From contig CAVSKH010000003.1 in the NCBI GenBank assembly GCA_963728505.1, positions 513,352-577,351 on the forward strand: a stretch of 64,000 nt of DNA, given 5' to 3'. The first letter of the stretch is position 1; each line of letters begins with the position of its first letter. Below are positions 1 through 64,000 of this stretch, one piece after another. Under the pieces are notes generated by a model. The model ran no database searches. It saw only the letters and a list, made by a program, of their open reading frames with translations, and had not been told where the DNA came from. The position numbers and the translations under genes were made by a program. Source of the DNA: an uncultured Actinomycetota bacterium. GTDB lineage: Bacteria; Actinomycetota; Actinomycetes; Propionibacteriales; Nocardioidaceae.

Positions 1-49
1 ACAGCGCGCCACGGTGAACGGGGCGGGCTTGTGCCCGCACACACAGTCT

Positions 50-127
50 CCCTTCGAGACCGTCGCTGCGCTCCCTCCTCAGGACAAGCCCTTCGAGACC
101 GTCGCTGCGCTCCCTCCTCAGGACAAG
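50..127. repeat. perfect 39-bp tandem duplication (2 units)
   Basis: The unit cccttcgagaccgtcgctgcgctccctcctcaggacaag occurs at 50-88 and again at 89-127 without mismatch. It explains the duplicated FETVAALPPQDK in the spurious 5' extension of ORF 14..1531. Confidence 0.95.
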
Positions 128-226
128 CGACAGCTCGACCGGCGGAACGAGCTCGACCCCCGTGGTCGCGAGCGGGCCCGTCGTGTGTGCTGGACTGCCG
201 GTGCCGACCAGCTGAGAGGACCGACC

Positions 227-1531
227 GTGTCGAAGCCGTCATTCGGGCGGGGGATCGCCCGCCAGTCCATGATCTACCGCGCCGGAGTGTCCGGACGGCG
301 ACCACTGGTGCCCGCGGACGCGACCACGCTGGAGCAGCGGGCCCGGCGCGGGATGAGCGACAAGGCGTGGGCCTACGTCGCCGGCGGAGCCGGCGAGGAG
401 CGCACCGTGCGACGCAACCGGGACGCGTTCTCGCGCTGGCAGGTGGTGCCCCGGATGGCCGTCGGTGCCGACCAGCGCGACCTGTCCGTCGAGCTGCTGG
501 GCCAGCGACTCGAGGTGCCGGTGCTGCTGGCGCCGATCGGTGCCTGCGGACTGGTGCACCGCGACGCCGACCTGATGACCGCACGGGCCTCGGCGACCAC
601 CGGGGCGCCGTACGTCCTCTCCAACCAGGGCAGCAGCGCGATGGAGGACTGTGCCGCCGCGATGGACGAGGTCGCGCCGGGTGCTGCCCGGTGGTTCCAG
701 CTCTACTGGAGCAAGGACGAGGGGCTGGTGCAGAGCCTGCTCGACCGGGCCGCGGCCATCAAGGCCGGAGCGGTGGTGGTCACCCTCGACACCACGATGC
801 TGGGCTGGCGGCCCCGGGACCTCAACCTGGGCTCACTGCCATTCAGCCGCGGGATCGGCATCGCCCAGTACACCCGCGACGGCCGGTTCCTGGAGCTGGT
901 GCGGGAGCGCGTCGAGGCGGCCAAGCAGGGGCCGGCCGGCCCCAAGCCCGACGTGACCCTGGCGGCTGTGCGGTCGCTCGTCGAGATCCTGCGCAACCAC
1001 CCCGGGAGGTTCCTGGACAACCTGCGCTCCCCCGAGCCGCGGGCGTCGGTGGAGGCCTTCCTCGACGTCTACTCCAACCCCGGGCTGTCCTGGGAGCACC
1101 TGGAGACGCTGCGCAGCCGCACCGACCTGCCCGTGGTGCTCAAGGGGATCCTGCATCCCGACGACGCCCGGCGTGCCCTCGACCTCGGGGTCGACGCGAT
1201 CGTGGTCTCCAACCACGGCGGCCGCCAGGTCGACAACGCCATCGCCTCGCTGGACGCGCTGGTCGACATCCGCGAACAGGTCGGACCGGTGCCGACCGTG
1301 CTGCTCGACAGCGGCGTGCGCACCGGCGCCGACGTGTACGTCGCCCGCGCGCTCGGGGCGGACGCGGTCCTGCTCGGCCGGTCCTACGTCTACGGCATGG
1401 CGCTGGCCGGGCAGCAGGGCATCGAGGACGTCATCAGCAACGTCGTCGCCGAGCTCGACCTGACCATGGGCCTCACCGGCGTCCGTGACCTGGCCGGCAT
1501 CACTCGCGACATGGTCCGCCCGGCGCCCTGA
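227..1531 (+). CDS. FMN-dependent alpha-hydroxy-acid oxidising enzyme, lactate 2-monooxygenase-like
   Basis: Same frame as ORF 14..1531. Family-typical motifs: FQLYW, GWRPRDL, VLKGILHPDDA, VVSNHGGRQ, DSGVRTGADV, and overall colinearity with lactate 2-monooxygenase as I remember it. GTG at 227 is preceded by gagagga. ATG at 269 is an alternative start. Confidence 0.85.
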   Translation: MSKPSFGRGIARQSMIYRAGVSGRRPLVPADATTLEQRARRGMSDKAWAYVAGGAGEERTVRRNRDAFSRWQVVPRMAVGADQRDLSVELLGQRLEVPVLLAPIGACGLVHRDADLMTARASATTGAPYVLSNQGSSAMEDCAAAMDEVAPGAARWFQLYWSKDEGLVQSLLDRAAAIKAGAVVVTLDTTMLGWRPRDLNLGSLPFSRGIGIAQYTRDGRFLELVRERVEAAKQGPAGPKPDVTLAAVRSLVEILRNHPGRFLDNLRSPEPRASVEAFLDVYSNPGLSWEHLETLRSRTDLPVVLKGILHPDDARRALDLGVDAIVVSNHGGRQVDNAIASLDALVDIREQVGPVPTVLLDSGVRTGADVYVARALGADAVLLGRSYVYGMALAGQQGIEDVISNVVAELDLTMGLTGVRDLAGITRDMVRPAP

Positions 1532-1538
1532 GGCTCTG

Positions 1539-1557
1539 CACCGGGCTCAGCCCGGTG
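1539..1557. terminator. hairpin between convergent genes (possible bidirectional terminator)
   Basis: caccgggc-tca-gcccggtg gives a perfect 8-bp stem with a 3-nt loop. It lies 8 nt after the stop at 1531 and 10 nt before the convergent stop at 1567. There is no U-tract, as is usual in high-GC genomes. Confidence 0.45.
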
Positions 1558-1566
1558 GGTCCGGGC

Positions 1567-3225
1567 TCAGACCCGCGCGGGCTCCGGCTCGCCCTCCGGG
1601 TCGGGGGCGGTGTCGACGTCGTGGGGCGACTGCAGGGCCACCGGGTCGACCGAAGTGGCCGAGTCGGCCGGGTCGGCCGGGTCGGCCGGGTCGGCCGGTC
1701 CACCGTGCGGTGAGGCACCCTCCGGGAGCCGCGAGGGCAGCAGCACGGCGAGGACGACGACGCCCAGCGCGAGGACGGCCGAGACCCCGAACGCCCACTG
1801 CATCCCTCCGACGAACGCCGCGTCCGGCGAGGCGCCTCCGGCGCCCAGGTCGGCGGCGCGCGAGGAGAGCACGGTGATCGCCAGAGCCGTGCCTACCGCG
1901 GCGGCCACCTGCTGGACCGTGCCGAGCAGCGAGCTGCCGTGGGAGTAGAGGTTCATCGGCAACGAGCCCAGGCTCAGGGTGAACGTCGGGGTGAACAGCG
2001 CCGCCAGGCTGATCATCATCAGCACGTGCGCACCCAGCACGAAGGCGTACGGCGTCGTCTCGCCGATCGAGCTCAACATCACCAGCGCGGCGACCAGACC
2101 GATCGAGCCGGGCACCACCAGCGGCCGTGCACCCCACCGGTCGAAGGCACGACCGACGCGCGGCCCGAGGACGCCCATGGCCAACCCACCGGGGGCCACG
2201 AGCAGACCGGTCTGCAGCGGCGTCAGGCCGCGCAGGTCCTGCAGGTAGAGCGGCAGCAGGATCATCGAGCCGAGCATGGTCAGGAATGCGACCGACTGGA
2301 GCACCAGGCCGATTCTGAAGGTGCGGTGCCCCAGGGTGCGCAGGTCGAGCAGCGGACCGGCGCGACGCTCGAGCCGCTTCTGCCGGAGCGCGAAGACCGC
2401 GACCAGCAGCGCACCGCCGGCGATGACCGCGAGCGGCGGCACGCTGTCACCGGCCGACGCGCCGACACGGCTCAGGCCGTAGACCAGGCCACCGAAGCCG
2501 ACACCGGCCAGCGCGACGCTGGGCCAGTCGATGTCACCGTCCTGGGTCTCGCCGACGTTCTCCAGCTTGCGGAGCGAGAAGTAGGCCACCGCCGCCGCGA
2601 TCGGCAGCACGATGCCGAAGAGCCAGCGCCACGAGGTCCACTGCAGGATCACCCCGGAGACTGCGGGGCCCAGCGCCGGCGCCACGGAGATCGCGAGCAT
2701 CACGTTGCCCATGACGCGACCGCGGTCGTGCTCAGGCACCACCGTCATCAGGGTGGTCATCAGCAGCGGCAGCATCACCGCGGTGCCGGAGGCCTGGACG
2801 ACCCGGCCCAGCACCAGCACCCAGAAGGCAGGCGCCACCGCGGCGATCGCGGTCCCGAGGATGAAGACGCTCATCGCGAGGGTGAACGCGGTGCGGGTGG
2901 TGACCCGTTGCAGGAACCACCCCGTCACCGGGATCACGGTCGCCATGGTGAGCATGAAGGCGGTGGAGAGCCATTGCGCGCTGCGAGCACTGACCTCGAA
3001 CTCGACCATCAGACGCGGGATCGCGTTGACCATGATCGTCTCGTTGAGGATGACGACGAAGGTCGCCAGCACCAGCCATCGCAGCACGGCGTACGGCGCT
3101 GCAACGGGCGATGCGGGCGTCGCCGTGGTCGGTCGGGCAGGCACGTGGGCTCCTCGGGAAGGTGGTGCGTGGTCAGGCTGGGGTGCGCTCATGGGAGGTA
3201 GACCCCTCAGGGCGCGGCGACTCAT
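1567..3225 (-). CDS. MFS transporter, DHA2 (EmrB/QacA-like, 14-TMS type) drug/H+ antiporter
   Basis: 552-aa ORF with many hydrophobic segments. Motifs seen: LNETIMVNAIP, LGRVVQASGTAVMLP, DRGRVMG. The start could be 3225 or 3192. Confidence 0.85.
   Translation of the reverse strand: MSRRALRGLPPMSAPQPDHAPPSRGAHVPARPTTATPASPVAAPYAVLRWLVLATFVVILNETIMVNAIPRLMVEFEVSARSAQWLSTAFMLTMATVIPVTGWFLQRVTTRTAFTLAMSVFILGTAIAAVAPAFWVLVLGRVVQASGTAVMLPLLMTTLMTVVPEHDRGRVMGNVMLAISVAPALGPAVSGVILQWTSWRWLFGIVLPIAAAVAYFSLRKLENVGETQDGDIDWPSVALAGVGFGGLVYGLSRVGASAGDSVPPLAVIAGGALLVAVFALRQKRLERRAGPLLDLRTLGHRTFRIGLVLQSVAFLTMLGSMILLPLYLQDLRGLTPLQTGLLVAPGGLAMGVLGPRVGRAFDRWGARPLVVPGSIGLVAALVMLSSIGETTPYAFVLGAHVLMMISLAALFTPTFTLSLGSLPMNLYSHGSSLLGTVQQVAAAVGTALAITVLSSRAADLGAGGASPDAAFVGGMQWAFGVSAVLALGVVVLAVLLPSRLPEGASPHGGPADPADPADPADSATSVDPVALQSPHDVDTAPDPEGEPEPARV
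1663..1698. repeat. 9-bp x4 in-frame microsatellite (gtcggccgg)
   Basis: Four perfect copies that encode PADPADPADPAD in the C-terminal tail of the MFS transporter. Confidence 0.9.
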
Positions 3226-3330
3226 CGGTCTCCGGTCCCCCGGCTTCAGTCACCGTCCCCAGGAAAGCAGTGTGGGCAACACCGCGTCACCTGGATTTCT
3301 TCCCCTGGCCCACCGGCCTGCCCCCTGCGA

Positions 3331-6300
3331 CTATCGGGGCGACACCGTCACCAGACGCATCGCAGCGTAGGGCCAGCGCTGCACCAGGTCGCTCACCGTC
3401 GCCCCTGCCGGCATCGCCACCGGGGCTGCGCTGCACTCGTCCACGCTCGAGCCGGCGATCGCCAGGAGGAGCACTCGCGTGAACCTCGCCAGCCCGGTCA
3501 GGTCCACGTCGATCGGCACTGCCCGCGGCATCCGCGCCTGCAGCGGCACGCTCAACGGGTTGCGCCTGGCACCTCCGACCTGCCAGCCCGCAGGAGGCGC
3601 CGGGTTGCCCCCGGCGACGGCGGCCCGCGCCCAGTCCACGATGCCGGCGGCCGGGGTGCTCAGCAGCGTGGTCTGCGAGGAGTCGGTGCGCCACAGCAAC
3701 ATCGCGTACGCCGACCCCGCCGGGATCGGGCGGCTGTCCCGGTGGTGCAGGAGCACGTCCACGGTGGAGGGCTCGGAGAAGACCAGCCACCGCCCACCCG
3801 TCACCGACCGGGGCTGCACCGTCTCGAGCAGGTCCACCTCGGTGGCGCGGGCGTCGGGGTCGAGCGGTGTCTGCCACGAGGGGCGATAGACGGCCAGCGG
3901 GTGGCCGCCGACGTCCGAGAGCGACAGGTCGGGCCCCAGCCGGCTGCCGCCGACGACGGCGTTCCACAGCGCACCGTTGATGTAGCGACCCGGCGGCAGC
4001 CGGAGCCGTGCCCGCTCCAGCTGCACCAGGTCACCGAAGGCATCGGTCCACAGCCCGGTCGGCACCACCGAGGGGTAGCGCCAGCGGAAGGCGGTCTGGA
4101 AGGTCCAGAGCTGGTAGGACAGCACGTTGCGCGCGCTGATCACCTGGCCGCCGTACGCCGGCGCGGAGGGCGGGTCCTGCCGTGGCCGCACGGTGATGTC
4201 GGGGCTCTCGAAGAGCGTCTCCGCCGTGGCGGTCGACGCTCGCCTCGGGTTGGCCATCGGGGTGGGGAACCGACGACGGTCGTCACGCGGATGCACCCGC
4301 AGGTAGGTGCGGGAGGGTTCCTCGGCGGCGGCCAGGTCGACCTCCCACACGCCTCGGGCCTGGATCCCCGCCCGCAGCATCCGAGGGGCGGTCGCATCGG
4401 CGGGATCGTGCCAGATCGAGAGGTCCTGGACCGCGGCCTGCGGCAGGCCGTTCACGAACGGCGGGGCGGGCCAGGTGTGGTTGGTCGAGGGCGCGGCGTC
4501 GCGCTGCCCCTTCCAGACCCCGGTGACGGTGCCGACGTAGACCTCGCGGGGATTGGCGGGGTCGACCACCACGGCGTACGCCGGGTCCAGGGGTCCGATC
4601 GTCCCGGCAGGCGCAGGGGGGGAGGCGGGGTTCATCGCGCTCCGCAGCCCGGCGCCGACGAGGGCCGCGCCGGCGTCGTCCCACAGGTAGCAGGTGTCGA
4701 TCCCGGTGTTGGTGGGGTCACCGGTCGTGGTCAGGTAGAAGTCTGTGCCGCCGGGGACGAGTCCGATGTCGGTGAGCACGGTTCCGGCAGGCACGGTGGC
4801 CGGGCTGAGCAGCACGGTGGCCGTCCACTGCCCAGGCGGGTCCTCGACCCACCGGACCACGCCGCGGGAGAACAGCACCACCAGGCTGGTGGGCGACTCC
4901 CACTTGGCCGTGACCACGCCGCGCATCGGCCCCACCTGGCCGGTGACTCCGACCCAGGGCGCGGCGACCAGCGGTCCGAGGGCGGCATCGGTGGGCACCC
5001 CGCGGTAGGACTGACCGGGACGCTCGGTGCCGTTGGCGAAGCGGGGATCGGTCGCCGCGCCGTTGGGGTAGGGCAGGACGCGCCAGGCGTTGGTGCCGGT
5101 CGTGCCCACGTTGTCGCTGACCCAGACCCGACTGGTGCCGAGCGCCAGCCGAGCCGCGTTGCCGGTGCCTGTGGGGATCATCGAGGTGCCGGAGTAGAAG
5201 TCGGAGATCCCTTGCTGGTCCTCACGGTCGCCGCTGGCGACGGCACCTCCGGCCCATCGGGAGATCGGCCCCACGAAGCCCCACTGCGGCTGGCTCATCC
5301 AGGTCCCGCAGGTCCACTGCGTGACGACGTACTGACCGAGCCGAGGGTGGAAGACGGTGCCACCGCCGTCCCCCTCGAAGGTCATCTCCCACATCGTGTC
5401 GCCGGAGCGCACCTGGGTCCCGTTGTCCTGGAAGCCGGAGGCGACGAAGTGGTGCGACGTCGGGTGGGCGGCGACGAAGGTGGGTTGCAGCACGGCGAGC
5501 CCGGTGCAGCGCGAGGCGAAGCTGTTGACCCGCCCCGCCTGCGACGAGTGGTAGACCCCGCCGTCGCAGCCGACCCAGACATGACGATCGCCTGCCACGG
5601 TGACCGGCACGACGCGGTGGACGTCGGCGTGGACGTTGTTGCCGATCAGGCCCGTGCGGTTGGCACCCTCTCCGGCGCCGGCCGGCTCGGTTGGTGGCGG
5701 CGGTTCGGCCGGAGGTCCGGTGCGAGAGACCCCCGGGGCGGCTCGCAGGACGAAGGGGGTGGCAGGTGCCGGCGGGCCCGCGGGCGCCGCGGCCACGTCG
5801 TAGCACCACAGGCTGGCGGCCCAGCCGTCCCCGTCGCGGGGCTCGATGGTGGATCCGCCGATGAAGACCCGGTCGTTGCCGTCGACGACGTCCACCGCGA
5901 GGGCCTGGTCGTAGTCACCCTGGGCGCCCCAGGTCTCGAGGTGCACGCCACCGACGCGCTGCGCCACCGGCTGCGCGGCGGTCGGAGCCAGCGTGATGTC
6001 CTCGACCCGGAACAGCGCCGGTGTGTCGGGCTGGGCGCTGCCGGCGGTCTGCGGCAGGCCGGTGAGGACGTAGAGCCGGTTGCTCCCGGGCGCCATCGCC
6101 AGGCTGCTGCGGCCCTGGATCCCGGTCGCGGAGCCGGGGTTGTTGCAGCTCACCACCCAGGAGAACGTCGCCCCGTCGTTGTCGCTGACCGCAATCCCGA
6201 GGGCATCGATGGCGATGACGACGACGTTGCCCGGCAGCCACACCACGTCGGTGACCTCGGGCGTGGACTGGCCTGCGGCAGGACCGGTCGGACCGAAGAC

Positions 6301-7062
6301 CAGGAGGTCGACGGCGCCGAGCTTCGACCACTGGTACTCGTCGTGCCCGCCCGGCGCAACCGGGCCGACGTGGGTCCGCGCGCCGAGGTAGAGGCCGTCG
6401 GTGGTGGCAGCGAACACCTGGTCGGCGTCGGCGTCGGTGGACTTGCCGGCCGTGGTGCCGGGCTTGCGCACCAGCCGGTAGATCCCCTTCCCCTCGAGGA
6501 CCCCGATCCCGGCCTCGTCCTCCCACGGGTTGGCGCCCACCGGCGCCGTGGCCGGGTGGGCGGCAGCCAGCACCCCCAGGCCGCCGAAGGCACCTTCGCC
6601 GATGCGGGAGAGCCCCGGTGTGGGCTCCCCGGTGCCGACGAGCACGAAGTCCTCGTCGGCGTCGTCACCGAAGTCCACCAGCAGCGCGCCGCACGACTGG
6701 GCGTTGTTGGCCCCGCCGGAGCGCGCCGACCGGTCGGCCCAGCCACCGACCGGTTCCCAGGTGCTGCCGCCGTTGCCGGAGTACCAGACCCCACCCATCG
6801 CCGAGGCGGCGTAGATCCGCTTGCCGTCGTCGGAGATCTCGAGGTCGCGGACCCGTCCGCTGACGCGGGGGCGTCCGCCCGCCTGCCCGCGGCGCACGAC
6901 GGAGGGCCCGATCGGCACCCACCGGTGCACGTCGCTGTCGGGGAAGAGCATGCTCGGCGCGGCGACGGCCTCCGCCAGGGCGGAGGGGTCGAAGGCTCCG
7001 GTCCGCAGGTCGATGAACCGGTGCCGGATGCGGGCCCGCCCCCGCCGGGTCAGCCGTCTCAT
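3331..7062 (-). CDS. large hypothetical protein with Asp-box/BNR-like beta-propeller repeats (last gene of giant operon)
   Basis: 1243-aa ORF. Asp-box-like S-x-N-x-G-x-T-[WF] repeats: YSGNGGSTWEPV (about 6750-6800), VSDNDGATFSWV (about 6157-6190), VSDNVGTTGTNAW (about 5080-5130). Its ATG overlaps the upstream stop (ATGA at 7059-7062). The opposite-strand ORF 3742..7464 is an R/G/P-rich shadow. Confidence 0.8.
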   Translation of the reverse strand: MRRLTRRGRARIRHRFIDLRTGAFDPSALAEAVAAPSMLFPDSDVHRWVPIGPSVVRRGQAGGRPRVSGRVRDLEISDDGKRIYAASAMGGVWYSGNGGSTWEPVGGWADRSARSGGANNAQSCGALLVDFGDDADEDFVLVGTGEPTPGLSRIGEGAFGGLGVLAAAHPATAPVGANPWEDEAGIGVLEGKGIYRLVRKPGTTAGKSTDADADQVFAATTDGLYLGARTHVGPVAPGGHDEYQWSKLGAVDLLVFGPTGPAAGQSTPEVTDVVWLPGNVVVIAIDALGIAVSDNDGATFSWVVSCNNPGSATGIQGRSSLAMAPGSNRLYVLTGLPQTAGSAQPDTPALFRVEDITLAPTAAQPVAQRVGGVHLETWGAQGDYDQALAVDVVDGNDRVFIGGSTIEPRDGDGWAASLWCYDVAAAPAGPPAPATPFVLRAAPGVSRTGPPAEPPPPTEPAGAGEGANRTGLIGNNVHADVHRVVPVTVAGDRHVWVGCDGGVYHSSQAGRVNSFASRCTGLAVLQPTFVAAHPTSHHFVASGFQDNGTQVRSGDTMWEMTFEGDGGGTVFHPRLGQYVVTQWTCGTWMSQPQWGFVGPISRWAGGAVASGDREDQQGISDFYSGTSMIPTGTGNAARLALGTSRVWVSDNVGTTGTNAWRVLPYPNGAATDPRFANGTERPGQSYRGVPTDAALGPLVAAPWVGVTGQVGPMRGVVTAKWESPTSLVVLFSRGVVRWVEDPPGQWTATVLLSPATVPAGTVLTDIGLVPGGTDFYLTTTGDPTNTGIDTCYLWDDAGAALVGAGLRSAMNPASPPAPAGTIGPLDPAYAVVVDPANPREVYVGTVTGVWKGQRDAAPSTNHTWPAPPFVNGLPQAAVQDLSIWHDPADATAPRMLRAGIQARGVWEVDLAAAEEPSRTYLRVHPRDDRRRFPTPMANPRRASTATAETLFESPDITVRPRQDPPSAPAYGGQVISARNVLSYQLWTFQTAFRWRYPSVVPTGLWTDAFGDLVQLERARLRLPPGRYINGALWNAVVGGSRLGPDLSLSDVGGHPLAVYRPSWQTPLDPDARATEVDLLETVQPRSVTGGRWLVFSEPSTVDVLLHHRDSRPIPAGSAYAMLLWRTDSSQTTLLSTPAAGIVDWARAAVAGGNPAPPAGWQVGGARRNPLSVPLQARMPRAVPIDVDLTGLARFTRVLLLAIAGSSVDECSAAPVAMPAGATVSDLVQRWPYAAMRLVTVSPR

Positions 7063-10000
7063 GACGCCGGCCCCTCGGTCTCGGGGTCAGGCGTGGGGCT
7101 CACCCGGATCCAGCCCTCCTGCGCCTGGTGCGGCAGCCGCGGCAGGTACGCCGTCTGGGTGGCGGCGAGGATCGGGTCGTCGCGCCAGGTGAGCTCCCCG
7201 GTTCGCCGGGTGAAGCTCTGCTTGTCGCCGAGCAGGCCGACCAGCGGCAGCCGGATCTCCGCCGGGTCGACCAGCACGGGCCCCACCCGCACCGAGGGCA
7301 TCACCTTGGCCAGCCCGGGCGTCACCCAGCTGTCGGCGAGCGCCAGGTCCTTGCGCGGCAGCACCCCGGACGTGACGTGCGCCCGCCCTGCAGGAAGCAT
7401 CAGCAACGTGAGGGTCACCGGCCGTCGGGGACGCACGAACAACCGCCCCTGGGTCACGACGTAGGGGTGGTCCAGCGGGGACTCCCCCGGCAACCCCTGT
7501 TGCTCCGCGGTCCCGAGCAGGCCGAGCTGTGCCACCTGCCGGCCGCTCTCCCGGGCGTGCTCGGCGAGCGCGGCGTCGACGATGTGGAGGTGCTCGAAGT
7601 CGTCGCCGACGAACCATCCGACGAGGGCGTCGTCACTGCGCGCGAGGGTCCCGAGATTGACCTCCACCAGCTGGTCCCCGAGCGCGTCGAACGCTGCGCG
7701 TCGCGCCTGCTCCCCTCCAGGGGCGGTCACCTCGAGCTCGTCGACGTCGTCGGGGACGTCGAGGCACAGCGTGGTGCGCACCACCGCGAGCGGACGGCCG
7801 ACCAGACCCGCGACCGTGCCGCTGCCGAGCGCACCGAAGGTGTCGACGCTCCACAGGGTGGAGTCGACCGCACGCAGCATCACCGCGAGTGCGCTGGCAC
7901 TCGGAGGCGGTCCGGCCTCTCCCGCCCTGGCGGAGGCGTCGGCGCGCACCAGGGCGGCGGCGATCTCGGCGACCAGCCGGGAGCGGTCCGGCACCCCGTC
8001 GGGAGGGGATGCATCGGGAGGCAGGGGCCGGCCCGGAGCAGGCTCCCAGCTCACCGCTCCGGTGACGGGGTCGTGCCCGAGCTCGCCGATGGGCTCGCCG
8101 TCGATGCCGAAGACCTCGAGGGTCTCGTCGATGTGGTCCGGCAGCAGGAAGCCGGCCACCGGGTTGGTCGCCGAGGCCGGGTCGAGCTGGTCGACGTAGG
8201 CCTCGCCGAGGGAGTCCGGGGTCGAGCCGGAGGGGGCCGAGGCGTCCACCAGCCGCCACAGCCACCGCGCGGAGCCCTGGAACCGTGGTCGCATCCGCAC
8301 CATCCGCGCTCCGCCGTCGACCTCCAGCTCCACCGTGGACTGCAGGTCGTCGAGCACCGGGTCCGGCGCCGAGACGGTGCGACCGTAGGCGTCGACCAGC
8401 CGCAGCGCGTCCAGCCGCAAGGTGCCCCCGAACAGCGGGGTGGGCACTCCGGACGCGACCGGCTTGCCGCCGGGGTCACGTTCGACCACCCCGACGAAGT
8501 CGATGCCGAGCAGCTGTTCGCGAATGCCGTCCAGCGAGGCCGAGACCAGGTCCAGCGGCGCGCCGAGCTCTGCGAGTCGTTGCAGCACGGTCGCGTCACC
8601 GAAGGAGCTGCGAGCGGCGGTGGCCTGGCGTTGCAGCTCACTGCCGACCCAGTCGGACAGCGTCGCGTGCAGCGAGTCGGCCAGCCCCGGCCCGAGCGGG
8701 CTGCGGCCGGTGAGCGTGGTGGTCACCGAGCCACCGCCGGCAGCGGCGGGGTCGTCGGGCGAGAGGTCGAAGCCGTCGACGCGCCACCCGCTGGTGGTGG
8801 CCTCACCCTGGAGCGTGACCTGCCACTCCACCCACAGCGGCACCCAGGGCTGGCGCCAGGTGGTGTGCGCCACCGGGCTGGGTGGCGTGCCTCGGACGAT
8901 CGAGAAGCGGGCGATCTCGGCGGCGACCTGCGCCTTGCCCGCGACCTCGTGGACCGTGTGACCCGACCACGACGACGTCGAGGGCGCGGCGTCGCGGGTG
9001 TTCGCGTCGTTGGTCGCGAAGTGCACGTGGGCCGACCCGTCGAAGGTGCCGTCGACGCCGTAGAGCCGCACCACCTCGGCCGCGAGCCGCGAGGCGACCG
9101 CGCCCTGCGCCCCCGACGGTGGCGTCGAGGCAGCGGCCAGCCAGCGGTGGCCGTAGGGGTTGAGCAGCACCGCCTCGCGCACCACGGTCGTGACCTCGTC
9201 GGGGACGGCGCCCGACCCGAGGCCGGGCAGCACGGTGGCACCGTCCACCACCCCGTCGTACGCCGGGACGGCAGCACCGGGGTAGCGGCAGGCCAGCAGG
9301 CCGTTGTCGTCGTACAGACCGTCGCCGTGGTGACGGTGGCTGGGGTGGGCACCGCGAACCGCCAGGATGAAGGGCGCCGGCCGGTGGTAGCGCGGGGCGG
9401 GACGCTCGACCTCGCGCACCTGCGGGGTCGGCGGTGGCGGCTTGGGTGGCGGGTCCTGCTGGCGGCCGCGCGGGCGCGCCGTCCCCGGGTCGGCGCCGGT
9501 CGCGGCGCCACCCTTCCCCTTCGTCCTGGCCGTGCGGATGTCCTCGAGGTCGAAGGTCTGCTTCCAGGCCACCGTGGAGCCGAAGCCGAGCGTCTTGGCC
9601 CGCACGGTGCGATCGCGACCGGCGTCCGCTGCCTGGGTGGTGGCACGCAGCGCGGCGTTGATCGGGGCACGGCCCTTGCGGCCCACGGTCATCGGGCCGG
9701 CGGCGAGGGTGTCCTCGGCGCGGAGCCGGTCCGGCCGCGCACCGGGCACGGGCGTCCCCGGAAGCGCCCAGAAGCCACTGTCGTGCTCGCGCCGCCCCAG
9801 GTCGTCCAGCCCGTCGCTGCTCCCCAACCGGTTGACCAGGCCGGCGGCCATCGCGGCCACGACGTCCTCGACAGCGGCACGCCGCTCGTCGTCGCCCTCG
9901 TGCAGCACCGCTGCGCCGAAGGCAGCGACCACGTCGTCGAGGTCCGAGCCCAGTGCGACCGAGAGCTGGTCTGGTCGCGGAGCGTCGTCGGCGGCGGGCA

Positions 10001-11048
10001 GGAGCCCGTCGACCGGAACGCCGAGCACGCTGCCGTGGAGCAAGGTGTCGTAGCGGGGCAGCGAGTCGCCGATCACCACCGAGGCCGCCTGCGAGACCGG
10101 GTAGGAGCCCTTGAACGAGGTGGAGTCCAAGGCGCCCGAGATCCGGCGCCCGTCGGAGCCGAGGATCTTGGTCGTCGGCTCGTCGTCGGGGGCATCGAGG
10201 CCGAGACCCTCCTTCAGCCGACCGATGCGGGGGTCGACAGCCGTCAGCACGGACTCGTCGCCGTCGTGGTCGACCGTCCAGCGCAACCCCGCCAGCACCT
10301 CGTCCAGGTGCTCGGGACCCCGCGCCGCGGCCAGCGGGTCGTGGGCCTGCTCGCGCCACCAGCCGGCGACGGTGTAGGTCGCCTGGCTCTCCTCCCAGCC
10401 GTCGGGGGCGTCCTGCGCGAGCGCCTCCAGGTCGTCCAGCGGGTCATGGAACCCGAACCGCCCGGCGCTCGCGGCGTACGACGCGGTCCAGATCAGCCCG
10501 TCGGAGGCGCCGGTCAGCGGGTCGAAGCGTGGGATGTCCGGGTCTGGCTGGTCGGGGAAGGTCCCGGTGAACTCGGCCAGTGGGACGACCACCGCGGTGC
10601 GTGCGTCGACCACCCAGCCGGTGGCCTGCACGCGGCTGCGCCCGATCGGCTGCAGGGTGCGGACCACGACCCAGGTGTCCGGCAGCCGGGGCATGCCCAA
10701 GGTCTCGGTGGCCGCGACGTGTCCGCCTGCGAGCAGCGCGTCCGGCATCGCCCAGTGCAGGTGCACTCCCGGGGACATCGGGGTGTGCTCGGCGAACGGC
10801 GCCGGGTCGAGCTGACGGCCGGTGAGAGGCACGACGGCCACAGGGTCGGCGGCGGTCGAGACCAGGGCTTGGACGTCGACGGGCACCAGGATCCGTCGCC
10901 GGCGCGACAGCCCGCGGTCCCAGGTGCCCACCACCGTGCGGTCCACGCCGATCTTGCCCAGCACCTCGAAGCGAGGGGTGGCCAGCGCCTGCTCGATCAG
11001 CTTCGTGCTGAGCGAGGACGAGAACAGGTCGTCGAGCGGAGGTGTCAT
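7059..11048 (-). CDS. hypothetical protein, 1329 aa (giant operon gene 5)
   Basis: This is the lower part of track ORF 7059..12185. The real start is the ATG at 11048 (MTPPLDDLF...), which overlaps the upstream stop (ATGA at 11045-11048). Protein-like composition. Distinctive motifs: HLHWAMPDAL, TWRQPWVPLWVEWQV, NPVAGFLLPDHID. Pro-rich linker QQDPPPKPPPPTPQ at about 9421-9460. Confidence 0.75.
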   Translation of the reverse strand: MTPPLDDLFSSSLSTKLIEQALATPRFEVLGKIGVDRTVVGTWDRGLSRRRRILVPVDVQALVSTAADPVAVVPLTGRQLDPAPFAEHTPMSPGVHLHWAMPDALLAGGHVAATETLGMPRLPDTWVVVRTLQPIGRSRVQATGWVVDARTAVVVPLAEFTGTFPDQPDPDIPRFDPLTGASDGLIWTASYAASAGRFGFHDPLDDLEALAQDAPDGWEESQATYTVAGWWREQAHDPLAAARGPEHLDEVLAGLRWTVDHDGDESVLTAVDPRIGRLKEGLGLDAPDDEPTTKILGSDGRRISGALDSTSFKGSYPVSQAASVVIGDSLPRYDTLLHGSVLGVPVDGLLPAADDAPRPDQLSVALGSDLDDVVAAFGAAVLHEGDDERRAAVEDVVAAMAAGLVNRLGSSDGLDDLGRREHDSGFWALPGTPVPGARPDRLRAEDTLAAGPMTVGRKGRAPINAALRATTQAADAGRDRTVRAKTLGFGSTVAWKQTFDLEDIRTARTKGKGGAATGADPGTARPRGRQQDPPPKPPPPTPQVREVERPAPRYHRPAPFILAVRGAHPSHRHHGDGLYDDNGLLACRYPGAAVPAYDGVVDGATVLPGLGSGAVPDEVTTVVREAVLLNPYGHRWLAAASTPPSGAQGAVASRLAAEVVRLYGVDGTFDGSAHVHFATNDANTRDAAPSTSSWSGHTVHEVAGKAQVAAEIARFSIVRGTPPSPVAHTTWRQPWVPLWVEWQVTLQGEATTSGWRVDGFDLSPDDPAAAGGGSVTTTLTGRSPLGPGLADSLHATLSDWVGSELQRQATAARSSFGDATVLQRLAELGAPLDLVSASLDGIREQLLGIDFVGVVERDPGGKPVASGVPTPLFGGTLRLDALRLVDAYGRTVSAPDPVLDDLQSTVELEVDGGARMVRMRPRFQGSARWLWRLVDASAPSGSTPDSLGEAYVDQLDPASATNPVAGFLLPDHIDETLEVFGIDGEPIGELGHDPVTGAVSWEPAPGRPLPPDASPPDGVPDRSRLVAEIAAALVRADASARAGEAGPPPSASALAVMLRAVDSTLWSVDTFGALGSGTVAGLVGRPLAVVRTTLCLDVPDDVDELEVTAPGGEQARRAAFDALGDQLVEVNLGTLARSDDALVGWFVGDDFEHLHIVDAALAEHARESGRQVAQLGLLGTAEQQGLPGESPLDHPYVVTQGRLFVRPRRPVTLTLLMLPAGRAHVTSGVLPRKDLALADSWVTPGLAKVMPSVRVGPVLVDPAEIRLPLVGLLGDKQSFTRRTGELTWRDDPILAATQTAYLPRLPHQAQEGWIRVSPTPDPETEGPAS

Positions 11049-12028
11049 GACCGCTCCTGGTTGAACACGCGGTCGACCATCGTGGAGTAGCGCACGGTGG
11101 GCTTGAAGACCTTGCTCAGGTCCAGCGACTCGGGGTCGCCCCAGACCTGCCGGTAGGGGAAGCGCACCAGCTGCAGGGCGTACTCGGCGCTGTTCATCCC
11201 CTCCTCGTCGTCGGCCCCGCTCCCCGCGATGGGTTGCAGCAAACGCTCGAGCTGCTTGATGTCGACCACGCCACTGGCACCCACCCGGAAGGGCACGTCC
11301 ACCGGGTCGTGGGACAGGTCGTCGAACGTCGCGGCGTTGCGGGGTTGCAGGGTGGCGGTCACCTGCCCGCCGGCGGTGGTGCGTTCGTCGAAGCCGAACT
11401 GCACGCCCTGCCGCGGCTCCTCGATGTGCACCACCTCGGGGATCCCGTCGAAGAGGCAGAGCAGCACCGCCGGGGCCAGCCGTTCCAGGCGGAGCAGAGC
11501 GATCCGCTCGGCGTCGTCCTCGTCGTACTGCGCGTCGTCGGACTCGGTGGGGTCGACGTCGAAGGCGCGCACGTGCAGGGCCGGCCAGCCGGAGACCGCC
11601 TTGGACCGCAGCAGGAAGCCGCTGACCGCACCGCCCCCACCGCTCACCCGAGGCCGCCCGGGGCGCCGTCGCTGGTTGCGCTCCTCGGTGTCCAGCTCGT
11701 CGCGGATCGCGGGATACTTCGCGGCGAGGTGGGCGCGGTCGTCGCTGTTGGCCGTGCCGACCGACAGCGCTCCCTGGACCACCGCGTCTGTCCAGCGCCG
11801 GTCGAGGTAGAACCAGCGGATCGACTCCTCCGGCAGCAGCAGGGTGTCGGGCACCAGGTAGGCGAACGGCACCTCCTGGAGGAGCCGCAGCTGGAGCAGC
11901 CAGGTCCGCAGCTCGGCGGGGATCACCCCGTCGCGATCCTCGTCGAGCACGGGCTGAGCCGCGGGACCCTCGAGGACCAGCCTGGTGCCGATCGTGTCGA
12001 GGATCGCCCGGGTGTCGAAGGTGATCAC
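11045..12028 (-). CDS. hypothetical protein, 327 aa (giant operon gene 4)
   Basis: GTG start overlaps the upstream stop (GTGA at 12025-12028). Motifs: LQEVPFAYLVPD, ESIRWFYLDRRW, VSGWPALHVRAF, IEEPRQGVQFGF. No family recognised. Confidence 0.7.
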   Translation of the reverse strand: MITFDTRAILDTIGTRLVLEGPAAQPVLDEDRDGVIPAELRTWLLQLRLLQEVPFAYLVPDTLLLPEESIRWFYLDRRWTDAVVQGALSVGTANSDDRAHLAAKYPAIRDELDTEERNQRRRPGRPRVSGGGGAVSGFLLRSKAVSGWPALHVRAFDVDPTESDDAQYDEDDAERIALLRLERLAPAVLLCLFDGIPEVVHIEEPRQGVQFGFDERTTAGGQVTATLQPRNAATFDDLSHDPVDVPFRVGASGVVDIKQLERLLQPIAGSGADDEEGMNSAEYALQLVRFPYRQVWGDPESLDLSKVFKPTVRYSTMVDRVFNQERS

Positions 12029-14028
12029 TGTCCGCCTCCTCCGGGGCCGTGGCGACGCAGGACCGCGTCCCTGACGATGCCTTCCAGCTGCGGGTCGTCG
12101 GCCAGCGCGCCGTAGGCCACGCGCTCGAAGCTGCCGACGAGGCGAGGCTGGAGGACTCCGTTGAGCAGGCCGGCGTCGAAGGCACGCGCCGGCTGGGGGA
12201 CCCGCACCGTGGTGTCCTGCAGCGAGGTCAGCACGCCGGACGCGGTGCCGGCCAGCGTGTCTTCCTTCACGCCCAGACCGGCGGCGAGCACAGCATTGAC
12301 TGCTGCTCCGCCGGCACCTGCCAGGTCTGCGACGCGAACCTCACGGCCGGGTCTGACCAACGGCGCCGGGTCGCCCAGGAAGTGCTCGGGTCGGGCCACG
12401 ATCGCCTCGGCCAGGATGCCCCCGAGCCTTCCGCCCAGGTCACGCTCGACCTGCAGGTCGTGCACCCCGAGCTCGGCGAGGATCGACCCCTGCGCGGCCA
12501 GGGCACCGGCCCGCTGGGCTGCCTGGTAGCCGAGCTGGCGCCAGCGCAGCAGCGAGGCGATGGTGGACGGGCGCGAGAGCGCCAGCAACCGGCCGATCTC
12601 GAACGCCCCTGCCAGCGAGATGTCCTCGCGCCCGTCCGGCACCACGACCCGCACCTGGTCGGCGGTGTGCGCCAGTGGGAGCCGACCCTCCGGCGGGTCC
12701 GCGGTCGGGTGCGGCACCAGCGGCCCGCGGTACCACGACCGCACCGGGTCGCCGCGCCGCGTGGTGTGGGCGAGCCCGACATGCCCCGTCTCGACGGACT
12801 CGAAGGGCGGACGACCCACGACCTCCTCCGCGCGTTGACCCTGCGGGGTGCCGAGAAGCCCGGAGTCCAGCTGCTCCATCAGTCGGCGGAAGGTCATCTG
12901 CCCGGTCGAGGTGAATCCCCAGTGCAGGAGCACGGGGAAGACCAGCGTGCGGTCGAGCTGGATGAAGTTGCCGCCGAGGAAGCCCGAGACCGCGGCGTTC
13001 CGGAACGGCTCGGCCATCGCGGTGTAGACCGCGGCCACCGACTCCGTCGCGGCGCCGGCGACCTGCTTGCTCCAGCCGGCCTTCGCCGAGTACGGCGTGG
13101 CGAGCCCGTCGCCGAGCGCAGTCGGGGTCGCGGTGGGTCTGGCGGGACCGGTGCCGGCAGGGGCGCTGGCGGGGGCACCGGCAGCGACCGGGCCGGCGAG
13201 GCTCCCCCCGGGGGCCTTGGTGTAACCGGCCGAGCCCATCGAGGCGTGGTCGTAGTCGGCCAGCGTGGCAAGCACGGTGTCGGTGACCGAGAACGGCAGT
13301 CGGGTACGCGTGACCGGCGTCGGCGCCTTCTCCAGGAGCTGGTCGAACTGCTCGGAGAGGTTGACCAGGCAGGCGAGGTACTTCACCGGGACCTCGTTGC
13401 CGTCGGCATCGCGACCGGGCAGGGGCAGCCGGTTGCCGATGACCACGGCGAGGTAGCCGTCGTCGTCGCCCATCATCAGCTCGGTGTCGGCGATGTCGAC
13501 CTCGCGAGCGTGGGCGAGCAGCTTGACCTCCTCCCGGGTGGGGAAGACGCGGTCGACGACCGACTTGCGGATCGCCAGGGCGTTGCCGAGCTCCACGTCG
13601 GCGGGCGTGTCGAGCACGACACCGGAGGTGACGCAGTCGGCGACGGGCTGGTTGAGCCGCATCTCCGCCTCGCCCTCGGCGATCAGCACCAGCGCCAGCC
13701 AGGGCTGGTCCTCGTGCCCCTCCTGGACGGTGCGCTCCCACGGCAGGGTCCGCCGTCGGATCACCACCTGTGGCAGCCGGGAGCCGTAGGCGCCCTCACT
13801 GCCCGCGGGTGGGAACGTGGAGAGCACCTGGTCCGGGGGGAGCTGGTACTGCGGCGACCGCACCCGCACGTGGGTCTGGAGCGGGTCGACCCGCAGGTCG
13901 TCGGAGTCGAGGGTCTCGCTGGGTCGGCTCGCGCTCAGCTCCTGGCTGCTGGTCAGCCGGTAGTCGCCGGCGGTCAAGGGCGGGGTGATCCTGGGGTAGA
14001 TCCGGAACGTCCCCTCGGGCACGACCAT
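12025..14028 (-). CDS. hypothetical protein, 667 aa (giant operon gene 3)
   Basis: This is the lower part of track ORF 12025..14184. The ATG at 14028 (MVVPEGTFRIY...) shares one base with the TGA of the giant gene (TGATG at 14026-14030). Motif PWLALVLIAEGE. Ala/Pro/Gly linker at about 13130-13230. No family recognised. Confidence 0.7.
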   Translation of the reverse strand: MVVPEGTFRIYPRITPPLTAGDYRLTSSQELSASRPSETLDSDDLRVDPLQTHVRVRSPQYQLPPDQVLSTFPPAGSEGAYGSRLPQVVIRRRTLPWERTVQEGHEDQPWLALVLIAEGEAEMRLNQPVADCVTSGVVLDTPADVELGNALAIRKSVVDRVFPTREEVKLLAHAREVDIADTELMMGDDDGYLAVVIGNRLPLPGRDADGNEVPVKYLACLVNLSEQFDQLLEKAPTPVTRTRLPFSVTDTVLATLADYDHASMGSAGYTKAPGGSLAGPVAAGAPASAPAGTGPARPTATPTALGDGLATPYSAKAGWSKQVAGAATESVAAVYTAMAEPFRNAAVSGFLGGNFIQLDRTLVFPVLLHWGFTSTGQMTFRRLMEQLDSGLLGTPQGQRAEEVVGRPPFESVETGHVGLAHTTRRGDPVRSWYRGPLVPHPTADPPEGRLPLAHTADQVRVVVPDGREDISLAGAFEIGRLLALSRPSTIASLLRWRQLGYQAAQRAGALAAQGSILAELGVHDLQVERDLGGRLGGILAEAIVARPEHFLGDPAPLVRPGREVRVADLAGAGGAAVNAVLAAGLGVKEDTLAGTASGVLTSLQDTTVRVPQPARAFDAGLLNGVLQPRLVGSFERVAYGALADDPQLEGIVRDAVLRRHGPGGGGQ

Positions 14029-17000
14029 CAGCGTCTCCTTCCCCGTCGCCACCGCAGGCTGCACCCCGTGCCGCTCGGGGCGGCGAGCAGCCGGGCGGTG
14101 GTGGCCGGCACCCCGTGCCGGCTGATCCTGTCGGCGGTGTCCTGGACCGTCTCGGTGCCGGCCAGGACGCCGGTGACCTGCCACGTCGAGCCGGTCGCCA
14201 CCCGCACCGCCAGCGTGGCCACCCCCGGCAGTGAGTCCGGTCCACCGGGCTGGCCGGGGGGCACGGCCTCCACGGCGTAGACGGCGGCCACCTGGGTGCC
14301 GTTGACCACGAGCACGGGCTCCGCCGGCCGGCCGGCGGCGTCACGGGCGCGGACCGCCCCGAGCAGCGCCAACCCCATCTCGTCGACGTGCTCGGGGTCG
14401 GCCGACTCGACCACGACCACGAGGCTGCGGGGCGGCGCGTCGGCGCCGAAGCCGCTGAACGAGGTCAGCACCGTGTCGGCGCCGCGCACCGCCTCACCTG
14501 CCTGGCACCAGGTCACCGTGGGGGCGGCACCGGCGTTGTCGAGTGTGAGCACGCACCCGGCGGCCAGCGCGGTGCCGGAACCGAGCGAGACCACCTGGGA
14601 GCGCGAGTGCCATCCGGCCACGCCCTCGTCGGGGACGACGACGCCACCGGCCTGGGCGACGAGGTACGCCGTGCCCGGCTCCACCGGCGCGGTTCCGGTC
14701 TGCACCCGGTCGGCCAGCACGACGCCGTCACCGCGGATCGTGGTCACTCGCGCGGACCCGCCCGCGATCTCGAGCCGAGGTCGTCGCGAGGCCGCGGTGT
14801 CGACGTCGGTCTTGTGGTCGGGCGCGTGCAGCGCGACCACGTCACCGGGCCGCAACGGGGTCGCCGTGGTCGTCGTGCCGGCGGCGCGACCGGTCGACGC
14901 CGCACCCCCGAACCCGGTGATCCCCGCGACGGCCGTGGCCGCGGGTCCGACGCCGAGGGCGAAGGAGCGCACCGTGCCACCGACGCCGGTGCGCGGCAGC
15001 ACCGCAGGGGTGACGGTCCTGGCGACCTTGGCTCCCGGCGGCACCGACACGTCGAGCTGGGTCGGCAGGTAGCGGCCCAGGCGCGCCATCACCGACTCCG
15101 AGGTCGGCGCCGGGCGGCGCGGCAGCCTCGCCTCGCTCACCGTGGTGCCCGCCCTGCGTGCAGCCACGTCGGCGCCGGAGGCGAGGAAGCCGACCACCCT
15201 GGGGTCCCGCTGCGCCCGCGGGGTCGGGGACTCCGGAGCGGCCATCTCCTCGCGTGTGACGTTGCCCGCGTGGCCGGCCGCCAACCCGTCGGCGAGCGTG
15301 CCGAACATCGGCGGCGCCGACACCTGTCCGGCGTACGACGCCCGGTCGAGGTTGCTGCGTCGGCCGTTGCTCTGGGGGCCGCCGGTGACCAGGAGCGGTG
15401 GGCTGGCGAAGAGCACCCGGCGGGCCTGGTCGATGGCTCCGGCGGTCGTCGTCGGGTGGGGGACGCCGACGCCGGCGGAGCGCACCAGGATCGTCTCGCG
15501 GGGGTCCATCTCGGCCTGGAGCGGCAGCGGGCGTCGCCCCTTGCCGATGTCGACGGTGTAGTAGCTGACGGTGGGGCCGGCCGTCGGGAGGTGCGGCTCG
15601 GCGACGAGGGTGACCTGGTTGCCGGTGGTGAGGACGTCTCCTGAGGGCAGCGCCGGCGCCGGCGTGTCGGGCGGGTCCGGCACCCCCCAGACCCCGAGCG
15701 GGAAGGACCCGCGGCCGAGCCGGCTGCCCTCGGGGCGCTGCCCCGGCCCGGTGAGGTTGGCGGCGAGCTCGGCCAGGTCCTCGGCGTCGTCGGTCCACTC
15801 CCCCTCGTCCTGGTCGAACCGTTCCAGGCGCAGCACCAGCCGCGAGGCCAGCCCACCGGCGCCCATGGGGTTCAGGCCCAGGTCGGTGCCGGCTCCGTCG
15901 GGCAGGGTCACCGGCGTCACCACGTCGGCGGGGAGCCCGACGGCGAACTTCTTGGTGGGCAGCGAGGTGGTCACGGTCAGCTCGAACTCGGCGTACACCT
16001 CGAACGGGCGCTCCACCGTGCCGTCGGGCGGGGGCGCGGAGCGTTCGCCGCCGGTGGCGCTGGGCAGGCTGCCGCGACCGGACATGGCGGTGATGGCACG
16101 GGCGACACCGTCGCCGGCGCTCTCCAGGTACTTCTCGACGAATCCGGGCCAGTCCTGCTGGATGCCCGGGCGCTCGGCCCCGCTGCCGAAGGGCACGGTG
16201 ACCGAGCACGGGCCGACCTCGACGGTGGCCTCACCGGAGAAGTCCGGGCCCCAGACGTGCACGCCGCAACCGGTGGTGATCGAGAAGCTGATGGTGCCCA
16301 ACCAGGTGTCGATCTCCACACCGGCGGAGATGGATGCGCGCACCTCGACGTCGAACCAGAAGGGGTCGAAGTAGACCAGCCCGTCGGCGCCGAAGCTGGC
16401 GCGCACCCAGGCCCAGCCGAAGTCGGCGACCGCCTCGACCCCGACCCCGGCCATGAGTGCCTCGGAGGTGAGCGCGAAGTAGGACCCACCTTTGATCGAG
16501 ATCTGCGGGGAGACCTGCCAGGACAGGCCGACCCGGGGCACCTCGGGGTAGCCCTCGCGGTGGAAGTCGGGGTGGTAGCCGCCGATGGTGAGCACGAACT
16601 GGCCGGACAACGGCCCCTTCCACCACACCATGAACGCGAAGCCCCCGGTGAGCCTGACGTCCTCGTAGAGCAGCCAGGAGTTGTCGGTCAGCGCGGCCCG
16701 GATCATGAACACGCCCTCGGAGGTGGAGAACCTCGCGAGCAGACCCAGCTCGATCGACACCAGGGGGGCGGCGGGGCTGGGCAGCGCCATCCGCGCCAGC
16801 CCCATCAGGTTGATCTCCAGCCCGTTGCCGAACGAGACCGCGATCACCGCGATGCCGTCGACCAGGGAGAAACAGGTGAAGCTGATCCCGCCGGCGAACC
16901 AGAAGGTGCCACGCTCGGGCCCGAAGTACTCGTTGAGGTCGCGCAACGCCTGCATCGGCTCGGGAATGCTGGCGTAGGGGTCGAGGGCGTAGATGAACGG

Positions 17001-20000
17001 GTAGGAGGGGAGCTCCGCCGGGTCGGAGGGGACCACCAGTCGCCGGTTGATGCCGAGTCCGCCGCCGATGCCGGTGACGAAGAACGCCGGTGGTCCACCG
17101 ATCGGGCCGTTGAAGGCGCCGAACACGAAGAACGACGGGGTGCCGGCGTCGTCGGTGTAGCCCCCGAAGACCGAGAGCCCGTAGATGCCGAAGCGGCCCA
17201 GCAGCATCCCCACGTACGAGGTGACGTCGCGGTCACCGATCCGGTCGACGCTCTTGAGCATCCCCCCGGCCAGCGAGACCCCGGAGAGGTCGGCGGAGAC
17301 CGCGAAGCCGTTGAGGTCGACCGCCCACTGGCCGATGTCGAAGAAGTCACCCCCCAGCCAGGTCAGCGACAGCTGGTCGACCGCGGCGGTCAGCCCGAAG
17401 AGCTCGACCCGGCCGTCGAAGAGCAGGGTGACGCTGCTGACCGTTCCCTCGACCTCGGTGGCGTTGAAACCGATCTGCTCCAGGTAGAGCGGGCCGAGCT
17501 GGCGCTGGATGACCAGCCACCAGGGGCCGGGTGGAGGCCCGGCGCGGACGGTGAAGGAGACGTCCTCGTCGCCCGGGTGCTTCTGCACGGCGAGGGCAGG
17601 GCTGAAGGCAGGACGTGCCGAGGGCGAGGACTCCCCCGCGTCGGCCAGGATCGAGCTGGCGACCGGGTTGGTGCCCGCCCCGCCGTTGGGGGCGAACGAC
17701 AGACCGGTCAGCTCCAGCTGGGCGCCGCCGCCGACGCCCGCACTGACTGCCTCGGCGTAGACCCGGAAGGCGATGCCGTCGAGACTGACCGCGCCCAGGT
17801 CGAGCAGGGGCCCGGTGGTGTTGGTGAACCGCAGGCCCACCCCGGCCACCGTCACGCCGGGCTCGAAGCTGAAGGCATAGGTGTCGGGTGACCCGGGGGT
17901 GCGTACGCCGCGCACGGCGTACACCGTCAACCCGGGGGTGACCTCCGGGACGAGCCAGGTGGCGTCGACGTCCAGCTCGACCTTCACCTCTCCGTCGGCG
18001 ACGGTGTAGCGCCCGTCACCGGCCAGCGTCAGGCTGAGGCCGAGCTGCTTGTCGTCGGCGCCCCCGGTCGCCGCCAACGACAGCCTGATCGGGTCGAGCG
18101 TCAGCGACAGCGGGTCGGTGTCGGTCGCGACGTTCCACAACAGCCGTTCCAACCGGTGCAGCAGCGCCTCGGGATCGAGCAGGTCGAGGGCGAAGGTCGG
18201 GTCCACGGCGAGGTCGGTGGCGACCGCGCTCTCGGTGAGCACGACACCCCGCAGCATCCGGGCGGCCCGCGCTCCCAGCAGGTCGTCCAGGGCGTCGACC
18301 AGGATGCCGCCGGCCAGCCCCACCGCGAGCGAGAGCAGCCAAGCCGGGGCCAGGTCCTCGTCCACGTCGTCGGCTCCCCCCGGGGTCGTCGCCTGGATGA
18401 CCGCGCCCAGGACCGGTGGCTGGGCGTCCAACGACCAGCGCAGCTGCACCGAACGATCGCCCGAGTCCTCCAGTGCCAGGCCGATGCCGATCATGCGGTC
18501 GCCGGGTTCCCGACTGCCGGCACGGGCCTCCACCATCGGACGCAGCGTGACCGGCCCGGCAGCGACCGGGAAGGGACCCAGCCGAGCGGCGACCGCGACA
18601 CCGGAGGGCGAGAGCTCCAGGGCTTCGAGCACCACCCGACCCACGTCGGGGATCTCCCAGTCCGCGGTGAGGACGACCACGGGAAGGGTGCCTGTGGTGT
18701 CGAGGGTGAGGGTGACCGCCTCGCTGCCGTCCGGCGCGACGGCCCCGAAGCCGAACGTGGTGAAACCCGTGCCCGGGGTGGCGCGAACCAGGCTGCCCCC
18801 GGGGTCGAGGGCCCGAGCCAGTGCGGTGGCCGCCGTGCCTGCCAGCCCCGGGAGCCGGCTCAGCAGCACACCGGCCGGGTCCTGGGCGAAAGCGCGGATC
18901 GCCGCCTCGTCGAAGCTCCCACCCTGCCGCAGCAGCAGGGCATCGCCGAGGTCGCTCACCAGCTGCCCGACGTCTCGCCGCAGACCGGTGCCCGCACCCA
19001 GATCAGCCACCTCGTCGAGGACCAAGGGGATCAGCAGTCCCGCAGCGGTGTCGGCGAGGTCGGCGATGCCCGGCCCGTCGGGGTAGAGCGACAGCGGCGG
19101 TGAGCCGTCGCGCAGCAGGTCGACCCGCAGGTCGGGGTCGACCCGCACCCTCAGACCCGGCCCCTCGACCGAGACCTCCGCGGAGACGTGTGGCGAGGGT
19201 GGCAGGCCCAGGGCCAGCACCACCCCGGCGGACAGGCTGGTGGTCACGGTGCGGGCCGCGCTGCCGGCGCCGACCTGCTCCTCCAGCTCGGCGGTCAGCG
19301 CGAGCCGCAGCCGGCCGGCGTCGTCGGCGTAGTCGACGCGCAACCCGTCGACCAGCGGCAGACCAGGGTCGGTGCCGCGGTCGGGGGCGACCAGCGGCGC
19401 GACCGCGTCGAGCAGCGCGACCCCTGCCGGACCGAGAGCCAGGTCCTCACTGCGGACCAGCCCGGCGAACCATCCGGCCGGGTCGGTGACGAGCCCGACC
19501 GGCAGCGCGAAGCGTCGTACGCCCTCACTCGTGGCCGGCAACAGGCCGAGCACCGCGAAGAGCTGCTCCAGCAGCGACCGGCCCTCGGCGGAGGCGAGCT
19601 CCAGGGCGGTCAGCGCCAGCGTCTTCACGCCCAGAGCGGGAAGCAGGACCAGGGCGAGCTCCTCGATCGCGTCCTGGTCGGGCGCGGGCCACACGGGGAC
19701 CGGGCGCACCACGCCCCCGGGCGCCGCCCACTCCAGCGCCACCCTCGGACCGGAGCCGGCGCCGGCCTCGACCACTGCTCGGAACCCGCCGAGGGCAGGG
19801 TCGAGGGCGCCCAGGGTGAGACGTCCGACGGCCTGCTCCGCTCCCGCGACGACACTGAGGTCGAGGGCGGCGAGGTCCACCCCGGCCTCGAGGTGCAACG
19901 ACGCGACGAGCTCCCCGGTCGCGAGGTCGAGGCCGATCGTGCCGGGTCCGACCGTCCAGGCCAGCGCGCTTCCGGTGCCCCCCGCTGCCGGAACGAGCGC

Positions 20001-23000
20001 ACGCAGGGCGCCCGCGATCCTCGTCGGGTCGAGCGTCACGCGGCCGCGCAGGGTGGCGGCGGGGTCGTGCAGCAGCCGGTCGAGCGCGTCGGGATCGAGG
20101 CCACCGTCGCGGAGCAGACCGAAGCTCTCCAGCAACGCCCGCAGGTCCGGCGAGGCTGCCGAGACCCGGTCGCAGACCGAGGACAGGAGCAGCCGGACCT
20201 CGGGGACCGCGCCGGTCACGGCCGCTCTCACCTCGCCGAGCACGAGATCGGGGGCGACCTCCCCGGCCCGGACCACCCAGCGCTCCCGCTCGATGCCCAG
20301 CCCGCGCACCTCGTGCAGCACCAGCTCGCTGGATCCGGGGCTGCCGTCGAGAGGCACCTCGACGCGCGCCGACATCCACCGCACGTCGCCGGCGCCGGCG
20401 ATGGTGCCGGGACCACCGACCAGCCAGCCGTCGTGGACGCCGAGGTGGACATCGACGACGACCGCGCGCGCCACAGCAGGGCTCAGTCCGGAGTCCTCCC
20501 GATCGATCCTCACGACCTCGAGGGCCGCGCCCACCCCGACCAGCAGACCACCGAGATTCAGGTCGAGGACCGGCACGTCCACCGCCGCGTGCAGCGCCGT
20601 CACGCCGCCGGAGCCGGTGACCGCCGTCTCGGCAACCGCGGCGTCGAGGCGAGCATGCAGCCCGTCGGCGACGTGAGCGGCGATGCCGTGCATCAGCGTG
20701 TCCTGGTCCAGGGAACCGAAGATCGCGGTGACGCTCTGCCCGGGGCTCACCGTGGCCGCCGGAGGCGGCCCCTCGCCGCGGATGATCCTGGCGCTGCGTG
20801 CCACCAGCAGCCGCATCCGTTGCAGGGCCGAGCACTCGTGGGCCAGCAGCTCGGCCGGCCAGGCGAGATCGGGGTCCGTCGCACCGATCACCGTCAGCGT
20901 CGACAGCAGCCGCAGTGCGTCCCCGCTCAGTCCGGACGACAACGCGGTGGTCCCGACCTCACCCCAGGGGCAGCCGACCGTCACGAGCGCGACGTCGAGC
21001 GCGGGGGCTGCCGCGGTGATCGCGGCCGCCGCCCGGACGACCGCGGCTCCGGCAGCGCCGTACCCGACGAGAGTGAGCGACTCGTTGCGGTCCGACAGCA
21101 GCGTCCGCAGCCGTGCGGCCTGCTCCTCGACGCCGCCCCGGTCGGGACGGTCAGCGGCTGCCGCAGCAGGTAGCGGCAGCCGCACCGCCCACACCCCGGG
21201 CCCTGTCGCCGGCACCCGCTGCTCCACAACGGAGGTGCCGCTCAGGTCGAAGACGCTGCCCAGGTCAGGTTCGGTTGCCCACAGCTCCTCGCAGCCGACG
21301 TGCACCACAGCCGTGGGCACGTCGGGCAAGGCCTCGGCGAGCAGTGAGCCGGCCGCGCCGCGCGCGACCAGCTCGTCGTACGACACCCCGTGGAGGGTGA
21401 GCGGGTGCACTCCTGTGGGGAGGGAACCGGGCTCGCCCACGATTCCGTCAGTGGTGCGCCAGCGGTCGGCCAGCTGGGCGAACCCGTCGGCGACCGAGTC
21501 GCGACCGACCATCAGCTCGACCACGTCCGGCAACGTGCTGGCGCGCAGCATCCCGGCGATCGCCTGCGGCTCGGGCGGTTCGGATCCCAGCAGCACGTCG
21601 ACCTGGGTCCCGGCCTGCTCGGGCGGCCGAGGGCACCCCGGGTCCAGCCACACCGCGAGACCGGGGGCACGTGCTTCCCCCGCGACCGGGCAGCGGTACG
21701 GCGTCCGCGCGCTTCCGGTTCCCAGCGGCGAGGTGCGCGTGAAGCCGCTGAGCAGCGCCGCGACCGGACCCAGCGCAGCGCCGACCCGCGAGCAGTCGAA
21801 CACCAGGTCGGCGACCCACTGCTCCACCGCCGCGACCGGGTCGCCGCCCACGAGGGCGCCCAGGCGCAGGTGTGGGCCGCTGCCCGCCCATCCCAGCAGC
21901 TCGATGACCGCGTCCAGCTCGGCGGAGCCGAAGCGCGCGATCAGCGCAGCCAGCGCACGCTCGATGGCGTCCCAGTCCGGGCTCGGAAGGGTCAGCCGCC
22001 CGTCCGGCCCGATCTGGGGCACCGGGATCGGCACCCGGAAGTCCGGATGGTTGAGGAGCTCGGGGGCATCGAGCTCCAGCGCGAGGTCGTCGGCGCTCAG
22101 CCGCGCGGTGAGCCCCGACGCCGGCAGCCAGACCAGCTCCACGCCCACCGAGTCCGCGACCACGGCCAGGTCCTCGGTGCCGAGCCGGGCCCGGGTCCCG
22201 TCGGTGTTGGCGAGCGCCACCCCGACGGTGGCGCCGTCTGCAAAGACCACTCGTCCGGAGGCGGGCGTCATCGTGAGCAGGCGCAGCACCGCCGACGTCG
22301 TGGCCGCAACCCCTGACGAACCCGCCACACCTGGGAAGACCGGCACCTCGGCGGCCAGGGCGAGGTCGGCGTGCAAGGTCCATGTGCCGTCGACCTCCTC
22401 GCGCCACAGCAGGAGGGCGAGCGGGTCGACCAGGACGATCCGCCACGGGTCCGCTTCGGTGCCCGCCCCGGGGAGCGCGCCGACAACGCCGGTCAACGCC
22501 TCGGCGAGGCTGGTCAGCGTCTCCGTCATCGCCGAGGCGTCGGAGAGCAGCTCCTCCCAGTAGCCCTGGATCGCGGCGACCGGGTCGGCGAGCAGGGCGG
22601 TCGCACTGATGTCGCTGACGCCGCTGGGCGGGTCGAGCCCCAGCAGGTCGGCGAGCAGGTCTCCCACGGCTCCGAGCTGTTCCAGAGCCGTGGTCAGCGC
22701 ACCGCCCACCACGCTGCCTCCGGCGTCGAGCGCGGCCTCCGGCGTGCTGAGGTCGAGCACGTCGTGGTGCTCCCCGAGCCGCACGTCGTGCAGGGTCAGC
22801 CGGAACGTCGGCGTGGGCGTGGCACCCGAGGTCAGCTCCGGAAGCCCGAGTCCCACGCGGATCCCGCCGACGTGCGGGTCGGTGCCGGTGACCAGTGCGG
22901 TGCCTCCTGCCTCCGTGCCGAAGGCGGCCTCGAGGCGAACGTCGGGGATCGCGGTACAGGACCCGGAGCCGGTGTCTGCCCGGAAGAGGTCGACCACCGC

Positions 23001-24128
23001 GCGGGCGGCCGCGCCGGCGCGTGTCCCGAGTGCCGCTTCGACCCAGGGTGTGAGCACCGGCTGGCCGCCGACGCCGTCCGTCACGCGCACTCCGATGCTC
23101 AGCTGCAACGGGTCGAGGTCGAGGGTGACCGCATCCCGCGCCAGGTCAGGAGTGCCGCCGAGCAGCAGCCCGAGCTGCGTCAGCCAGGCGTCGCGGGAGC
23201 CATCGTCCTGGACGACGGTGCGTGCCCAGGTGACCAAGGCACTCAGGCCCTGGCTGGGCAGATCTGCCAGGGGCAGCGGCGGCAGGCCGGTGACGTCTCG
23301 CAGCCCGAGCATGCCGGCGAGCCCGGCGAAGGGACGCAGCTCGGAGACGTCGAGGTTGCCCAGCGCCTCGGCCTGGGCCCGGATCAGTCCCGAGGCGAGG
23401 TCGAGGACGTCGGTGAGGATCTCGTCGGGTGAGCCGACGTCGAGGGTGAAGGTGCTCGGGCTCGGGGCGCCGGGCAGCTGCAGGTCGCGCAGCGTCATCG
23501 CGAAACCCACGTCGAGGCCGTCGGTCGGCACCCGCAGGGTCGCCCCCAGCCCGCCGAGAGCCGGCTCCCGCGCCGCCGGCGGGGTGTCGGTGAAGGTGGC
23601 GTCCACACCGATCTCGATGTCGCCGCCCTCACGTCCGAGCAACAACCAGGCGGGCGTGTCACCTCCCCCGGCGGGCAGGCTCGAGCCGCGCTCGGCGAAC
23701 CGGAACAGCGGCACGTGGATGCTGGTGGTGACCCGCGGCGGACCACCCGTGGTGGTGTGGGTGAAGCCGACGCCGAGGTGCACAGCGTCACCGGTGTCGG
23801 TGTCGGTCGCCGGGCCGTCGTCGACCACGGCGTAGACCGTGACGTCGGGGTCGTCCTCGTCGAAGAGCGGCACCCACTTCTGCCCACCCTGCTGGCGCTG
23901 GTCCGGCGGACCGAGGATCTCGTCGACGAACCGGACCAGGGCATCGCGCTGGTCCTCGTCGGCCAGCACGTGCTTCATCCCGTGGGGGGTGACCGGACCA
24001 CTGGGCCCCTCCCCCCCACCCACGGGATCGCCGAACCAGCTGGCGTTGGGCTGGCCGTCGGGGGTGAGCAGCCCCAGCGCGGTGGCCAAGTCACCGAAGG
24101 AGCCGAAGGAGGACTGGTCGATGCTCAT
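14028..24128 (-). CDS. giant hypothetical protein, 3366 aa (giant operon gene 2)
   Basis: Uninterrupted 10.1-kb ORF with protein-like composition. All overlapping plus-strand ORFs are R/G/P/H-rich shadows. No signal peptide. It has a lipase-like elbow with Ser replaced (LTLVGYGAAG, 21048-21065). It also has a Gly/aromatic-rich C-proximal module (GGYHPDFHREGYP, FFVTGIGGGLGI) at about 16190-18050. Confidence 0.8.
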   Translation of the reverse strand: MSIDQSSFGSFGDLATALGLLTPDGQPNASWFGDPVGGGEGPSGPVTPHGMKHVLADEDQRDALVRFVDEILGPPDQRQQGGQKWVPLFDEDDPDVTVYAVVDDGPATDTDTGDAVHLGVGFTHTTTGGPPRVTTSIHVPLFRFAERGSSLPAGGGDTPAWLLLGREGGDIEIGVDATFTDTPPAAREPALGGLGATLRVPTDGLDVGFAMTLRDLQLPGAPSPSTFTLDVGSPDEILTDVLDLASGLIRAQAEALGNLDVSELRPFAGLAGMLGLRDVTGLPPLPLADLPSQGLSALVTWARTVVQDDGSRDAWLTQLGLLLGGTPDLARDAVTLDLDPLQLSIGVRVTDGVGGQPVLTPWVEAALGTRAGAAARAVVDLFRADTGSGSCTAIPDVRLEAAFGTEAGGTALVTGTDPHVGGIRVGLGLPELTSGATPTPTFRLTLHDVRLGEHHDVLDLSTPEAALDAGGSVVGGALTTALEQLGAVGDLLADLLGLDPPSGVSDISATALLADPVAAIQGYWEELLSDASAMTETLTSLAEALTGVVGALPGAGTEADPWRIVLVDPLALLLWREEVDGTWTLHADLALAAEVPVFPGVAGSSGVAATTSAVLRLLTMTPASGRVVFADGATVGVALANTDGTRARLGTEDLAVVADSVGVELVWLPASGLTARLSADDLALELDAPELLNHPDFRVPIPVPQIGPDGRLTLPSPDWDAIERALAALIARFGSAELDAVIELLGWAGSGPHLRLGALVGGDPVAAVEQWVADLVFDCSRVGAALGPVAALLSGFTRTSPLGTGSARTPYRCPVAGEARAPGLAVWLDPGCPRPPEQAGTQVDVLLGSEPPEPQAIAGMLRASTLPDVVELMVGRDSVADGFAQLADRWRTTDGIVGEPGSLPTGVHPLTLHGVSYDELVARGAAGSLLAEALPDVPTAVVHVGCEELWATEPDLGSVFDLSGTSVVEQRVPATGPGVWAVRLPLPAAAAADRPDRGGVEEQAARLRTLLSDRNESLTLVGYGAAGAAVVRAAAAITAAAPALDVALVTVGCPWGEVGTTALSSGLSGDALRLLSTLTVIGATDPDLAWPAELLAHECSALQRMRLLVARSARIIRGEGPPPAATVSPGQSVTAIFGSLDQDTLMHGIAAHVADGLHARLDAAVAETAVTGSGGVTALHAAVDVPVLDLNLGGLLVGVGAALEVVRIDREDSGLSPAVARAVVVDVHLGVHDGWLVGGPGTIAGAGDVRWMSARVEVPLDGSPGSSELVLHEVRGLGIERERWVVRAGEVAPDLVLGEVRAAVTGAVPEVRLLLSSVCDRVSAASPDLRALLESFGLLRDGGLDPDALDRLLHDPAATLRGRVTLDPTRIAGALRALVPAAGGTGSALAWTVGPGTIGLDLATGELVASLHLEAGVDLAALDLSVVAGAEQAVGRLTLGALDPALGGFRAVVEAGAGSGPRVALEWAAPGGVVRPVPVWPAPDQDAIEELALVLLPALGVKTLALTALELASAEGRSLLEQLFAVLGLLPATSEGVRRFALPVGLVTDPAGWFAGLVRSEDLALGPAGVALLDAVAPLVAPDRGTDPGLPLVDGLRVDYADDAGRLRLALTAELEEQVGAGSAARTVTTSLSAGVVLALGLPPSPHVSAEVSVEGPGLRVRVDPDLRVDLLRDGSPPLSLYPDGPGIADLADTAAGLLIPLVLDEVADLGAGTGLRRDVGQLVSDLGDALLLRQGGSFDEAAIRAFAQDPAGVLLSRLPGLAGTAATALARALDPGGSLVRATPGTGFTTFGFGAVAPDGSEAVTLTLDTTGTLPVVVLTADWEIPDVGRVVLEALELSPSGVAVAARLGPFPVAAGPVTLRPMVEARAGSREPGDRMIGIGLALEDSGDRSVQLRWSLDAQPPVLGAVIQATTPGGADDVDEDLAPAWLLSLAVGLAGGILVDALDDLLGARAARMLRGVVLTESAVATDLAVDPTFALDLLDPEALLHRLERLLWNVATDTDPLSLTLDPIRLSLAATGGADDKQLGLSLTLAGDGRYTVADGEVKVELDVDATWLVPEVTPGLTVYAVRGVRTPGSPDTYAFSFEPGVTVAGVGLRFTNTTGPLLDLGAVSLDGIAFRVYAEAVSAGVGGGAQLELTGLSFAPNGGAGTNPVASSILADAGESSPSARPAFSPALAVQKHPGDEDVSFTVRAGPPPGPWWLVIQRQLGPLYLEQIGFNATEVEGTVSSVTLLFDGRVELFGLTAAVDQLSLTWLGGDFFDIGQWAVDLNGFAVSADLSGVSLAGGMLKSVDRIGDRDVTSYVGMLLGRFGIYGLSVFGGYTDDAGTPSFFVFGAFNGPIGGPPAFFVTGIGGGLGINRRLVVPSDPAELPSYPFIYALDPYASIPEPMQALRDLNEYFGPERGTFWFAGGISFTCFSLVDGIAVIAVSFGNGLEINLMGLARMALPSPAAPLVSIELGLLARFSTSEGVFMIRAALTDNSWLLYEDVRLTGGFAFMVWWKGPLSGQFVLTIGGYHPDFHREGYPEVPRVGLSWQVSPQISIKGGSYFALTSEALMAGVGVEAVADFGWAWVRASFGADGLVYFDPFWFDVEVRASISAGVEIDTWLGTISFSITTGCGVHVWGPDFSGEATVEVGPCSVTVPFGSGAERPGIQQDWPGFVEKYLESAGDGVARAITAMSGRGSLPSATGGERSAPPPDGTVERPFEVYAEFELTVTTSLPTKKFAVGLPADVVTPVTLPDGAGTDLGLNPMGAGGLASRLVLRLERFDQDEGEWTDDAEDLAELAANLTGPGQRPEGSRLGRGSFPLGVWGVPDPPDTPAPALPSGDVLTTGNQVTLVAEPHLPTAGPTVSYYTVDIGKGRRPLPLQAEMDPRETILVRSAGVGVPHPTTTAGAIDQARRVLFASPPLLVTGGPQSNGRRSNLDRASYAGQVSAPPMFGTLADGLAAGHAGNVTREEMAAPESPTPRAQRDPRVVGFLASGADVAARRAGTTVSEARLPRRPAPTSESVMARLGRYLPTQLDVSVPPGAKVARTVTPAVLPRTGVGGTVRSFALGVGPAATAVAGITGFGGAASTGRAAGTTTTATPLRPGDVVALHAPDHKTDVDTAASRRPRLEIAGGSARVTTIRGDGVVLADRVQTGTAPVEPGTAYLVAQAGGVVVPDEGVAGWHSRSQVVSLGSGTALAAGCVLTLDNAGAAPTVTWCQAGEAVRGADTVLTSFSGFGADAPPRSLVVVVESADPEHVDEMGLALLGAVRARDAAGRPAEPVLVVNGTQVAAVYAVEAVPPGQPGGPDSLPGVATLAVRVATGSTWQVTGVLAGTETVQDTADRISRHGVPATTARLLAAPSGTGCSLRWRRGRRR

Positions 24129-24137
24129 GGTCGCGGC

Positions 24138-24734
24138 TCAGCCGTGCGCTGCCATCGGGCGGACCAGGAAGAGCTCGTCCTCGGCACCGATCGCGGCCGG
24201 GACGAGGGACTTGCCCACGCGGTCGTGACCGGCCGCGGCGGCGATCTCGCGGGCGAGGGTGAGCACGGACTCCCAGGCGAAGGCACGCAGGCTGTCGGCC
24301 CAGAGGTCGACGACGACCTGCGGGCCACGAGGGATCGCGACGGTGGCCATCATCAGGCCGCGAGGCTGGTCGGCGGTGCCGACCGCCAACGGGACGTCGA
24401 CGGCGCGGCGTGCCCGGCCGCTGAGCTGGTCGCAGTCGACGGGGATCGTGACCATGACCAACCCTGGGCTGCAGGCCAGGGTCACCTTGTCGGTGGCGAC
24501 CCGGAGCTCGTCGGCGCCGGAGACCCAGACCACGGTGCGGCTTCCAGCGGTGGGCAGGTCGGCGACCAGTCGGGTGGTGCGCTGCAGCAGCGGGACGGCC
24601 TGCTTGGCCGGGACCTCGATCCAGCGCGACAGCGAGCCCGGCTCGAGCTTGCCGCGGCTGGCGGTCAGCCAGGTGCCTGCGGCGAGACCGAGGACGTTCA
24701 CGCTCGATGCGCGGGTTCGGGCGGTGGGTGACAC
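24138..24734 (-). CDS. hypothetical protein, 198 aa (giant operon gene 1)
   Basis: GTG start at 24734 is preceded by ggagggg 6 nt upstream. The stop lies 9 nt before the giant gene's ATG. No family recognised. Confidence 0.65.
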   Translation of the reverse strand: MSPTARTRASSVNVLGLAAGTWLTASRGKLEPGSLSRWIEVPAKQAVPLLQRTTRLVADLPTAGSRTVVWVSGADELRVATDKVTLACSPGLVMVTIPVDCDQLSGRARRAVDVPLAVGTADQPRGLMMATVAIPRGPQVVVDLWADSLRAFAWESVLTLAREIAAAAGHDRVGKSLVPAAIGAEDELFLVRPMAAHG

Positions 24735-24876
24735 GTGGAGCCCCTCCGGTGCCGTGTGGTGGTGGTCGGCCCGGTGCGTGGGTCGTGAGGCTGGGGTCGT
24801 GCGGGTTCTGCTGCGGGGTGGGGCGTCGGGCGCCGGTAGAGCTGCGGCCCGTTGGGAGGTCGGGCCGGCCTGTCGT

Positions 24877-25089
24877 CTACCGGCCGTCGGCTCCGCAGTC
24901 GTTGACTCCTTCCTTCTCCAGGCAGATCAAACGCTTGTCCATCTGCTGCACGTCCGGCTCATTGACGAGCTCGATGACGGCGAAACCGCTGAGCAGCAGG
25001 GCAAGGGAGCTCATCGCCAGTGACGCCTTCGCAGCCGTGGAGGTGGGCGACCGGTCGGTCGGAGTGGGGGTGTCACGGAGCAGGGCCAT
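24877..25089 (-). CDS. small (70 aa) predicted membrane-anchored peptide with C-terminal Cys pair
   Basis: ATG at 25089 is preceded by GGAGG with 5-nt spacing. Product: MALLRDTPTPTDRSPTSTAAKASLAMSSLALLLSGFAVIELVNEPDVQQMDKRLICLEKEGVNDCGADGR. It has one hydrophobic helix followed by C-x9-C. Third-position GC is mostly high. It forms the lower part of track ORF 24877..25167. Confidence 0.55.
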   Translation of the reverse strand: MALLRDTPTPTDRSPTSTAAKASLAMSSLALLLSGFAVIELVNEPDVQQMDKRLICLEKEGVNDCGADGR

Positions 25090-25260
25090 GGGAACCTCCG
25101 GGTCGAGCGCAAGGGGGCGAGCACGTGCGACATTCGCCATCCTGCTCCCGGCTTCGGCAAAGGGCAACCGTCCGTCTGGTGGGCACCCCCTGGTCAGGAT
25201 GGGGCGTGCGGCAACCCGATCGGTAGCCCCTGGGCGGGGCCCCGGTGCACCCGATGAACC

Positions 25261-25629
25261 TCAGCGACGACGGACGTCGAGGGCGTACGCCGTGGCGTTG
25301 ACCGCTGCCCAGCCGAGGGTGATGCCGAGGATCCGGCGCCGGACCCGGCCGGTGGTGGTGGAGCCGAGAACCGCTGCGTCGGTGAGGTCGTTGGCGATCC
25401 GCAGCCCGACCGTGGTCGGCACGACGGCCGGCGGGCCGAAGATCCCGAGCAGGGTCACCGGCAGCTCGCGGCCGGTGTAGGTGCGCGACAGCCGGTCGGT
25501 GCCGAGCCGTTCACCGGCCTGGTCCTCCAAGCCGTTCTGAAGGTGCCCGGGCTTGACGAGGGCGTAGAGGCCGTAGGCCGCCGTGAGCACGTGGGTGGCA
25601 CGCGTGAGCGGATATCCGAGAGTGGTCAC
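25261..25629 (-). CDS. small hypothetical membrane protein (122 aa)
   Basis: GTG start is preceded by gaggtgg. High third-position GC. Two to three hydrophobic segments. It lies 32 nt downstream of the protease gene on the same strand. Confidence 0.55.
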   Translation of the reverse strand: MTTLGYPLTRATHVLTAAYGLYALVKPGHLQNGLEDQAGERLGTDRLSRTYTGRELPVTLLGIFGPPAVVPTTVGLRIANDLTDAAVLGSTTTGRVRRRILGITLGWAAVNATAYALDVRRR

Positions 25630-25661
25630 ACCCCCACCTCACCAGGTCGGTGGTGATGCGC

Positions 25662-26663
25662 TCAGCGCACCGACTCGTAGACCGCCCTCGCCGTGGGACC
25701 GAGGACGGGACCGTACATCGCGTTCTTCTCGCCGCGGTAGCCGAAGGAGTTGACCGAGACCTGCGTCGACCCGACCGTGCCTGCGCTGTCGAGGATCCAC
25801 GGGCCGCCGGAGGAGCCACCGGTCATGTTGCAGGCCAGACGGTAGTCGCCCGAGCCGCCGACCGTGTCCGCCCCGGTGCCGCCCCAGCAGGAGACCAGGT
25901 CCCTGCCGTTGTAGGGCCGTGCTGCCGGGTAGCCGAACGAGTGCACGTCGATCGTGTAGTCGATGCCCGCGCTCCGGGGCTCGGTGGCCTGGAAGGCGAT
26001 GTCGGTGCTGCCCACCCGGCCGCCCAGTGTGTTGCTGCCCGAGCCGGCGACTCTGGCGAACCCGATGTCGTAGTCCCACTTGCTCGCGCCCTGCGCCTGC
26101 CACTGGGAGGTGGTGACGAGCGTGCTGGCGACGTAGCTGCCGTACGGCTGGAGCGCCGTGGACTTCTTGGCGTCGTAGGCCGGGACGAACATGAAGTCGG
26201 TGGCGAACGTCGAGCCGCCGTTGTTGACGCAGTGCCCGGCCGTGGAGACCACGCTCGGTGACGTCACTGCGTCCCCGACCAGGTCGACAGCGTTGCCGGA
26301 GCAGACGTAGGAGGTGCCACCGAGCTTGAAGAAGACCTTGCCGATCGTCTTCTGCTCGGTCGGCCAGACCGACCCGAGTGACGATCCGCTGCTGGAACCC
26401 CCGCCCTTGCTGGGTTTGCCCTTGCCGCTGGGCTTCCCGTTCGGACGCACGAGGTCGCGCGGGACCGCAGCCCGCATGCGTGCCTTGGTCCAGTAGGAGC
26501 GGACGGCCCTGCGCTCGGCAGCGGTGTCGACGCCGGTGTGGTGGGAAGCCACCCCCTGGCCCCCGCCTGTGGCGTGGTCGGGCGGATCGGCCTGCGCGGG
26601 CGTGGTCAGGGCCACCAGGGCACCGCACACGGCCAGGGCTCCGACAGCGAGGGAGTGCTTCAT
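25662..26663 (-). CDS. secreted trypsin-like (S1 family) serine protease
   Basis: Start at MKHSLAVGALAVCGALVALTTPAQA (signal peptide), with ggag upstream. Catalytic triad contexts: TAGHC, DYDIGF, GGSSGGP. Confidence 0.85.
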   Translation of the reverse strand: MKHSLAVGALAVCGALVALTTPAQADPPDHATGGGQGVASHHTGVDTAAERRAVRSYWTKARMRAAVPRDLVRPNGKPSGKGKPSKGGGSSSGSSLGSVWPTEQKTIGKVFFKLGGTSYVCSGNAVDLVGDAVTSPSVVSTAGHCVNNGGSTFATDFMFVPAYDAKKSTALQPYGSYVASTLVTTSQWQAQGASKWDYDIGFARVAGSGSNTLGGRVGSTDIAFQATEPRSAGIDYTIDVHSFGYPAARPYNGRDLVSCWGGTGADTVGGSGDYRLACNMTGGSSGGPWILDSAGTVGSTQVSVNSFGYRGEKNAMYGPVLGPTARAVYESVR

Positions 26664-26780
26664 CTGCAGCTCCGGTGAGGGATCTGGGTTCGCGCCCTGC
26701 GAGCCCAGAGGCAATGCTCACACACCCGGACAGATCGGGCCACGGTCGATGGTCCCGGCTGTCGACACGCAGGCCTGGGT

Positions 26781-27641
26781 TCAGCCCTGGTCGAAGGCGG
26801 CGCGCACCGCGGCCATGTCGGCCCCGCCCAGCCCGTCCTCGGATGCATCGGCGTAGTGAGAGCGGATGGTCTCCAGCAGGTCGGTGCGCAGGCCGCGGGC
26901 GCCGGCCTGCTCGAGCATCAGCGCGACGTCCTTGAGGACGCCGTCGAGCGCGAAGCTGGGGGTCTCCCAGTCACGGCGCAGCATCAGGTCGCCCTTGAGG
27001 TGGAGGTACGGCGCGTCCACCGGCCCACCCTTGACCGCCTCGAGGAAGAGCTGCGGATCGATCCCGAACGTCTCGGCCATCGCGAGCGCCTGAGCGGCGC
27101 CGGCGTTGACCAGGGCGACCCAGGAGTTCGCGACCAGCTTGAGCGCGCTGGCGCCACCGAGCTCGTCACCGACCTGGACCGTGCGCGAGCCGATCGCCTC
27201 CAGCGCCGGTGCCGCAAGGGTGCGGGCCTGCTGCGGGCCGGAGAGCAGGATCACGAGAGCGCCGTCCTCGGCGGGCTTGCGGGTGCCGAGCACCGGCGCG
27301 TCGAGCAGGCGGTCCGCGACCTCCCCGGCGGCCTCGGTGATCCGGCGCATGCCGTCCGGGCCGACGGTGCTGCTCTGCGACCAGACCGCGTCGGGGCCCA
27401 GGGCCCCGACCAGCTCGTCGGTCACGGCGAGGACGCTGTCGGCGTCGTACAGCATGGTGAAGACGACGTCGGCTCCGGTGACCGCCTCGGTCACCGAGCC
27501 GGCCGCGGTGATGCCGTCGCCGGCAGTCGCCTCGGCGCGCTCCGCGGTGCGGTTCCACACGGTGACCTCGTGACCCTCGCGGGCCAGCGACCGCGCCATG
27601 CCGGCGCCCATGATTCCGGTGCCCAGGACTGTGACTCTCAT
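26781..27641 (-). CDS. NAD(P)-dependent oxidoreductase, 3-hydroxyisobutyrate/6-phosphogluconate dehydrogenase-like
   Basis: MRVTVLGTGIMGAGMARSL Rossmann N-terminus, and family-typical length. The start is taken at the ATG at 27641 inside track ORF 26781..27710. Confidence 0.8.
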   Translation of the reverse strand: MRVTVLGTGIMGAGMARSLAREGHEVTVWNRTAERAEATAGDGITAAGSVTEAVTGADVVFTMLYDADSVLAVTDELVGALGPDAVWSQSSTVGPDGMRRITEAAGEVADRLLDAPVLGTRKPAEDGALVILLSGPQQARTLAAPALEAIGSRTVQVGDELGGASALKLVANSWVALVNAGAAQALAMAETFGIDPQLFLEAVKGGPVDAPYLHLKGDLMLRRDWETPSFALDGVLKDVALMLEQAGARGLRTDLLETIRSHYADASEDGLGGADMAAVRAAFDQG

Positions 27642-27873
27642 GGCGCCATCGTGGCATCGCGAGCTCCTGGGGTGAGGACCGCGGTCACGACGTGCCATGC
27701 AGCAGGACATCGGTGACGGATCCGCAGCAGGACATCAGGGACGCTTCGCGTGGTCGTGGTGGTGACATCTCTGCCCCGCAGGCTGCGGCGGTGGCTGCCC
27801 CGGAGACCCCTCGATCCTCGATCCTCGTTCCCGTCCTGGCGAAGCAGCGGCCAACGCGCCAGGACGGATCGCG

Positions 27874-28452
27874 TCACGCCGGAACTCGCGTGGACCGATA
27901 TCGCAGAGCGACTGCCCCCGACCGGAACTCATGGTGATCCACGAGCTCGAGCTGGATGCGTTCGCGCAGACCGGCGAGCAACGTCGGCCCGTGTCCGGCA
28001 AGGACCGGCTGCACAAGGAGCTCGTACTCGTCGATCAGTCCCAGATCCGCCAACGCCAATGGCAGCGTCACCCCGCCCACCCACAGGCCCTGGCCTGGCT
28101 CCTGCTTGATCCGCTGAACCGCTTGACCCAAGTCGCCCTGCACCAGCTCGGCATTCCAGTCGACCTCGCTCAGCGTGCTCGAGACGACGTACTTCTTCGC
28201 CCGGTCGATGGTCTCGGCGAACGGGACCTCCCACTCGTCCATCCAGTCAGGCCACGTGCCCGTGGCCGGTCTCCGCCATGCCGACTCCATCATCTCGTAG
28301 GTCACCCGGCCGAACAGCAGGGCATCGGCTCGTGCCATCTCAGCGGTCCAGTAGCGCATCGACTCCTCGTCCGGTGGAAGCCCTGCCTCGTGATGGCAGC
28401 AGCCGTCGAGCGTGACGTTGATCGAGTATCGAAGTGGTCTCATCTCGTTCAT
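27874..28452 (-). CDS. dihydrofolate reductase family protein (RibD C-terminal domain type)
   Basis: Motifs: YSINVTLDGCC, LFGRVTYEMM, VVSSTL, WVGGVTLPLALADLGLIDEYELLVQPVLAG. ATG at 28452 or 28443, with aggag upstream. Confidence 0.8.
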   Translation of the reverse strand: MNEMRPLRYSINVTLDGCCHHEAGLPPDEESMRYWTAEMARADALLFGRVTYEMMESAWRRPATGTWPDWMDEWEVPFAETIDRAKKYVVSSTLSEVDWNAELVQGDLGQAVQRIKQEPGQGLWVGGVTLPLALADLGLIDEYELLVQPVLAGHGPTLLAGLRERIQLELVDHHEFRSGAVALRYRSTRVPA

Positions 28453-28592
28453 CTCCTGTGATGCGCGTCCGCGTACGCCCGCCCGTACATCCGACTGTTG
28501 TCGGCGCCATTCCTCATCGGTGTCCTGATGCAGAACTGTCACCGATGGCCTGGGACATCACAACCGCGGTCGCGACGGTTGCGGTCGGTGGG

Positions 28593-28607
28593 TGAACATT
28601 TCTTCGA
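28593..28607. promoter_or_regulatory. SOS-box-like site (GAAC-N4-CTTC) upstream of DUF222/HNH gene
   Basis: tGAACatttCTTCGA lies 63 nt upstream of the ATG at 28670, in a locally AT-richer patch. The actinobacterial LexA consensus is TCGAAC-N4-GTTCGA. This site has one mismatch in the core half-sites and further mismatches in the flanks. Confidence 0.3.
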
Positions 28608-28669
28608 AAAGCGTCCATGTGCTGAGACGGGCCAGCGGCATTGTCGGTGGTCACCGCGAGGCTTGATCC

Positions 28670-30046
28670 ATGACCAGCACCGACCCGCCGCCCTCCCGCG
28701 AGGAGTCCGGTCCGGCGCAGAGGCTGGCCGAGCTGGGCGACGTCGTGGACGCCGTGGCTCAGACGATGTGGGCGGCGCGCTCCGGCGCCGACCTCACGGA
28801 CACGGTCGAGGTGATCGCCTCGCTGAGGGCCAAGCTCGATGCAGTGGAGCTTGCCGTGGTGCATGAGCTCGACGCGGGCCCCGCCGGCCAGGAGGCGCTG
28901 AAGCGCGCCGGCTGGGCATCGGTGAAGGACTTCGTCACCCACGCGACCGGGGGCCGCCGCAGCGCCGGCCCCGGCTCGCTGCGGCTGGCTCGGCACCTGG
29001 ACGACCTCCCGGCACTGGCCGAGGCGCTCGCGGCCGGTCGCGTCTCACGGGTCAAGGCCCAGGTCATCGCCACCGCCGTGGACAAGCTCCCGCTGGGCGG
29101 CGACGTCCGCGAGCGGGCGCTGGAGTTCCTCATCGACCGCGCCGAGCAGCTGTCCACCGAAGATCTCGAGCATGCTGGGCGCCACGTCCTGGAGGTGGTC
29201 GACCCTGACGGGGTCGACGCCGAGCTCGAGCGCGGGCTGGAGCGCACGGAGAGGGCAGCGCATCTCAACCGCGAGCTGACGGTGCGCTTCGACCGCCTCG
29301 GAGGCGGCTCCGGGCGCTTCAGCGGCGCCAAGGAGGACGTGCTGCTGCTCAAGACGGTGCTGATGTCGCTGGCGGCACCACAGCCGTCGGAGCCCGGCGC
29401 CTGCGGCGGTGACGCCGAGTGCACGAGCAAGGAGTGCCGGGCCAGTGGCCACTCCGGGCACGACCCGCGTGAGCACGGCACCCGCATGTTCGACGCCCTG
29501 ATCGAGCTCGCCCGCACCGGCCAGGCCACGGGGGCACTGCCCGAGTGCCACGGTGGGGTCCCGCAGCTCGCGGTCACCACGGACTACGACGACCTTCTCG
29601 CCGGCGCCACCATGGGCGGCACCACCCTCGGCGAGGAGCTGGACCCCGCGACCGTGCGGCGGCTGGCCTGCGACGCAGCTGTCATCCCCGTGGCGCTCGG
29701 AGGGGACGGCGTCGTGCTCGACGTCGGTCGCACCCAACGCCTGGTCACGCCCGCGATCTGGACCGCGTTGGTGGTGCGCGACCAGCACTGCGCCTTCCCC
29801 GGCTGCCGGCGCCCGCCGGTGATGTGCCACGCCCACCACATCCGGCACTGGATCGACGAGGGCGGGACGAGTCTGGACAACCTTGTGCTGCTCTGCGGCA
29901 CGCACCACCGCCTGATCCACAGCACGCCGTGGGAGGTCCGGCTCGACTGGCACGACCGGCGGCCGGACTTCAGACCACCTGAGCGACAGCAGTGGATCCG
30001 GGACCGCGGCGGCACCGGTCCGCCCGGGAGACGCCTCGCCGCGTGA
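28670..30046 (+). CDS. DUF222 domain / HNH endonuclease (13E12-repeat-type protein)
   Basis: C-terminal HNH: DQHCAFPGCRRPPVMCHAHHIRHWIDEGGTSLDNLVLLCGTHHRLIH. The N-terminal architecture is typical of actinobacterial DUF222 proteins. Confidence 0.85.
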   Translation: MTSTDPPPSREESGPAQRLAELGDVVDAVAQTMWAARSGADLTDTVEVIASLRAKLDAVELAVVHELDAGPAGQEALKRAGWASVKDFVTHATGGRRSAGPGSLRLARHLDDLPALAEALAAGRVSRVKAQVIATAVDKLPLGGDVRERALEFLIDRAEQLSTEDLEHAGRHVLEVVDPDGVDAELERGLERTERAAHLNRELTVRFDRLGGGSGRFSGAKEDVLLLKTVLMSLAAPQPSEPGACGGDAECTSKECRASGHSGHDPREHGTRMFDALIELARTGQATGALPECHGGVPQLAVTTDYDDLLAGATMGGTTLGEELDPATVRRLACDAAVIPVALGGDGVVLDVGRTQRLVTPAIWTALVVRDQHCAFPGCRRPPVMCHAHHIRHWIDEGGTSLDNLVLLCGTHHRLIHSTPWEVRLDWHDRRPDFRPPERQQWIRDRGGTGPPGRRLAA

Positions 30047-30072
30047 TTCGTTGGAGTCCGCGCCGACTGCGC

Positions 30073-30942
30073 TCAGGTCTCGTCGTCCGGCAGACCCACC
30101 TGACAGCCGGGGCACCAGTAGAGGTTGCGGCCCGCGAGGTCGGCCTTGCGCACGGTCTCGCCGCACCGCGGGCAGTCCTCGCCGTGGCGGCGATAGACCG
30201 CGTACGACGGGCTGATGCGGGTGCTCCGACCGTCGCGCAGCAGGCGTCGGGCACGGCGCACGTCGGCGTCGTCGACCAGGATCCGCCCGGTCTCCACCCC
30301 GAGTGGCATCAGTCGCACCAGGTCGCGCCACAGAGCCCGGACCACGTCCTCGTCGAGCGCCCGCCCGGGAAGGTAGGGGTCGAGGTGATGCCGGTGCAGC
30401 AGCTCGGCGCGGTAGACGTTGCCGACTCCGGCGATCAGCGCCTGGTCCATCAGGATCTGCCCGATCGGGCGCCGGCTGGCCAGGATCCGCTGCACCGTCT
30501 GCTGCGGGATCGTCCTGCGCCGCAGCGGGTCGGCCCCGATCCGCGTGGCCTTGGCCTCCCACTCCGGGACCGTGAGCAGCTCGCAGGTCGTCGCGCCGCG
30601 CAGGTCGGCGACGTGGGTGTCGCTGAGCAGCCGCATCCGCACCTGTCCGACGACCGGCACCTGGGCCTGCTCCCGCTCGAGGTCGGGAGCCGGATCCGGC
30701 CGACGGTGCTGCTGCACGCTGAGCTTGCCGAACAGCCCGAGGTGCACGTGGACCAGCCGGTCCCCCGCGAACCGGATCGTCAGGTGCTTGCCGAAGGCCT
30801 CCGCCCCTTCGAAGGCCAGCTCGTCGAGCATCGCCGCGCTCTCCACGAAGCGACCCTGCGGCGACGAGACCCGCGGGTGTGCGCCCTCGAAGGCGGCGTT
30901 CAACCGGCGCGCCAGCGCGTGAATCGTGTGCCCCTCCGGCAC
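30073..30942 (-). CDS. nei: Fpg/Nei family DNA glycosylase (endonuclease VIII-like)
   Basis: GTG at 30942 followed by PEGHTIH (N-terminal catalytic Pro). AGGAGG lies 6 nt upstream. H2TH motif GVGNVYRAELL. C-terminal zinc finger CPRCG...YWCPGCQ. Confidence 0.85.
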   Translation of the reverse strand: MPEGHTIHALARRLNAAFEGAHPRVSSPQGRFVESAAMLDELAFEGAEAFGKHLTIRFAGDRLVHVHLGLFGKLSVQQHRRPDPAPDLEREQAQVPVVGQVRMRLLSDTHVADLRGATTCELLTVPEWEAKATRIGADPLRRRTIPQQTVQRILASRRPIGQILMDQALIAGVGNVYRAELLHRHHLDPYLPGRALDEDVVRALWRDLVRLMPLGVETGRILVDDADVRRARRLLRDGRSTRISPSYAVYRRHGEDCPRCGETVRKADLAGRNLYWCPGCQVGLPDDET

Positions 30943-31148
30943 CGGCGACCTCCTGGTTGGCTCACCCTCGGTGGTTGAGGGCTCCGCAACGCTACCCGGA
31001 ACCCTGCGACCGGCCGGCGGACGCCGGGTCGCTGTGGTCACAGCCGAGATCGTCGAGCAGGTGAAACCTGTCACCTGTGACCACACGAGCGGTCGACGCG
31101 AGAACCGACCCCGGCCGCTGAGGGCGTTCTGCCCAGAGCCCGACCGGG

Positions 31149-31568
31149 TCAGTTGAGCAGGTCGTCCTGGAAGTCGCGCTCGCACTCATCGATGGCGGCC
31201 TGGTCACTACCCGCGTCCTGCAGGCAGTCGCGCAGGTTCTGGCCGGTGTCGCTGTTGAGCAGGGAGGCACCGAGCGCGATGAGACCGATGGCGACGACTA
31301 CACCGAGCATGCCGGTGATGATGCCGGCGATAGCCATCCCTCGGCCGCCGCCCTGCCCGCGCTTGGCCTTCCCGGAGGCGATGAAGCCGAGGATGATCGC
31401 GATCAGACCGAACAGGATGCCGACAACGACGGTGACCGATCCGATCAGTGCGATGAGGCCGAGGACGAGTGCAGTGACCGCCATCCCCGAACCGCCCCGG
31501 GGTTGCTGTGGCGGCTGATCCTGGCCATAACCCTGACCGGGTGGTGGCGGGTAGGACTGTCCGGACAT
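31149..31568 (-). CDS. DUF4190-like small membrane protein with Pro/Gln-rich N-terminus
   Basis: MSGQSYPPPPGQGYGQDQPPQQP is followed by two Gly/Ile/Leu-rich TM helices and a Cys-containing tail. Confidence 0.65.
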   Translation of the reverse strand: MSGQSYPPPPGQGYGQDQPPQQPRGGSGMAVTALVLGLIALIGSVTVVVGILFGLIAIILGFIASGKAKRGQGGGRGMAIAGIITGMLGVVVAIGLIALGASLLNSDTGQNLRDCLQDAGSDQAAIDECERDFQDDLLN

Positions 31569-31770
31569 ACGTCTCACATCCCTCGCGACTGTGCCGTGGC
31601 GACGGAGGCTATCTCGCGCTTCGCGCGAATTGACCAGGACACACCGAGACCGGTCCCACCTTCACCCGAGCGGCCGCCCCGTCCACGTCCACGGACGGTT
31701 GCGGCCATGGCTCCCGTCACTGTTTCGGGTTCGGGCATGCCTCCCACGCAACCACAGCAGCCGGGTGAAA

Positions 31771-31875
31771 CGCATTGTGCTCCTCGGTGCGACCGGCTAC
31801 ACCGGGTCGCTGACCGCGCAGGCACTGGTGGAGCGCGGCGCCTCCCCGGTGCTCGCCGGTCGCAACCCGGCAGAC
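31771..31875 (+). pseudogene. duplicated 5' fragment of the saccharopine-dehydrogenase-like gene (copy of 36017-36119)
   Basis: About 105 bp with only 4 mismatches to 36017-36119. It encodes RIVLLGATGYTGSLTAQALVERGASPVLAGRN, then breaks off. Confidence 0.85.
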
Positions 31876-31956
31876 CCGCAGCATCAGCCCGCCCTGCCCA
31901 CTGACTCCGACCGCCACGTGGCCGTCGAGCATGAAGCCGATCCCGCCGAACATCTG
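31874..31956 (-). pseudogene. duplicated internal fragment of the TfoX-N gene (copy of 37461-37543)
   Basis: 83 bp with 1 mismatch to 37461-37543. It encodes QMFGGIGFMLDGHVAVGVSGQGGLMLRV and is fused directly to the sdh-like fragment. Confidence 0.85.
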
Positions 31957-32077
31957 CCGGCGACGAGAACTGAGGGTAGTTCGGCCGCTCGCACCACAGG
32001 GTGCCGTCGTTGTCGAAGCAGGCCACCCGCTGCTCGACCGGCACCGACCGGGCCGCATCGAGGAAGGCGAGGACGGC

Positions 32078-32098
32078 GTCGCGGGTCGCGGGTCGCGC
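32078..32098. repeat. 7-bp x3 tandem repeat (gtcgcgg/gtcgcgg/gtcgcgc)
   Basis: Read directly from the sequence. One extra unit relative to the frame needed for the HAD N-terminus causes a frameshift. Confidence 0.85.
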
Positions 32099-32136
32099 CA
32101 GGCCGCCAGGCCGCCAGGCCGCCAGGCCGCCAGGCC
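32097..32136. repeat. 8-bp x5 perfect tandem repeat (gccaggcc)
   Basis: Five back-to-back perfect copies inside the HAD remnant, a non-triplet period. The copy number keeps the frame relative to a 2-copy state (+24 nt). Confidence 0.9.
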
Positions 32137-32152
32137 GGCAGGATCTCGCTAC

Positions 32153-33088
32153 TCATGGCGCCGTCTCCTCGCCACCGCGACGTACGCACCGGAACCCTTG
32201 GTGGCTGGTGCCTGTGTCGATCATCTGCGGCCGTCGCGCCGCGGGTCGGTAGCGCAGGCAGTAGGAGTCGGCGCAGAGGTGCGATCCACCCTTCACAACC
32301 TTGCGGCCGATCCGGAACTGCGGCTGGGCGGGGTCATAGCTCTGGTCCAGGTCCCCGCCACGCGGGTTGCTCGGCTGGCAGCACGGCCTGTCGACCTCGT
32401 CGGGATGGCGCTCGGTCCACCAGTCATCGGTCCACTCCCAGACGTTGCCCGCCATGTCGAAGAGCCCATAGCCGTTGGGCGGGAAGCTACCGACCGGGGC
32501 GGTGCGGAGGAAGCCGCTCTCACCGCTGCTCCGCCACGGGAAGTCCGGACCGTCCCAGGTGTTCGCCATGATCCGGCCGGCCGGCCTGGCTTCGTCACCC
32601 CAGGTGAAAGCCGCCCCCTCGAGGCCACCACGCGCGGCATACTCCCACTCGGCCTCGGTCGGGAGCGAGGTGCCGGTCCAGGCGGCGTAGGCCTGCGCGT
32701 CCTCGTGGGCGACATGTACGACGGGATGGTCGAGCAGCTTGTCGATCGAGCTCCGCGGGCCGCGTGGGTGATCCCAGCAGGCGCCCGGCTTCCAGCGCCA
32801 CCACTGGCTGAGGTGGCGCAGGTCGACCGGTCCGCGGGTGGGCGTGAAGACCATCGACCCGGGTTTGAGGTTCTCGGCGGGCGCGTCCGGGAAGTCGGCG
32901 GGGTCCAGCTCACGCTCAGCGACGGTGACATATCCGGTGGCGGCCACGAAGGCCGCGAACTCGGCGTTGGTCACCGCGGTCGCGTCGATCGAGAAGGCGT
33001 CGACCCGGACGCGGTGGGTCGGCGCCTCCTCCGGGTAGTGCTCGTCGGAACCCATGGTGAACGTGCCCCCGGCCAGGTTGACCTTCAC
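32153..33088 (-). CDS. formylglycine-generating enzyme (SUMF1/FGE family)
   Basis: Motifs: MGSDEHYPEEAP, LPTEAEWEYAARGG, GNVWEWTDDW, KGGSHLC. GTG start 1 nt after the sulfatase stop. Confidence 0.85.
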   Translation of the reverse strand: MKVNLAGGTFTMGSDEHYPEEAPTHRVRVDAFSIDATAVTNAEFAAFVAATGYVTVAERELDPADFPDAPAENLKPGSMVFTPTRGPVDLRHLSQWWRWKPGACWDHPRGPRSSIDKLLDHPVVHVAHEDAQAYAAWTGTSLPTEAEWEYAARGGLEGAAFTWGDEARPAGRIMANTWDGPDFPWRSSGESGFLRTAPVGSFPPNGYGLFDMAGNVWEWTDDWWTERHPDEVDRPCCQPSNPRGGDLDQSYDPAQPQFRIGRKVVKGGSHLCADSYCLRYRPAARRPQMIDTGTSHQGFRCVRRGGEETAP

Positions 33089-33089
33089 C

Positions 33090-34589
33090 TCAGCTGCTCG
33101 GGACGCCAGCCTGGAGCTTCTCCAGCACCTGGTCGATGTTGAAGCTGGCGGGCTTCTGGCGCGGCGGGAACTCGGCCAGGGTCTGGAGCATGTGCGCGAC
33201 GTAGGCCTGCGCCGGGACGAACGCCCAGACGTGGTCGAGCACCCAGTCGTAGTAGGTGTTGGAGGTGACGTCGGCCCGCTCGTAGGGATCGGTCCTCAGG
33301 TTGAACAGCTTGGGGAACCGCAGCTCGGTGAACGGTTCGGCCCAGATGCGGAGTGTGCCTTCGGCGCGCTGCTCGAGGAAGACGAACTTCCAGTTGTCGT
33401 AGCGCAGCGCGGTCAGGTCGCCGTCGTCGGAGACGTAGAAGAAGTGCTGGCGCGGACTTTCGGCGGCCTCGCCGGTGAGGTAGTCGAGCTGGTTGTGGCC
33501 GTCGAGATGCACCTTGTACGTCGTGCCGGCCAGGTCGGTGCCGGTCTTCAGCCGGTCGGCCACGTCGACGTCGCCGGCAGCGGCCAGGAGCGTGACGAAC
33601 CAGTCGTTGTGGCTGACGATCCCGTTGAGCACCTGGCCTGGAGCGATCCGGCCCGGCCAGCGCACCATGGCAGGGACCCGGTAGGCGCCCTCCCAGTTGG
33701 AGTTCTTCTCGTTGCGGAACGGTGTCATGCCACCGTCGGGCCAGGTGTTCATGTGCGGACCGTTGTCCGTGGAGTACATGACGATGGTGGTGTCGGCGAG
33801 GCCGCTTTCGTCCAGGTAGTCGAGGACCGAGCCGACCAGCTCGTCGTGGTCGCACATGGTGTCGTGGTACTCCGACTGCCAGCGACCGGCCCTGCCTCTG
33901 CTGCCGTCCTTGATGTGCGTGCGGAAGTGCATGTGCGTGGTGTTGAGCCAGAGGAAGAACGGCGTGTCGCTCTCCTTGGCGTCCGTCATGAAGCGCAGCG
34001 CCTCAGGCAGGATCTCGTCGTCGATCGTCTTCATCCGCTCCTTGGTGAGCGGTCCGGTGTCCTCGATGCGCTGGGTGCCGTCCGGGTTGGCCCACGAGTG
34101 CATGACCCCGCGGGGTCCGAAGTTCTTCCGGAAGTCCGGGAACTCCTCCTCGGACGGGTAGTCGTACAGCTCCGGCTCCTCCTCCGCGTTGAGGTGGTAG
34201 AGGTTTCCGAAGAACTCGTCGAACCCGTGCGCAGTGGGTAGGAACTCGTCGCGGTCGCCGAAGTGGTTCTTGCCGAACTGGCCGGTCGCATAGCCGAGGT
34301 TCTTCAGCGCGGTCGCGATCGTCGGGTCCTCGGCACGCAGCCCGATGTCGGCTCCCGGCATGCCGACCTTGGTCAGCCCGGTGCGGTAGGGGTTCTGGCC
34401 GGTGATGAACGCCGCGCGACCCGCCGTACAGCTCTGTTCACCGTAGTAGTCGGTGAACCGGACGCCTTCTTCAGCCACTCGGTCGATGTTCGGCGTGCGG
34501 TAGCCCATCAGCCCGTCGCTGTAGCAGCTCAGGTTGCTGACACCGATGTCGTCACCCCAGATGACCAGGATGTTGGGTCTCTCGGACAC
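33090..34589 (-). CDS. arylsulfatase (Cys-type, FGly-dependent)
   Basis: NILVIWGDDIG, and sulfatase signature SCTAGRAAFITG (C-x-A-x-R). GTG at 34589 is preceded by gaggag. No signal peptide seen. Confidence 0.85.
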   Translation of the reverse strand: MSERPNILVIWGDDIGVSNLSCYSDGLMGYRTPNIDRVAEEGVRFTDYYGEQSCTAGRAAFITGQNPYRTGLTKVGMPGADIGLRAEDPTIATALKNLGYATGQFGKNHFGDRDEFLPTAHGFDEFFGNLYHLNAEEEPELYDYPSEEEFPDFRKNFGPRGVMHSWANPDGTQRIEDTGPLTKERMKTIDDEILPEALRFMTDAKESDTPFFLWLNTTHMHFRTHIKDGSRGRAGRWQSEYHDTMCDHDELVGSVLDYLDESGLADTTIVMYSTDNGPHMNTWPDGGMTPFRNEKNSNWEGAYRVPAMVRWPGRIAPGQVLNGIVSHNDWFVTLLAAAGDVDVADRLKTGTDLAGTTYKVHLDGHNQLDYLTGEAAESPRQHFFYVSDDGDLTALRYDNWKFVFLEQRAEGTLRIWAEPFTELRFPKLFNLRTDPYERADVTSNTYYDWVLDHVWAFVPAQAYVAHMLQTLAEFPPRQKPASFNIDQVLEKLQAGVPSS

Positions 34590-34699
34590 GGACTGCTCCT
34601 CAGGGACGCGCGAACGATCGACGCCACACGGGTCGACCGCCGCCACCGTAGGCAGCGCGCCGAGCAGGTGACCTCACCCCGGGCGGACGATGCCTCCCC

Positions 34700-35800
34700 T
34701 CACCCGGAGTCTGCGCCCAACCGCGCCTCGGGGCGCAGCATCTCCGGGAGCGGCTCACCGTCGGCCGTGGCTGCCAGCTTGCGGCCGAGCCCGGGCGCCT
34801 GCTTGAACAGGTTGTGCCCGACCGGGAAGAGCACTCCGTCGCGCTCCCACACCGCCAGGCCGTCTTCCCCCCAGGGCAGCTGGGTGACCCAGCAGTGCCG
34901 CACGTCGATGGGATCGGGGTCCAGGCCCGGGAGGGCCTGCCGCACGTAGGCCGACGCTCGTGCCGCCAGGTCGGAGAGCTCCTGGGCTGCCGGGAGGCTG
35001 CCGTCCTCACGGACCGGGGTGTAGTTGCTCAGGCCGACGGCGTAGGTCGCGTTCCCCTCCGGTGCTGCGGCATAGACCCCGGTCTCTCCGAAGACGCCGC
35101 TCGAGTCCTGGAGCGTGGCAAGTCTGGCCGGTGCAGCATCCCGCACGGCGTAGGTGAGGCGCACGTGGGCGCCGTGGTGCACGGGCAGCGACAGCCCTAC
35201 CGAGCGGGCGAACCGTCCGGTGCTGCGTCCGGCGCACACCACGGCGCTGCGGTAGCGGCGCGTGCTGCCGCCACTGCGGAGCTCCACCTCGCCGCCCACC
35301 GGTTGCACCGAGAGCACCTCGTCGTGCACGAGTCGGTCGCCGAGCGCGGCGGTCAGGGCACCGACCATCGTGCGGGTGCGGATGGAGCCGCCCCGCTCAT
35401 CGAGCATCGCCGGCCCGTCGAATCCCGCCAGGAGCGGCAACCGGTCGGCGAGCTCGCCGGCACCGATCCGGCGAGCCGGCACACCCGCCTCCTGGAGCAG
35501 CGGCAGCTTGCTGTCGACAGCGGGCCCGATGGCCACTGCACCGTCGTCAGAGACCAGCTGCACGTCGAGCTGCTCGCTCCAGGAGTCGTAGGCAGCGCGG
35601 CTGTCGCACGTGTCCCGGACCAGCCGCGGATCGTCGTGGGCGTGCCGGAAGATTCGTGACTCGCCCCCGGACTGGCCGTTGCCCGGGACTCCCTCCTCGT
35701 AGACCTGGACCCTGACCCCGCGCTCCATGAGGGCGTACGCCGTCGAGAGTCCCACCACGCCGGCGCCGACCACTGCGACGTCCGCGGCTTCACTGCTCAC
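34700..35800 (-). CDS. FAD-dependent oxidoreductase (DAO/sarcosine-oxidase-like)
   Basis: DVAVVGAGVVGLSTAYAL dinucleotide-binding N-terminus. 366 aa. Confidence 0.8.
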   Translation of the reverse strand: MSSEAADVAVVGAGVVGLSTAYALMERGVRVQVYEEGVPGNGQSGGESRIFRHAHDDPRLVRDTCDSRAAYDSWSEQLDVQLVSDDGAVAIGPAVDSKLPLLQEAGVPARRIGAGELADRLPLLAGFDGPAMLDERGGSIRTRTMVGALTAALGDRLVHDEVLSVQPVGGEVELRSGGSTRRYRSAVVCAGRSTGRFARSVGLSLPVHHGAHVRLTYAVRDAAPARLATLQDSSGVFGETGVYAAAPEGNATYAVGLSNYTPVREDGSLPAAQELSDLAARASAYVRQALPGLDPDPIDVRHCWVTQLPWGEDGLAVWERDGVLFPVGHNLFKQAPGLGRKLAATADGEPLPEMLRPEARLGADSG

Positions 35801-35983
35801 CGTGTACCCCTACCCCCAGGCAACACCGGTACACCAGTCCAGCAGCGCGGCGTGGGTTCCTGTCGCGTGTTCGCAGGCCGTGGGACAACCTGGCCGCCGG
35901 GCACCGCGGAGAGGGGCGCTCAGTGCGCCGCCCGGCGGTGGACGTGGTGCTGGCAGGCCCCGGGAACGCCTTAAGGTGCGGGC

Positions 35984-37099
35984 ATGGCAAAGGAAGCTCA
36001 GCAGTCGCAGGACGCGCGCATCGTGCTCTTCGGTGCGACCGGCTACACCGGGTCGCTGACCGCTCAGGCACTGGTGGAGCGCGGCGCCTCCCCGGTGCTC
36101 GCCGGTCGCAACCAGGCAGCGCTGGAGCAGCTTGCCGACGAGCTCGACGGTGACATCGAGGTCGCGGTGGCCGACGCCACCGACCCGACCGCTGTCCGAG
36201 CGCTGCTGGAGCCGGGCGACGTGATCGTCTCCACGGTGGGTCCCTTCATCAAGTTCGGAGAGGCTGCGGTCGCCGCGGCTGCTGAGATGGGGGCGCACTA
36301 CCTCGACTCGACCGGTGAGGGACCCTTCGTCCGCTCGGTCTTCGAGCGTCACGGCCAGGTGGCGGAGAGCAGCGGCGCCACCCTGCTGACGGCCTTCGGG
36401 TTCGACTACGTGCCCGGCAACCTGGCCGGAGCGCTGGCGCTGGAGGAGGCAGGAGCGGGCGCGACCCAGGTCGACGTCTGCTACGTCGCACGGAACTTCA
36501 GCACCTCCGGGGGCACCCGTGCTTCCATCGCAGGCATCATGCTCCAGGACGGCTACGCCTTCCGCGACGCGACCATGCGCAACGCCCGCATGGGGGGTGA
36601 CGTGCGGCGCTTCCAGGGTGGCAGTCGCCCCGCGACCGGCCTCTCGGTGTCCGCCACCGAGCAGTACGGCCTGCCCGCGTCGTACGACGACCTGCGTGAC
36701 GTCAGCGTCTACGTCGCAGTCCCGCCGGGCGTGGCTCGCACGATGGCGCTGGCCGGGCTCGCGATCACCCCGGTCCGTCGCATCGGCGCCCTGCGGTCAC
36801 TGGCGGGGAGCCTGGCCGAGCGGTTCATCCCCGGCTCCACCGGCGGGCCGACACCCGAGCAGCGGGCCCGCGCCAGCGTCGAGATCCTCGCCGAGGCCGG
36901 AGACGGCTCCCACGTCACCGGACGGTCGCGGCTGCGTGGCGGAGACCCCTACGACTTCACCGCCGAGATCCTCGCGTGGGGTGCGGTGAGGGCGGCATCC
37001 GGCGGCCTGCGCGCCAAGGGCGCCTGCGGGCCGGTGGAGGCCTTCGGCCTGAAGGCCTTGCAGGAAGGCTGCGGCGAGGCCGGGCTCGTCCCTGCCTGA
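35984..37099 (+). CDS. saccharopine dehydrogenase NADP-binding domain protein (enoyl-reductase-like)
   Basis: IVLFGATGYTGSLTAQALVERG Rossmann N-terminus. 371 aa. Confidence 0.75.
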   Translation: MAKEAQQSQDARIVLFGATGYTGSLTAQALVERGASPVLAGRNQAALEQLADELDGDIEVAVADATDPTAVRALLEPGDVIVSTVGPFIKFGEAAVAAAAEMGAHYLDSTGEGPFVRSVFERHGQVAESSGATLLTAFGFDYVPGNLAGALALEEAGAGATQVDVCYVARNFSTSGGTRASIAGIMLQDGYAFRDATMRNARMGGDVRRFQGGSRPATGLSVSATEQYGLPASYDDLRDVSVYVAVPPGVARTMALAGLAITPVRRIGALRSLAGSLAERFIPGSTGGPTPEQRARASVEILAEAGDGSHVTGRSRLRGGDPYDFTAEILAWGAVRAASGGLRAKGACGPVEAFGLKALQEGCGEAGLVPA

Positions 37100-37113
37100 G
37101 CAGATCTGCAGAT

Positions 37114-37129
37114 CGGGCTACTCAGCCCG
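37114..37129. terminator. short hairpin between convergent genes
   Basis: cgggct-actc-agcccg (6-bp stem) lies 15 nt after the stop at 37099. It is preceded by the 10-bp palindrome gcagatctgc (37100-37109). Confidence 0.35.
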
Positions 37130-37282
37130 AATCCACCGATCTCCGCCTGCTGCGCAGCACCATCCGGGCACCCCTGGCTGCGTTGGCGCCGCTCACCGGG
37201 CGCCCGGCATGTCATCGCGACGCCGCCTTGCCGTCGCACCCGTCCGGCGCCGCTCGCGACGGCGGCCATCGGTGGATCCTGG

Positions 37283-37615
37283 CTACTTCGGCGGCAGGCC
37301 GCGGACGTAGCCGACCCCGATCGCGACCCACTCACGAAGCTGCGCGTCGTCCTCGACGCCCTCGGCACCCACCCGCAGCCAGCCGGCCATCGCGCGACCG
37401 CGCATCTCGAACGGCTCGGCGTGCTCGCGCGCCGCGAGCTCCTCGGTCTGCTCGCGCGGGACCCGCAGCATCAGCCCGCCCTGCCCACTGACTCCGACCG
37501 CCATGTGGCCGTCGAGCATGAAGCCGATCCCGCCGAACATCTGCTTCGAGGTCAGGCCGGGCTCGGGATCCAGGACGTCGCGCACCCGGTCGGCCAGCTC
37601 CTCGTCGTACGCCAT
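37283..37615 (-). CDS. TfoX N-terminal domain protein
   Basis: MAYDEELADRVRDVL...KQMFGGIGFMLDGHMAVGV...MRGRAMAGWLRV. 110 aa. Confidence 0.75.
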   Translation of the reverse strand: MAYDEELADRVRDVLDPEPGLTSKQMFGGIGFMLDGHMAVGVSGQGGLMLRVPREQTEELAAREHAEPFEMRGRAMAGWLRVGAEGVEDDAQLREWVAIGVGYVRGLPPK

Positions 37616-37781
37616 GGGCAGACCCTAGGTCTCTGACACGCCCGGACGACACTCCGGGCCCCGATGGACACGCCACTGACACGCCGGTGACACGCCCGGC
37701 CTGCTTGCGGCACGCCGAGCAGCCCTGATAGTCCTCTTCGCTCAGGTGTTCGAAGGCAGTGTGTCGAAGACAGGTGGCCAG

Positions 37782-38972
37782 ATGGGCGAGTGGCGGTCCA
37801 CGGAGAACGACCTGCCACCTGCCCCCGATGGACCGGTGACCGTCAGGGTCACGTGCTCCACCGGGCCCCGCTCCACCGCGAGACATCCGGTGACCCTGCA
37901 CCCCGACTGGTCCCTCACCACCCCCCACGACCTGGAGGCCGAGCGCATCCTCGCCGCGCTCGGTGGCACCCTGTCCTGTCTCACCCTGGCCGACGTCGTG
38001 GTGCCCACGCTGCGCGACCTGGTGCAGCTGTCCGGGAGGCACCGCCTGGCCGGCGTCGTCCGCAGCGGCACCAAGCGGTGGCGCTGGCGCGTGGTCTCCG
38101 GGAGCTGCCGCCGGTGCAAGGCTCGCTCCTTCGCCACCCTGGTCGACGCGGTGCGTCACGAACGCACCGTCGAGCACTGGGCCGAGACGCCCGCCATGCT
38201 CGACGCGGGTCGGCCGGCACGTGAGTCGCTGGGCGAGCTCTACGACGCGGTCGGCCGGGCACATCGACGTGCGATGCTCGATGTCCCTCGTCCGTTCGCC
38301 CACCAGCACGTCCTCGAGGACCACGGGATGGCCGAGCTGCGGGGCCTCGGCGTCCCGGAGGAGTATGTCGACCACGTCCACGAGCGCGTGTGGCGCGACG
38401 GTCCGCCCCTGCCGGTGCGGTTCTACCTCGCCGCGGCCTATCTGGCACCCGACCTCGACTGGCTCGCCTCCGTCGCCCGAAGCCGCCCCGAAGCCGATGT
38501 GCTCACGTGGGCCGCGTGGACCGAGACCCCCCTCGACCGCAGCGAGCCGCAGTTGCGGCTGCGATGGCTGTCGCTGGGGGTGAGCACTCACGACACCGCG
38601 CAGCTGATGCACGCCGGTTGTCCACCGAACGACGTCGAGGTCTACGCCCAGCAGGCCGGCACCAGCCACGCACGGGCCGCCACCGTCCTCGCGGCGTGGG
38701 ACGCCGTGGACTGCAGACCGGGGCCCTCGGAGCTGATGGCCCTGGACCGAACTGTCGGAGCCTCGTGGCAGCCTCCCTCGGGTGGCGCCATCGACCTGCT
38801 CATGGATGCGGTGCGAGGGCTCCGGCCCGAGCCGACGCGGACACAGGCCGCGATCGTCCTCGCGGCCGTCGGCACCCGACCCAACGCCTTGGCCGTGCTG
38901 CGCGCGGGCGCTCGCGACCCGGCGACGGCCCAAGCACAGCTCGAGCAGCTCCTCGGCAGCCACCGGGGCTGA
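37782..38972 (+). CDS. hypothetical protein (396 aa) preceding MoxR-like ATPase and vWA genes
   Basis: High third-position GC. The opposite-strand 569-aa ORF is a G/R shadow. Start taken at MGEWRS. Helical-repeat-like C-terminal half. No family recognised. Confidence 0.55.
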   Translation: MGEWRSTENDLPPAPDGPVTVRVTCSTGPRSTARHPVTLHPDWSLTTPHDLEAERILAALGGTLSCLTLADVVVPTLRDLVQLSGRHRLAGVVRSGTKRWRWRVVSGSCRRCKARSFATLVDAVRHERTVEHWAETPAMLDAGRPARESLGELYDAVGRAHRRAMLDVPRPFAHQHVLEDHGMAELRGLGVPEEYVDHVHERVWRDGPPLPVRFYLAAAYLAPDLDWLASVARSRPEADVLTWAAWTETPLDRSEPQLRLRWLSLGVSTHDTAQLMHAGCPPNDVEVYAQQAGTSHARAATVLAAWDAVDCRPGPSELMALDRTVGASWQPPSGGAIDLLMDAVRGLRPEPTRTQAAIVLAAVGTRPNALAVLRAGARDPATAQAQLEQLLGSHRG

Positions 38973-39021
38973 GGCAGGACCACCGACCGACCGATGACTG
39001 ACCGCCCCGAGGAGAAGACCG

Positions 39022-40167
39022 TTGACCGTCCGCACTCGCACTGACTACGAGCACGTCCTCACCGCCCTCGGGATCTGCGTCGCCGCCCGCGTGCCGGTGC
39101 TGCTGTGGGGCAACCCGGGAGAGGGCAAGACCTCGGTGGTCGAGTCCGCAGCCGCGAGCGGATGGCTGGTGGAGAGCTTGATCGTGAGTCACTACGAGCC
39201 CAGCGACTTCGCGGGCCTGCCGGTCCTCACCGGGCCCGACGGGGGTGCGCGCACCGTCACCCTGGCGCCACCCGAGTGGGCCAAGCGGCTGGCCGATCAC
39301 CCGGGGCCGGCGATCGCGTTCTTCGACGAGTTCAGCACCGCCTCCCCTGCTCTCCAGGCCGCGGCGCTGCGGCCGCTGACGCACTACGAGGTCGGGTCGC
39401 TGCAGCTGCCCCCGACGGTCTCGTTCGTCGCCGCCGCCAACCCCTCCGACGTGGCCGCGGCCGGATGGGAGCTGGCGGCCCCGACCGCCTCGCGCTTCGT
39501 CCACCTCGACTGGGCGCTGCCGCTGGAGGTCTACGCCGAGGCGATGGTCACCGGAGACTGGCCCGACATGCCGGTGCCCGACGTCTCCACCCGGACCGCT
39601 GAGACCGAGCAGCGCGAGCGGGTCCTGGTCTCGGGTTTCCTGCGCACGCGGGAGTCGCAGCTGAGCGTGATCCCCACCAGCGCGACCGACCGCGGCCGGG
39701 CCTTCCCCACACCGCGCACCTGGGACTACCTGGCTCGGCTGCTCGGCCTGGCCCGAGCGGTCGACGCGCCGGCCTCCGTGCGCCGACTGCTGGCGGGGGG
39801 CTGCGTGGGCGAGGCCGTGGCCCACGAGTACCTGGCCTGGGTGGCGGCACAGGACCTCATCGACCCCGAGAAGCTGCTGGGCGACCCGGCCTCGCACGAC
39901 TGGACCGGCATGCGGCCCGACCGGGTCTACGTGAGCCTGCAGGCGGTGCTCGCCGCAATCGCGCGCGACAACACCTCCGAGCGGTGGACCAACGCGCTGC
40001 TGGCGTGCTGCCGCGCCGCCGACGCCGTCGGGGTCGACCCGGCTGTCCCCGTGGTGCGGGCCCTGGTGCGCGACGGTCAACGCCCACGGGGAGCCGCGGT
40101 CCCGCCGGAGATCAAGGTCTTCGCTCCCGCGCTGGCCCTGGCCGGGCTGCTGCCCGGCGCCGCCTGA
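39022..40167 (+). CDS. AAA+ ATPase, MoxR/AAA_5 class
   Basis: Walker A LLWGNPGEGKTS, Walker B AIAFFDEF, sensor-1 region FVAAANP. TTG start at 39022 is preceded by gaggag. Confidence 0.8.
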   Translation: MTVRTRTDYEHVLTALGICVAARVPVLLWGNPGEGKTSVVESAAASGWLVESLIVSHYEPSDFAGLPVLTGPDGGARTVTLAPPEWAKRLADHPGPAIAFFDEFSTASPALQAAALRPLTHYEVGSLQLPPTVSFVAAANPSDVAAAGWELAAPTASRFVHLDWALPLEVYAEAMVTGDWPDMPVPDVSTRTAETEQRERVLVSGFLRTRESQLSVIPTSATDRGRAFPTPRTWDYLARLLGLARAVDAPASVRRLLAGGCVGEAVAHEYLAWVAAQDLIDPEKLLGDPASHDWTGMRPDRVYVSLQAVLAAIARDNTSERWTNALLACCRAADAVGVDPAVPVVRALVRDGQRPRGAAVPPEIKVFAPALALAGLLPGAA

Positions 40168-40178
40168 AGGCCGCTGAC

Positions 40179-41435
40179 GTGGGCGACCACCTGCTCGACC
40201 GGCTGGCAGCGGCCAAGCTGTGGCTGATCACCGACCCGTCGAGCGCTCAGGCGACGCAACCCGGGCTGGCCTACCTCGCCACCGCGCTCTATGCGCTGGT
40301 GCCGGTGCTCACCACCGACGTCGAGCAGATGAGCGTCGACGAGCGGTGGCGGGTCTACGTCGACCCGACCTGGCTGGCCCAGGCCGAGATCCCGGTCGTC
40401 GCCGGGGAGCTGGCCCATGTCACCTGGCACCTGTTGCTCGACCACGCCGACCGCGCGCGCGACCAGCACGTCGACTCCACCACCGCCGCGGCCTGGCACA
40501 CCGCCGCGGACGCGACGATCCACGACACCCTCGGGGCGCAGCTGGTGCCGCAGCTCCCCTCCCCCGCCGAGCACGGGCTGCGGCCGGGCAGATCGGCGGA
40601 GGAGCACTACGCACAGCTGTCCCGACTGCCGCCCGCCACCGGCGAGCCCTCGGGCCCGCCCGACCACCGCGACGACGCGGGCCCTGACCTCGCCGGCTGC
40701 GGCAGCGGGTGTGACGCTCTGCTGCGCCGCCACGAGCTGGCCCCCGGCGCGGACGCCGAGGTCGACCCCGAGGAGGCACGACACATCCGCCGGCAGGTCG
40801 CGATCGCCTACCGCGAGCACTGCACCCGTGTGGGCAGTGAGCCCGGCGAGGCCTGGCGCTGGACGCGGGAGATCCTCGAGCCCAGGATCGCCTGGGAGCC
40901 GTTGCTCTCCCAGGCGGTGCGTCGCGCGGTCGGCTGGGCCCACGGTCACTCCGAGTACACCTACCGACGGCCCTCCCGGCGAGCCGGTGCGGTCGCGGGA
41001 ATCGTGCTCCCGGCGACGCGACGGCCGCTTCCGAGGGTGGCGATGGTCGTCGACACCTCAGGGTCGGTCGACGACACCCTGCTCGGGCGGGCGCTCGGCG
41101 AGGTCGACGGCGCGCTCCGAGCCCTCGGGGTCTCCGGAGAAGCGGTCTCGGTGCTGGCCTGCGACGCGGCCGCCGCACCCGTGCAGCGGGTGCGGCGCAG
41201 CGCCGACGTGCGACTGGCCGGGGGTGGCGGCACCGACATGCGAGCGGGCATGTCTTCGGCGGCCGCGCTTCGGCCGCGCCCCGACCTGGTCGTGGTGCTC
41301 ACCGACGGCTACACCCCCTGGCCACACACTCCACCTCCGGGCAGCGCGGTGGTCGTCGCGCTGCTCGGACGCGACCGTCGGCAGCTGCCGCCGACACCGT
41401 CGTGGGCGACACGCGTGGAGTGCCTGCTCGACTGA
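40179..41435 (+). CDS. putative metallopeptidase-like N-domain + vWA domain protein (DUF2201-type partner of MoxR ATPases)
   Basis: GTG start 12 nt after the ATPase stop. N-domain motif ELAHVTWHLLLDH. vWA MIDAS elements VVDTSGSV, GGGGTD, VLTDG. Confidence 0.7.
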   Translation: MGDHLLDRLAAAKLWLITDPSSAQATQPGLAYLATALYALVPVLTTDVEQMSVDERWRVYVDPTWLAQAEIPVVAGELAHVTWHLLLDHADRARDQHVDSTTAAAWHTAADATIHDTLGAQLVPQLPSPAEHGLRPGRSAEEHYAQLSRLPPATGEPSGPPDHRDDAGPDLAGCGSGCDALLRRHELAPGADAEVDPEEARHIRRQVAIAYREHCTRVGSEPGEAWRWTREILEPRIAWEPLLSQAVRRAVGWAHGHSEYTYRRPSRRAGAVAGIVLPATRRPLPRVAMVVDTSGSVDDTLLGRALGEVDGALRALGVSGEAVSVLACDAAAAPVQRVRRSADVRLAGGGGTDMRAGMSSAAALRPRPDLVVVLTDGYTPWPHTPPPGSAVVVALLGRDRRQLPPTPSWATRVECLLD

Positions 41436-41477
41436 GCCCAGGTGACCCGGCCTGAGACGCTGGTGCGAGGAGGTGCG

Positions 41478-42752
41478 ATGCGTTCCACGCCGTACTGGCT
41501 CGACACCTGTGAAGCCGGTCCCGACCGCTCGACCACGCAGGTCGAGGGCGCTGTCGACGTCGCAGTCGTCGGCGCCGGGCTCACCGGCCTGTCCACGGCG
41601 CTGCACCTTGCGCGTCGCGGAGTGCGGGTGGCGGTGCTGGAGGCCGATCGGGTGGCCAGCGGCGCCTCCGGGCGCAACGGCGGGATGGCGGCACCGGGGA
41701 TGACCGTCCCGCTCGGCAAGGCGATCGAGCGCCACGGGCTCGAGGTCGCGGCTCGCTGGCAGTGGCTCTACGCCGAGGCGATCGACACCGTGGAGCGACT
41801 GGTCGCCGAGGAGGGCATCGACTGCGGCTTCCAGCGCACCGGCAAGCTCACCCTCGCCTGGAAGCCTGGGCACCTCGATGGTCTGCGGGCCGCCCAGGAA
41901 ACGCTCAGCGAACAGATGGGCTACGAGACCTCGCTGGTGACCCGCGACCAGCTCGACTCCGAGATCGGGTCCCCGGCCTACCACGGAGCGCTGCTCGACC
42001 GGCGCGGTGCGACGCTGCACGTCGGCAGGTTCACTCGCGGGCTCGCCGAGGCGGCGGCGCTCCACGGCGCGCAGGTCCACGAGCGGGCCGAGGTCACGGA
42101 CCTGAGGCGTCGCGGTGTGGCTCACGAGGTGGTGACCTCCCGCGGCTCGGTGCTGGCCGACCAGGTGCTCGTCGCCACCAGCGGCTACACCCGGCGCCCG
42201 TTCCGCTGGCTGCAGGTCAGGGTCGCCCCGGTGGGCAGCTTCATCGTGGTCACCGAGCCGCTCGGCGCCGACGTCTGTGACGACCTGCTCCCGCACCGCC
42301 GTGCCGCCTCCGACACCAAGAACCTTCTCCACTACTTCCGGACCACTCCCGACCAACGCCTGCTGTTCGGTGGGCGGGCTCGCTTCGCGATGTCGACCCC
42401 CCGGTCCGACGCGAAGAGCGGACGTGTGCTGCGCTCGGCGATGACCGAGGTCTTCCCGCAGCTGAGCGAGGCGGGCATCGACTACTGCTGGGGCGGGCTG
42501 GTCGACATGACGCTCGACCGGATGGTCCACGCCGGGGAGCACGACGGCGTGCACTACTCCCTGGGGTACTCCGGCCACGGCGTGCAGATGGCCACGCACA
42601 TGGGCGCACGGATGGCCGACGTGCTCACCGGGAGTCCCGAGGCCAACCCGTGGGGTGAGCTGCCGTTCCGCCGGATCCCCGGGCACGTCGGACCACCATG
42701 GTTCCTGCCGTTTGCAGGCGCCTACTACAAGGCGTTGGATGTCCTTCGATGA
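41478..42752 (+). CDS. FAD-dependent oxidoreductase (DAO family, gamma-glutamylputrescine-oxidase-like)
   Basis: VDVAVVGAGLTGLSTALHLARRG ... SGRNGG. ATG at 41478 is preceded by gaggagg. GTG at 41442 is an alternative start. Confidence 0.8.
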   Translation: MRSTPYWLDTCEAGPDRSTTQVEGAVDVAVVGAGLTGLSTALHLARRGVRVAVLEADRVASGASGRNGGMAAPGMTVPLGKAIERHGLEVAARWQWLYAEAIDTVERLVAEEGIDCGFQRTGKLTLAWKPGHLDGLRAAQETLSEQMGYETSLVTRDQLDSEIGSPAYHGALLDRRGATLHVGRFTRGLAEAAALHGAQVHERAEVTDLRRRGVAHEVVTSRGSVLADQVLVATSGYTRRPFRWLQVRVAPVGSFIVVTEPLGADVCDDLLPHRRAASDTKNLLHYFRTTPDQRLLFGGRARFAMSTPRSDAKSGRVLRSAMTEVFPQLSEAGIDYCWGGLVDMTLDRMVHAGEHDGVHYSLGYSGHGVQMATHMGARMADVLTGSPEANPWGELPFRRIPGHVGPPWFLPFAGAYYKALDVLR

Positions 42753-43690
42753 CTTCGAGCGAATCCTCCGAGGGCCAGGGCCACGGTCACGGGTTGACGC
42801 CGCTGGACGCGGCCAACGCCGGTGCGCGCTACCGCCGACCGCTGCTGGTCGCGTTCGTGCTGACCACGTCGTTCGTGGCGGTCGAGGTCGTCGTCGGTCT
42901 GTTGTCCGGATCTCTGGCCCTGCTCTCCGACGCCGGCCACATGCTCTCCGACGCCGGCGGCCTCGGGATGTCGCTCGCGGCGATCTCGCTGGCCGTCCAC
43001 GGCAGCAGCGCCTCGCACCGCACCTTCGGGTGGTACCGGCTGGAGATCCTGGCGTCGCTGGCCAACACGGTGCTCCTGTTCGCGGTCGCGGCGTACGTGA
43101 TGTGGGAGGCCGTGGCGCGCCTCGGCGGGGACCAGGAGGTCGCCTCCACCCCGATGATCGTCGTCGCCGTTGTCGGGCTGGCGGTCAACCTGGCCTGCTT
43201 CTGGTTGCTGCGGGCAGGCGCCAAGGAGAGCCTGAACCTGCGCGGCGCCTACCTGGAGGTGGTCGCCGACGCCGTCGGCTCGGTGGGGGTGCTGGTCGCC
43301 GCGGTGGTGATCGCGCTCACCGGGTGGCAGCCGGTCGACTCGCTGATGGCCGTGGCGATCGGACTGTTCATCCTCCCCCGCGCCTACCGCCTGGGCCGCG
43401 ACAGCCTGCGGATCCTGGTGGAGTCGGCGCCGGCTCATGTCGACGTCGAGCAGGTCGAGACCGACCTGCGCCAGCTCCCGGACGTGGTGGGGCTGCACGA
43501 CCTGCACGTCTGGACGATCACCTCGGGCATGGATGCGGTCAGCGTGCACCTGGTGGTCGCACCCGGCAGCGACACCCACGCCACGCTCGACCAGGCGCGC
43601 CAGGCGCTGGAGACCCAGCACCGGATCAGCCACGCGACGGTGCAGATCGAGCCCAGCAACCACCGGGGATGCCACCTCGTCCAGTGGTGA
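42749..43690 (+). CDS. cation diffusion facilitator transporter (CzcD/ZitB-like)
   Basis: ATG overlaps the upstream stop (ATGA). His-rich N-terminus GHGHG. Motifs: LALLSDAGHMLSD, YLEVVADAVGS, HDLHVW. Confidence 0.85.
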   Translation: MTSSESSEGQGHGHGLTPLDAANAGARYRRPLLVAFVLTTSFVAVEVVVGLLSGSLALLSDAGHMLSDAGGLGMSLAAISLAVHGSSASHRTFGWYRLEILASLANTVLLFAVAAYVMWEAVARLGGDQEVASTPMIVVAVVGLAVNLACFWLLRAGAKESLNLRGAYLEVVADAVGSVGVLVAAVVIALTGWQPVDSLMAVAIGLFILPRAYRLGRDSLRILVESAPAHVDVEQVETDLRQLPDVVGLHDLHVWTITSGMDAVSVHLVVAPGSDTHATLDQARQALETQHRISHATVQIEPSNHRGCHLVQW

Positions 43691-43921
43691 ACCACACGCG
43701 TCCGTCTGGTTTGAGCGGAATGTCGATTGGGTACCCCGCAGGTATCGGGCGTGCTGGGAGCTGTACGCCGAACCGAGCCGCAGACCTCGGGAGGGTCCAT
43801 GCTGGTCAGGGAAATGGCACTACTCGTTCGAGATGTCGTCAGGGCGTGCGTGGAGCTGGCGCGACCGGCCTGACGCACTCCCCCGGCTGCCGGCCACTGC
43901 CTGCGAGGTAGCGTCGCCACC

Positions 43922-44581
43922 ATGACTGTGGTTGCCGTTGTCGGAGGACATGGACAGATCGCCCGCCTGCTTCACCCGCACCTGCTCGAGGCAGGTCACA
44001 CTCCTGTCGCGCTGGTGCGCAAGGAGGACCAGGCGCGCGCCTTGGAGGACCAAGGGGTGCAGACCCGGATGCTCGACATCGAGAGCCAGGACGTCGACGC
44101 GTTCGCTGCGGCCTTCGAGGGGTGCGACGCCGTGGTCTTCGCCGCTGGGGGTGGCGCCGACGGCGACCCCGAGCGCAAGCGCACCGTGGACCTGGAAGGG
44201 TCGTTGAAGTCGATCGAGGCCGCCGAGCGGGTCGGAGCCCGCCGCTTCGTCCAGATCTCGGCGATCGGGGTCGACGACGAGCTGCCTGAGGACGCGGGCG
44301 ATGTCTGGCGGGTCTACGTCGAGGCCAAGCGCGACAGCGACGCCGCCCTGCGAGGCAGTGACCTGGACTGGACCATCCTTCGCCCCGGGAAGCTCACCGA
44401 CGACTCCGCCACCGGCCAGGTCGACCTCGGCGAAGACGTGTCGCGCGGTGAGATCAGCCGCGGCGACGTCGCGGCCGTCACGGCGGCCGTGCTGACTGAC
44501 GAGCGGTCGGTCGGCAGGCAGTGGAACGTCGTCGGCGGTGACACCCCGGTCGACGACGCGGTCTCCGCGGCGCTGGCCTGA
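43922..44581 (+). CDS. NAD(P)H-binding SDR/NmrA-like oxidoreductase
   Basis: VAVVGGHGQIARLL N-terminus. 219 aa, typical of atypical-SDR NAD(P)-binding proteins. Confidence 0.75.
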   Translation: MTVVAVVGGHGQIARLLHPHLLEAGHTPVALVRKEDQARALEDQGVQTRMLDIESQDVDAFAAAFEGCDAVVFAAGGGADGDPERKRTVDLEGSLKSIEAAERVGARRFVQISAIGVDDELPEDAGDVWRVYVEAKRDSDAALRGSDLDWTILRPGKLTDDSATGQVDLGEDVSRGEISRGDVAAVTAAVLTDERSVGRQWNVVGGDTPVDDAVSAALA

Positions 44582-44592
44582 CCGGGATCGCC

Positions 44593-45573
44593 GTGCCTGG
44601 CGCTGTCCTGGTGACGGTGCCGATCCCCGAGCCCGGGCTGGAGATCCTGCGGGACGCCGTCGAGGTGACCCTCCTGGACCGGCGGCCCGACCGCGAGCAG
44701 CTGACCGAGCTGCTGGCGTCGGGCGCGTACGACGTCGTCGTCGCCCAGCTCACCGACCGGCTCGACGCCGAGGTGTTGGCCGAGGCGCGGATCCACGGAA
44801 TCGCCAACTACGCGGTGGGCGTCGACAACGTCGACATCGGTGCGGCGACGGAGCAGCAGATTCTTGTCACGAACACGCCAGGCGTGCTCACCGACTCGAC
44901 CGCTGACATCGCGATGCTGCTCATGCTGGCGACGGCACGCCGCGCGGTGGAGGGCGACCGGTTGGTCCGGGACGGCGGGTTCACCGGCTGGTCACCGGGC
45001 GACTTCCTCGGCACTGACGTGAGCGGCACCACGCTCGGCCTCGTCGGCCGGGGCCCGATCGCAACAGCGGTGGCACGCCGGGCCCACGGCTTCGGGATGA
45101 CCGTGCACTACTGCTCGGTGCGGCCCGGTGCTGAGCCGCGGGCAGGCGACCTCGACGGGCTCGGGACGTGGGTCGACTTCCCCGAGCTGATCGCCACCTG
45201 CGACATCGTGTCGCTGCACGTGCCGCTGACCGTTGCCAGCCACCACCTGGTCGATGCCGGCGCGCTCGGTCGGATGCAGTCCCACACCATCCTGGTGAAC
45301 ACCGCACGCGGCCCGGTCGTGGACGAAGCCGCGCTGGCCGGCGCGCTGCGCGAGGGGACCATCGCCGGGGCGGGACTCGATGTCTACGAGCACGAGCCCG
45401 AGGTGCACCCCGGCCTGCTCGAGCGCGACGACGTGGTGCTGCTCCCCCACGTCGGCAGCGCCACTCACACGGTCCGCTCCCGGATGGCCGAGATGTGTGC
45501 GCGCAACGCCGTCGCGATCGCGCATGGCGAGCGCCCGCCGCAACTGGTCAACCCAGAGGCCTGGCGCGCCTGA
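44593..45573 (+). CDS. D-isomer-specific 2-hydroxyacid dehydrogenase (glyoxylate/hydroxypyruvate reductase-like)
   Basis: Motifs: GLVGRGPIATAVARRA, LVNTARGPVVDE, LLPHVGSAT. Confidence 0.85.
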   Translation: MPGAVLVTVPIPEPGLEILRDAVEVTLLDRRPDREQLTELLASGAYDVVVAQLTDRLDAEVLAEARIHGIANYAVGVDNVDIGAATEQQILVTNTPGVLTDSTADIAMLLMLATARRAVEGDRLVRDGGFTGWSPGDFLGTDVSGTTLGLVGRGPIATAVARRAHGFGMTVHYCSVRPGAEPRAGDLDGLGTWVDFPELIATCDIVSLHVPLTVASHHLVDAGALGRMQSHTILVNTARGPVVDEAALAGALREGTIAGAGLDVYEHEPEVHPGLLERDDVVLLPHVGSATHTVRSRMAEMCARNAVAIAHGERPPQLVNPEAWRA

Positions 45574-45598
45574 AGCGGTTTCCACGGCTGGCAGCGGT

Positions 45599-48259
45599 TC
45601 ACCCTGTGTTGCGCAGTCCGGCGGCCACTCCGTTGACCGCCATCAGCAGCACCCGCCGCCACGAGGCCTGTGCCTCGGGGTCAGCGGCAACCCGCAGCTC
45701 TCGCAGCGCCCGCAGCTGGACCACCGACAGCGCGTCGACGTAGCGCGACCGCATCGCCACCCCAGCCTTGAGCGTCGGGTCGTGCTCGAGGAGCGTCTCC
45801 TGGTCGAGCACGTCGAGCAGCCAGGTGCGGGTGAGGTCCATCTCGGCCATCACCTGCCGCGTCAGGTCGGGGCGGTTGCCCAGGAAGAGGAACTGCTCGG
45901 CGAGGGCCCGGTCGGACTTGGCCAGGCTCATCTGCGCCACGTCGAGCATCGCCTCGAACAGTGGCCACTCGCGGGCAGCGGTCCGCAACAGCTCGACGTC
46001 GCCGACCGCGGCGAGTGCCGACCCCAGCCCGTACCAGCCCGGCACGTTGGCCCGGATCTGCGCCCAGGCGAACACCCAAGGAATCGCCCGCAGATCGGCC
46101 AGGTCGCGCCCCGAGGTCGCGCCGCTGCGGCGCACCGGGCGCGACCCCATCCGCAGCTCGCCGATCTCCTCCAACGGGCTGGACAGTGCCACGACGTCGG
46201 CGAACCCGGGGGTCTGCACCAGCTCGAGGTAGGTCGAGCGTGCGGCCTCGTCGAGCCGCTTGCCCAGATCGGCGAACCGTTCGGCCGCCTCGGCGTTGCG
46301 CTGCTCGATCTCCGGAGATGCCGCGCGCAGCACGGCGGAGGTGATCCGTTCGAGGTGTCGCTGTCCGATCATGACGTGGCCGTAGCGGGCGAACACCACT
46401 TCACCCTGCTCGGTCACCTTCAGGCGGTGGCTCACGGATCCGGGCGGCTGCGCGAGGATCGCGCGGTGCAGTGGGCCACCGCCCCGGCCCAAGGATCCGC
46501 CGCGTCCATGGAAGATGGTCAGAGTGACATCATTCTGAGACGCCCACGCCGCGAGGCGCTGCTGGGCGTCGTACAAACCCAGGGTCGCGCTGACCGGGCC
46601 CACGTCCTTGGACGAGTCGGAGTAGCCGACCATCACCTCCAACGCGCGATCGTTGGACTCGACCCACGCCCGCGTCGAGCCGAGCGCCCACCAGGCGTCG
46701 AGCACCTCCGTGCAGTGCGCCAGGTCGTTCCCGGTCTCGAAGAGCGGCACGACGTCGAGCCGGAGCGGGCGGTCACCCAGGGCCAACCGGGCGAGGGCAC
46801 GCACTGCCACCAGGTCGGCAGCGGTCCGGCTGAAGCTGACGACGTAACGTCCACAGCTGTGCGCCCCCCACCGCTCCTGGAGCCACCCCAGCACCCGCAA
46901 GGTGTTGAGCACCTCGCGGGCGAGATCGGTCCTCGGCTCGACGTGGTCGGGCCAGCCGTCGGTCGCGAGCCGGTCCAGCAGCTCGGCATCGCCCGTCGCA
47001 GCCGCCGGGTCCGTCACGTCGGGCACCTGCGCCAGCAGCTCGGTGAGGGTCTTGGAGTGCACCGAGCTGTGCTGGCGCACCTCCAGCTCGGCGAGGTGGA
47101 AGCCGAAGGTCTCCACCTGCCAGATCAGGTTCTGCAGCTCGCCGTACGCCGCTCGCAACGCCCCTGCCCGAGCCAGTGACGACTGCACCAGCCGCAGGTC
47201 CTCGAGCAGCTCGTCGGGACCGTGGTAGGCCGCACCCATGGTGCCGCGCCGGGTGGCCTCCAGCCGGACACCGGCGTGCAGCATCAGCTGCCGGTGAGGC
47301 TCGTCGGGAGAGGCGAGCGCGATGCCCTCCGCGCGGTCCGGGTCCACCACGGCAGCACGAGCCAGGGCGTCACGGAGCTCACGGCTCGGTGGGGTCGACG
47401 CGGCGTCCAGGGTCAAGGTGCGCCCCACCCGGTCGACCGCGGCCACCAGCGCTCGCAGCGCCTGCTCTGCCTGGATCCCGAGGGTCTGCCGGGTGACGTC
47501 GGCGGTGACGTAGGGGTTGCCGTCGCGGTCCCCCCCGATCCAGCTGCCGAAGCGCAGGAACGCCGGCACGACCGGCGCGGACACCCCGGGGTCCGAGCCA
47601 CCCAGCGCCCTCTCGACCGAGCGGTAGAGCCGTGGCACCGCGCGCAGCAAGGTGTCGTCGAAGACGCTCATCGCGGTGCGCACCTCGTCGTACGGCGTCG
47701 GGCGCGTGGTGCGCAGGTAGGCGGTGCGCCAGAGCACCTCGAGCTCCTCGCGGAGCCTGCGCATCGCCACCTCACGCTCGGGCTCCCCGCGCGAGGGGTC
47801 GTCGTACCGGTCGAGCTGGTGGTCGATCCTGCGCAGCGCCGAGGCAACGGCACGCCGCCGAGCCTCGGTCGGGTGCGCGGTCAGGACCGGATGCACCCGG
47901 AGCCGGTGCAGCGAGTCCAGGTCCACCTCACCGGCGCTCAGCGAGGGCCAGGACCCGTCCTCGGCGCCACCATCCTCACCCGCCAGGAACATCCGCACGC
48001 TGTGCCGCTCATCGGCGAGGTTGACCAGGTGGAAGTGGACGGTGAGCGCCTTGGCGACGACCTCGAGCTCGGTCGCGGTGAGGGACTCGGCGAGCGGGCC
48101 CAGCCGGCCCGGATCGGAGCCGCTCTCCGCGACCGTGCGCAGCAGCCGACTGGCGGTGCTGAGCACGTCGCCGGCCCCGGACTCCTCCAGCACGCGGTCC
48201 TGGAGCGAGGTGAGCAGCGTGACGTCGGCCTGGAATCGGTCGGCTCCGGCCTGGGTCAC
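45599..48259 (-). CDS. ppc: phosphoenolpyruvate carboxylase
   Basis: Motifs: VLTAHPTEARRR, GYSDSSKDVG, FHGRGGSLGRGGGP, C-terminal GLRNTG. 886 aa. Confidence 0.92.
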   Translation of the reverse strand: MTQAGADRFQADVTLLTSLQDRVLEESGAGDVLSTASRLLRTVAESGSDPGRLGPLAESLTATELEVVAKALTVHFHLVNLADERHSVRMFLAGEDGGAEDGSWPSLSAGEVDLDSLHRLRVHPVLTAHPTEARRRAVASALRRIDHQLDRYDDPSRGEPEREVAMRRLREELEVLWRTAYLRTTRPTPYDEVRTAMSVFDDTLLRAVPRLYRSVERALGGSDPGVSAPVVPAFLRFGSWIGGDRDGNPYVTADVTRQTLGIQAEQALRALVAAVDRVGRTLTLDAASTPPSRELRDALARAAVVDPDRAEGIALASPDEPHRQLMLHAGVRLEATRRGTMGAAYHGPDELLEDLRLVQSSLARAGALRAAYGELQNLIWQVETFGFHLAELEVRQHSSVHSKTLTELLAQVPDVTDPAAATGDAELLDRLATDGWPDHVEPRTDLAREVLNTLRVLGWLQERWGAHSCGRYVVSFSRTAADLVAVRALARLALGDRPLRLDVVPLFETGNDLAHCTEVLDAWWALGSTRAWVESNDRALEVMVGYSDSSKDVGPVSATLGLYDAQQRLAAWASQNDVTLTIFHGRGGSLGRGGGPLHRAILAQPPGSVSHRLKVTEQGEVVFARYGHVMIGQRHLERITSAVLRAASPEIEQRNAEAAERFADLGKRLDEAARSTYLELVQTPGFADVVALSSPLEEIGELRMGSRPVRRSGATSGRDLADLRAIPWVFAWAQIRANVPGWYGLGSALAAVGDVELLRTAAREWPLFEAMLDVAQMSLAKSDRALAEQFLFLGNRPDLTRQVMAEMDLTRTWLLDVLDQETLLEHDPTLKAGVAMRSRYVDALSVVQLRALRELRVAADPEAQASWRRVLLMAVNGVAAGLRNTG

Positions 48260-48618
48260 CAGGGCACCGTCGCCTGCAGCACCGCCTCCTGCAGCGCCTC
48301 GGTGCGGTGCCGCGTGACCTCGTGGTACTCGGGGTCGGCCACCATCTGGCTGAACGCCTGCCGCGAGGGATACCTCACCAGCAGCACGGCGTCCCAGGCC
48401 TGGCCGTCCTCGGCCACCAGTGCCGTGGCGCCGTCGCCGGCGTAGAGCACCGAGGCGCCGTACCGCGGGAGGAACGTCTCCTCCAGCGCGCGGGCGTACG
48501 TCGCGTAGCTCTCCCGCCCACCCTCGGCGAACCGCAGCAGGTTGAGCATCACCACAGGCCCGCCCGGGTCCTCCTCCAGGTAGCGCTTGAGGTCGGCACC
48601 GCGGGGATCAACAGCCAT
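48256..48618 (-). CDS. DUF1330 domain protein
   Basis: PVVMLNLLRF ... dimeric alpha-beta-barrel-like, 120 aa. Its stop overlaps the ppc start (GTGA). Confidence 0.7.
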   Translation of the reverse strand: MAVDPRGADLKRYLEEDPGGPVVMLNLLRFAEGGRESYATYARALEETFLPRYGASVLYAGDGATALVAEDGQAWDAVLLVRYPSRQAFSQMVADPEYHEVTRHRTEALQEAVLQATVPW

Positions 48619-48654
48619 GCCTCGATCCTGGCACAGACCGCCGCAGGCCCTCAG

Positions 48655-49359
48655 CTAGGTCCGGGCGGCCCGTCGGCGCAGCAGCACGTCGGCACCCCAG
48701 AAGGCAGCCGCGACAACCGCCCCGACGAGCAGGATGAGTCCCAGGGTCACCGCGACGGGGGCGTAACCCAGGTCGGCGACGTTGGTGAAGCCGTAGGGAT
48801 AGGCGTCGATCACCGCACCCCGAGCCAGCATCCAGACGATCCACAGCAGCGGCACGATCAGCGCGGCGGGCACCAGGCGGGCGCTGACCCAGCCGCGAGG
48901 CCCCCACACCGCCCACACCACGACGGTGAGGAGCGGGGTGATGACGTGCAGGATCGGGTCTGTCAGGTTGGACCAGCCGACGACGTCGATGCTCGGGGCC
49001 AGCAGCACCTGGTAGACGATCGCGGTGATGGTGATCATCAGCAGGCCGTCCAGGCGCAGCACGCGTCGCAGCCAGGTGTCCTCGAGCGGTCGTCTCGCGA
49101 GCGAGGTCAGCGAGACCGCCACGACCACGTTGGACCAGACCGTGAAGTAGCTCAAGCTGTCACCCAGTCGCGAGACCACGCCCGAGAGACCGTCGCCGGT
49201 GTCGCCGTAGAGCCCGGGCTCGGGCGGCTCGGCGCTGTACCAGCCGAGGCCCGACAGCAGGAGCGTCAGGACCACCCCGGTCCAGGCGATGCCGGCGTTG
49301 ACCCCCCACGCCGTGCGGGCGGCGCGGGAGGGCTCGGTCACGCTCCCAGTGTGGCGCAC
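48655..49359 (-). CDS. integral membrane protein (six-TM, Pr6Pr-like)
   Basis: About six hydrophobic segments and Trp-rich loops. The start is uncertain (49359 or GTG at 49341). Confidence 0.6.
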   Translation of the reverse strand: MRHTGSVTEPSRAARTAWGVNAGIAWTGVVLTLLLSGLGWYSAEPPEPGLYGDTGDGLSGVVSRLGDSLSYFTVWSNVVVAVSLTSLARRPLEDTWLRRVLRLDGLLMITITAIVYQVLLAPSIDVVGWSNLTDPILHVITPLLTVVVWAVWGPRGWVSARLVPAALIVPLLWIVWMLARGAVIDAYPYGFTNVADLGYAPVAVTLGLILLVGAVVAAAFWGADVLLRRRAART

Positions 49360-49537
49360 CGCGGGCGATCACCCCTGATGTGGCTTTTGTCGCAGCGACG
49401 GGAGCCCCACGCTGAGAGATCCGTTGCGCCCTTGGGTCACACTGGAGTCCGTCACCGATGAAATGGGTGGCGTCGGTTGGTCTACCTCCACGAAGATTCT
49501 GGTCGCGGCGCAACCCAGGGGCGAAAGCAGGCACGTC

Positions 49538-51658
49538 ATGCACACTCAGATCGCAGGCAGGCTGACCGGTCGGTTCACCAAGTGGTTGGTCCTTGTCTTC
49601 TGGCTGATCGCCTTGGCAGTGGGTGGCAGCTTCGCCTCCAAGCTGATCGACGTCCAGAACAACGAGGCGTCCTCCTGGCTGCCCGCCACGGCAGAGTCGA
49701 CGCGGGCGCTGGAGAAGCTCACGCCGTTCTACGACCCCGACACGATCCCCACGGTCGTGGCCTACGAGCGGGAGTCCGGCCTCACGCCCGACGACCTCGC
49801 CGCGGGCAAGGCGCAGGCCGAGGAGTTCGCCGGTCTGGACGGAGTGGAAGGCAAGGTCGTCGGGCCGATCCCGTCGCAGGACGGCCAGGCGATGCAGACG
49901 GTGGTGACCTTCAACTTCGGCGCCAACGGCTGGATGGAGATGCCGCAGACCGCCGAGGAGCTTCGCGGGATGGCGCAGATCGACGGCGTGACGACCTACG
50001 TCACCGGGGCCGGCGGTCAGGCTGCGGACCAGTCCGAGGTGTTCGAGGGCATCGACGGCACGTTGCTCCTCTCCGCGCTCAGCGTGGTCATCGTGATCCT
50101 GCTCTTCACCTACCGCAGTCCGGTGCTCTGGATGCTGCCCATCATCAGCGCCGTGGTCGCCCTGATGGTGTCCCAGGGCCTGATCTACTTCCTGGCCAAG
50201 GACGCCGGTCTCACGGTCAACGGGCAGAGCCAGGCGATCCTCTCGATCCTCGTGATCGGGTCGGGCACCGACTACGCCCTGCTGCTCGTCGCGCGATACC
50301 GCGAGGAGCTGCGACGACATGGGGACCGCCACGAGGCGATGGCTTTCGCCCTGCACCGAGCCACGCCCGCGATCCTTGCCAGCGCCGCCACGGTCGTGGT
50401 CGGCATGCTGTGCCTGCTCTTCGCCGAGATGAACTCCACCGCAGGTCTGGGGCCCGTGGCCGCCATCGGTATCGCGGTGACCTTCCTGGTCATGGTGACC
50501 CTGCTGCCGGCGCTGCTGGTGATCACGGGCCGTTGGGTCTTCTGGCCCAAGCGCCCGTCCTACGGCACGCCGGAGCCGACGCAGACCGGGTTCTGGGCTC
50601 GCGTCGCCGAGCGGATCAGCGTTCGGCCACGCAGGGTGTGGGTGATCACCACCGCGGTGCTGGCCATCGCCTGTCTCGGCGTGCTGCGGCTGGACAACTC
50701 GGGCCTGGCAACTGAGGACCAGTACACCGCGGAGGTCGAGTCCGTCGAGGGCCAGCAGATGCTCGCCGAGCACGGACTGGCCGACGCCAGCAACACCCTT
50801 CAGGTGGTTGCGGACGCCGACCAGGCGCAGGCGGTGCGCGCGGCCATGACTGGTGTCGAGGGAGTCGGGCAACCCGCAGAACCCGTGGTTCAAGATGGTC
50901 TGGCCTACCTGGAGGCGCCCCTGGACGGGGACGTCGCGGCCCAGTCGACCTTCGATGCGGTCGAGCAGGTCCGCGACCAGGTGCACGCTGTCCCGGATGC
51001 CGACGCACTGGTCGGTGGCTGGTCGGCGATCTTCCTGGACACGTTGGACGCCTCGGGTCGCGACACGTTGGTGATCATCCCGATCGTCCTGCTCATGGTG
51101 CTGCTCATCCTGGTCGCACTGCTGCGGGCGCTGGTTGCTCCGCTGTTCCTGCTCGCCACGGTGGTCCTGTCGTTCGGCGCGGCTCTCGGGCTGGCGACGC
51201 TGCTGTTCGAGTTCGTCTTCGGCTTCGAGGGGGTCGATCCCTCCTTCCCGTTGTTCGTCTTCGTCTTCCTGGTCGCGCTCGGCATCGACTACAACATCTT
51301 CTTGATGACGCGGGTGCGGGAGGAGACCATGCGCCGCGGCACCCGGCGCGGCTCGGTCGTGGCCCTGGCCTCCACCGGAGGCGTGATCACCTCGGCCGGT
51401 CTGGTGCTGGCCGCGACGTTCCTCGTGCTCGGGTCGATCCCGTTGGTGTTCCTGGCGGAGCTGGGTGTGACGGTGGCGCTGGGCATCCTGCTCGACACGA
51501 TGATCGTCCGCTCGGTCCTGGTCACCGCGCTCAACCTCGATCTCGGTCAGCGCATCTGGTGGCCGAGCCGGCTGGCCAAGCAGGACGAGAGCGCCCTCAC
51601 CCCGCAGCCCGACCCCTGGGAGCTCGAGCACTCCGAGCGTGAGCTCGTCCGCGACTGA
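49538..51658 (+). CDS. MMPL family (RND superfamily) transporter
   Basis: Start at MHTQIAGRLTGRFTKWLVLVFWL. Two 6-TM bundles with large loops. Motifs GTDYALLLVARYREEL and GIDYNIFLMTRVREE. Confidence 0.85.
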   Translation: MHTQIAGRLTGRFTKWLVLVFWLIALAVGGSFASKLIDVQNNEASSWLPATAESTRALEKLTPFYDPDTIPTVVAYERESGLTPDDLAAGKAQAEEFAGLDGVEGKVVGPIPSQDGQAMQTVVTFNFGANGWMEMPQTAEELRGMAQIDGVTTYVTGAGGQAADQSEVFEGIDGTLLLSALSVVIVILLFTYRSPVLWMLPIISAVVALMVSQGLIYFLAKDAGLTVNGQSQAILSILVIGSGTDYALLLVARYREELRRHGDRHEAMAFALHRATPAILASAATVVVGMLCLLFAEMNSTAGLGPVAAIGIAVTFLVMVTLLPALLVITGRWVFWPKRPSYGTPEPTQTGFWARVAERISVRPRRVWVITTAVLAIACLGVLRLDNSGLATEDQYTAEVESVEGQQMLAEHGLADASNTLQVVADADQAQAVRAAMTGVEGVGQPAEPVVQDGLAYLEAPLDGDVAAQSTFDAVEQVRDQVHAVPDADALVGGWSAIFLDTLDASGRDTLVIIPIVLLMVLLILVALLRALVAPLFLLATVVLSFGAALGLATLLFEFVFGFEGVDPSFPLFVFVFLVALGIDYNIFLMTRVREETMRRGTRRGSVVALASTGGVITSAGLVLAATFLVLGSIPLVFLAELGVTVALGILLDTMIVRSVLVTALNLDLGQRIWWPSRLAKQDESALTPQPDPWELEHSERELVRD

Positions 51659-51768
51659 CCACCGCCGACTCGCAACGTGACGTGCAACACCCACGGACCC
51701 ACCCGTACGTGGGTTGAGCGCGGCGACGAGGTCGGCTTGGCTGGCCGCATGACGACGATGACGGGCCG

Positions 51769-52212
51769 GTGCTGTCGATGAGCGAGGTCCAGCGAGTGAT
51801 CGAGGCCAGCCCGGAGCAGGTGTGGCAGGTCCTGTCCGACGGCTGGCTCTACCCGTTGTGGGTGGTGGGCGCGACGCGGATGCGCGAGGTCGATGGGGAC
51901 TGGCCGCAGGAGGGCGCGAAGCTGCACCACTCCGTCGGAGTGTGGCCGGCGGTGGTTGACGACGACACCGAGGTGGTCGAGAGCAGCCCGCCCGGCCTGC
52001 TCCGGCTGCAGGCGCGAGCCTGGCCCTCCGGTGAGGCCCGAGTGGCTCTGCACCTGGAGCCGCACGGTGGTGGCACCTTGGTGCGGATCCAGGAGGAGCT
52101 CTCCCGTGGTCCCGGTCGCCTGGTGCCCGGGCCGGTGCGCCGGCTCGGCCTGCGCTGGCGCAACGTGGAGTCGTTGCGGCGGCTCGCCTTCATCGCCGAG
52201 CGACGCACCTGA
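51769..52212 (+). CDS. SRPBCC family protein (polyketide cyclase/dehydrase-like)
   Basis: VIEASPEQVWQVLSDGWLYPLWV ... 147 aa. ATG at 51778 is an alternative start. Confidence 0.7.
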   Translation: MLSMSEVQRVIEASPEQVWQVLSDGWLYPLWVVGATRMREVDGDWPQEGAKLHHSVGVWPAVVDDDTEVVESSPPGLLRLQARAWPSGEARVALHLEPHGGGTLVRIQEELSRGPGRLVPGPVRRLGLRWRNVESLRRLAFIAERRT

Positions 52213-52339
52213 CCTGCTGCGCGGCCGTCCCCGGCCACCGGACCCACCTCTTGTCAGCCCTCGGGCACGAGCTCGGCGAGGAGGTTCTCCACCCTGGCGC
52301 GGATCGCGTCGCGGATCGGCCGCACCGCCTCGGTGCCTT

Positions 52340-52618
52340 GCACCGACCGCGCAGCGGATCGCCCCGGGTGCGATCGAGGTCGCGACCCGACGAGGTCTCC
52401 CGCTCCCTCGGATCCGGCCTCGCACCCTGACCGGCGTCGAGGCCGGGGACCTGGTCGTGACCGTCTGCGACCTCGCGCACGAGGAGCCGACCGTGCCCGG
52501 CGAGCTGCACTGGTCCCTCCCCGATCCTGTCCGAGTGGGCACCCCTGAGGCGTTCGACGCGGCGTACGACGAGCTCGAGATCCGGGTCACCGCCCTCGCG
52601 TCCCGCCTTGCATCCTGA
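52340..52618 (+). pseudogene. C-terminal fragment of a low-molecular-weight phosphatase/ArsC-like gene (no CX5R N-terminus, no start)
   Basis: The frame reads PGAIEVATRRGLPL...AGDLVVTVCDLAHEEPTVPGELHWSLPDPV...AFDAAYDELEIRVTAL. No upstream P-loop or start codon. A second short tail-like fragment (IRDAIRARVENLLAEL) lies on the minus strand at about 52254-52345. Confidence 0.3.
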
Positions 52619-52697
52619 CCCTCGAGCGAGACCCGCGCTCACGACCTCCGTAGGCTCGTCGGACTGAAGCCGAGCAGGTCGAGGATCGGAGCACCCC

Positions 52698-53105
52698 GTG
52701 GGCACCTTCCGCCAGGCAGTCGAGGCAGGCGACATCGATGCTGTCGCGGGGATGCTGGCCGACGACGTGGTCTTCCACAGTCCGGTCGCGTTCAAGCCCT
52801 ACCGCGGCAAGCCGATCACCACAGCCATCCTTCGCGGCGTGATCGAGGTGTTCCAGGACTTCCACTACCTCCGCGAGATCCAGAACACCGACGGGATGGA
52901 CCATGTGCTCGTCTTCGAGGCCGAGGTGGACGACCTCGCGGTCACCGGGTGTGACCTGCTGCGCTACGACTCCGACGGCAAGATCATCGACTTCATGGTG
53001 ATGGTCCGCCCGCTCCGGGCCGCCGAGGCTCTCGCCGCACGGATGGGCGAGAAGTTCGAGCAGATCCAGGCCGAGGCACTGGCCGCCTCTGGCGCCCAGG
53101 ACTGA
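52698..53105 (+). CDS. SnoaL/NTF2-like fold protein
   Basis: FRQAVEAGDIDAVAGMLADDVVFHSP ... 135 aa. GTG start. Confidence 0.65.
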   Translation: MGTFRQAVEAGDIDAVAGMLADDVVFHSPVAFKPYRGKPITTAILRGVIEVFQDFHYLREIQNTDGMDHVLVFEAEVDDLAVTGCDLLRYDSDGKIIDFMVMVRPLRAAEALAARMGEKFEQIQAEALAASGAQD

Positions 53106-53151
53106 AACGCGCGACAGGCATCCGGACCGCGACACGGGGTACTCATCGGAC

Positions 53152-53694
53152 ATGACCGAGAAGCCGGAGAGCGACGACGTCGAGCGGAGGGACAGCTCGG
53201 GCCCCCGGTTCGTGGTCCAGCGACACGACGCCAGCAGCCTGCACTTCGACGTGCGCCTGGAGATCGACGGTGTCCTGGTCTCCTGGGCGGTCCCGAAGGG
53301 CCCGTCGCTGGACCCCTCCGACAAGCGACTGGCCCGTCGCACGGAGGACCACGCCCTGGACTACGCCGACTTCGAGGGCCGCATCGAGCAGGGGTACGGC
53401 GCGGGCACCGTGATCGTGTGGGACACCGGTCCCTTCGACAACCTGACCGAGAAGGACGGTGAGCAGGTGCCGCTGGCGCAGGCGCTCGCCCACGGTCACC
53501 TCAAGGTCGACCTGCACGGGGAGAAGCTGACCGGAGCCTTCGCCCTCACTCACACCAGGATGGGCGGCGACGACTCGAGCTGGTTGCTGCTCAAGGTCGA
53601 TGACGCCGCCGCCGACGCTCGCCGCCGGCCGACCTCGACGCAGAACGAGTCCGTGCTCAGCGGCAGGACCAACGAGGACCTCGAGAACGACTAG
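53152..53694 (+). CDS. stand-alone LigD-type 3'-phosphoesterase domain protein
   Basis: Motifs: RFVVQRHDASSLHFDVRLE, SWAVPKGPS, EDHALDY, YGAGTVIVWD, LHGEKLTGAFAL. Confidence 0.8.
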   Translation: MTEKPESDDVERRDSSGPRFVVQRHDASSLHFDVRLEIDGVLVSWAVPKGPSLDPSDKRLARRTEDHALDYADFEGRIEQGYGAGTVIVWDTGPFDNLTEKDGEQVPLAQALAHGHLKVDLHGEKLTGAFALTHTRMGGDDSSWLLLKVDDAAADARRRPTSTQNESVLSGRTNEDLEND

Positions 53695-53737
53695 GTAGAC
53701 CCGGGTTGGTGCTGCGCGGCTGTTCGGCGGATCGGGC

Positions 53738-55138
53738 TCAGCCGAGGACGAGCCAGATCGGCCCGGCGGCCAGCCCCATCACGACGGTGGCCGCCGCGGC
53801 GACGACGGCGGCGGTTCGGGGTGCGGGTCCGCCGTCGCTGATCTCGGCGACCTCGTCGAGCCCAGCGGCCGGACGAATGACTGCCCGGATCCAGCGCAGG
53901 TAGTAGTAGAGGCTGACCACCGTGTTCAGCACCAGGGCGACCGCGAGCCAGGCGAGGCCCGCGTCCCAGGTCGCCCCCATCGTGGTGAGCTTGCCGACGA
54001 AGACCGCGGTCGGCGGTGTCCCCACGAGTCCGAGCAGTGCCACGACGAGCGCCGCGGTGAGGCCGGGACGTACCGAGGCGAAGCCCTCCCACTGCTCGAG
54101 CAACCGCCGACCAGGTTCCGCGGCCACGACCGCGAAGGCGGCCAGGTTGGTGATCGCGTAGCCGGCCAGGAAGAACAGCAGGGCAGGCTGACCCTGGTCG
54201 CTGAGCCGGGTCACGGCCGCGGCTGCGAGCAGGTAGCCCACCTGGCTCACGGTCGACCAGCCCAGGAGCCGGCGTACGTCGCTCTGGGCCAACGCCGCGA
54301 GGTTGCCGATGGTCATGCTGGCCACTGCGAGGACCCCCAGCACCGTGGCCCAGCGCACCTCACCCGGAAGCACTGCGACCAGCCGCACGATCGCGACCAG
54401 TGCGCCGATCTTGGGCACGGTCGTGAGGAAGGCCGCCGCGGTCACCGATGCGCCCTGGGTGGCGTCGGGCACCCAGAAGTGGCCCGGGACGCCACCTGCC
54501 TTGAACAGCAGGCCCATGAGCACCAGGAGCCCGCCGCCGCTGACGGCCGCCGCGGGAACGTCGGGCAGCTCGGCTCCGAGCGCTGTGTACCCGGCCTGGC
54601 CTGCGAGGGCGTAGAGCAGGACGGCGCCGAGCATCAGCAGGATGCCGAACAGGGCGCCGAACAGGTAGGTCTTCAGAGCCGCTTCGGGCGAGCCCGGACG
54701 GGCCACGATCCCCACCAACCCGTAGAGCGGAAGGCTAGAGAGCAGGAATGCCACGACCAGCAGCGCCAGGTCGGTGCACCCCGCGAGCAGGAGGGTGCCG
54801 GTGGCGCCGAAGAGCAGCAGGCTGTAGATCTCGCTCTCTCGCGGATGATCACGCACGTCTCCCGACGCCATGAGCAGGATCAGCAGGAGCGACACGGTCA
54901 CCGTGGCACGGGCCGCCCCGGTCCACGTGTCGACGACAAAGGTGCCGGAGAAGGCAGTCTGCGCATCGCCGGCCCAGGCGACGACGCCCGCGGCCAGGCC
55001 GGCGGCCGTGGCGGCTGCCGCCACGAGGCCCATCCGCCACTGGCGCGTCCGCGGGGTGAACGACCCGCCGATCAGCGTGACCATCCCACCCAGGAAGAGC
55101 AGCGCCTCGGGCAGCACGGCCAGCAGGTCACTCCCCAT
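53738..55138 (-). CDS. nuoN: complex-I antiporter-like subunit, NuoN-like
   Basis: 466 aa with about 14 TMS. Motifs FKAGGVPGHFWVPD and LLGWSTVSQVGYLL, typical of the NuoN/MrpD family. Confidence 0.75.
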   Translation of the reverse strand: MGSDLLAVLPEALLFLGGMVTLIGGSFTPRTRQWRMGLVAAAATAAGLAAGVVAWAGDAQTAFSGTFVVDTWTGAARATVTVSLLLILLMASGDVRDHPRESEIYSLLLFGATGTLLLAGCTDLALLVVAFLLSSLPLYGLVGIVARPGSPEAALKTYLFGALFGILLMLGAVLLYALAGQAGYTALGAELPDVPAAAVSGGGLLVLMGLLFKAGGVPGHFWVPDATQGASVTAAAFLTTVPKIGALVAIVRLVAVLPGEVRWATVLGVLAVASMTIGNLAALAQSDVRRLLGWSTVSQVGYLLAAAAVTRLSDQGQPALLFFLAGYAITNLAAFAVVAAEPGRRLLEQWEGFASVRPGLTAALVVALLGLVGTPPTAVFVGKLTTMGATWDAGLAWLAVALVLNTVVSLYYYLRWIRAVIRPAAGLDEVAEISDGGPAPRTAAVVAAAATVVMGLAAGPIWLVLG

Positions 55139-55147
55139 CGCTGCCTC

Positions 55148-56641
55148 TCACCGCCCCACGAGCTGCGCGAGGACGGCAGCACCGGGCTCGATGACGTCGA
55201 GCAACGCGCGCGGCAGGACCCCGATGAACACCGAGAAGCCCAGCAGCAGCGCGACCGGTGCCCACTCCCGGGGCGTGACGTCGGAGAAGCCGACCGAGAG
55301 GCCCGCGGTGGTTCCGGTGAACACTCGCTGCAGCGCCCGCAGGAACAGGGCCGCCGTGATCAGGATGCCGAGCACGGCCACCGCGGTCACGGGCACGGTG
55401 GCGATGCTTCCGGCGAAGATCTGGAACTCGGCGATGAACCCGGACAGCGCCGGGAGGCCCAGCGACCCGAACGCCGCCACCGTGAAGAGCGTGGCGTAGC
55501 GCGGGGCGCTCGCGGCCAGCCCACCGTAGCCGTCGAGGTCGTACTTCCCGGTGCGCTCGAACATGGTGCCCGCGAGCAGGAACAGGGCCGCAGTGAGCAG
55601 GCCGTGGCTGACCATCTGCGTGACTGCGCCGGTCACCGCGACCCCGCGTGCCTCGTCCGCACCGTCGGACAGCACCCCGGCGGCACCGACGGCGAGGACG
55701 ACGTAGCCCATGTGGTTGACCGAGGTGTAGGCGATCATCCGCTTCAGGTCGGTCTGCGCGAAGGCGACGAGCGCGCCCCAGAGCACCGAGACGATCCCGA
55801 CCACGATCACGACCCAGGCCCAGGCCCGCCAGGCGTCGGGCAGCATCGGCATCGCGATCCGGACGAACCCGTAGGTCCCCATCTTCAGCAGCACACCTGC
55901 CAGCACGGCGGAGCCGATTGCTGGGGCGTCGCTGTGGGCGGGGGGAAGCCAGGTGTGGAACGGGAACGTCGGCGTCTTCACGGCCAGCCCGAGCAGCAGC
56001 GCGGCCAGGACCAGTCCACCCGCGACCCCCTGCCCCTGGAGCGGCGGCTCGGCGGCGAGCTGGACCATGTCGAAGGTGTGCGGGTCGGAAGCGACGTACA
56101 GGCCGACGAAGCCGAGCAGCAGGGCCAGTGACCCGAGGAAGGTGTAGAGGAAGAACTTCAGCGCCGACCGGGCGGCGTTCCCGTGCCCCCACCCGCTGAT
56201 CGAGAAGTACATGGCCACGATCGAGAGGTCGAAGAAGACGAAGAACAGGATCAGGTCCGCCGAGACGAACAGCCCGAGGCAGACCGCTTCGAGGAACAGG
56301 AACAGCGCTGCCTGCAACCGGGGCCGGTGCTGCTCGCGTACGGCGAAGACGGCGCAGGCCACGAACACGAGCGTGGTCATCACCACCAGCGGCAAGGAGA
56401 GCCCGTCGACGCCGACGTGGTAGCTCGACCCCACGCCCGGGATCCACCGGGCCTGTTGCTCCAGCGCCAACGCCCCCGCCGCCGGGGTCTCGTACCTCGC
56501 CCAGGCCACGCCTGCGAGCAGGACCTCGACCACAGTGACGGCGACGAAGCCGACCCGCGCAACCCGGTCGCCGACCTGCGGGACCAGGAGCCCCGCGGCC
56601 GCCACGAGTGGGAGGAAGACCAGGACAGAGAGCACGTTCAC
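55148..56641 (-). CDS. nuoM: complex-I antiporter-like subunit, NuoM-like
   Basis: 497 aa. Motifs: VKTPTFPFHTWLPPAHSDAP, LKRMIAYTSVNHMGYV. GTG start overlaps the NuoL-like stop (GTGA). Confidence 0.8.
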   Translation of the reverse strand: MNVLSVLVFLPLVAAAGLLVPQVGDRVARVGFVAVTVVEVLLAGVAWARYETPAAGALALEQQARWIPGVGSSYHVGVDGLSLPLVVMTTLVFVACAVFAVREQHRPRLQAALFLFLEAVCLGLFVSADLILFFVFFDLSIVAMYFSISGWGHGNAARSALKFFLYTFLGSLALLLGFVGLYVASDPHTFDMVQLAAEPPLQGQGVAGGLVLAALLLGLAVKTPTFPFHTWLPPAHSDAPAIGSAVLAGVLLKMGTYGFVRIAMPMLPDAWRAWAWVVIVVGIVSVLWGALVAFAQTDLKRMIAYTSVNHMGYVVLAVGAAGVLSDGADEARGVAVTGAVTQMVSHGLLTAALFLLAGTMFERTGKYDLDGYGGLAASAPRYATLFTVAAFGSLGLPALSGFIAEFQIFAGSIATVPVTAVAVLGILITAALFLRALQRVFTGTTAGLSVGFSDVTPREWAPVALLLGFSVFIGVLPRALLDVIEPGAAVLAQLVGR

Positions 56642-58509
56642 CTCACGAGGACGAGGACGAGGAGGACGACGGCCAGCACGGCCAGCGCTTGGAGGTAGTA
56701 CTGGTGGAGCTGCCCGGTCTGCACCCTGCGGGCCAAGGCGCCGAGGCGTCGTACGCCGGACACGACTGCAGTGACGCCACCATCGAGAGCGCGGTCGTCG
56801 AGGCGCCCTGCGACGCGGGTCAGCCGCAGCGTGCCGCGTGCGGTCGCCTCGACGCCGCGGTCCAGCACGGCGTCGTCGAGGTGCGCGAGCCGGTGCGCGA
56901 TCCCTTCGACGGGCCGGACCACGGCGCGGTGAGCGAACCGCTCGAGGAGCAGCCAGTCCGTGAGCGCCTCAGGCCAGGTGAGCTGCCGGACGGCGCCACT
57001 CCGCATCACCGCCACCGTCACGGCGGTGACCACGATCGCGACCAGTGCGGACGCCACCAGCTCGAGCGAGCTGGGCTCCGGGGCGGCGCCGCCCACCAGC
57101 TCGTGCACCCTCGTGAACAGCGGCGGAAGCGCGAGCACTCCGAGGGTGAGGGCGCCCGCCGCCAGTGGGACGAGCGGGAGCCACGCGATCACGGGTGCCT
57201 CCCGGGTGCCGACACGCTCGTCGTCCCACCGCGACTCGGCGTCCTCGGGGAGGCGGCGGCTCAGCACGACCAGCGCCTTGGTGGCGTACGCGGCCGACAG
57301 AGCGGCCCCGAGCAGTCCGATCAGGTAGAGAGCGGACGACTGCTCGGCCGCAGCGGCGAGCACGGTGTCCTTGGTCGCCCACAGCGCCAGCGGCGGGAGT
57401 CCTGCCAGAGAGAGGAGTGCGGCCGCGGCGCACGCGCCCACCACCGGCCAGAGCCGGGCCGCCCCGGTGAGGGAGGCCAGGCGTTTGGTGCCGAGCGCCT
57501 CCAGCCAGAGCCCGGCGGCCAGGAACAGACCGGCCTTGACCGCCGCGTGAGCCACCAGGTGGGTGGCACCGCCCGCGGTCGCCCCGACCCCGGCCGCCAG
57601 CACCACGAAGCCGAGCTGGGCGGCGGTGGAGGCGGCCAGGAGCTGCTTGAGGTCACCTTGGGCAAGGGCGACCAGGCCGAGCAGCACCGCGGTGGCCGCA
57701 CCAGCCCAGGCCGCGGCTTCGTCGGCCCAGCCGGTCGCTGCGAGCGTCGGCGAGACCCGCAGCAGCAGATAGCCGCCCATCGCGACCATCGCGGCCGAGT
57801 GCAGGAGCGCGCTGACCGGGCTGGGACCTCGCATCGCTCGCGACAACCAGAACGAGAACGGCAGCTGGGCCGCCTTCCCGAGCCCGGCCACCACCAGCCC
57901 GGCGGCCGCCACGTCACGCCAGCCGCCGGAGGCATGCGGGAGGGCGGTGAGACCGAGCCCCGCTCCCCCGGCCAGCGCGGCACCCGCCGCGACGTAGAGA
58001 CCGAGGTCCGCGGTCCGGGTGGTCAGGAACGCCGTCGTGCCCGAGCTGACCGTCGCGGGGTCGCGCCAGTGGTAGCCGATGAGCGCGAAGGAGGTCGCCC
58101 CCATCACCTCCCACGACAGCAGCAGCGCCGGAAGCGTGGTGGCCACCACGGTCATCAGCACCGCCGCCACGAACAGCAGCATCAGCCCGTGGAACCGCGC
58201 CGTGCGCAGCTCAGGGGTGCCGGTCGCCGCCAGCAGCACGAGCACCGACACCACCGCGACCGCCGGCAGCACCAGAGCGGCCAGGCCGTCCACGCCCAGT
58301 GCGAGGTCGGCACCCGCCATGAACGGCATGGCCACCGAGGGCCGCGCTGCCGCAGGGAAGGAGACCACGAAGGAGACCACCGCCAGCAGTGCGGCCGATC
58401 CGACCGCGACCGGAGCAGCGAACCGGTCGGCCGCGGTGCCGACCAGCAGCAGCAGTGCGCCCACGACAGCGGGCACCACCACGAGCGCGACGAGAGCGAG
58501 GTCGTGCAT
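56638..58509 (-). CDS. nuoL: complex-I antiporter-like subunit, NuoL-like
   Basis: Real start at MHDLALV (58509), inside track ORF 56638..58821. Motifs: WEVMGATSFALIGYHW, GKAAQLPFSFWLSRAMRGPSPVSALLHSA. Long C-terminal helix region. Confidence 0.8.
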   Translation of the reverse strand: MHDLALVALVVVPAVVGALLLLVGTAADRFAAPVAVGSAALLAVVSFVVSFPAAARPSVAMPFMAGADLALGVDGLAALVLPAVAVVSVLVLLAATGTPELRTARFHGLMLLFVAAVLMTVVATTLPALLLSWEVMGATSFALIGYHWRDPATVSSGTTAFLTTRTADLGLYVAAGAALAGGAGLGLTALPHASGGWRDVAAAGLVVAGLGKAAQLPFSFWLSRAMRGPSPVSALLHSAAMVAMGGYLLLRVSPTLAATGWADEAAAWAGAATAVLLGLVALAQGDLKQLLAASTAAQLGFVVLAAGVGATAGGATHLVAHAAVKAGLFLAAGLWLEALGTKRLASLTGAARLWPVVGACAAAALLSLAGLPPLALWATKDTVLAAAAEQSSALYLIGLLGAALSAAYATKALVVLSRRLPEDAESRWDDERVGTREAPVIAWLPLVPLAAGALTLGVLALPPLFTRVHELVGGAAPEPSSLELVASALVAIVVTAVTVAVMRSGAVRQLTWPEALTDWLLLERFAHRAVVRPVEGIAHRLAHLDDAVLDRGVEATARGTLRLTRVAGRLDDRALDGGVTAVVSGVRRLGALARRVQTGQLHQYYLQALAVLAVVLLVLVLVR

Positions 58510-58811
58510 CAGCCGTGCAGCTCTGTGGCCATGTCGGTCATGTCGTGCCCGGCCTGACGGTGCAACAGCGTGGCGACGGCGAAGCCCATCGCCATCTCCA
58601 CCGTCATCGCCGCGATCACCACCAGCAGCAGCACCTGCCCCGACGGGTCCGGCGCCAGGAACCACCACAACCCGCCCGCTGCCAGGATGACGCCGTTGAT
58701 CATCAGCTCCAGGCCCATCATCACCATGACGACCACCTGTTGTGACAGGGCGCCGTACACCCCCACCGCCATCAGCGCGGCGGCCACGAGCAGCACGGTC
58801 TCGAGCGTCAT
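58509..58811 (-). CDS. nuoK: NuoK-like small membrane subunit
   Basis: 100 aa: MTLETVLLVAAALMAVGVYG...GLELMINGVIL...VIAAMTVEMAMGFAV, with conserved TM glutamates. ATGA overlap with NuoJ-like and a 1-nt overlap with NuoL-like. Confidence 0.75.
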   Translation of the reverse strand: MTLETVLLVAAALMAVGVYGALSQQVVVMVMMGLELMINGVILAAGGLWWFLAPDPSGQVLLLVVIAAMTVEMAMGFAVATLLHRQAGHDMTDMATELHG

Positions 58812-59380
58812 CGACCGACACCCCCTGGCTGGGGGTCGTCGGCCGGTCGACGGTCGAGGGCGTCGCCGAGCCGGTCGTAGCGGGTGCGGTGCGAGGAGAG
58901 GACGACGCCGGCCACGATCGTGGAGACCATCACCGGACCCATCGCGATCATCACGATCATGTGTGACTCCATGATCGCCTCCCCCAGCGCAGCCGTGACG
59001 TCCCCGGTGGGCGCCCCACGCCGGGTCGGCCACGGCACGAGCAGGGCACCGGCTCCCAGGAACAGGAACGTCCCGACTCCGGCTGCGATCGAGGAACGGT
59101 GGGAGTGGACCATGCTCATCGGCATCAACGCCGGGTTCATCCCCATGAACATGACCATGTAGACCGCCATCACCGCCATCTCCATGACCATCATCAGGAT
59201 CACGATCACCCCCATGTACGCCTGGCCCAGCAACAGCAGCGCCACCCCGACGGACACGAAGGACACCGCCAGCGCGTACGTCGCCCGAGCCATCGAGTCG
59301 ACGTAGAACACCAGCGCACCCGCGACCACCGACACCACGGCGCACAGCCAGAACCCCACGTCGACGAGGACGGCGTTCAT
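58808..59380 (-). CDS. nuoJ: NuoJ-like membrane subunit with Met-rich segment
   Basis: 190 aa. N-terminal TM pattern and position between the H-like and K-like genes. 13 Met in the 39-residue stretch MGVIVILMMVMEMAVMAVYMVMFMGMNPALMPMSMVHSH (59099-59215). Confidence 0.6.
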   Translation of the reverse strand: MNAVLVDVGFWLCAVVSVVAGALVFYVDSMARATYALAVSFVSVGVALLLLGQAYMGVIVILMMVMEMAVMAVYMVMFMGMNPALMPMSMVHSHRSSIAAGVGTFLFLGAGALLVPWPTRRGAPTGDVTAALGEAIMESHMIVMIAMGPVMVSTIVAGVVLSSHRTRYDRLGDALDRRPADDPQPGGVGR

Positions 59381-59404
59381 CGGTTCTCCTTTCCGCGGAC
59401 GAGG

Positions 59405-60334
59405 TCAGTTGGCGCCAACAGCGATGACGGAGACGACCAGGTCCTGCGCGACGACGAGGGGCAGCACGACCACCCAGCCGAGCTCGAGGAGCCTGTCGGG
59501 ACGCAGTGTCGGCAGCCGGCGACCGACCAGCACGAGCACACCGCTCAGGAGGAGGGTCTTGACGAGCACCCACACCCACCCGGGGAGCAGCGGACCGGTG
59601 GCGCCGCCGAGGAACAGCGGCACCGCCGCTGCAGACCCTGCGACCAGGAGGGCGTAGCGCCCCGCCAGCACCAGCAGGCGATCCACGCCGGCGAGCTCGG
59701 CGAGGATCCCGCCGTTGATGTCCGTGCCGGCACCGGGATCCATCGGTGGCCGGACCGAGAAACCCAGCACCCCCCAGCAGTACGCCGCGAACGCCACCGG
59801 CGCCCACACCACGAACCACAAGCCCTCCTGGGCCGCGGAGATCTCCGCCAGGTCCAGGCTGCCCGCCGCGATCGCCGGTGCGGTGAGCGCGAACATCAGC
59901 GGGAGCTCGTAACCCAACGCGAGGGCGAGGAACCGGTAGCCCCCCACGAGCCCCGCGATGGAGTTCGCCCCCCAGCCGAGCAGCCACATCACCGCCCACG
60001 CCACCACGTCGAGCGCGTTCACCCACACCACTCCCAGCGGGTGGTCCACCAGGGCATGGCTGCCCAGCGGGACGAACGCCACGATGAGGACCGCCAGCGG
60101 GATCACCGCTGAGGAGGCGGAGCGCCACAGCAGCCGATCGGCCGAAACCGTGCGGCGCGGGCGCTGGCGCAACAGCCGTGCCGTCTCGCGGAGCGGGACC
60201 GTCAGTCCCGATCGGACAGGCAGGCCCCGGTCGCGGGCCTCCAGAGCCGCGGAGACGCCGCCCACCGAGAGGGACGCAGCCGCGAGGCCCAGCATGACCG
60301 GCGCCGCGTAGACCAGGGACAGGGAGTCAGCCAT
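59405..60334 (-). CDS. nuoH: NuoH-like membrane subunit (divergent)
   Basis: 309 aa, 8-TM pattern. WGANSIAGLVGGYRFLALALGYELPLMF aligns to the NuoH SNSKY..GGLR...SYE region but is degenerate. Confidence 0.65.
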   Translation of the reverse strand: MADSLSLVYAAPVMLGLAAASLSVGGVSAALEARDRGLPVRSGLTVPLRETARLLRQRPRRTVSADRLLWRSASSAVIPLAVLIVAFVPLGSHALVDHPLGVVWVNALDVVAWAVMWLLGWGANSIAGLVGGYRFLALALGYELPLMFALTAPAIAAGSLDLAEISAAQEGLWFVVWAPVAFAAYCWGVLGFSVRPPMDPGAGTDINGGILAELAGVDRLLVLAGRYALLVAGSAAAVPLFLGGATGPLLPGWVWVLVKTLLLSGVLVLVGRRLPTLRPDRLLELGWVVVLPLVVAQDLVVSVIAVGAN

Positions 60335-61454
60335 CCGCCGCCCCCGACAGCTGGTGCTCGGCCAGGTCCGGCGCCATCGCCGCCAGCCACAGCCTTGCTG
60401 CGGCCAGCTCCATCCCCTGGACCAGCGTGGGCAGCGCCTCGGCAGACCGCGCCACGTGGTGCCGCGCCTCCCCGTCGAGCTCGGCCTGCGCGCGCTCGTA
60501 CAGACCCGTGAGCCGGTCGGTCAGGTCCTCGGAACCACCATGACTGCCCTCGGCCTCGAGCCCGCGCAAGACCCACCGCAACACCCGCCGCCGACCGACA
60601 CGCTCGCCGAGCCCGGCCACCTCGCGCCCGTCGACCAGCTCACCGTCGAGACACCGGTCACGCAGCCTCAGCGTCCGCGCGGACTCGGCCGGCAGACCTG
60701 CGAGCGCCAGCACCGAGCCGCCCGCGTCGAGCAGGCGCGCCGCCCGCACGATCGCGTCATCCGGACCCGACCGAGCCCCTGACGTCGCGAGCTGCTCGAC
60801 CTCGGCGCCGACGATGACGTCACCGTGCAGGGTCACGTGGAGCACCAGACCGGCGGGCCAGTGCGCGAGCACCGGCCCGAGCGGCAGGTGGAGCTCGTCC
60901 ATCTCCAGGCCGTCGCGATCCTCCGCCCCCTCGGCCAGCGCGATCCCGTCCGGCATCATCGCGCCGTGGTCGTGACCCCCGTGGTCGTCCCCCTCGTCGT
61001 GGCCACCGTCGTCCCCGTGGTCGTGGCCACCGTCATCGCCGTGGTCGTCGCCGTGGTCGTGCCCGTCGTGGTCGTGCTCCTGCGCCACGTCCTCGGCGGA
61101 GGGGGTGAAGCCGCGCCGCACCTCCGATCCGGTGAGACGCCGCGCAACACCGTTGAGCTGCTCGCGCGCCTCGCGGAGCAGCGTGTCCGCGTCGGTCTCG
61201 GCGCGCAGCCGGAACCGCACCCGGGGCTCCGACATCTGTCCCCACACCTGTTCGATCACGTCCGCCAACGCCTCGCCGGGCTCACCGACGACGGCCAGGA
61301 CATCCGCGTCTGCCACGGACTCGGCGATGCACCACCCCGCGCGGTCGAGCGCGCGCTCGAGGGCGACACGCTCCCGGAAGGCACCCGGAGCCTCCGCGAC
61401 GAGGACGTGAGCGCGCGAGCCCCCCGCCCTGGTCAGGACGTCGATCAGGCCCAC
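60327..61454 (-). CDS. fused, cofactor-less NuoB-like / NuoD-like protein with His/Asp/Gly insert
   Basis: GTG at 61454, inside track ORF 60327..61679. ADVLAVVGEPGEALADVIEQVWGQMSEPRVR resembles NuoB ADVMIVAGT...VYDQMPEPKWV. LPLGPVLAHWPAGLVLHVTLHGDVIVGAEVE resembles NuoD [22 protein letters not shown]. Only 2 Cys in the whole protein. Confidence 0.6.
   Translation of the reverse strand: MGLIDVLTRAGGSRAHVLVAEAPGAFRERVALERALDRAGWCIAESVADADVLAVVGEPGEALADVIEQVWGQMSEPRVRFRLRAETDADTLLREAREQLNGVARRLTGSEVRRGFTPSAEDVAQEHDHDGHDHGDDHGDDGGHDHGDDGGHDEGDDHGGHDHGAMMPDGIALAEGAEDRDGLEMDELHLPLGPVLAHWPAGLVLHVTLHGDVIVGAEVEQLATSGARSGPDDAIVRAARLLDAGGSVLALAGLPAESARTLRLRDRCLDGELVDGREVAGLGERVGRRRVLRWVLRGLEAEGSHGGSEDLTDRLTGLYERAQAELDGEARHHVARSAEALPTLVQGMELAAARLWLAAMAPDLAEHQLSGAADG
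60964..61080. repeat. imperfect short-period coding repeats (gtggtcgtS-type) encoding a His/Asp/Gly tract
   Basis: Encodes HDHDGHDHGDDHGDDGGHDHGDDGGHDEGDDHGGHDHG: 38 residues made of 11 H, 14 D, 12 G and 1 E. Confidence 0.85.
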
Positions 61455-61786
61455 CGGAACGCCCCCTCGCGACGTGCCCAGAGGACGGCCAGCAAGAGCA
61501 CCAGCAAGAAGCCGAACATCTCGATCACGGCCCCGGGACCGAGGTGTGCCACGACCACTGCCCAGGGATACATGAACAGCATCTCGACGTCGAAGGCGAG
61601 GAACACCACGCTGGCGGTGTACCAGCGGGCGTGATACCTCGACAGAGCGTGCTCGGTCGGGCGATGTCCCGACAGCCACGACTCGACCTCGAAGGGACTC
61701 GCGGACATCGCGGTCCAGCGGGCCAGCAGCCGAAGCGCCACCACGACGCCGATCGAGGCGACGAAGAGGGAGAGCAAGGAGTCCAT
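61445..61786 (-). CDS. nuoA: NuoA-like small membrane subunit
   Basis: Start at MDSLLSLF, with gggagg 7 nt upstream. FLAFDVEMLFMYPWAVV matches the NuoA F.FDvE..fl.PW motif. Confidence 0.7.
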   Translation of the reverse strand: MDSLLSLFVASIGVVVALRLLARWTAMSASPFEVESWLSGHRPTEHALSRYHARWYTASVVFLAFDVEMLFMYPWAVVVAHLGPGAVIEMFGFLLVLLLAVLWARREGAFRWA

Positions 61787-61888
61787 CGACGACCTCCCTT
61801 GCTCTGGACGTTGGCTGCGCACCGGTCGCTGACCTACGCTACATACTCGACACCCGTCCCGTCATGCGGATGTTTCTGGAGGACGACC

Positions 61889-62260
61889 GTGACCGACCAC
61901 GCACACCCCGTGGACCCAGGAGCAGTCAGCCGTGCCCGGCAACGCCTCCTGGAACCCACGCAGGCCGAACGGGTCACCAGCGTGCTGACCCTCATCGCCG
62001 ACCCCACTCGGATGCGCCTGCTGTTCGCACTCGACGCTGCCGAGGAGCTCTGCGTCGGAGACCTCGCCCTGGCGCTCGATGCCTCCGAGGACGCTGTCGG
62101 CTACGGCCTGCGGATGCTCAGGACAGCAGGGCTCGTGAGCCGACGCAAGGATGGACGGACGGTGTTCTACCGCCTGGCGCAGGAGTTTCCCGAACCGCTT
62201 CGCCAGCACTGCCTGGTCCGCCTCGCCGACATGTCCACCGAGACGCCCACCGACTCCTGA
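61889..62260 (+). CDS. ArsR/SmtB family metalloregulator
   Basis: GTG is preceded by ggagga. LIADPTRMRLLFALDAAEELCVGDLALAL ... GLVSRRKDGRTVFYRL (wHTH). Confidence 0.85.
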   Translation: MTDHAHPVDPGAVSRARQRLLEPTQAERVTSVLTLIADPTRMRLLFALDAAEELCVGDLALALDASEDAVGYGLRMLRTAGLVSRRKDGRTVFYRLAQEFPEPLRQHCLVRLADMSTETPTDS

Positions 62261-62272
62261 GGTCAGACCCGC

Positions 62273-64000
62273 TCACTGACCTGGCCCCGCAACGGGGGTG
62301 GCCTCGGCGCGCACCTGCGGGGGCACGCCACTGCGATCGGTGAGTGGCGTGAAGCCGCGAAGCCGCAGACTGTTGCTGACCACGAACACGCTCGAGAAGG
62401 CCATGGCCGCACCGGCGAGCATCGGGTTGAGCAGGCCTGCGGCGGCCAGGGGCAGGGCGGCGACGTTGTAGGCGAACGCCCAGAAGAGGTTGCCCTTGAT
62501 GGTGGCCAGCGTGCGCCTGGAGAGCCGGATCGCGTCGGCGGCGACCCGGAGATCCCCACGGACCAGCGTGAGATCGCTGGCCTCGATGGCGACGTCGGTG
62601 CCGGTGCCCATCGCCAACCCGAGGTCCGCCTGCGCCAGGGCAGCGGCGTCGTTGACACCGTCACCGACCATGGCCACGACCTTGCCGTCGGCCTGCAGCC
62701 GCCTGACGAGGTCGACCTTGTCCGACGGGAGGACGTCCGCGATCACGGCATCCGGATCGATGCCCACCTGCGCCGCGACCGATCGCGCGACCGTCTCGTT
62801 GTCACCGGTGAGCAGGATCGGTCGCAGCCCGAGGTCACGGAGCTGAGTGATCGCCTGCGCGGACGTGGGCTTGACGGCGTCCGCGACCACGACCACGCCG
62901 CGCGCGGCGCCGTCCCAGCCGACCGCCACAGCCGTGCCCCCGGCGCCCTGGGCCTCGAGCATCGCGGTCTCCAGCTCGGCGGGCAGGTGTTGGGACCAGT
63001 CGGCGAGCAGCTGCGGGCGACCGACGAGGACCGCGTGGCTGCGGCCGTCCCGGTTGATGATGCCCTGGACTCCCCGGCCTTCGAGGTTGGCGAAGTCCTC
63101 GACCGCCGGCAGGGTGCCGACCCGGTCCCGGGCGCCGCTCGCGACGGCTCGGGCGATGGGGTGTTCAGAGAGATCCTCCAGTGCCCCGGCGAGCCGAAGC
63201 ACCTCCGCAGGGTCCTCACCCGGCGCTGCGTGGACGTCGATGAGGGTCATCTGGCCAGTGGTGACGGTGCCGGTCTTGTCGAGGACGACGGTGTCGACGG
63301 CTCGCGTGGACTCGAGCACCTCGGGGCCCTTGATCAGGATGCCGAGCTGGGCTCCGCGCCCGGTGCCGACCATGAGTGCGGTCGGGGTGGCGAGGCCGAG
63401 TGCGCAGGGGCAGGCGATGATCAGCACGGCGACCGCGGCGGTGAATGCCGTCGCGAGGCCGGCACCGGAGCCGACCCAGAAGCCGAGGGTGCCGACCGCC
63501 AGCGCGATGACGATCGGGACGAAGATCCCCGAGATGCGGTCGGCCAGTCGCTGGACCTGCGCCTTGCCGTTCTGTGCGTCCTCGACCAGGCGAGCCATCT
63601 GCGCGAGCTGGGTGTCGCCACCGACCCTGGTGGCGCGAACCACCAGGCGCCCGCCCGCATTGACCGTCGCCCCGGTGATCGCGTCACCGGGTCGGACCTC
63701 GACCGGCACGGACTCCCCGGTCAGCATCGAGGCATCGACGGCCGAGGATCCGTCCTCGATGACGCCGTCGGTGGCGATCTTCTCCCCGGGGCGGACCACG
63801 AACCTCATCCCGACGGCCAGCTGGTCTGTCGTGATGCGTTCCTCGACGGGGCCGTCCGGACCGTCGCGGAGGACGGCGACGTCCTTGGCGCCCAGCTCCA
63901 GAAGGGCTCGCAGAGCAGCACCCGCGCGGCGCTTGGAGCGGGACTCGAAGTAGCGGCCGGCGAGGATGAACGTCGTGACTCCGGCCGCCGCTTCGAGGTA
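62273..64000 (-). CDS. heavy-metal P1B-type ATPase, Cu(I)-type signature; 5' end outside window
   Basis: Motifs: [29 protein letters not shown]...P and [15 protein letters not shown]. The frame stays open from 63808 to 64000 ([27 protein letters not shown]...). Confidence 0.85.

Follow-up and report, generated by a model that had tools for sequence, protein, structure and literature searches.

The window (the whole 64,000-nucleotide stretch that was analysed) carries a cassette of six tightly coupled minus-strand genes, G1 to G6, which together encode ~742 kDa of protein. The first gene, G1 (24138–24734), begins with GTG and encodes a basic protein of 198 aa (20.8 kDa; GC3 0.91). A 9-nt spacer (24129–24137, GCCGCGACC) separates it from G2 (14028–24128; GC3 0.92), the gene for an acidic, giant scaffold protein of 3366 aa and 344 kDa. 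The core subunits are encoded by G3 (12025–14028, 667 aa), G4 (11045–12028, 327 aa, GTG start) and G5 (7059–11048, 1329 aa, 140 kDa), and the terminal subunit, which has an N-terminal BNR/Asp-box-type β-propeller, by G6 (3331–7062, 1243 aa). Like the spacer, the start/stop overlaps at the four remaining junctions were read from the minus-strand sequence: TGATG at 14026–14030, GTGA at 12025–12028, ATGA at 11045–11048 and ATGA at 7059–7062. An initial annotation had described these six ORFs and their junctions; the ORFs were borne out base by base, and the overlap and spacer positions match exactly. Overlaps of 4 nt are also present in Marinobacter and Gemmatimonadota orthologs. The longest mechanical ORFs of G3 (719 aa) and G5 (1708 aa) exceed those chosen here; the coupled starts are preferred because ortholog lengths agree with them, namely 661 aa (G3) and 1276 aa (G5) in a Gemmatimonadota MAG and 1254–1337 aa for most G5 homologs. 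In all six frames GC3 is 0.91–0.94, compared to 0.44–0.58 GC at position 2, and these are therefore real coding frames, as had been supposed.

The six genes form one conserved operon that has spread horizontally. The order G2-G3-G4-G5-G6 is retained in essentially all of the ~79 fetched loci, drawn from several phyla, which answers in the affirmative whether the arrangement recurs elsewhere; in every locus where its position was open to checking, G1 lies directly upstream of the giant gene, and a Gemmatimonadota MAG carries five cassette genes of sizes near-identical to those in the window. Relatives of G5 occur in 510 of ~185,000 species-level genomes, among Actinomycetota, Gemmatimonadota, Myxococcota and Alpha-, Beta- and Gammaproteobacteria, in a patchy distribution that crosses phyla and with a phylogeny that cuts across taxonomy; the cassette is therefore not housekeeping. 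G1 is a small constant partner whose gene immediately precedes G2: in Roseisolibacter, Nocardioides and a third genome it is always directly upstream of a 3290–3405-aa DUF6603 gene. Its 67 homologs (38–89% identity, alignment A5) share the motifs RLVADLP, VVW, CDQ, AVGT and FAWE, and no match was found in Pfam, PDB or PADLOC. The reported absence of Walker A motifs stands only in part, in that G1 contains one literal match (GHDRVGKS, aa 169); its K and S vary among orthologs, so it is not a P-loop.

G3, G4 and G5 constitute an inseparable core. G4 is the most conserved cassette gene in 64 of 68 loci (median identity to the window protein 61%, alignment A3), and a HMMER search of 1.84 billion representatives returned 3093 clusters at E ≤ 1e-3, in which the protein stands alone (300–370 aa) or forms a fusion with G3 or G5. 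Specifically, G3–G4 fusions occur in shorter variants as 991-aa and 772-aa proteins and, at 743 aa, on a Streptomyces plasmid, while G4–G5 fusions are found in L009/P0008 (1618 aa) and P0450. These natural fusions argue for physical association in one complex, and thus strengthen the earlier idea of a single multi-subunit assembly. Conserved motifs of G3 (alignment A4) comprise LPQVVIKRRTLPWER, TPWLALVVIAEGE, DTELMMGDDDGFLAVV, WYRGP and DGREDLSLAAAFEIGRLLALS; the G3-like protein of locus L004 has inserted GSGYTS...GGGGSGATA repeats, and that part therefore tolerates surface decoration. G3 has no PDB match and no Pfam family in 27/27 orthologs checked, and G4 matches neither database.

The sizes of the G3/G4 pair and its overlap recall tssF–tssG, and with phage-tail-like machines (T6SS, eCIS and tailocin baseplates) the cassette also shares structural genes that are coupled in translation and encode no signal peptides, tail-collar fibre genes in variant loci and effector-like hydrolases at the cluster edge. 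Together with the very large subunits, including a propeller as in Tc (ABC) toxins, these features could suggest a very diverged phage-tail-like machine, eCIS or T6SS baseplate, or Tc toxin. We consider such an origin very improbable, however: sheath, tube, spike, gp25, AAA ATPase, RHS, VRP1 and SpvB families are absent from every gene, hhalign comparisons of G3 with TssF (0.2% for the E. coli protein) and of G4 with TssG gave probabilities of at most 0.2%, searches of 50,697 phage records and of IMG/VR contigs turned up no relative, and an AlphaFold2 model of G5 (aa 1–1200; pLDDT 75, pTM 0.75) has no fold match in the PDB (best E 0.5) or BFVD.

G5 has at least 499 full-length homologs at 46–79% identity, and alignment A2, of 53 sequences from several phyla, retains ~50% identity across 1300 residues. 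Three minus-strand motifs are invariant in this alignment: HLHWAMPD (aa 96–103, 10740–10763), SHRHHGDG (aa 570–577, 9318–9341) and LPDHIDExxE (aa 969–978, 8115–8144). Their His, Asp and Glu residues could indicate catalysis instead of structure, and the label "non-enzymatic" once given to the cassette is not established. A motif scan of the six proteins found no HExxH and no conserved GxSxG, in line with the earlier annotation. The HxH, RHHxD and DHxxExxE signatures of G5 might be read as those of a novel metal-dependent enzyme, with G5, and perhaps G2, building or degrading an unnamed polymer and the propeller serving as substrate-binding subunit; propellers of the BNR and Kelch types are frequent in carbohydrate-active enzymes, and G2 contains an α/β-hydrolase-like elbow (LVGYGAAG). 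Against such a multi-enzyme complex, which we judge unlikely, Pfam, NCBIfam, PDB profile and fold searches yielded no enzyme family, and no transporter, glycosyltransferase or precursor-synthesis gene is consistently linked to the cassette. In the elbow, moreover, the nucleophile serine is absent in 4/4 orthologs.

G2 lacks internal repeats and is not paralogous to any other protein of the cassette. Compared with three orthologs it is 32–59% identical over its full length, with a peak of 56–82% at aa 2100–2700, and its best-conserved stretch is a complete DUF6603 domain (aa 2207–2669, 16122–17510, minus strand; Pfam PF20248, E 1.3e-118). This is the only curated family match of the whole cassette and the sole Pfam domain of full-length 3290-aa orthologs; the family is of unknown function in Pfam and is not mentioned in the literature searched. 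Short DUF6603 proteins (~950–1090 aa) occur in the same cassette type with G3/G4-like and G5-like genes, relative to which the long form (~3300 aa) has ~2000 more residues before the domain and ~700 after it. The AlphaFold2 model of this region (aa 2150–2750; mean pLDDT 85.9) is a predicted all-β meander of ~30 long strands. Its Foldseek neighbours in the PDB (SlpA, the FimD usher, porins, LptD and the ApoB100 β-belt) are large antiparallel β-sheets that face membrane or lipid and share the long meander, but with TM-scores of only 0.15–0.27 and an rmsd of ~20 Å the likeness is generic and not homology, and any membrane-binding reading of DUF6603 therefore rests on generic resemblance. Moreover, unlike these proteins, G2 lacks a signal peptide and is present in monoderms without an outer membrane. 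Foldseek searches with the two confident models (this region and G5) gave no real match, and two of the main parts of the cassette have, as modelled, folds unseen in solved structures.

The ApoB100 and LptD neighbours would suit a physiological binder of lipid or other hydrophobic surfaces, in which DUF6603 forms an apolipoprotein-like β-belt that coats or organizes inclusions of storage lipid or polymer, or acts in an envelope-lipid device. Many carriers belong to Marinobacter, Ketobacter, Haliea, Nocardioides, Ideonella and Rubrivivax, genera that associate with hydrocarbons or lipids or form storage polymers, and every part of the cassette is under strong purifying selection. We nevertheless give this role a small chance, as the TM-scores are low, the cassette is confined to few species genomes in a taxonomy-crossing phylogeny, Pfam searches found no AsmA, TamB or lipid-transfer family, and neither the exchangeable propeller or fibre genes nor the proteases would be accounted for.

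That exchange takes place at the last position of the cassette, which is modular. G6 contains Asp-box-like motifs on the minus strand (SGNGGSTW, aa 95, 6757–6780; SDNDGATF, aa 293, 6163–6186; alignment A7), and its profile weakly matches the BNR-repeat glycosyl hydrolase 3b7f (E 1.8e-4), the only signal from PDB sequence and profile searches with all six proteins. The Asp-box repeats had been called the sole recognisable element; the repeats hold, but DUF6603 in G2 is a second. In 44 of 68 loci G6 is less conserved than any other cassette gene, and it is the fastest-evolving member and a replaceable one. Shorter variants keep the core and fill the G6 slot with Kelch propeller or phage-tail-collar proteins, a HEFGH protease occupies it in locus L065, and Kribbella has a second G6 paralog. 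An extra 405-aa Asp-box protein is encoded in 20 loci, from Gammaproteobacteria through Actinomycetota. The modular position is sometimes followed by signal-less hydrolases, with proteases added in some clades: astacin/matrixin-like HEFGH proteases with a PPC domain lie at the cluster edge in 8 loci, an esterase does so in locus L084, and a trypsin-like gene is immediately 5′ of the DUF6603 gene in locus L004.

None of the six proteins has a signal peptide or TM helix, as first annotated, and orthologs from monoderm and diderm bacteria alike lack signal peptides, as expected for cytoplasm-assembled particles; the operon thus encodes signal-less products that would be made in fixed proportion. 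NCBIfam, PADLOC and PHROGs gave no match for any of them, and the impression that the operon fits no known system is supported, as no member matches a characterised machine, toxin or defence system. The roles listed earlier (structural, envelope-associated, toxin-like or conflict-related) are speculative. Tentatively, and with odds we would put somewhat below even, we favour a modular recognition-and-attack complex that combines a swappable β-propeller with a putative membrane- or surface-binding β-sheet module. The six products would build one large complex of at least 742 kDa at single copy each. Its propeller or fibre subunit would recognise and bind a target, the likeliest being a glycan or a protein surface, and the G3/G4/G5 chassis would link this binding to G2, whose long DUF6603 sheet, amphipathic in appearance, would contact a membrane or some other hydrophobic surface; accessory proteases or esterases would serve as effectors or activators. 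The target could be another cell, with lysis freeing the complex in the manner of phage-tail-like particles, or it could be the envelope of the producer itself, leading to regulated death on infection or stress; we lean slightly towards the outward, competitor-directed role. Several observations count against recognition and attack. No secretion gene, ATPase, lysis cassette or recognisable toxin domain was found with Pfam, NCBIfam, PADLOC or PHROGs, the sequences are strongly conserved for a system engaged in an arms race, in G2 along the whole protein and with no polymorphic C-terminus, the G5 motifs could mean catalysis, and BNR, Kelch and PPC domains occur in intracellular proteins too.

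The inward direction corresponds to an intracellular anti-phage or regulated-cell-death system, in which the propeller would sense a cytoplasmic phage or stress signal and the DUF6603 sheet, possibly protease-activated, would damage the producer's membrane. We hold this to be a doubtful though credible alternative. It is consistent with the lack of signal peptides on all components in the lineages examined, accessory proteases and 405-aa protein included, with the absence of lysis and export genes, with a patchy cross-phylum distribution like that of mobile accessory systems, and with the position of several shorter variants beside toxin–antitoxin, AbiEii, TIR/NT5C, helicase or PLD genes. However, PADLOC matches 0/6 proteins, only ~3 of 123 genes flanking long variants match any defence model, and in the three genomes in which G1 was placed the neighbours further upstream are housekeeping genes, unrelated between genomes. 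The unusually high sequence conservation also speaks against defence, and no NTPase, nuclease or other usual effector was found by Pfam or motif scan.

For a recognition-and-attack complex, two known systems offer comparisons. Streptomyces umbrella (Umb) particles are actinobacterial multi-protein assemblies in which a very large subunit is joined by partners of the lectin/propeller and trypsin-like kinds; they are built around ALF-repeat UmbC proteins whose C-terminal toxin domains are polymorphic. By analogy, the cassette would also combine a very large subunit with propeller-type and trypsin-like partners; in contrast to UmbC, G2 is uniformly conserved with no polymorphic end, and the trypsin-like gene close to the cassette in the window shows no conserved association with it. 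Tc toxins (TcA/TcB/TcC) differ in their RHS/YD repeats and hypervariable C-terminal toxin, which the cassette lacks, and in their TcA (VRP1, pore) and TcB (SpvB, mid-N/C) families, which were not detected in it; the modelled parts gave no fold match. Tc toxins nonetheless share with the cassette an operon of very large, ATPase-free, signal-less subunits, with a β-propeller and variable target-binding parts, and would provide the closest functional analogy for a complex that binds and then attacks a membrane.

Six genes on the minus strand of the window, designated G1 to G6 in order of transcription, form a tightly coupled cassette: G1 (24138-24734; 198 aa, 20.8 kDa), G2 (14028-24128; 3366 aa, 344.2 kDa), G3 (12025-14028; 667 aa, 70.5 kDa), G4 (11045-12028; 327 aa, 36.5 kDa), G5 (7059-11048; 1329 aa, 139.9 kDa) and G6 (3331-7062; 1243 aa, 130.3 kDa), with masses that sum to 742 kDa. 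Every overlap and the spacer were re-read from the sequence, which confirmed the six ORFs and their junctions as described in the initial annotation: TGATG at 14026-14030, GTGA at 12025-12028, ATGA at both 11045-11048 and 7059-7062, and a 9-nt spacer between G1 and G2 (24129-24137), all on the minus strand. The window is part of a 1.07-Mb contig assembled from a metagenome (ENA ERZ25039549). GC3 is 0.91-0.94 in all six frames (window G+C ~72%), and purine-rich Shine-Dalgarno-like stretches lie upstream of most cassette starts. Consensus scans for promoters and terminators at both cassette ends, a weak test for an organism of 72% GC, revealed nothing, and Rfam and tRNA scans of the whole window gave no match. 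None of the six proteins contains a signal peptide or hydrophobic helix, as had been stated from the sequence alone. The accompanying statement that Walker A is absent stands insofar as no such motif is conserved; there is one literal match to the pattern, GHDRVGKS in G1 (aa 169-176; 24207-24230), which we reject as a chance match because its Lys and Ser vary among G1 orthologs.

By tblastn, the order G2-G3-G4-G5-G6 is kept in the 79 loci fetched, wherever the contig extends far enough, and the possibility, raised at the outset, that it is conserved nowhere else does not hold. For example, a Gemmatimonadota metagenome-assembled genome (MAG) encodes products of 3337, 661, 326, 1276 and 1241 aa, and its genes likewise overlap at their junctions. 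G1 has 67 homologs and lies directly before a DUF6603 gene of 3290-3405 aa in all three genomes examined, with unrelated housekeeping genes further upstream; the unit therefore comprises six genes, from G1 to G6. At least 499 full-length homologs of G5 were found (46-79% identity), all unnamed, and when each species was represented by a single genome, G5 relatives turned up in 510 genomes. The carriers include Actinomycetota (Nocardioides, Marmoricola, Kribbella, Catellatospora, Knoellia, Janibacter, Pedococcus, Angustibacter, Actinopolymorpha, Ilumatobacter, Thermoleophilia and Gaiellaceae), Gemmatimonadota, Myxococcaceae, Alphaproteobacteria, Gammaproteobacteria (Marinobacter, Ketobacter, Haliea and Pseudoxanthomonas) and Betaproteobacteria (Ideonella, Rubrivivax and Piscinibacter). 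Across 68 loci, median identity to the window is 61% for G4, 51% for G3, 48% for G5, 44% for G6 and 43% for G2, and in 44 of these 68 it is G6 that shows the lowest conservation. The Knoellia and Janibacter copies are ~45% identical to the window, versus ~50% for Gemmatimonadota or Myxococcaceae copies, and one accessory gene is common to Gammaproteobacteria and Intrasporangiaceae subclades. Together, the distant Actinomycetota copies and the cross-phylum accessory gene show that the cassette has moved horizontally, and it is a real, conserved and mobile six-gene unit. Bacteria seldom retain so long a block of closely coupled genes (21 kb), with strong purifying selection across phyla, unless its function is important.

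Database matches are few, and a curated family is absent for five of the six proteins. The sole Pfam domain in G1-G6 is DUF6603 (PF20248), which makes G2 a member of this family: the match covers G2 aa 2207-2669 at 397 bits (E 1.3e-118; Pfam gathering threshold, 27 bits) and spans model positions 1-458 of 502, as it does in two full-length orthologs. NCBIfam, PADLOC and PHROGs gave no match for any of G1-G6, and searches of the PDB with single sequences and then family profiles gave none for G1-G5. The G6 profile matched the PDB only weakly, through BNR repeats of the hydrolase 3b7f (E 1.8e-4), in agreement with two Asp-box-like motifs in G6. Of the Asp-box-like repeats initially ascribed to the last gene, these two loose motifs stand; the BNR profile match is weak, and orthologs give only sub-threshold BNR or Sortilin matches. 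An exact look-up of the G4 sequence found no match, and an exhaustive HMMER search returned 3093 clusters (50% identity) at E<=1e-3, which makes the G4 family large and entirely uncharacterised; ten odd-length G4 relatives have no Pfam domain, and Pfam scans of all members of the G3 and G4 alignments revealed no consistent family. We found no mention of DUF6603, PF20248 or IPR046538 in the literature searched. Relatives of G2 were sought with the DUF6603 region as query, and the counts are lower bounds, since giant proteins are seemingly under-represented in the protein index: that search returned no match longer than ~1050 aa, and the window's own 3366-aa G2 was not among them. Full-length G2 orthologs were therefore taken from DNA loci.

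Structure models and sequence features were examined for G2 and G5. The AlphaFold2 model of G2 aa 2150-2750 (pLDDT 85.9) consists of nearly all long beta-hairpins, and Foldseek against the PDB aligned it only with large antiparallel sheets at TM-scores of 0.15-0.27, i.e. Deinococcus SlpA, FimD, porins, LptD and the ApoB100 belt. Such low scores indicate a generic likeness to antiparallel sheets rather than homology, and descent from outer-membrane barrels or ApoB was rejected. Outer-membrane beta-barrels (porin, usher, LptD) moreover have a Sec signal and a closed barrel, whereas G2 lacks a signal peptide and reaches a TM-score of at most 0.27; they also need an outer membrane, whereas the cassette occurs in monoderm Actinomycetota as well. 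The sheet-like neighbours, which include the lipid-associated ApoB100 belt, and the low scores at which they align are among the results that bear on a lipid- or surface-binding physiological structure, and we judge this explanation unlikely. The model of G5 aa 1-1200 (pLDDT 75, pTM 0.75) has no fold match in the PDB (best E 0.5) or BFVD, and the two largest modelled parts are both without structural relatives; G5 contains the invariant motifs HLHWAMPD, SHRHHGDG and LPDHIDExxE. G2 has no internal repeats and is conserved from end to end, most strongly in DUF6603, and a scan of hydrophobic-moment periodicity did not resolve alpha from beta regions. Outside the domain, LTLVGYGAAGAAVVRA (G2 aa 1011-1026; 21051-21098) resembles the nucleophile elbow of alpha/beta-hydrolases without the serine, which is replaced by Gly in four of four full-length orthologs, and this region may be a dead hydrolase-like domain within the giant protein.

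The claim that the cassette fits no known system was borne out by comparisons with contractile, Tc/RHS, polymorphic toxin, defence and phage systems, all of which were negative. Contractile injection systems (T6SS, eCIS, tailocin) carry genes for sheath, tube, spike and gp25, whereas G1-G6 match no Pfam or PHROG family of sheath, inner tube, spike (VgrG/PAAR) or gp25-like baseplate, and unrelated housekeeping genes border the cassette. Such systems further possess an AAA+ ATPase (ClpV or Afp15-like), whereas the cassette has neither an ATPase family nor a conserved Walker A. Against single-sequence templates, hhalign gave a probability of 0.2% for the G3 profile with E. coli TssF and 0.1% for the G4 profile with TssG, and TssF, TssG and Baseplate_J had no match in 27 G3 and 29 G4 orthologs at E<=5. 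Tc (ABC) toxins are distinguished by an RHS/YD cocoon (TcB/TcC) and a TcA pore with VRP1; the Tc families RHS_repeat, SpvB, TcdB_toxin_mid and VRP1 had no Pfam match in G1-G6, RHS or Tc structures were absent from the Foldseek match lists for the DUF6603 and G5 models, and G2 lacks internal repeats. That the cassette is a known machine in very diverged form is highly improbable. Unlike polymorphic toxins, which combine a variable C-terminal toxin domain with an adjacent immunity gene, G2 has a C-terminus that is not variable: orthologs share 34-56% identity in its last 700 aa, in line with the remainder of the protein, and tblastn alignments extend to residue ~3358 in most loci. Relatives of G5 were absent from 50,697 phage records searched by tblastn, and profiles of G4, DUF6603 and G5 found no relative among IMG/VR contigs. 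PADLOC-DB v2, which does not cover systems described after 2023, gave no match to G1-G6 at E<=0.1. Anti-phage defence systems reside in defence islands, whereas the cassette flanks are not enriched for defence models, which match ~3 of 123 flanking proteins. We consider it rather doubtful that the cassette is an intracellular defence or cell-death system. Overall, the initial finding holds and gains strength, and the cassette belongs to no described kind of system detectable with the tools used.

Variants of the cassette delineate its core. Short DUF6603 proteins (~950-1090 aa, ~33% identical over the domain) head related cassettes, one layout being a small gene, DUF6603, a G3-G4 fusion (991 or 772 aa) and a G5 relative of 1355-1366 aa, after which come Kelch propellers or phage-tail-collar proteins. 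In other short variants G3 and G4 are separate genes, with G5 and next a Kelch propeller after them. On a Streptomyces plasmid, DUF6603 is accompanied by a fused G3G4, a relative of G5 and a gene of 454 aa. The Paenibacillus sonchi plasmid NZ_CP068596.1 (locus L088; 171303-176654) bears a minimal variant, with only a fused G3G4-like gene (685 aa) and a G5-like gene (934 aa plus 118 aa), among helicase, PLD-like, IS630 and group II intron genes; neither tblastn nor annotation revealed a DUF6603 gene in the 31 kb examined there. G4-G5 fusions occur in an Actinomycetota MAG (locus L009, protein P0008; 1618 aa) and in protein P0450. Natural fusion genes were located at L004:13904-16879, L005:12868-15186, L089:10961-13192 and L009:9026-13882, and in the L004 fusion tandem GSGYTS..P.V...GGGGSGATA repeats are inserted into the G3 portion. 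The cassette comprises a G3/G4/G5 core that is fused in nature, a giant DUF6603 protein, a constant small partner, G1, and, at the G6 position, a terminal gene for a propeller or fibre that is modular and evolves fast. In the Kribbella sp. locus, G6 is directly followed by a second paralog (L050:17642-21706; 1354 aa) that shares ~28-30% identity with G6 proteins.

Additional genes adjoin the cassette in some clades. A Trp-rich Asp-box protein of about 405 aa (motifs e.g. RSxDxGxxW) lies at the 3' end in 20 of 79 loci (L036:18662-19879, L031:18581-19948, L026:17671-18882 and 17 others; alignment A6), in either orientation, in Gammaproteobacteria and Intrasporangiaceae-type Actinomycetota (44-48% identity). 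It has no Pfam or PDB match, and in these clades it may represent a seventh component of the cassette. Hidden paralogy between cassette members was rejected, hhalign being negative both for G3 versus G5 and for G6 versus this protein. In eight loci of a Beta/Gemmatimonadota/Gaiellaceae clade, an astacin/matrixin-like metalloprotease (HEFGH) with a PPC domain and without a signal peptide is found directly 3' of G6 (L084:17716-18843, L069:17420-18517, L070:8939-10072, L075, L079, L081, L058 and L065:13993-15075), occupying the G6 position in the Pseudoxanthomonas locus L065 and followed by an esterase (PF00756) in L084. One short variant has a trypsin-like gene, again without a signal peptide, directly before DUF6603. 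Signal-less hydrolases are optional attachments in some clades. That the cassette encodes a novel enzyme complex seems improbable.

We regard as evenly balanced the view that the cassette encodes an unrecognised class of machine, a complex of six subunits that totals at least ~0.75 MDa, with novel folds, a fixed G3/G4/G5 core, a DUF6603 scaffold and an exchangeable propeller or fibre subunit. It would have been passed horizontally between soil and marine bacteria that belong to five or more phyla, and would serve cell-cell or phage-host conflict by a mechanism unlike contractile, Tc, RHS or known defence systems. More specifically, and tentatively, the products of G1-G6 could form a single large complex, in which the terminal subunit would recognise a target and the DUF6603 sheet would act on a membrane or surface, either of other cells, after release of the complex, or of the producer itself. 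As a new targeting or attack machine, or a new immune complex, the cassette would join the few large nanomachines known from bacteria and would provide a recognition subunit that is modular by nature; as a structure that handles lipid or polymer, or as a new enzyme complex, it would be new biology too. Since some carriers have been cultured (Marinobacter, Janibacter, Nocardioides, Knoellia, Pseudoxanthomonas and Roseisolibacter), the function of the cassette is directly testable.

Neighbouring genes in the window were also evaluated. On the minus strand upstream of G1 lie a 125-aa gene (25261-25638) and a weakly matching trypsin-like peptidase of 350 aa (25662-26714) whose N-terminus carries a clear signal peptide; these and the MFS and FMN-dehydrogenase genes were rejected as cassette members, being unlinked in other loci. 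An 87-codon ORF with a hydrophobic stretch (24877-25140, minus strand), in the 526-nt spacer upstream of G1, has a GC3 of 0.81, below that of neighbouring genes, and was rejected as it has no relatives in other loci. DUF222 genes flank the cassette region on both sides, in the window at 28670-30046 (plus strand) and at L001:21260-22750; the window copy also has an HNH endonuclease domain, and the other has DUF222 alone on record. Further away, at 53738-61679 (minus strand), is a run of very hydrophobic genes (466, 497, ~700 and 309 aa) that by eye resemble membrane subunits of complex I or Mrp-type antiporters. Next comes a protein with a long tract rich in His and Asp (HDHDGHDHGDDHGDD...), also recognised by eye. 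The hydrophobic genes are the source of the strong AT skew seen at 54-60 kb.

Follow-up and report, generated by a model that had tools for sequence, protein, structure and literature searches.

The only described family that reaches into the locus reported here is Pfam PF20248 (DUF6603). The function of this family is itself not known, its public relatives are annotated simply as 'DUF6603 domain-containing protein', and literature searches on DUF6603 (PF20248) and on giant proteins without a known function found nothing relevant. By analogy, a comparison can be made with the Tc (ABC) toxins, whose TcA, TcB and TcC components include several very large subunits, lack signal peptides and an ATPase and have spread patchily and horizontally, as has the six-gene cassette described below. 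Moreover, TcA carries a neuraminidase-like domain, which can be set beside the Asp-box motifs of the sixth cassette gene, and VCBS and RHS proteins are encoded near one distant DUF6603 locus. Nevertheless, membership of the Tc family was rejected. The signature domains of these toxins (VRP1/SpvB, TcdB_mid, TcA_TcB_BD and RHS/YD repeats) are absent from the cassette proteins in Pfam searches, the Foldseek matches of the DUF6603 model include no RHS or Tc structure, and the hypervariable C-terminal toxic domain that Tc toxins hold in an RHS cocoon is also absent, the C-termini of the giant and 1243-aa proteins being conserved. The eCIS and T6SS are likewise multi-gene structural cassettes that are transferred horizontally, and VgrG-like and PAAR-like genes occur in the vicinity of one Paenibacillus variant. 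Membership of these systems was also rejected, as there are no sheath, tube, baseplate or ATPase families, no match to the fold of the 667-aa protein and no viral relatives.

The window, by which we mean the whole stretch of 64,000 nucleotides that was analysed (72% G+C, from an uncultured actinomycetote of the Nocardioidaceae), carries on one strand six genes encoding proteins of 198, 3366, 667, 327, 1329 and 1243 aa (Table 1). Together they amount to about 21 kb, about 7100 residues and about 741 kDa. An earlier reading made from the sequence only had considered the 3366-aa protein on its own, and on this point it has to be corrected, as the giant is a subunit of a strictly conserved six-gene cassette. 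The stops and starts of the six genes overlap or nearly abut, and the genes are translationally coupled. The TGA stop of the 198-aa gene is followed by 9 nt (GCCGCGACC), in which no Shine-Dalgarno sequence is present, and then by the ATG of the giant, whose own stop overlaps the start of the 667-aa gene as TGATG; these junctions had been described correctly from the sequence. In addition, a Shine-Dalgarno sequence (GGAAGGAG) lies upstream of the start of the 667-aa gene. Scans for Rfam families, tRNAs, promoters and terminators were empty.

Table 1. Positions of the cassette genes and of the regions of the giant gene within the window
Feature	Position	Strand	Remarks
Gene 1 (198 aa)	24138..24734	-	Basic protein, pI 9.3; ends 9 nt before the ATG of the giant
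Gene 2 (giant ORF)	14028..24128	-	3366 aa, 344 kDa, pI 4.5; ATG start, TGA stop
G7 homopolymer, giant codons 38-40	24011..24017	-	G6 in the ENA assembly
Cryptic module array, giant aa 1-2090	17859..24128	-	Diverged modules of ~200-250 aa (hhalign)
Conserved DUF6603 core, giant aa 2131-2737	15918..17738	-	Pfam match; highest conservation along the giant
C-terminal region, giant aa 2761-3366	14031..15848	-	Conserved, pI 7.3, not hypervariable
Gene 3 (667 aa)	12025..14028	-	TGATG overlap with the stop of the giant
Gene 4 (327 aa)	11045..12028	-	Acidic protein; GTGA start/stop overlap
Gene 5 (1329 aa)	7059..11048	-	ATGA overlap
Gene 6 (1243 aa)	3331..7062	-	Asp-box-like motifs; six-gene cassette form only

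The giant ORF is a genuine gene. With a GC3 of 0.92 and only 0.54 at second codon positions, it shows a coding signature that is confined to its own frame, and intact orthologues of 3250-3450 aa align with it from end to end in several phyla. The first 35 residues align among these orthologues, with M1, G19, W31 and P35 invariant, and invariant residues run on as far as W3360. Long spurious ORFs are common in high-G+C DNA (for example the plus-strand frame at 7128..11090, of 1320 aa) and one public assembly of the organism has a frameshift at the 5' end of the giant gene, which might suggest a chance frame, a misassembly or a decaying pseudogene. An artefact of this kind is nonetheless scarcely conceivable, given that the high GC3 appears in the frame of the giant only, that dozens of genomes from four phyla have an intact full-length orthologue and that the Pfam match to DUF6603 reaches E 1e-118. 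A product of chance in high-G+C DNA and a pseudogene were both rejected because the intact orthologues align end to end across phyla. The frameshift belongs to a public assembly in ENA whose genome is nearly identical (99.94% over 22 kb), and in which the G6 splits off the first 50 codons of the giant. Conservation favours the G7 version of the window and the G6 is the error, since it is located in a homopolymer and removes the conserved N-terminus. The single uninterrupted ORF proposed by the sequence-only reading was confirmed at its full length.

Relatives are present in at least 555 species genomes. The genes for the 667-, 327- and 1329-aa proteins follow the giant in the same order in all 54 related loci long enough to be tested, the 198-aa gene precedes the giant in 47 of the 48 loci that could be tested for it and the 1243-aa gene is present in 49 of 51; all six genes occur together in 43 loci. 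These related loci are spread over Actinomycetota, Gemmatimonadota, Acidobacteriota and Pseudomonadota. In Bacillota and Streptomyces there are short variants with four of the parts, namely the DUF6603 domain and proteins related to those of 667, 327 and 1329 aa, the last of them recognised at E 1e-59 to 1e-67. At least the first two of these parts are retained at a haloarchaeal locus, where a DUF6603 gene precedes one related to that of the 667-aa protein, and it is the N-terminal domain of this protein that has a relative after the DUF6603 gene in the Bacillota, Streptomyces and haloarchaeal variants alike. The cassette core persists in Bacillota as well, and archaea have more distant relatives. 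That the genes are conserved in four phyla points to strong selection for a so far undescribed function, and the coding DNA concerned, about 21 kb that is strictly conserved and transferred together, has no functional annotation.

The six genes form an autonomous cassette that is horizontally mobile between genomes and of which the giant is the 344-kDa subunit. Over its full length the giant of the window shares 43-46% identity with those of Gemmatimonadota and Marinobacter but only 34-35% with those of other Actinomycetota (Mycolicibacterium, Microbacterium and Streptosporangiaceae). Carriage is sporadic, with few species in each genus, the flanking genes are different in every genome examined, and no conserved regulator or extra gene was found upstream or downstream. 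The three six-gene loci that were inspected have housekeeping or metal-resistance genes as neighbours and no toxin or defence islands. In the loci examined the cassette has no linked genes for lysis, secretion or immunity, and searches of the IMG/VR viral contigs and of 50,697 phage genomes found no relatives. Neighbours of other kinds were seen at distant DUF6603 loci, with RHS, VCBS and peptidoglycan-binding proteins at L086, a Fic toxin at L085 and, at L081 (the Paenibacillus variant), GH-E nuclease genes together with the VgrG-like and PAAR-like genes at about 10 kb. CATRA/CHAT genes and transposases adjoin the short-variant locus L082.

In the giant protein the DUF6603 match covers aa 2207-2669 (E 1.3e-118; 397.2 bits, with a cut-off of 27) and profile positions 1-458 of 502, which is 14% of its length. 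This was the only family recognised in Pfam, NCBIfam, PADLOC and PDB, and none of them revealed an enzymatic domain, as had been anticipated. The five partner proteins and the two ends of the giant (~2100 aa at the N-terminus and ~600 aa at the C-terminus) lie outside any family, the C-terminal region having no Pfam or PDB match. The bulk of the protein is therefore foreign to well-studied families, as the sequence-only reading supposed, although it does contain this one strong match to a family whose function is not known. The giant had also been called non-repetitive. At the level of sequence identity this holds, since Tandem Repeats Finder gave 0 arrays in the gene and BLASTP of the protein against itself detected no internal repeats. 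Profile-profile comparison, however, reveals modules of about 200-250 aa over the N-terminal ~2100 residues. When the family profile was compared with itself by hhalign, aa 10-572 matched 266-821 (probability 98.8%, E 6e-17), aa 373-568 matched 609-817 (E 1e-11) and aa 1311-1882 matched 1501-2140 (E 1e-6), and a motif (L)LGL-x13-15-L..DP recurs at aa 34, 515, 763, 1355, 1549 and 1750. This array is missing from the short variants, and the DUF6603 core is the region that they have in common with the giant. The architecture is thus a modular scaffold of ~2100 aa, a DUF6603 sheet of ~600 aa and a conserved C-terminal region of ~600 aa. Conservation is even along the protein, with no hypervariable toxin or receptor-binding region.

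The giant has no signal peptide. Its N-terminus (MSIDQSSFGSFGDLATALGLL) is too weakly hydrophobic and is conserved as a non-signal sequence, so that the absence of a Sec or Tat signal noticed earlier was upheld. No convincing TM helix was found in it either, every hydrophobic 19-residue window containing charged residues. The same applies to the whole system, as Sec, Tat and lipoprotein signals and TM segments are absent from every protein of every variant examined. Giant tandem-repeat adhesins are alike in size, but Ig, cadherin and RTX domains and a secretion signal are all missing from the giant; a repeat adhesin was rejected on these grounds together with the empty TRF and self-BLAST results. 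The modular NRPS/PKS synthetases are also alike in size, but condensation, adenylation, KS, AT and carrier domains are absent from the giant in Pfam and NCBIfam searches, and a megasynthase was rejected as well. The sequence-only reading had set aside both possibilities.

Structure models cover about 1370 of the ~7100 cassette residues, namely giant aa 2100-2800 and the 667-aa protein. The AlphaFold2 model of the DUF6603 region (pLDDT 89.2, pTM 0.77) is a predicted β-meander of about 30 long antiparallel strands, many of which are amphipathic. Its best Foldseek matches are all lipid-facing β-sheets (E 2.6e-4 to 1e-3, probability 0.96-0.99), with TM-scores of only 0.2-0.25, RMSD of ~19-33 Å and identities of 7-8%; no significant match was obtained against viral structures. 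Long antiparallel meander strands, often amphipathic, are shared with membrane β-barrels (Deinococcus SlpA, the FimD/PapC ushers, LptD and porins) and with the β-belt of ApoB100. Judged from the predicted model, this likeness is generic and not one of homology, and the resemblance to membrane barrels may be just an effect of any long β-meander. Outer-membrane β-barrel proteins have a signal peptide for export, whereas the giant does not, and its family is present in monoderm Actinomycetota, with a distant DUF6603 relative in haloarchaea. The identification as an outer-membrane β-barrel was rejected given the lack of a signal peptide and best TM-scores of only 0.21-0.25.

The five partner proteins gave no accepted match in Pfam, NCBIfam, PHROGs, PADLOC or PDB. 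Pfam returned DUF6603 alone for the six proteins and was empty for four of them even at E up to 10. PDB sequence and profile searches with the giant, the families of the 198-, 667-, 327- and 1329-aa proteins and the 1243-aa protein gave nothing credible, PADLOC-DB v2 (5027 models) recognised 0 families over the eight proteins scanned, and neither BLAST nor hhalign found paralogy among the six. The partners are uniformly conserved and have no diversifying regions. In the model of the 667-aa protein (pLDDT 72) a confident N-terminal β-domain (aa 1-245) is followed by a disordered Ala/Pro linker and then by a helical C-terminal part; Foldseek found no significant match for it in the PDB, the best being to tail tubes at E 0.2-2 and probability 0.01. 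The 327-aa protein is the most conserved of the five (mean column identity 51%) and its family has 3093 representative relatives (50% identity clusters) in 1.84 billion proteins. Some of these are fusions that also contain a relative of either the 667-aa or the 1329-aa protein, the latter type being represented by one case (P0383). The family of the 1243-aa protein has a size of ~1240-1300 aa and a C-terminus conserved among phyla. Two strict S-x-D-x-G-x-T-W motifs (aa 95 and 293) and three degenerate conserved ones were found in this protein, one homologue of which is labelled 'Exo-alpha-sialidase' in UniRef. Its NCBIfam match to a glycosylhydrolase is below threshold (15 bits against a cut-off of 175) and a BNR match is absent in Pfam. 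The product of gene 6 is possibly a sialidase-like β-propeller.

We strongly infer that the DUF6603 domain and the 667-, 327- and 1329-aa proteins make up one stoichiometric complex, because the gene order is invariant over four phyla, the core is retained in the short variants and both 667+327 and 327+1329 fusions exist; gene fusions of this kind indicate a physical complex. The cassette probably encodes a large molecular machine that has not been studied before, since a block found in hundreds of species matches no family or solved structure of known function. With about 7100 residues and no recognised NTPase, nuclease, protease, export signal or TM helix, such a machine would be built in the cytoplasm, self-assemble and be independent of an energy source. 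A novel or highly diverged enzyme fold could lie among the residues beyond those modelled. Our tentative proposal, plausible though short of probable, is that the cassette represents a new class of large (~0.74 MDa per subunit set), ATP-independent, self-assembling machine with a core made of a novel ~30-stranded sheet and three partners for which no relatives of known function were detected, and thus either a new family of toxin complexes that perforate membranes or deliver cargo, or a new prokaryotic cellular structure. Its core would be older than the divergence between the Bacillota and the Actinomycetota variants and would have distant haloarchaeal relatives. If it proves to be a membrane-active or delivery machine, it would stand as a new class beside Tc toxins and contractile injection systems, and if a cellular structure, as a new element of prokaryotic cell biology.

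A more specific guess, made with low confidence and on balance doubtful, is that this ATP-independent complex acts on membranes in conflicts between organisms. Its products would self-assemble in the cytoplasm with no energy input, the large amphipathic β-sheet of DUF6603 would engage or perforate a lipid membrane, and the Asp-box protein of gene 6 would be a glycan-binding targeting subunit. By analogy it might be a multi-subunit toxin, released by lysis or by an unconventional route; perforation of the producer's own membrane is a less likely alternative. The horizontal, patchy spread and the toxin-type neighbours at distant DUF6603 loci hint at a role in conflict. Against a toxin, the giant is uniformly conserved, unlike polymorphic toxins, genes for lysis, secretion or immunity are not linked to the cassette, the six-gene loci examined lie among housekeeping genes, and the carriers are free-living soil and water bacteria for which a target organism is not known.

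The same patchy distribution, horizontal transfer and variable flanks would also suit a system of defence against phages or plasmids, in which the complex senses infection and kills or arrests the cell by means of the DUF6603 sheet or of an unrecognised enzyme. All proteins are predicted to be cytoplasmic, and the conflict genes and transposases beside one short variant would fit such a role. Nevertheless we consider it rather unlikely, as nuclease, NTPase, protease, TIR and SIR2 domains were not found, the three six-gene loci inspected lie outside defence islands and typical defence systems are far smaller than 21 kb. Membership of a known defence system was rejected because none of the components matches PADLOC-DB v2. 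The complex might instead be a structure without antagonistic function, such as a large scaffold, cage or lipid-associated body in the cytoplasm or at the envelope that confers an accessory trait. The strict stoichiometric organisation with no enzymes or export signals, the purifying conservation that is uniform over every protein, the generic likeness of the sheet to the lipid-wrapping belt of ApoB100 and the ordinary neighbour genes all agree with this. However, a sporadic and horizontally shaped distribution is unusual for a cell-biological structure, conserved linked metabolic or cargo genes are absent and toxin-type genes lie beside distant variants, and this explanation is improbable in our judgement.

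That the giant, being so large and acidic and having so much Gly, Ala, Thr and Asp, might be a surface or extracellular protein (an adhesin or matrix component) exported by an unrecognised route, with the partners as its export or anchoring apparatus, is suggested also by the Asp-box protein and by the VCBS and peptidoglycan-binding proteins at one distant variant, which are typical extracellular kinds. We regard it as very unlikely, since an export signal, lipoprotein signal or TM segment is missing throughout the variants, and neither an export-powering ATPase nor tandem Ig-like or RTX repeats are present. With no TM segment or export signal in any variant protein, none of the components could, by known rules, make a membrane channel. 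The sizes and order of the 667- and 327-aa genes recall the arrangement of tssF and tssG, and one could imagine a highly diverged phage-tail-like machine (an eCIS or a T6SS baseplate) with the two products as TssF/TssG-like wedge proteins, to which the genes found near the Paenibacillus variant would lend some colour. The likelihood of this is slight indeed. Sheath, tube, baseplate and spike families went unmatched in Pfam and PHROGs, no tail or baseplate structure was significantly similar to the modelled 667-aa protein, viral contigs and phage genomes hold no relatives, and linked genes for a sheath, a tube or an AAA+ ATPase are absent.

The cassette is also carried by cultured bacteria, among them Marinobacter manganoxydans MnI7-9, M. 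flavimaris LMG 23834, Catellatospora sp. IY07-71, Variovorax robiniae KACC 18901, Pedococcus bigeumensis, Mycolicibacterium stellerae and Aliiroseovarius zhejiangensis KCTC 42443, which makes its function accessible to genetics, proteomics and cryo-EM.

The 3366-aa giant is the product of a real gene, read from an ATG to a TGA on the minus strand of a window whose G+C content is ~72%. The long uninterrupted ORF noted in the sequence-only reading is borne out, and it can be taken as coding despite the spurious ORFs that such a G+C content produces because its GC3 reaches 0.92, compared with 0.54 for second codon positions. ORFs as long as 1320 aa do lie antisense or out of frame to the cassette genes, three of them listed in the table, among others; as frame-specific GC3 marks only the described minus-strand frames as coding, they are high-G+C artefacts. 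The same explanation for the giant ORF is refuted and could hardly be less probable. The earlier description was also right about the 9 nt separating the stop of the 198-aa gene from the giant's ATG (GCCGCGACC, with no Shine-Dalgarno sequence), the stop that shares a base with the next start (TGATG), the lack of a signal peptide and the composition (Ala 13.3%, Gly 12.5%, Leu 12.5%, Val 10.2%). The giant has a mass of 344 kDa and a pI of 4.5, and no convincing TM helix was found in it.

The same locus is present in ENA assembly ERZ25039549 (contig_10329, 1.07 Mb) with 99.94% identity; across 22 kb, 13 substitutions and a single indel separate the two versions. The indel lies in a G7 homopolymer within codons 38-40 of the giant, which is G6 in ERZ25039549 and there detaches the first 50 codons, so that a 50-aa and a 3316-aa ORF are called. 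Since the N-terminus split off in this way is conserved across phyla, with M1, G19, W31 and P35 invariant, the intact giant of the window is the correct version.

The giant gene belongs to a minus-strand run of six genes, called by frame-specific GC3 and inspection of start codons, whose stops and starts overlap or almost abut. No homology was found among the six proteins.

Features of the giant cassette and its surroundings (nucleotide positions in the window; aa positions in the protein named)
Feature	Position	Strand	Length	Remark
Gene 1	24734..24138	-	198 aa	
Gene 2 (giant)	24128..14028	-	3366 aa	
Gene 3	14028..12025	-	667 aa	
Gene 4	12028..11045	-	327 aa	
Gene 5	11048..7059	-	1329 aa	
Gene 6	7062..3331	-	1243 aa	
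Homopolymer	24011-24017	-		G7
Acidic loop, gene 3	~13429-13512	-		aa 173-200
Spurious ORF	7128-11090	+		
Spurious ORF	12049-14280	+		
Spurious ORF	19188-21173	+		
ORF	25261-25629		122 aa	
Trypsin_2-like protein	25662-26714	-	350 aa	weak match, E 5e-4
DUF222 protein	28670-30046	+		E 7e-35
Giant self-match	aa 10-572 vs aa 266-821			probability 98.8%, E 6e-17
Giant self-match	aa 373-568 vs aa 609-817			probability 97.4%, E 1e-11
Giant self-match	aa 120-329 vs aa 363-551			probability 94.3%, E 1e-7
Giant self-match	aa 1311-1882 vs aa 1501-2140			probability 90.4%, E 1e-6

A single Pfam match, DUF6603 (PF20248), was obtained for the giant (aa 2207-2669, E 1.3e-118), which is therefore a member of an already catalogued sequence family; annotation calls its homologues either 'DUF6603 domain-containing' or 'hypothetical' proteins. 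The giant gave no match in NCBIfam, PHROGs, PADLOC or a PDB sequence search, nor did a family profile of the whole protein against the PDB, and no mention of DUF6603 or PF20248 was found in the literature searched. The five partner proteins had no hits in Pfam, for four of them even at E up to 10, and no accepted hit in NCBIfam, PHROGs or PADLOC. Nor did the cassette show any catalytic, NTPase, export or TM feature of a known kind. When compared with Tc toxins, outer-membrane barrels, contractile or tail-like systems, repeat adhesins, megasynthases and known defence systems, the giant proved to be a member of none of these.

The cassette is conserved and horizontally mobile. When 185,579 species, each represented by one genome, were scanned with a DUF6603 alignment, a relative was encoded in at least 555 genomes, and the 80 best loci were compared by tblastn and ORF calling. 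Among these 80, the genes for the 667-, 327- and 1329-aa proteins follow the giant in all 54 loci of testable length, the 198-aa gene stands before it in 47 of 48 and the 1243-aa gene ends the block in 49 of 51; the complete set was seen in 43. Gene lengths are almost constant (~200, 3250-3450, 680, 335, 1300 and 1250 aa). The complete gene order occurs, among other hosts, in Actinomycetota (Marmoricola, Nocardioides, Pedococcus, Actinopolymorpha, Mycolicibacterium stellerae), Gemmatimonadota, Acidobacteriota and α-, β- and γ-Proteobacteria (Aliiroseovarius, Variovorax, Piscinibacter, Marinobacter), and a Methylomirabilia contig ends after the first three genes. Over its full length the window giant shows 43-46% identity with proteins of Gemmatimonadota and Marinobacter and 34-35% with their counterparts in Mycolicibacterium, Microbacterium and Streptosporangiaceae; these identities are at odds with taxonomy, which indicates transfer between phyla. 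A variant with a shorter giant (~2787 aa) occurs in a Solirubrobacterales MAG (5132-19902 of that locus), where no homologue of the 198-aa or 1243-aa gene was detectable in flanking sequence of sufficient length.

More distant DUF6603 proteins (~30% identity) were found on plasmids. In Paenibacillus polymyxa and on two Streptomyces plasmids the protein has just 848-1092 aa, and its match to the giant profile is confined to positions ~2131-2737; the next protein (714-748 aa) is a fusion of a 667-like N-terminal part (E 1e-32 to 1e-37) with a 327-like C-terminal part (E 1e-21 to 1e-30), and is followed by a 1329-aa homologue (E 1e-59 to 1e-67). An exhaustive search with the 327-aa protein gave 3093 relatives, each standing for one 50% cluster; 2108 of them have E ≤ 1e-10. 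At least ten are 667+327 fusions, and one, of 1577 aa, joins 327 to 1329. A single physical complex of the DUF6603 domain with the 667-, 327- and 1329-aa proteins is the conclusion favoured by their conserved adjacency, their translational coupling and the two types of fusion taken together. Only the six-gene form adds to this core the N-terminal ~2100 and C-terminal ~600 residues of the giant, as well as genes 1 and 6.

On the P. polymyxa plasmid p-YT9A (NZ_CP133769, locus positions 454-7002), two 'phage baseplate assembly protein V' (VgrG-like) genes, a DUF4280 (PAAR-like) gene, a GH-E nuclease fragment and an ankyrin-repeat gene form a cluster of toxin-delivery type in a Firmicute, ~8-14 kb upstream of the short cassette. 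A haloarchaeal plasmid (Halobellus sp. DFY28, NZ_CP134947) encodes a 1207-aa DUF6603 protein followed by a 667-like protein (E 1e-7). Detectable kinship to the bacterial cassette is limited to these two within eight consecutive hypothetical genes (7923-24735) that include a second giant of >1780 aa (2619 aa in the record). The gene that follows DUF6603 in Streptomyces longwoodensis codes for a VCBS-repeat protein with a 667-like N-terminus (E 5e-5). This very different operon (NZ_CP107814, 112-23425) has four giant genes, for a peptidoglycan-binding protein (1519 aa), the DUF6603 protein (1328 aa), the VCBS-repeat protein (1709 aa) and a hypothetical protein (1491 aa), and an RHS-core protein is encoded nearby on the opposite strand.

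The structure of giant aa 2100-2800, predicted from an alignment of 121 sequences (mean pLDDT 89.2, pTM 0.77), is a meander of ~30 long antiparallel strands (10-19 residues each), many of them amphipathic, plus a few helices. Foldseek against the PDB matched only large lipid-facing β-sheets, namely the Deinococcus SlpA barrel, the FimD and PapC ushers, LptD, porins and the ApoB100 β-belt, with E 2.6e-4 to 1e-3 and probability 0.96-0.99, but with TM-scores of 0.2-0.25 and 7-8% identity; this likeness is generic and not homology. No match was found in a viral structure library, and as modelled the DUF6603 core is a novel all-β domain. The model of the 667-aa protein is poorer (pLDDT 72), with a confident β-domain (aa 1-245), a disordered Ala/Pro linker and a helical C-terminal part, and its fold search gave no significant match (best E 0.04). 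Between two β-strands of this protein lies an invariant acidic loop, H-x-R-x-V-D-x-x-D-T-E-x-x-x-G-D-D-D-G, with low pLDDT, which could be a metal-binding or partner-binding site.

The giant had been described as non-repetitive, and this stands for tandem repeats, with none at the DNA level and no hits when the protein is compared with itself by BLAST. It does not stand for profile-profile self-comparison of a 33-sequence alignment, which resolves the N-terminal ~2100 residues into diverged modules of ~200-250 aa, with weaker self-matches connecting the two halves of the array. The motif (L)LGL-x13-15-L..DP is found repeatedly, at aa 34, 515, 763, 1355, 1549 and 1750.

We infer that the cassette products form a stoichiometric, self-assembling, energy-independent complex. 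The preferred reading, a tentative one, is a membrane- or lipid-engaging machine for conflict between organisms. Assembly of the complex would take place in the cytoplasm, with the DUF6603 sheet as its putative lipid-active element, and the Asp-box protein of gene 6 may be a glycan-binding targeting subunit. Very large size, lack of signals or ATPase and cytoplasmic assembly would make it analogous to Tc toxins. Distant variants adjoin RHS, VCBS, VgrG-like, PAAR-like and Fic genes, and these toxin-type neighbours agree loosely with a conflict machine. Against it stand the uniform conservation of the giant, with no hypervariable toxin or receptor region, the lack of any linked lysis, immunity or secretion gene, the housekeeping neighbours and the weak fold similarity.

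Uniform conservation agrees with a non-antagonistic cellular structure, although the sporadic distribution does not fit and such a role seems rather unlikely. It is likewise doubtful that the cassette is a defence system, as it has no PADLOC match and no enzymes and lies outside defence islands. No signal peptide was found in the proteins of any variant examined; an unconventionally exported surface protein is an improbable description of the giant. A diverged tail-like baseplate, lacking sequence, fold or viral support, is very improbable indeed. Within the libraries searched, and with structural analysis covering ~1370 of the ~7100 cassette residues, the cassette fits no known kind of system. 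Widespread and conserved, with carriers available in culture, it is a tractable example of functional dark matter on a large scale.

Neither before gene 1 nor after gene 6 is any gene conserved, and the window's own flanks are housekeeping genes (MFS transporter, FMN-dependent dehydrogenase, dehydrogenase, Fpg, sulfatase, PEP carboxylase, MMPL, Mrp); the cassette is therefore autonomous. Just upstream of it, the 350-aa protein with the weak Trypsin_2 match has a clear signal peptide at its N-terminus (aa 18-40); neither this protein nor the adjoining 122-aa ORF has a counterpart beside the cassette in other genomes. The sole mobile-looking gene near the cassette encodes the DUF222 protein, a type usually linked to HNH endonucleases and often multicopy in actinomycete genomes.

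Follow-up and report, generated by a model that had tools for sequence, protein, structure and literature searches.

What can the membrane arm of respiratory complex I do, if it is encoded without a module that supplies it with electrons? This question is raised by a cluster of eight genes from an uncultured actinobacterium of the family Nocardioidaceae. The window, i.e., the whole stretch of DNA that was analyzed, comprises 64,000 nucleotides of contig CAVSKH010000003.1.

Gene content and layout of the cluster

Eight open reading frames were identified on the minus strand between positions 53738 and 61786, all of them intact, with zero internal stops and a GC3 of 0.89–0.94. They encode proteins that resemble NuoA, NuoH, and each of NuoJ to NuoN as well as one soluble protein of 375 amino acids, and follow one another without insertions on this single strand as A, the unannotated gene of the soluble protein, H, J, K, L, M, N (Table 1). 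The junctions measure −10 nt between nuoA and the soluble gene, −8 nt between the latter and nuoH, +24 nt for H/J, −4 nt for J/K (ATGA), −1 nt for K/L, −4 nt for L/M (GTGA) and +9 nt for M/N. This recalculation exactly matches the tight packing and the overlap sizes given in an earlier note on this locus, and the junctions indicate that the eight-gene set is translationally coupled. The start codon assumed for nuoA in the same note, ATG at 61786, was also correct, as a Shine-Dalgarno sequence (AGGGAGG) lies 6 nt upstream. A longer nuoA reading frame from GTG 61822, adding 12 residues, was set aside, since the Shine-Dalgarno sequence favors the ATG.

Table 1. Features of the cluster and its flanks, with positions counted from the first nucleotide of the window.
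Feature	Position	Strand	Basis
LigD 3′-phosphoesterase domain	53152–53694	+	flanks the cluster
NuoN-like	53738–55138	−	TIGR01770 best model
NuoM-like	55148–56641	−	TIGR01972, 458 bits
NuoL-like, long C-terminal extension	56638–58509	−	NF005141 best model
NuoK-like	58509–58811	−	PF00420 (Oxidored_q2), E 2e-11
NuoJ-like	58808–59380	−	PF00499 (Oxidored_q3), E 1e-7
Putative methionine ladder, NuoJ-like TM3 and next loop, LMMVMEMAVMAVYMVMFMGMNPALMPMSMVH	59105–59197	−	Met conservation
NuoH-like	59405–60334	−	PF00146 (NADHdh), E 3e-42
Soluble fusion protein, 375 aa	60327–61454	−	no Pfam match; NuoB-like profile match
Predicted disordered linker of the fusion protein, approximately residues 108–165	60960–61133	−	pLDDT <50
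NuoA-like, 113 aa	61445–61786	−	PF00507 (Oxidored_q4), E 5e-21
Candidate operator, imperfect 7-10-7 inverted repeat ACACCCG-N10-CGGATGT	61850–61873	.	arsR/nuoA-like intergenic region
ArsR/SmtB-family metalloregulator, divergent	61889–62260	+	PF01022
Cu+-type P1B ATPase, C-terminal 575 aa, gene cut by the window end	62273–64000	−	TIGR01511

Genes for NuoC, NuoE, NuoF, NuoG, and NuoI were found neither within the cluster, as judged from the window's reading frames and Pfam, nor in the clusters of the 80 related loci that were fetched. Of the NCBIfam models, NuoL, NuoM, and NuoN, respectively, fit the three antiporter-like reading frames best, and the Pfam domain Proton_antipo_M was assigned to each of these frames.

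The fusion protein and the membrane subunits

The second gene encodes a fusion protein without any Pfam match. In a profile search of the PDB its residues 35–83 matched NuoB/PSST (NDUFS7) with an E-value of 8e-6, and the pairwise comparison with E. coli NuoB gave z = 6.1, with 0 of 500 shuffles scoring as well. Its AF2 model (mean pLDDT 79.6) is confident in both domains, and the top Foldseek matches of the whole model were NuoB chains with a TM-score of about 0.5 of the target. No conserved cysteine was found anywhere in the protein across 79 homologues; that of the window contains two cysteines altogether, C42 and C269. Going by these alignments, the NuoB-like N-terminal domain is without the four cysteine ligands and thus without a site for the N2 cluster.

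The C-terminal domain of about 210 amino acids retrieved NuoD-family chains as approximately 30 of its 50 top Foldseek matches (TMq 0.39–0.49), with E-values of 0.8–6, i.e., not significant. Sequence similarity to NuoD or NuoCD was not found (hhalign probability 0.2; pairwise z = −0.8). In the model this domain resembles a reduced NuoD, the likeness being one of fold only. Of the B/D fusion that had been claimed before, the B half is homologous to NuoB, whereas the D half shows a weak fold likeness. Gene content and the absence of conserved cysteines uphold the general description of the cluster as a membrane-arm-only relative of complex I with one soluble fusion protein, no redox-cofactor sites and no NuoC, E, F, G, or I.

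Between the two domains lies a linker of 8–112 amino acids (median 47 across the 79 homologues), which consists of 19.5% aspartate, 18.9% glycine, 15.8% histidine, and 7.4% methionine. Outside the clade of the window, most lineages carry MDHG(D/G) repeats. The composition suggests a linker of the metal-binding type; CopA/PcoA-type oxidases and CopB-type ATPases use Met/His/Asp repeats for copper binding. It cannot be essential, since a few family members carry linkers which are short and poor in histidine.

In the NuoH-like protein the residues corresponding to E. coli E157, Y156, R148, K274, and R293 are invariant, and E220 is replaced by an invariant aspartate. Its TM1–2 loop is shorter by about nine residues in the FQNRYGPNRVG region, E36 is changed to alanine and E216/E218 to alanine/glycine, and most acidic residues of the TM5–6 loop are gone. 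The short TM1–2 loop and these acidic losses bear out the degenerate quinone site of NuoH described in the earlier note. The NuoA-like protein has kept E. coli D79 and E81 in all 61 family members, and its TM1–2 loop contains two conserved histidines; three conserved methionines are located around FDVEMLFMYPW.

These changes bear on the reading that the cluster provides an alternative membrane arm, which docks the canonical peripheral arm of NuoB–G and NuoI to form a second NADH dehydrogenase. Mycobacteria, which are among the hosts, carry a complete nuo operon elsewhere, and the cluster has been published as an extra copy. However, the cluster's own NuoB-like/NuoD-like cap would fill the docking site without offering Fe-S ligands, and the quinone-site loops of NuoH are degenerate. 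Moreover, the cluster moves between genera on plasmids, so that reliance on a host-specific peripheral arm is unlikely. Altogether, a second NADH dehydrogenase is very improbable.

The Lys/Glu/His relay of the three antiporter-like subunits appears largely intact. In the NuoL-like protein, for which the NF005141 alignment spans residues 6–622, E144, D178, K229, H254, H338, K342, K399, and D400 are kept in at least 65 of 66 members, and the C-terminal lateral helix and the last TM align with E. coli NuoL. The NuoM-like protein scores well above the TIGR01972 cut-off of 263.8 bits and has conserved K234, K265, E407, H322, and H348, with E144 replaced by an invariant aspartate (64/64). In the NuoN-like protein K247, K395, K158, and H224 are conserved, K217 is lysine in 50 members and glutamate in 12, and the TM5 glutamate (E. 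coli E133) has become an invariant leucine (62/62). Together with the aspartate of NuoM, this loss could alter or weaken the proton relay. Most of the central charged axis is kept.

The NuoJ-like protein has a PF00499 score of 32.0 bits, marginally below the cut-off of 33.2 bits; its PDB matches are the NuoJ chains of T. elongatus and M. smegmatis. It contains 10.5% methionine compared to 3.3% in E. coli NuoJ, and the NuoK-like protein 11% compared to 5%, whereas within this operon H, L, M, and N contain 1.6–2.3%. Sixteen methionines of NuoJ are conserved (present in at least 90% of 76 sequences) and eight of NuoK, 24 together. Of those in NuoJ, 13 are located in TM3 and the following loop, LMMVMEMAVMAVYMVMFMGMNPALMPMSMVH; the aligned NuoJ segment of M. 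smegmatis has 4 methionines in about 167 residues. E. coli Y59 and G61 are both replaced by invariant methionines, a new conserved glutamate is found at position 67, and His92 is conserved. In NuoK the glutamates E36 and E72 are invariant and are flanked by methionines (MVMMGLELM, AAMTVEMAMG). Taken together, the methionines of NuoJ and NuoK look like a soft-metal signature; CusA/CusB/CusF and Ctr1 carry Cu(I)/Ag(I) on methionine clusters that offer thioether ligands only.

A widespread actinobacterial family and its relatives

The gene order nuoA-hypothetical-nuoHJKLMN has been described as ‘partial NDH-1 operon 2’ or ‘partial nuo operon’ in Salinispora, Streptomyces SM17/SM18, and Kocuria flava, where it was picked out as enriched in marine and sponge isolates and connected to ‘hyperosmotic’ conditions (Penn and Jensen, 2012, PMC3314556; PMC6676996; PMC6002675). 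Since 2012 it has been interpreted as a marine adaptation, with the role of a proton pump or in osmotic adaptation, and the second gene was described as having no homologues (PMC3314556; PMC6676996; PMC6002675). The same comparative-genomics papers also list strains from copper-rich fluids and a copper mine among the carriers of the cluster. NuoJ was annotated as hypothetical because of its divergence, which matches the sub-threshold Pfam score found in the window.

Homologues of the fusion protein were found in K. flava, K. marina, K. rhizophila, and Micromonospora with E-values of about 1e-100, and the ‘hypothetical protein’ between nuoA and nuoH of K. flava is one of them. By gene order and homology, the operon of the window is a member of this published family and shows no structural difference to it, in agreement with the earlier comparison to the partial second nuo sets of actinomycetes; what differs is the reading. 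New with respect to the published descriptions is that the second gene encodes a NuoB-derived fusion without conserved cysteines, and that the family is methionine-rich, linked to copper genes, and not marine-specific. The fixed order, the methionines of NuoJ and NuoK and the copper genes in the flanks appear to be unreported in the literature that was searched.

The family was sampled from 423 actinobacterial species hits; none of the 80 fetched loci with sufficient sequence departed from the gene order, and the order is identical in K. flava, on plasmid 1 of Arthrobacter FB24 and on pMAH135 of M. avium. At least six actinobacterial orders share the gene order and the key residues, and homologues of the fusion protein by themselves fall into 576 clusters at 50% identity (E ≤ 1e-30). 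The hosts comprise genomes from soil metagenomes, clinical mycobacteria, and plasmids, and are not specifically marine organisms. As judged from this sample, it is a separate, widespread, and strictly conserved actinobacterial family. Some related loci have split reading frames, and a Streptomyces plasmid carries a remnant of the cluster only. Both might point to a decaying, non-functional nuo duplicate, but this is strongly disfavored by the intact, coupled reading frames of the window with their high GC3, by the number of fusion-protein clusters and by the order and key residues kept across orders.

With respiratory complex I the cluster shares seven membrane subunits in canonical relative order, the lateral helix of NuoL and most residues of the charged axis. 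It differs in that the complex I genes between nuoA and nuoH, plus nuoI, are missing; that NuoC, E, F, G, and I are lacking, as are the N2 cysteines; that the NuoH quinone loops are degenerate; and that the NuoD-like domain is cut to about 210 residues with undetectable sequence similarity. Within the axis, Y59/G61 of NuoJ are changed to methionine, E133 of NuoN to leucine, and E144 of NuoM to aspartate.

The earlier note had also pointed to a further resemblance. Energy-converting-hydrogenase-related (Ehr) complexes are also complex I relatives, and their NuoD-like subunit has lost the NiFe ligands. However, the literature describes them as group 4 NiFe hydrogenase relatives from which only the Ni/Fe ligands are missing, with a presumed cytoplasmic redox coupling, whereas the window's cluster lacks Fe-S ligands and has a large-subunit remnant of half the size. 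In Ehr complexes the large subunit is of full length and the small subunit is an Fe-S protein. An Ehr identity was rejected, since no conserved cysteine is present and the half-size remnant is detectable by fold only. The nuo2 set of Streptomyces (nuoA2, B2, H2, I2, J, K2, L2, M2, N2, with D2 elsewhere) is likewise an incomplete second set without an NADH module. It carries separate nuoB2, nuoI2, and nuoD2 genes, in place of which the window's family has the fusion gene, and so, by gene content, the interpretation as an even more reduced nuo2 did not hold.

The Mrp (Mnh/Pha/Sha) antiporter is a cofactor-free relative from the same superfamily with NuoL/M/N-type and NuoK-type subunits, and is driven by the proton gradient. 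By analogy, it is the best model for how the complex of the window could work. Mrp contains MrpE, F, and G but lacks NuoH, NuoA, and the cap, whereas in the window it is the reverse; the best-scoring models for L, M, and N are those of Nuo and not of Mrp, and the predicted substrate differs.

Copper genes in the flanks and the proposed function

The cluster is flanked on the plus strand by the LigD phosphoesterase domain and by arsR, both as noted before. Beyond arsR and convergent with it lies a gene for a Cu+-type P-type ATPase, which the earlier note had overlooked. It scores 495 bits with the TIGR01511 model of copper-translocating ATPases (cut-off 397 bits), its translation contains the motifs CPC, N-x6-YN-x4-P, and M-x2-SS-x5-N, and it is 76% identical to the Cu ATPase adjoining the cluster of Mycobacterium innocens (L049).

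A copper gene, i.e., a multicopper oxidase (MCO), Cu ATPase, CsoR or DUF305/CopM gene, was found in the flank of 31 of 67 loci, and any metal gene in 39. Such neighbors stand on the same strand in several lineages: csoR-copA precedes nuoA by 42 bp (L038), MCO-CopM precedes the cluster by 129 bp (L033), MCO-DUF305 by 32–86 bp in Nocardioides (L050, L075), and MCO by 88 bp on plasmid 1 of Arthrobacter FB24. On pMAH135 of M. avium, the genes of MerR, of a P1B ATPase and of an HMA protein lie some 4–6 kb upstream, and in K. flava MCO and DUF305 follow downstream. No recognized copper gene was found in the sampled flank of the other 36 loci, with about 3.4 kb available downstream. This number speaks against copper export, as does the published association with marine or ‘hyperosmotic’ isolates.

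By its gene content, the cluster encodes a descendant of the complex I membrane arm that is devoid of cofactors. Since neither an electron-input nor an Fe-S module is present, pumping driven by redox chemistry is impossible, and the complex must be a secondary transporter. The best reading, with a probability of roughly 45%, is that of a proton-gradient-driven Cu(I)/Ag(I) exporter. Observed were the set of genes, the missing cofactor ligands, the conserved residues, the enrichment in methionine, and the association in the genome; transport itself, together with its substrate, direction, and path, is what we infer. Protons would flow inward via L, M, and N, and this flow would be coupled through the retained charged axis of NuoH/A/J/K to the export of a soft metal cation, which is most likely Cu(I) and may also be Ag(I). 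Cytoplasmic metal would be captured by the linker, rich in His/Asp/Met, of the cap protein derived from NuoB and NuoD, enter the former quinone cavity, whose loops gained histidines and methionines, and move onward along the methionine ladder of NuoJ TM3 and NuoK. The exit path is hypothetical, because for the E-channel of complex I no opening to the outside is known. The earlier note had called it unknown what drives or uses the antiporter-like subunits; the question is made narrower by the Cu+ ATPase, the methionine-rich NuoJ and NuoK and the copper islands, which that note had overlooked.

The published reading of a ‘proton pump’ or an Mrp-like Na+ or K+/H+ antiporter for salt or alkaline pH is rather unlikely. 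It agrees with the enrichment in marine and sponge isolates of Salinispora, Streptomyces, and Kocuria, with the homology of the three antiporter-like subunits to MrpA/MrpD and with the acidic residues kept in the central axis. However, primary pumping is impossible without an energy-input module, the family is common in soil, clinical mycobacteria, and plasmids, and the published papers themselves note the copper-mine and copper-rich-fluid strains. Transport of Na+ or K+ would also leave the 24 conserved methionines, the His-rich linker and the copper neighbors unexplained.

The copper gene context fits equally to an accessory of copper stress which does not transport copper, for instance as a regulated proton or charge conduit that rebuilds or discharges the membrane potential upon copper damage to respiration, or as a membrane-anchored cytoplasmic copper buffer or sensor using the His-rich protein. 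The metal-binding-type linker would suit such a role, and the altered TM5 residues in N and M suggest a non-canonical proton handling. Against this stands the cost, which is too high for buffering alone, since a strict arrangement of eight genes with about 2,700 codons is maintained from order to order, along with the entire charged axis; moreover, the methionines are predicted to be intramembrane, not cytoplasmic. An accessory role is therefore considered improbable, slightly more so than salt-related antiport.

For the Cu(I)/Ag(I) exporter, CusCBA of Gram-negative bacteria is a functional analogue in its predicted job only, with no homology and a wholly different architecture (RND-type) and envelope type. 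CusCBA exports Cu(I)/Ag(I) via methionine sites, driven by the proton gradient, and is encoded beside a Cu ATPase and a multicopper oxidase. Somewhat more tentatively than export itself, it is proposed that in Actinomycetota the membrane arm gave rise to a new class of Cu(I)/Ag(I) efflux systems, in which the methionine-relined E-channel (NuoH/A/J/K) would be the metal path and the NuoB/NuoD remnant with its His/Met-rich tether the loading cap. The class would have spread by plasmids and copper-resistance islands, including those of non-tuberculous mycobacteria.

In the window, the system would act alongside the adjoining Cu+ ATPase, and its expression is probably under the control of the divergent metal sensor of the ArsR type, which scores 72 bits with NF033788 (cut-off 55 bits). 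Of the 67 related loci, 17 have arsR in their flanks, where it is usually divergent and directly upstream of nuoA. The inverted repeat between both genes is a candidate operator. It was found by reading the sequence and was not listed by the automated repeat search. Among close relatives, this block and the neighboring TACGCTACATAC are conserved between the genes in L004, L005, L013, L017, L018, and L020, and in L005 the inverted repeat is perfect.

Organization of the cluster and its relatives

In the window, whose G+C content is about 72%, all eight minus-strand ORFs of the cluster are intact, with no internal stops and GC3 values of 0.89-0.94. The earlier note had described a tightly packed eight-gene operon, and re-reading confirmed this with the same spacings: the gene junctions are, in order, -10, -8, +24, -4, -1, -4, and +9 nt, ATGA and GTGA overlaps among them. 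Its structural description of the cluster is largely right. Using Pfam and NCBIfam, NuoA, NuoH, NuoJ, NuoK, and three Proton_antipo_M proteins were assigned, with NuoJ slightly below its Pfam cut-off (32.0 versus 33.2 bits). The best curated models for the three Proton_antipo_M proteins were NuoL, NuoM, and NuoN, in gene order.

Features of the cluster and its surroundings (positions in the window)
Feature	Position	Strand	Remarks
CDF-like gene	42782-43651	+	~10 kb from operon; 38% identical to the cluster-neighbouring CDF of related locus L003
Phosphoenolpyruvate carboxylase	45599-48259	-	Downstream of cluster; ordinary gene, no apparent link to operon
MMPL-family transporter	49424-51658	+	Downstream of cluster; ordinary gene, no apparent link to operon
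LigD 3'-phosphoesterase gene	53152-53694		Convergent with cluster, at its end
Eight-gene cluster	53738-61786	-	nuoA to nuoN
Fusion gene	60327-61454	-	Second gene of cluster
nuoA start codon	61786	-	ATG, preceded by Shine-Dalgarno sequence AGGGAGG
Conserved intergenic block	61836-61873		TACGCTACATAC and imperfect repeat
Candidate operator	61850-61873		Imperfect 7-10-7 inverted repeat ACACCCG-N10-CGGATGT, between arsR and nuoA
ArsR/SmtB regulator gene	61889-62260		Divergent, 102 bp from cluster start
Cu+-type P1B ATPase	62273-64000	-	C-terminal 575 residues, cut by window end; copper-ATPase model TIGR01511 passed; convergent with arsR

The same gene set was published as a partial nuo operon of Salinispora, where NuoJ is annotated as hypothetical (Penn and Jensen, 2012; PMC3314556), and as "nuoA, a hypothetical protein, nuoH, J, K, L, M, N" in Streptomyces strains from sponges and in Kocuria flava (PMC6676996; PMC6002675). 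In the later papers it is interpreted either as a proton pump or as protection against osmotic stress; they also mention, without drawing an inference, that some carrier strains had been isolated from a copper mine and from copper-rich fluids of a mine (PMC6676996; PMC6002675). The hypothetical protein of K. flava is a member of the fusion-protein family and lies within the same eight-gene cluster. The cluster of the window is another member of a family already described yet uncharacterised. Neither a functional test of the operon nor a link to copper nor a structural or evolutionary treatment was found in the literature searched. So far, neither the cofactor-free NuoB-derived cap nor the methionine-lined core nor the copper association seems to have been reported.

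The earlier note had also compared the cluster with the partial second nuo sets of actinomycetes and with Ehr complexes. Streptomyces nuo2 is a separate partial set with its own nuoB2 and nuoI2, and this gene content led us to reject identity with it. The literature places Ehr complexes near the group 4 NiFe hydrogenases, as relatives in which only the Ni/Fe ligands are lacking and a redox partner is presumed; membership of the operon was rejected, as its Fe-S ligands are missing and its D remnant is half-size. Mrp has MrpE, F, and G, but no NuoH, NuoA, or cap.

A pattern scan of one genome per species identified 423 genomes which encode a relative of the fusion protein. The best 80 of these 423 are all from Actinomycetota, the closest to the window being Nocardioidaceae metagenome genomes, and include Mycobacterium simiae, M. 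innocens, M. colombiense, M. szulgai, and Mycolicibacterium as well as Gordonia, Janibacter, Arthrobacter, Cryobacterium, Micromonospora, Kribbella, Pseudonocardia, Flaviflexus, Arachnia, and Demequina. Every locus with sufficient sequence among these 80 has the order A-fusion-H-J-K-L-M-N without insertions. An exhaustive profile search (E <= 1e-30) yielded 576 clusters of homologues at 50% identity, with lengths of about 320-490 aa, and all named members are actinobacterial "hypothetical proteins". The fusion gene also matches 17 plasmid records, among them records from M. intracellulare, Rhodococcus, Gordonia, and Pseudonocardia, and the complete cluster is present on both plasmid regions inspected, Arthrobacter sp. 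FB24 plasmid 1 and M. avium pMAH135. On a plasmid of Streptomyces sp. NBC_00080 (locus L084) a remnant was found, consisting of nuoA and a fusion-gene fragment only. In seven loci (L005, L008, L011, L015, L020, L027, L068) the tblastn matches to the fusion, L, M, or N genes are split, which suggests frameshifted genes or pseudogenes, or else errors in the assembly of the metagenomes.

The fusion protein of the second gene

No Pfam domain was found in the 375-aa fusion protein. Over residues 35-83, a profile built from 27 homologues finds NuoB/PSST/NDUFS7 chains (E 8e-6), the pairwise alignment of the window protein with E. coli NuoB reaches z = 6.1 with none of 500 shuffles as good, and in the AlphaFold model (pLDDT 79.6) the N-domain is confident and its Foldseek matches are NuoB chains. 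The NuoB-like nature of this domain is established. Since no cysteine is conserved at any position across 79 homologues, the four ligands of the N2 cluster are lost. With a NuoB-like domain kept and these ligands gone, it is very unlikely that the complex serves as a docking platform for a canonical peripheral arm.

The N-domain is followed by a linker (residues ~108-165) which is predicted to be disordered. Across the family it is 8-112 residues long and composed of 19.5% Asp, 18.9% Gly, 15.8% His, and 7.4% Met, with MDHG(D/G) repeats in most lineages beyond the window's own clade. The C-domain, comprising the last ~210 residues, is confidently folded in the model. About 30 of its best 50 Foldseek matches in the PDB are NuoD-family chains (NdhH, MbsL, Nqo4, NDUFS2, NuoCD, HycE), with TMq values of 0.39-0.49 and every E-value at or above 0.8. 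A profile search of the PDB with the C-domain returned designed coiled coils only and no NuoD, hhalign against E. coli NuoCD gave a probability of 0.2, and the shuffled pairwise test against NuoD gave z = -0.8. With these three sequence methods negative, sequence homology to NuoD was rejected; the modelled structure gives a hint of a NuoD-like domain at the level of the fold only.

Among the homologues, the 711-aa member P0247 has an N-terminal extension of ~350 residues, and the source record of P0363 is labelled "Helicobacter pylori", which is probably contamination. In RefSeq the pMAH135 fusion protein (locus L082, 16007-17257) is named "DUF4779 domain-containing protein", a label which is most likely an artefact caused by the low complexity of the His/Asp-rich linker.

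Conserved residues of the membrane subunits

The membrane subunits were compared with their E. coli counterparts residue by residue.

Residue conservation in the Nuo-like subunits (E. coli numbering)
Subunit	Kept	Changed, gained, or lost
NuoA	D79, E81 (both invariant)	Two conserved His gained in TM1-2 loop
NuoH	E157, Y156, R148, K274, R293	~9 residues of TM1-2 loop and most acidic residues of TM5-6 loop lost
NuoJ	M72	Y59 and G61 to invariant Met; new conserved Glu three residues past Y59M
NuoK	E36, E72 (both invariant)	8 conserved Met gained
NuoL	E144, D178, K229, H254, H338, K342, K399, D400; C-terminal lateral helix and last TM	None noted
NuoM	K234, K265, E407	E144 to invariant Asp
NuoN	K247, K395	TM5 Glu E133 to invariant Leu
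NuoN		K217 (TM7 Lys; window K213, ~54500-54502) is Glu in 12 of 62 members, a charge reversal at a normally invariant position

The loop losses in NuoH agree with the degenerate quinone-pocket motifs noticed earlier. The most striking feature of the operon is the NuoJ segment LMMVMEMAVMAVYMVMFMGMNPALMPMSMVH, which is near-invariant across orders. Methionines conserved in at least 90% of the members number 16 in NuoJ and 8 in NuoK. Methionine makes up 10.5 and 11% of these two subunits; the figures are 3.3 and 5.0% for NuoJ and NuoK of E. coli and 1.6-2.3% for the H, L, M, and N subunits which the operon also encodes. The aligned segment of M. smegmatis NuoJ has ~4 Met per ~167 residues.

The complex has neither an electron-input module nor Fe-S ligands and thus cannot work as a primary pump, which makes the published interpretation as a proton pump energetically untenable. 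The intact Lys/Glu/His relay of L, M, and N and the carboxylates of K, A, and H imply a working ion-coupled machine, and these residue patterns argue for a secondary transporter in the manner of Mrp. That the operon is a relic is hardly credible beside this relay and the intact ORFs. Antiport of monovalent cations would likewise use the retained relay; with the methionines gained in NuoJ and NuoK it is considered doubtful.

Copper genes and the proposed export function

Flanking ORFs of the related loci were clustered and their families checked with Pfam and NCBIfam. Recurrent neighbours are multicopper oxidases, ArsR, a histidine kinase/response-regulator pair, DUF305/CopM, Cu-type P1B ATPases, CsoR/RicR-like repressors, CDF, and a ZIP-like protein. 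Among 67 loci whose flanks span 5 kb or more (~3.4 kb covered downstream), 31 have a copper-type gene and 39 some metal gene. In a rough, uncontrolled comparison, genes of this kind account for about 6% of the genes in the flanks, against an estimated share of about 0.2% of an actinobacterial genome.

In several independent lineages copper genes lie directly upstream of the cluster on the same strand: csoR-copA 42 bp from nuoA (L038), a multicopper oxidase (MCO) gene with copM at 129 bp (L033), MCO-DUF305 at 32-86 bp (Nocardioides ferulae, N. furvisabuli), and an MCO gene at 88 bp on Arthrobacter FB24 plasmid 1, in a block which also encodes DUF305 and a sulfocyanin-like copper protein. On pMAH135, genes for MerR, a P1B ATPase, and an HMA protein are located ~4-6 kb upstream, and in K. 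flava (L085, 18044-21344) MCO and DUF305 genes follow 1.5-3.3 kb downstream. The ATPase of the window, beyond arsR and absent from the earlier note, carries the Cu+-pump signatures CPC, NX6YNX4P, and MX2SSX5N.

Cu(I), possibly also Ag(I), is suggested as the coupled substrate by four features: the ladder of methionines in NuoJ and NuoK, the His and Met residues acquired by the quinone-cavity loops (NuoA TM1-2 and NuoJ TM3-4, which from complex I structures we take to be cytoplasmic), the His/Asp/Met tether on the cap protein, and the copper-gene neighbourhood. We propose, with a probability of roughly 0.45, that the operon encodes a proton-gradient-driven Cu(I)/Ag(I) exporter. Proton influx would likely drive metal export, alongside the Cu+ ATPase and the extracytoplasmic multicopper oxidase, and the invariant NuoN E133L at the junction of NuoK and the first antiporter-like subunit may, speculatively, insulate the metal path from the proton path. 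A non-transporting accessory in copper stress would share the same neighbourhood; beside the intact relay it is judged unlikely.

To our knowledge, only the ATP-driven type of copper export is well described in Actinomycetota. If the exporter reading is true, the operon would represent a new transporter class for bacterial metal homeostasis, fill the role which CusCBA has in Gram-negatives, and correct a decade of annotation as a "marine adaptation gene". It would also offer a natural experiment on the coupling, within the complex I/Mrp superfamily, between the NuoH/J/K junction and the antiporter-like subunits, with the redox trigger gone, the coupling axis kept, and defined substitutions (NuoJ Y59M and G61M, NuoN E133L, NuoM E144D). 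The cluster is of ecological and, to some degree, clinical interest, since it occurs on plasmids of M. avium and M. intracellulare as well as in environmental metal-resistance islands. Should the copper reading fail, the cluster is an ordinary member of an operon family already noted yet uncharacterised. Taken together, cap, methionine core, and copper link replace "function unknown" by a specific hypothesis which is cheap to test.

A sigma-70 scan found no promoter, and terminator-like sites were at chance level (3 found, 1.9 expected). In the arsR/nuoA intergenic region an exact-seed search found no inverted repeat. The 7-10-7 repeat became apparent solely through alignment of relatives. The conserved block containing it is common to the closest relatives and may provide the nuoA-like operon with an ArsR operator and a -10 region.
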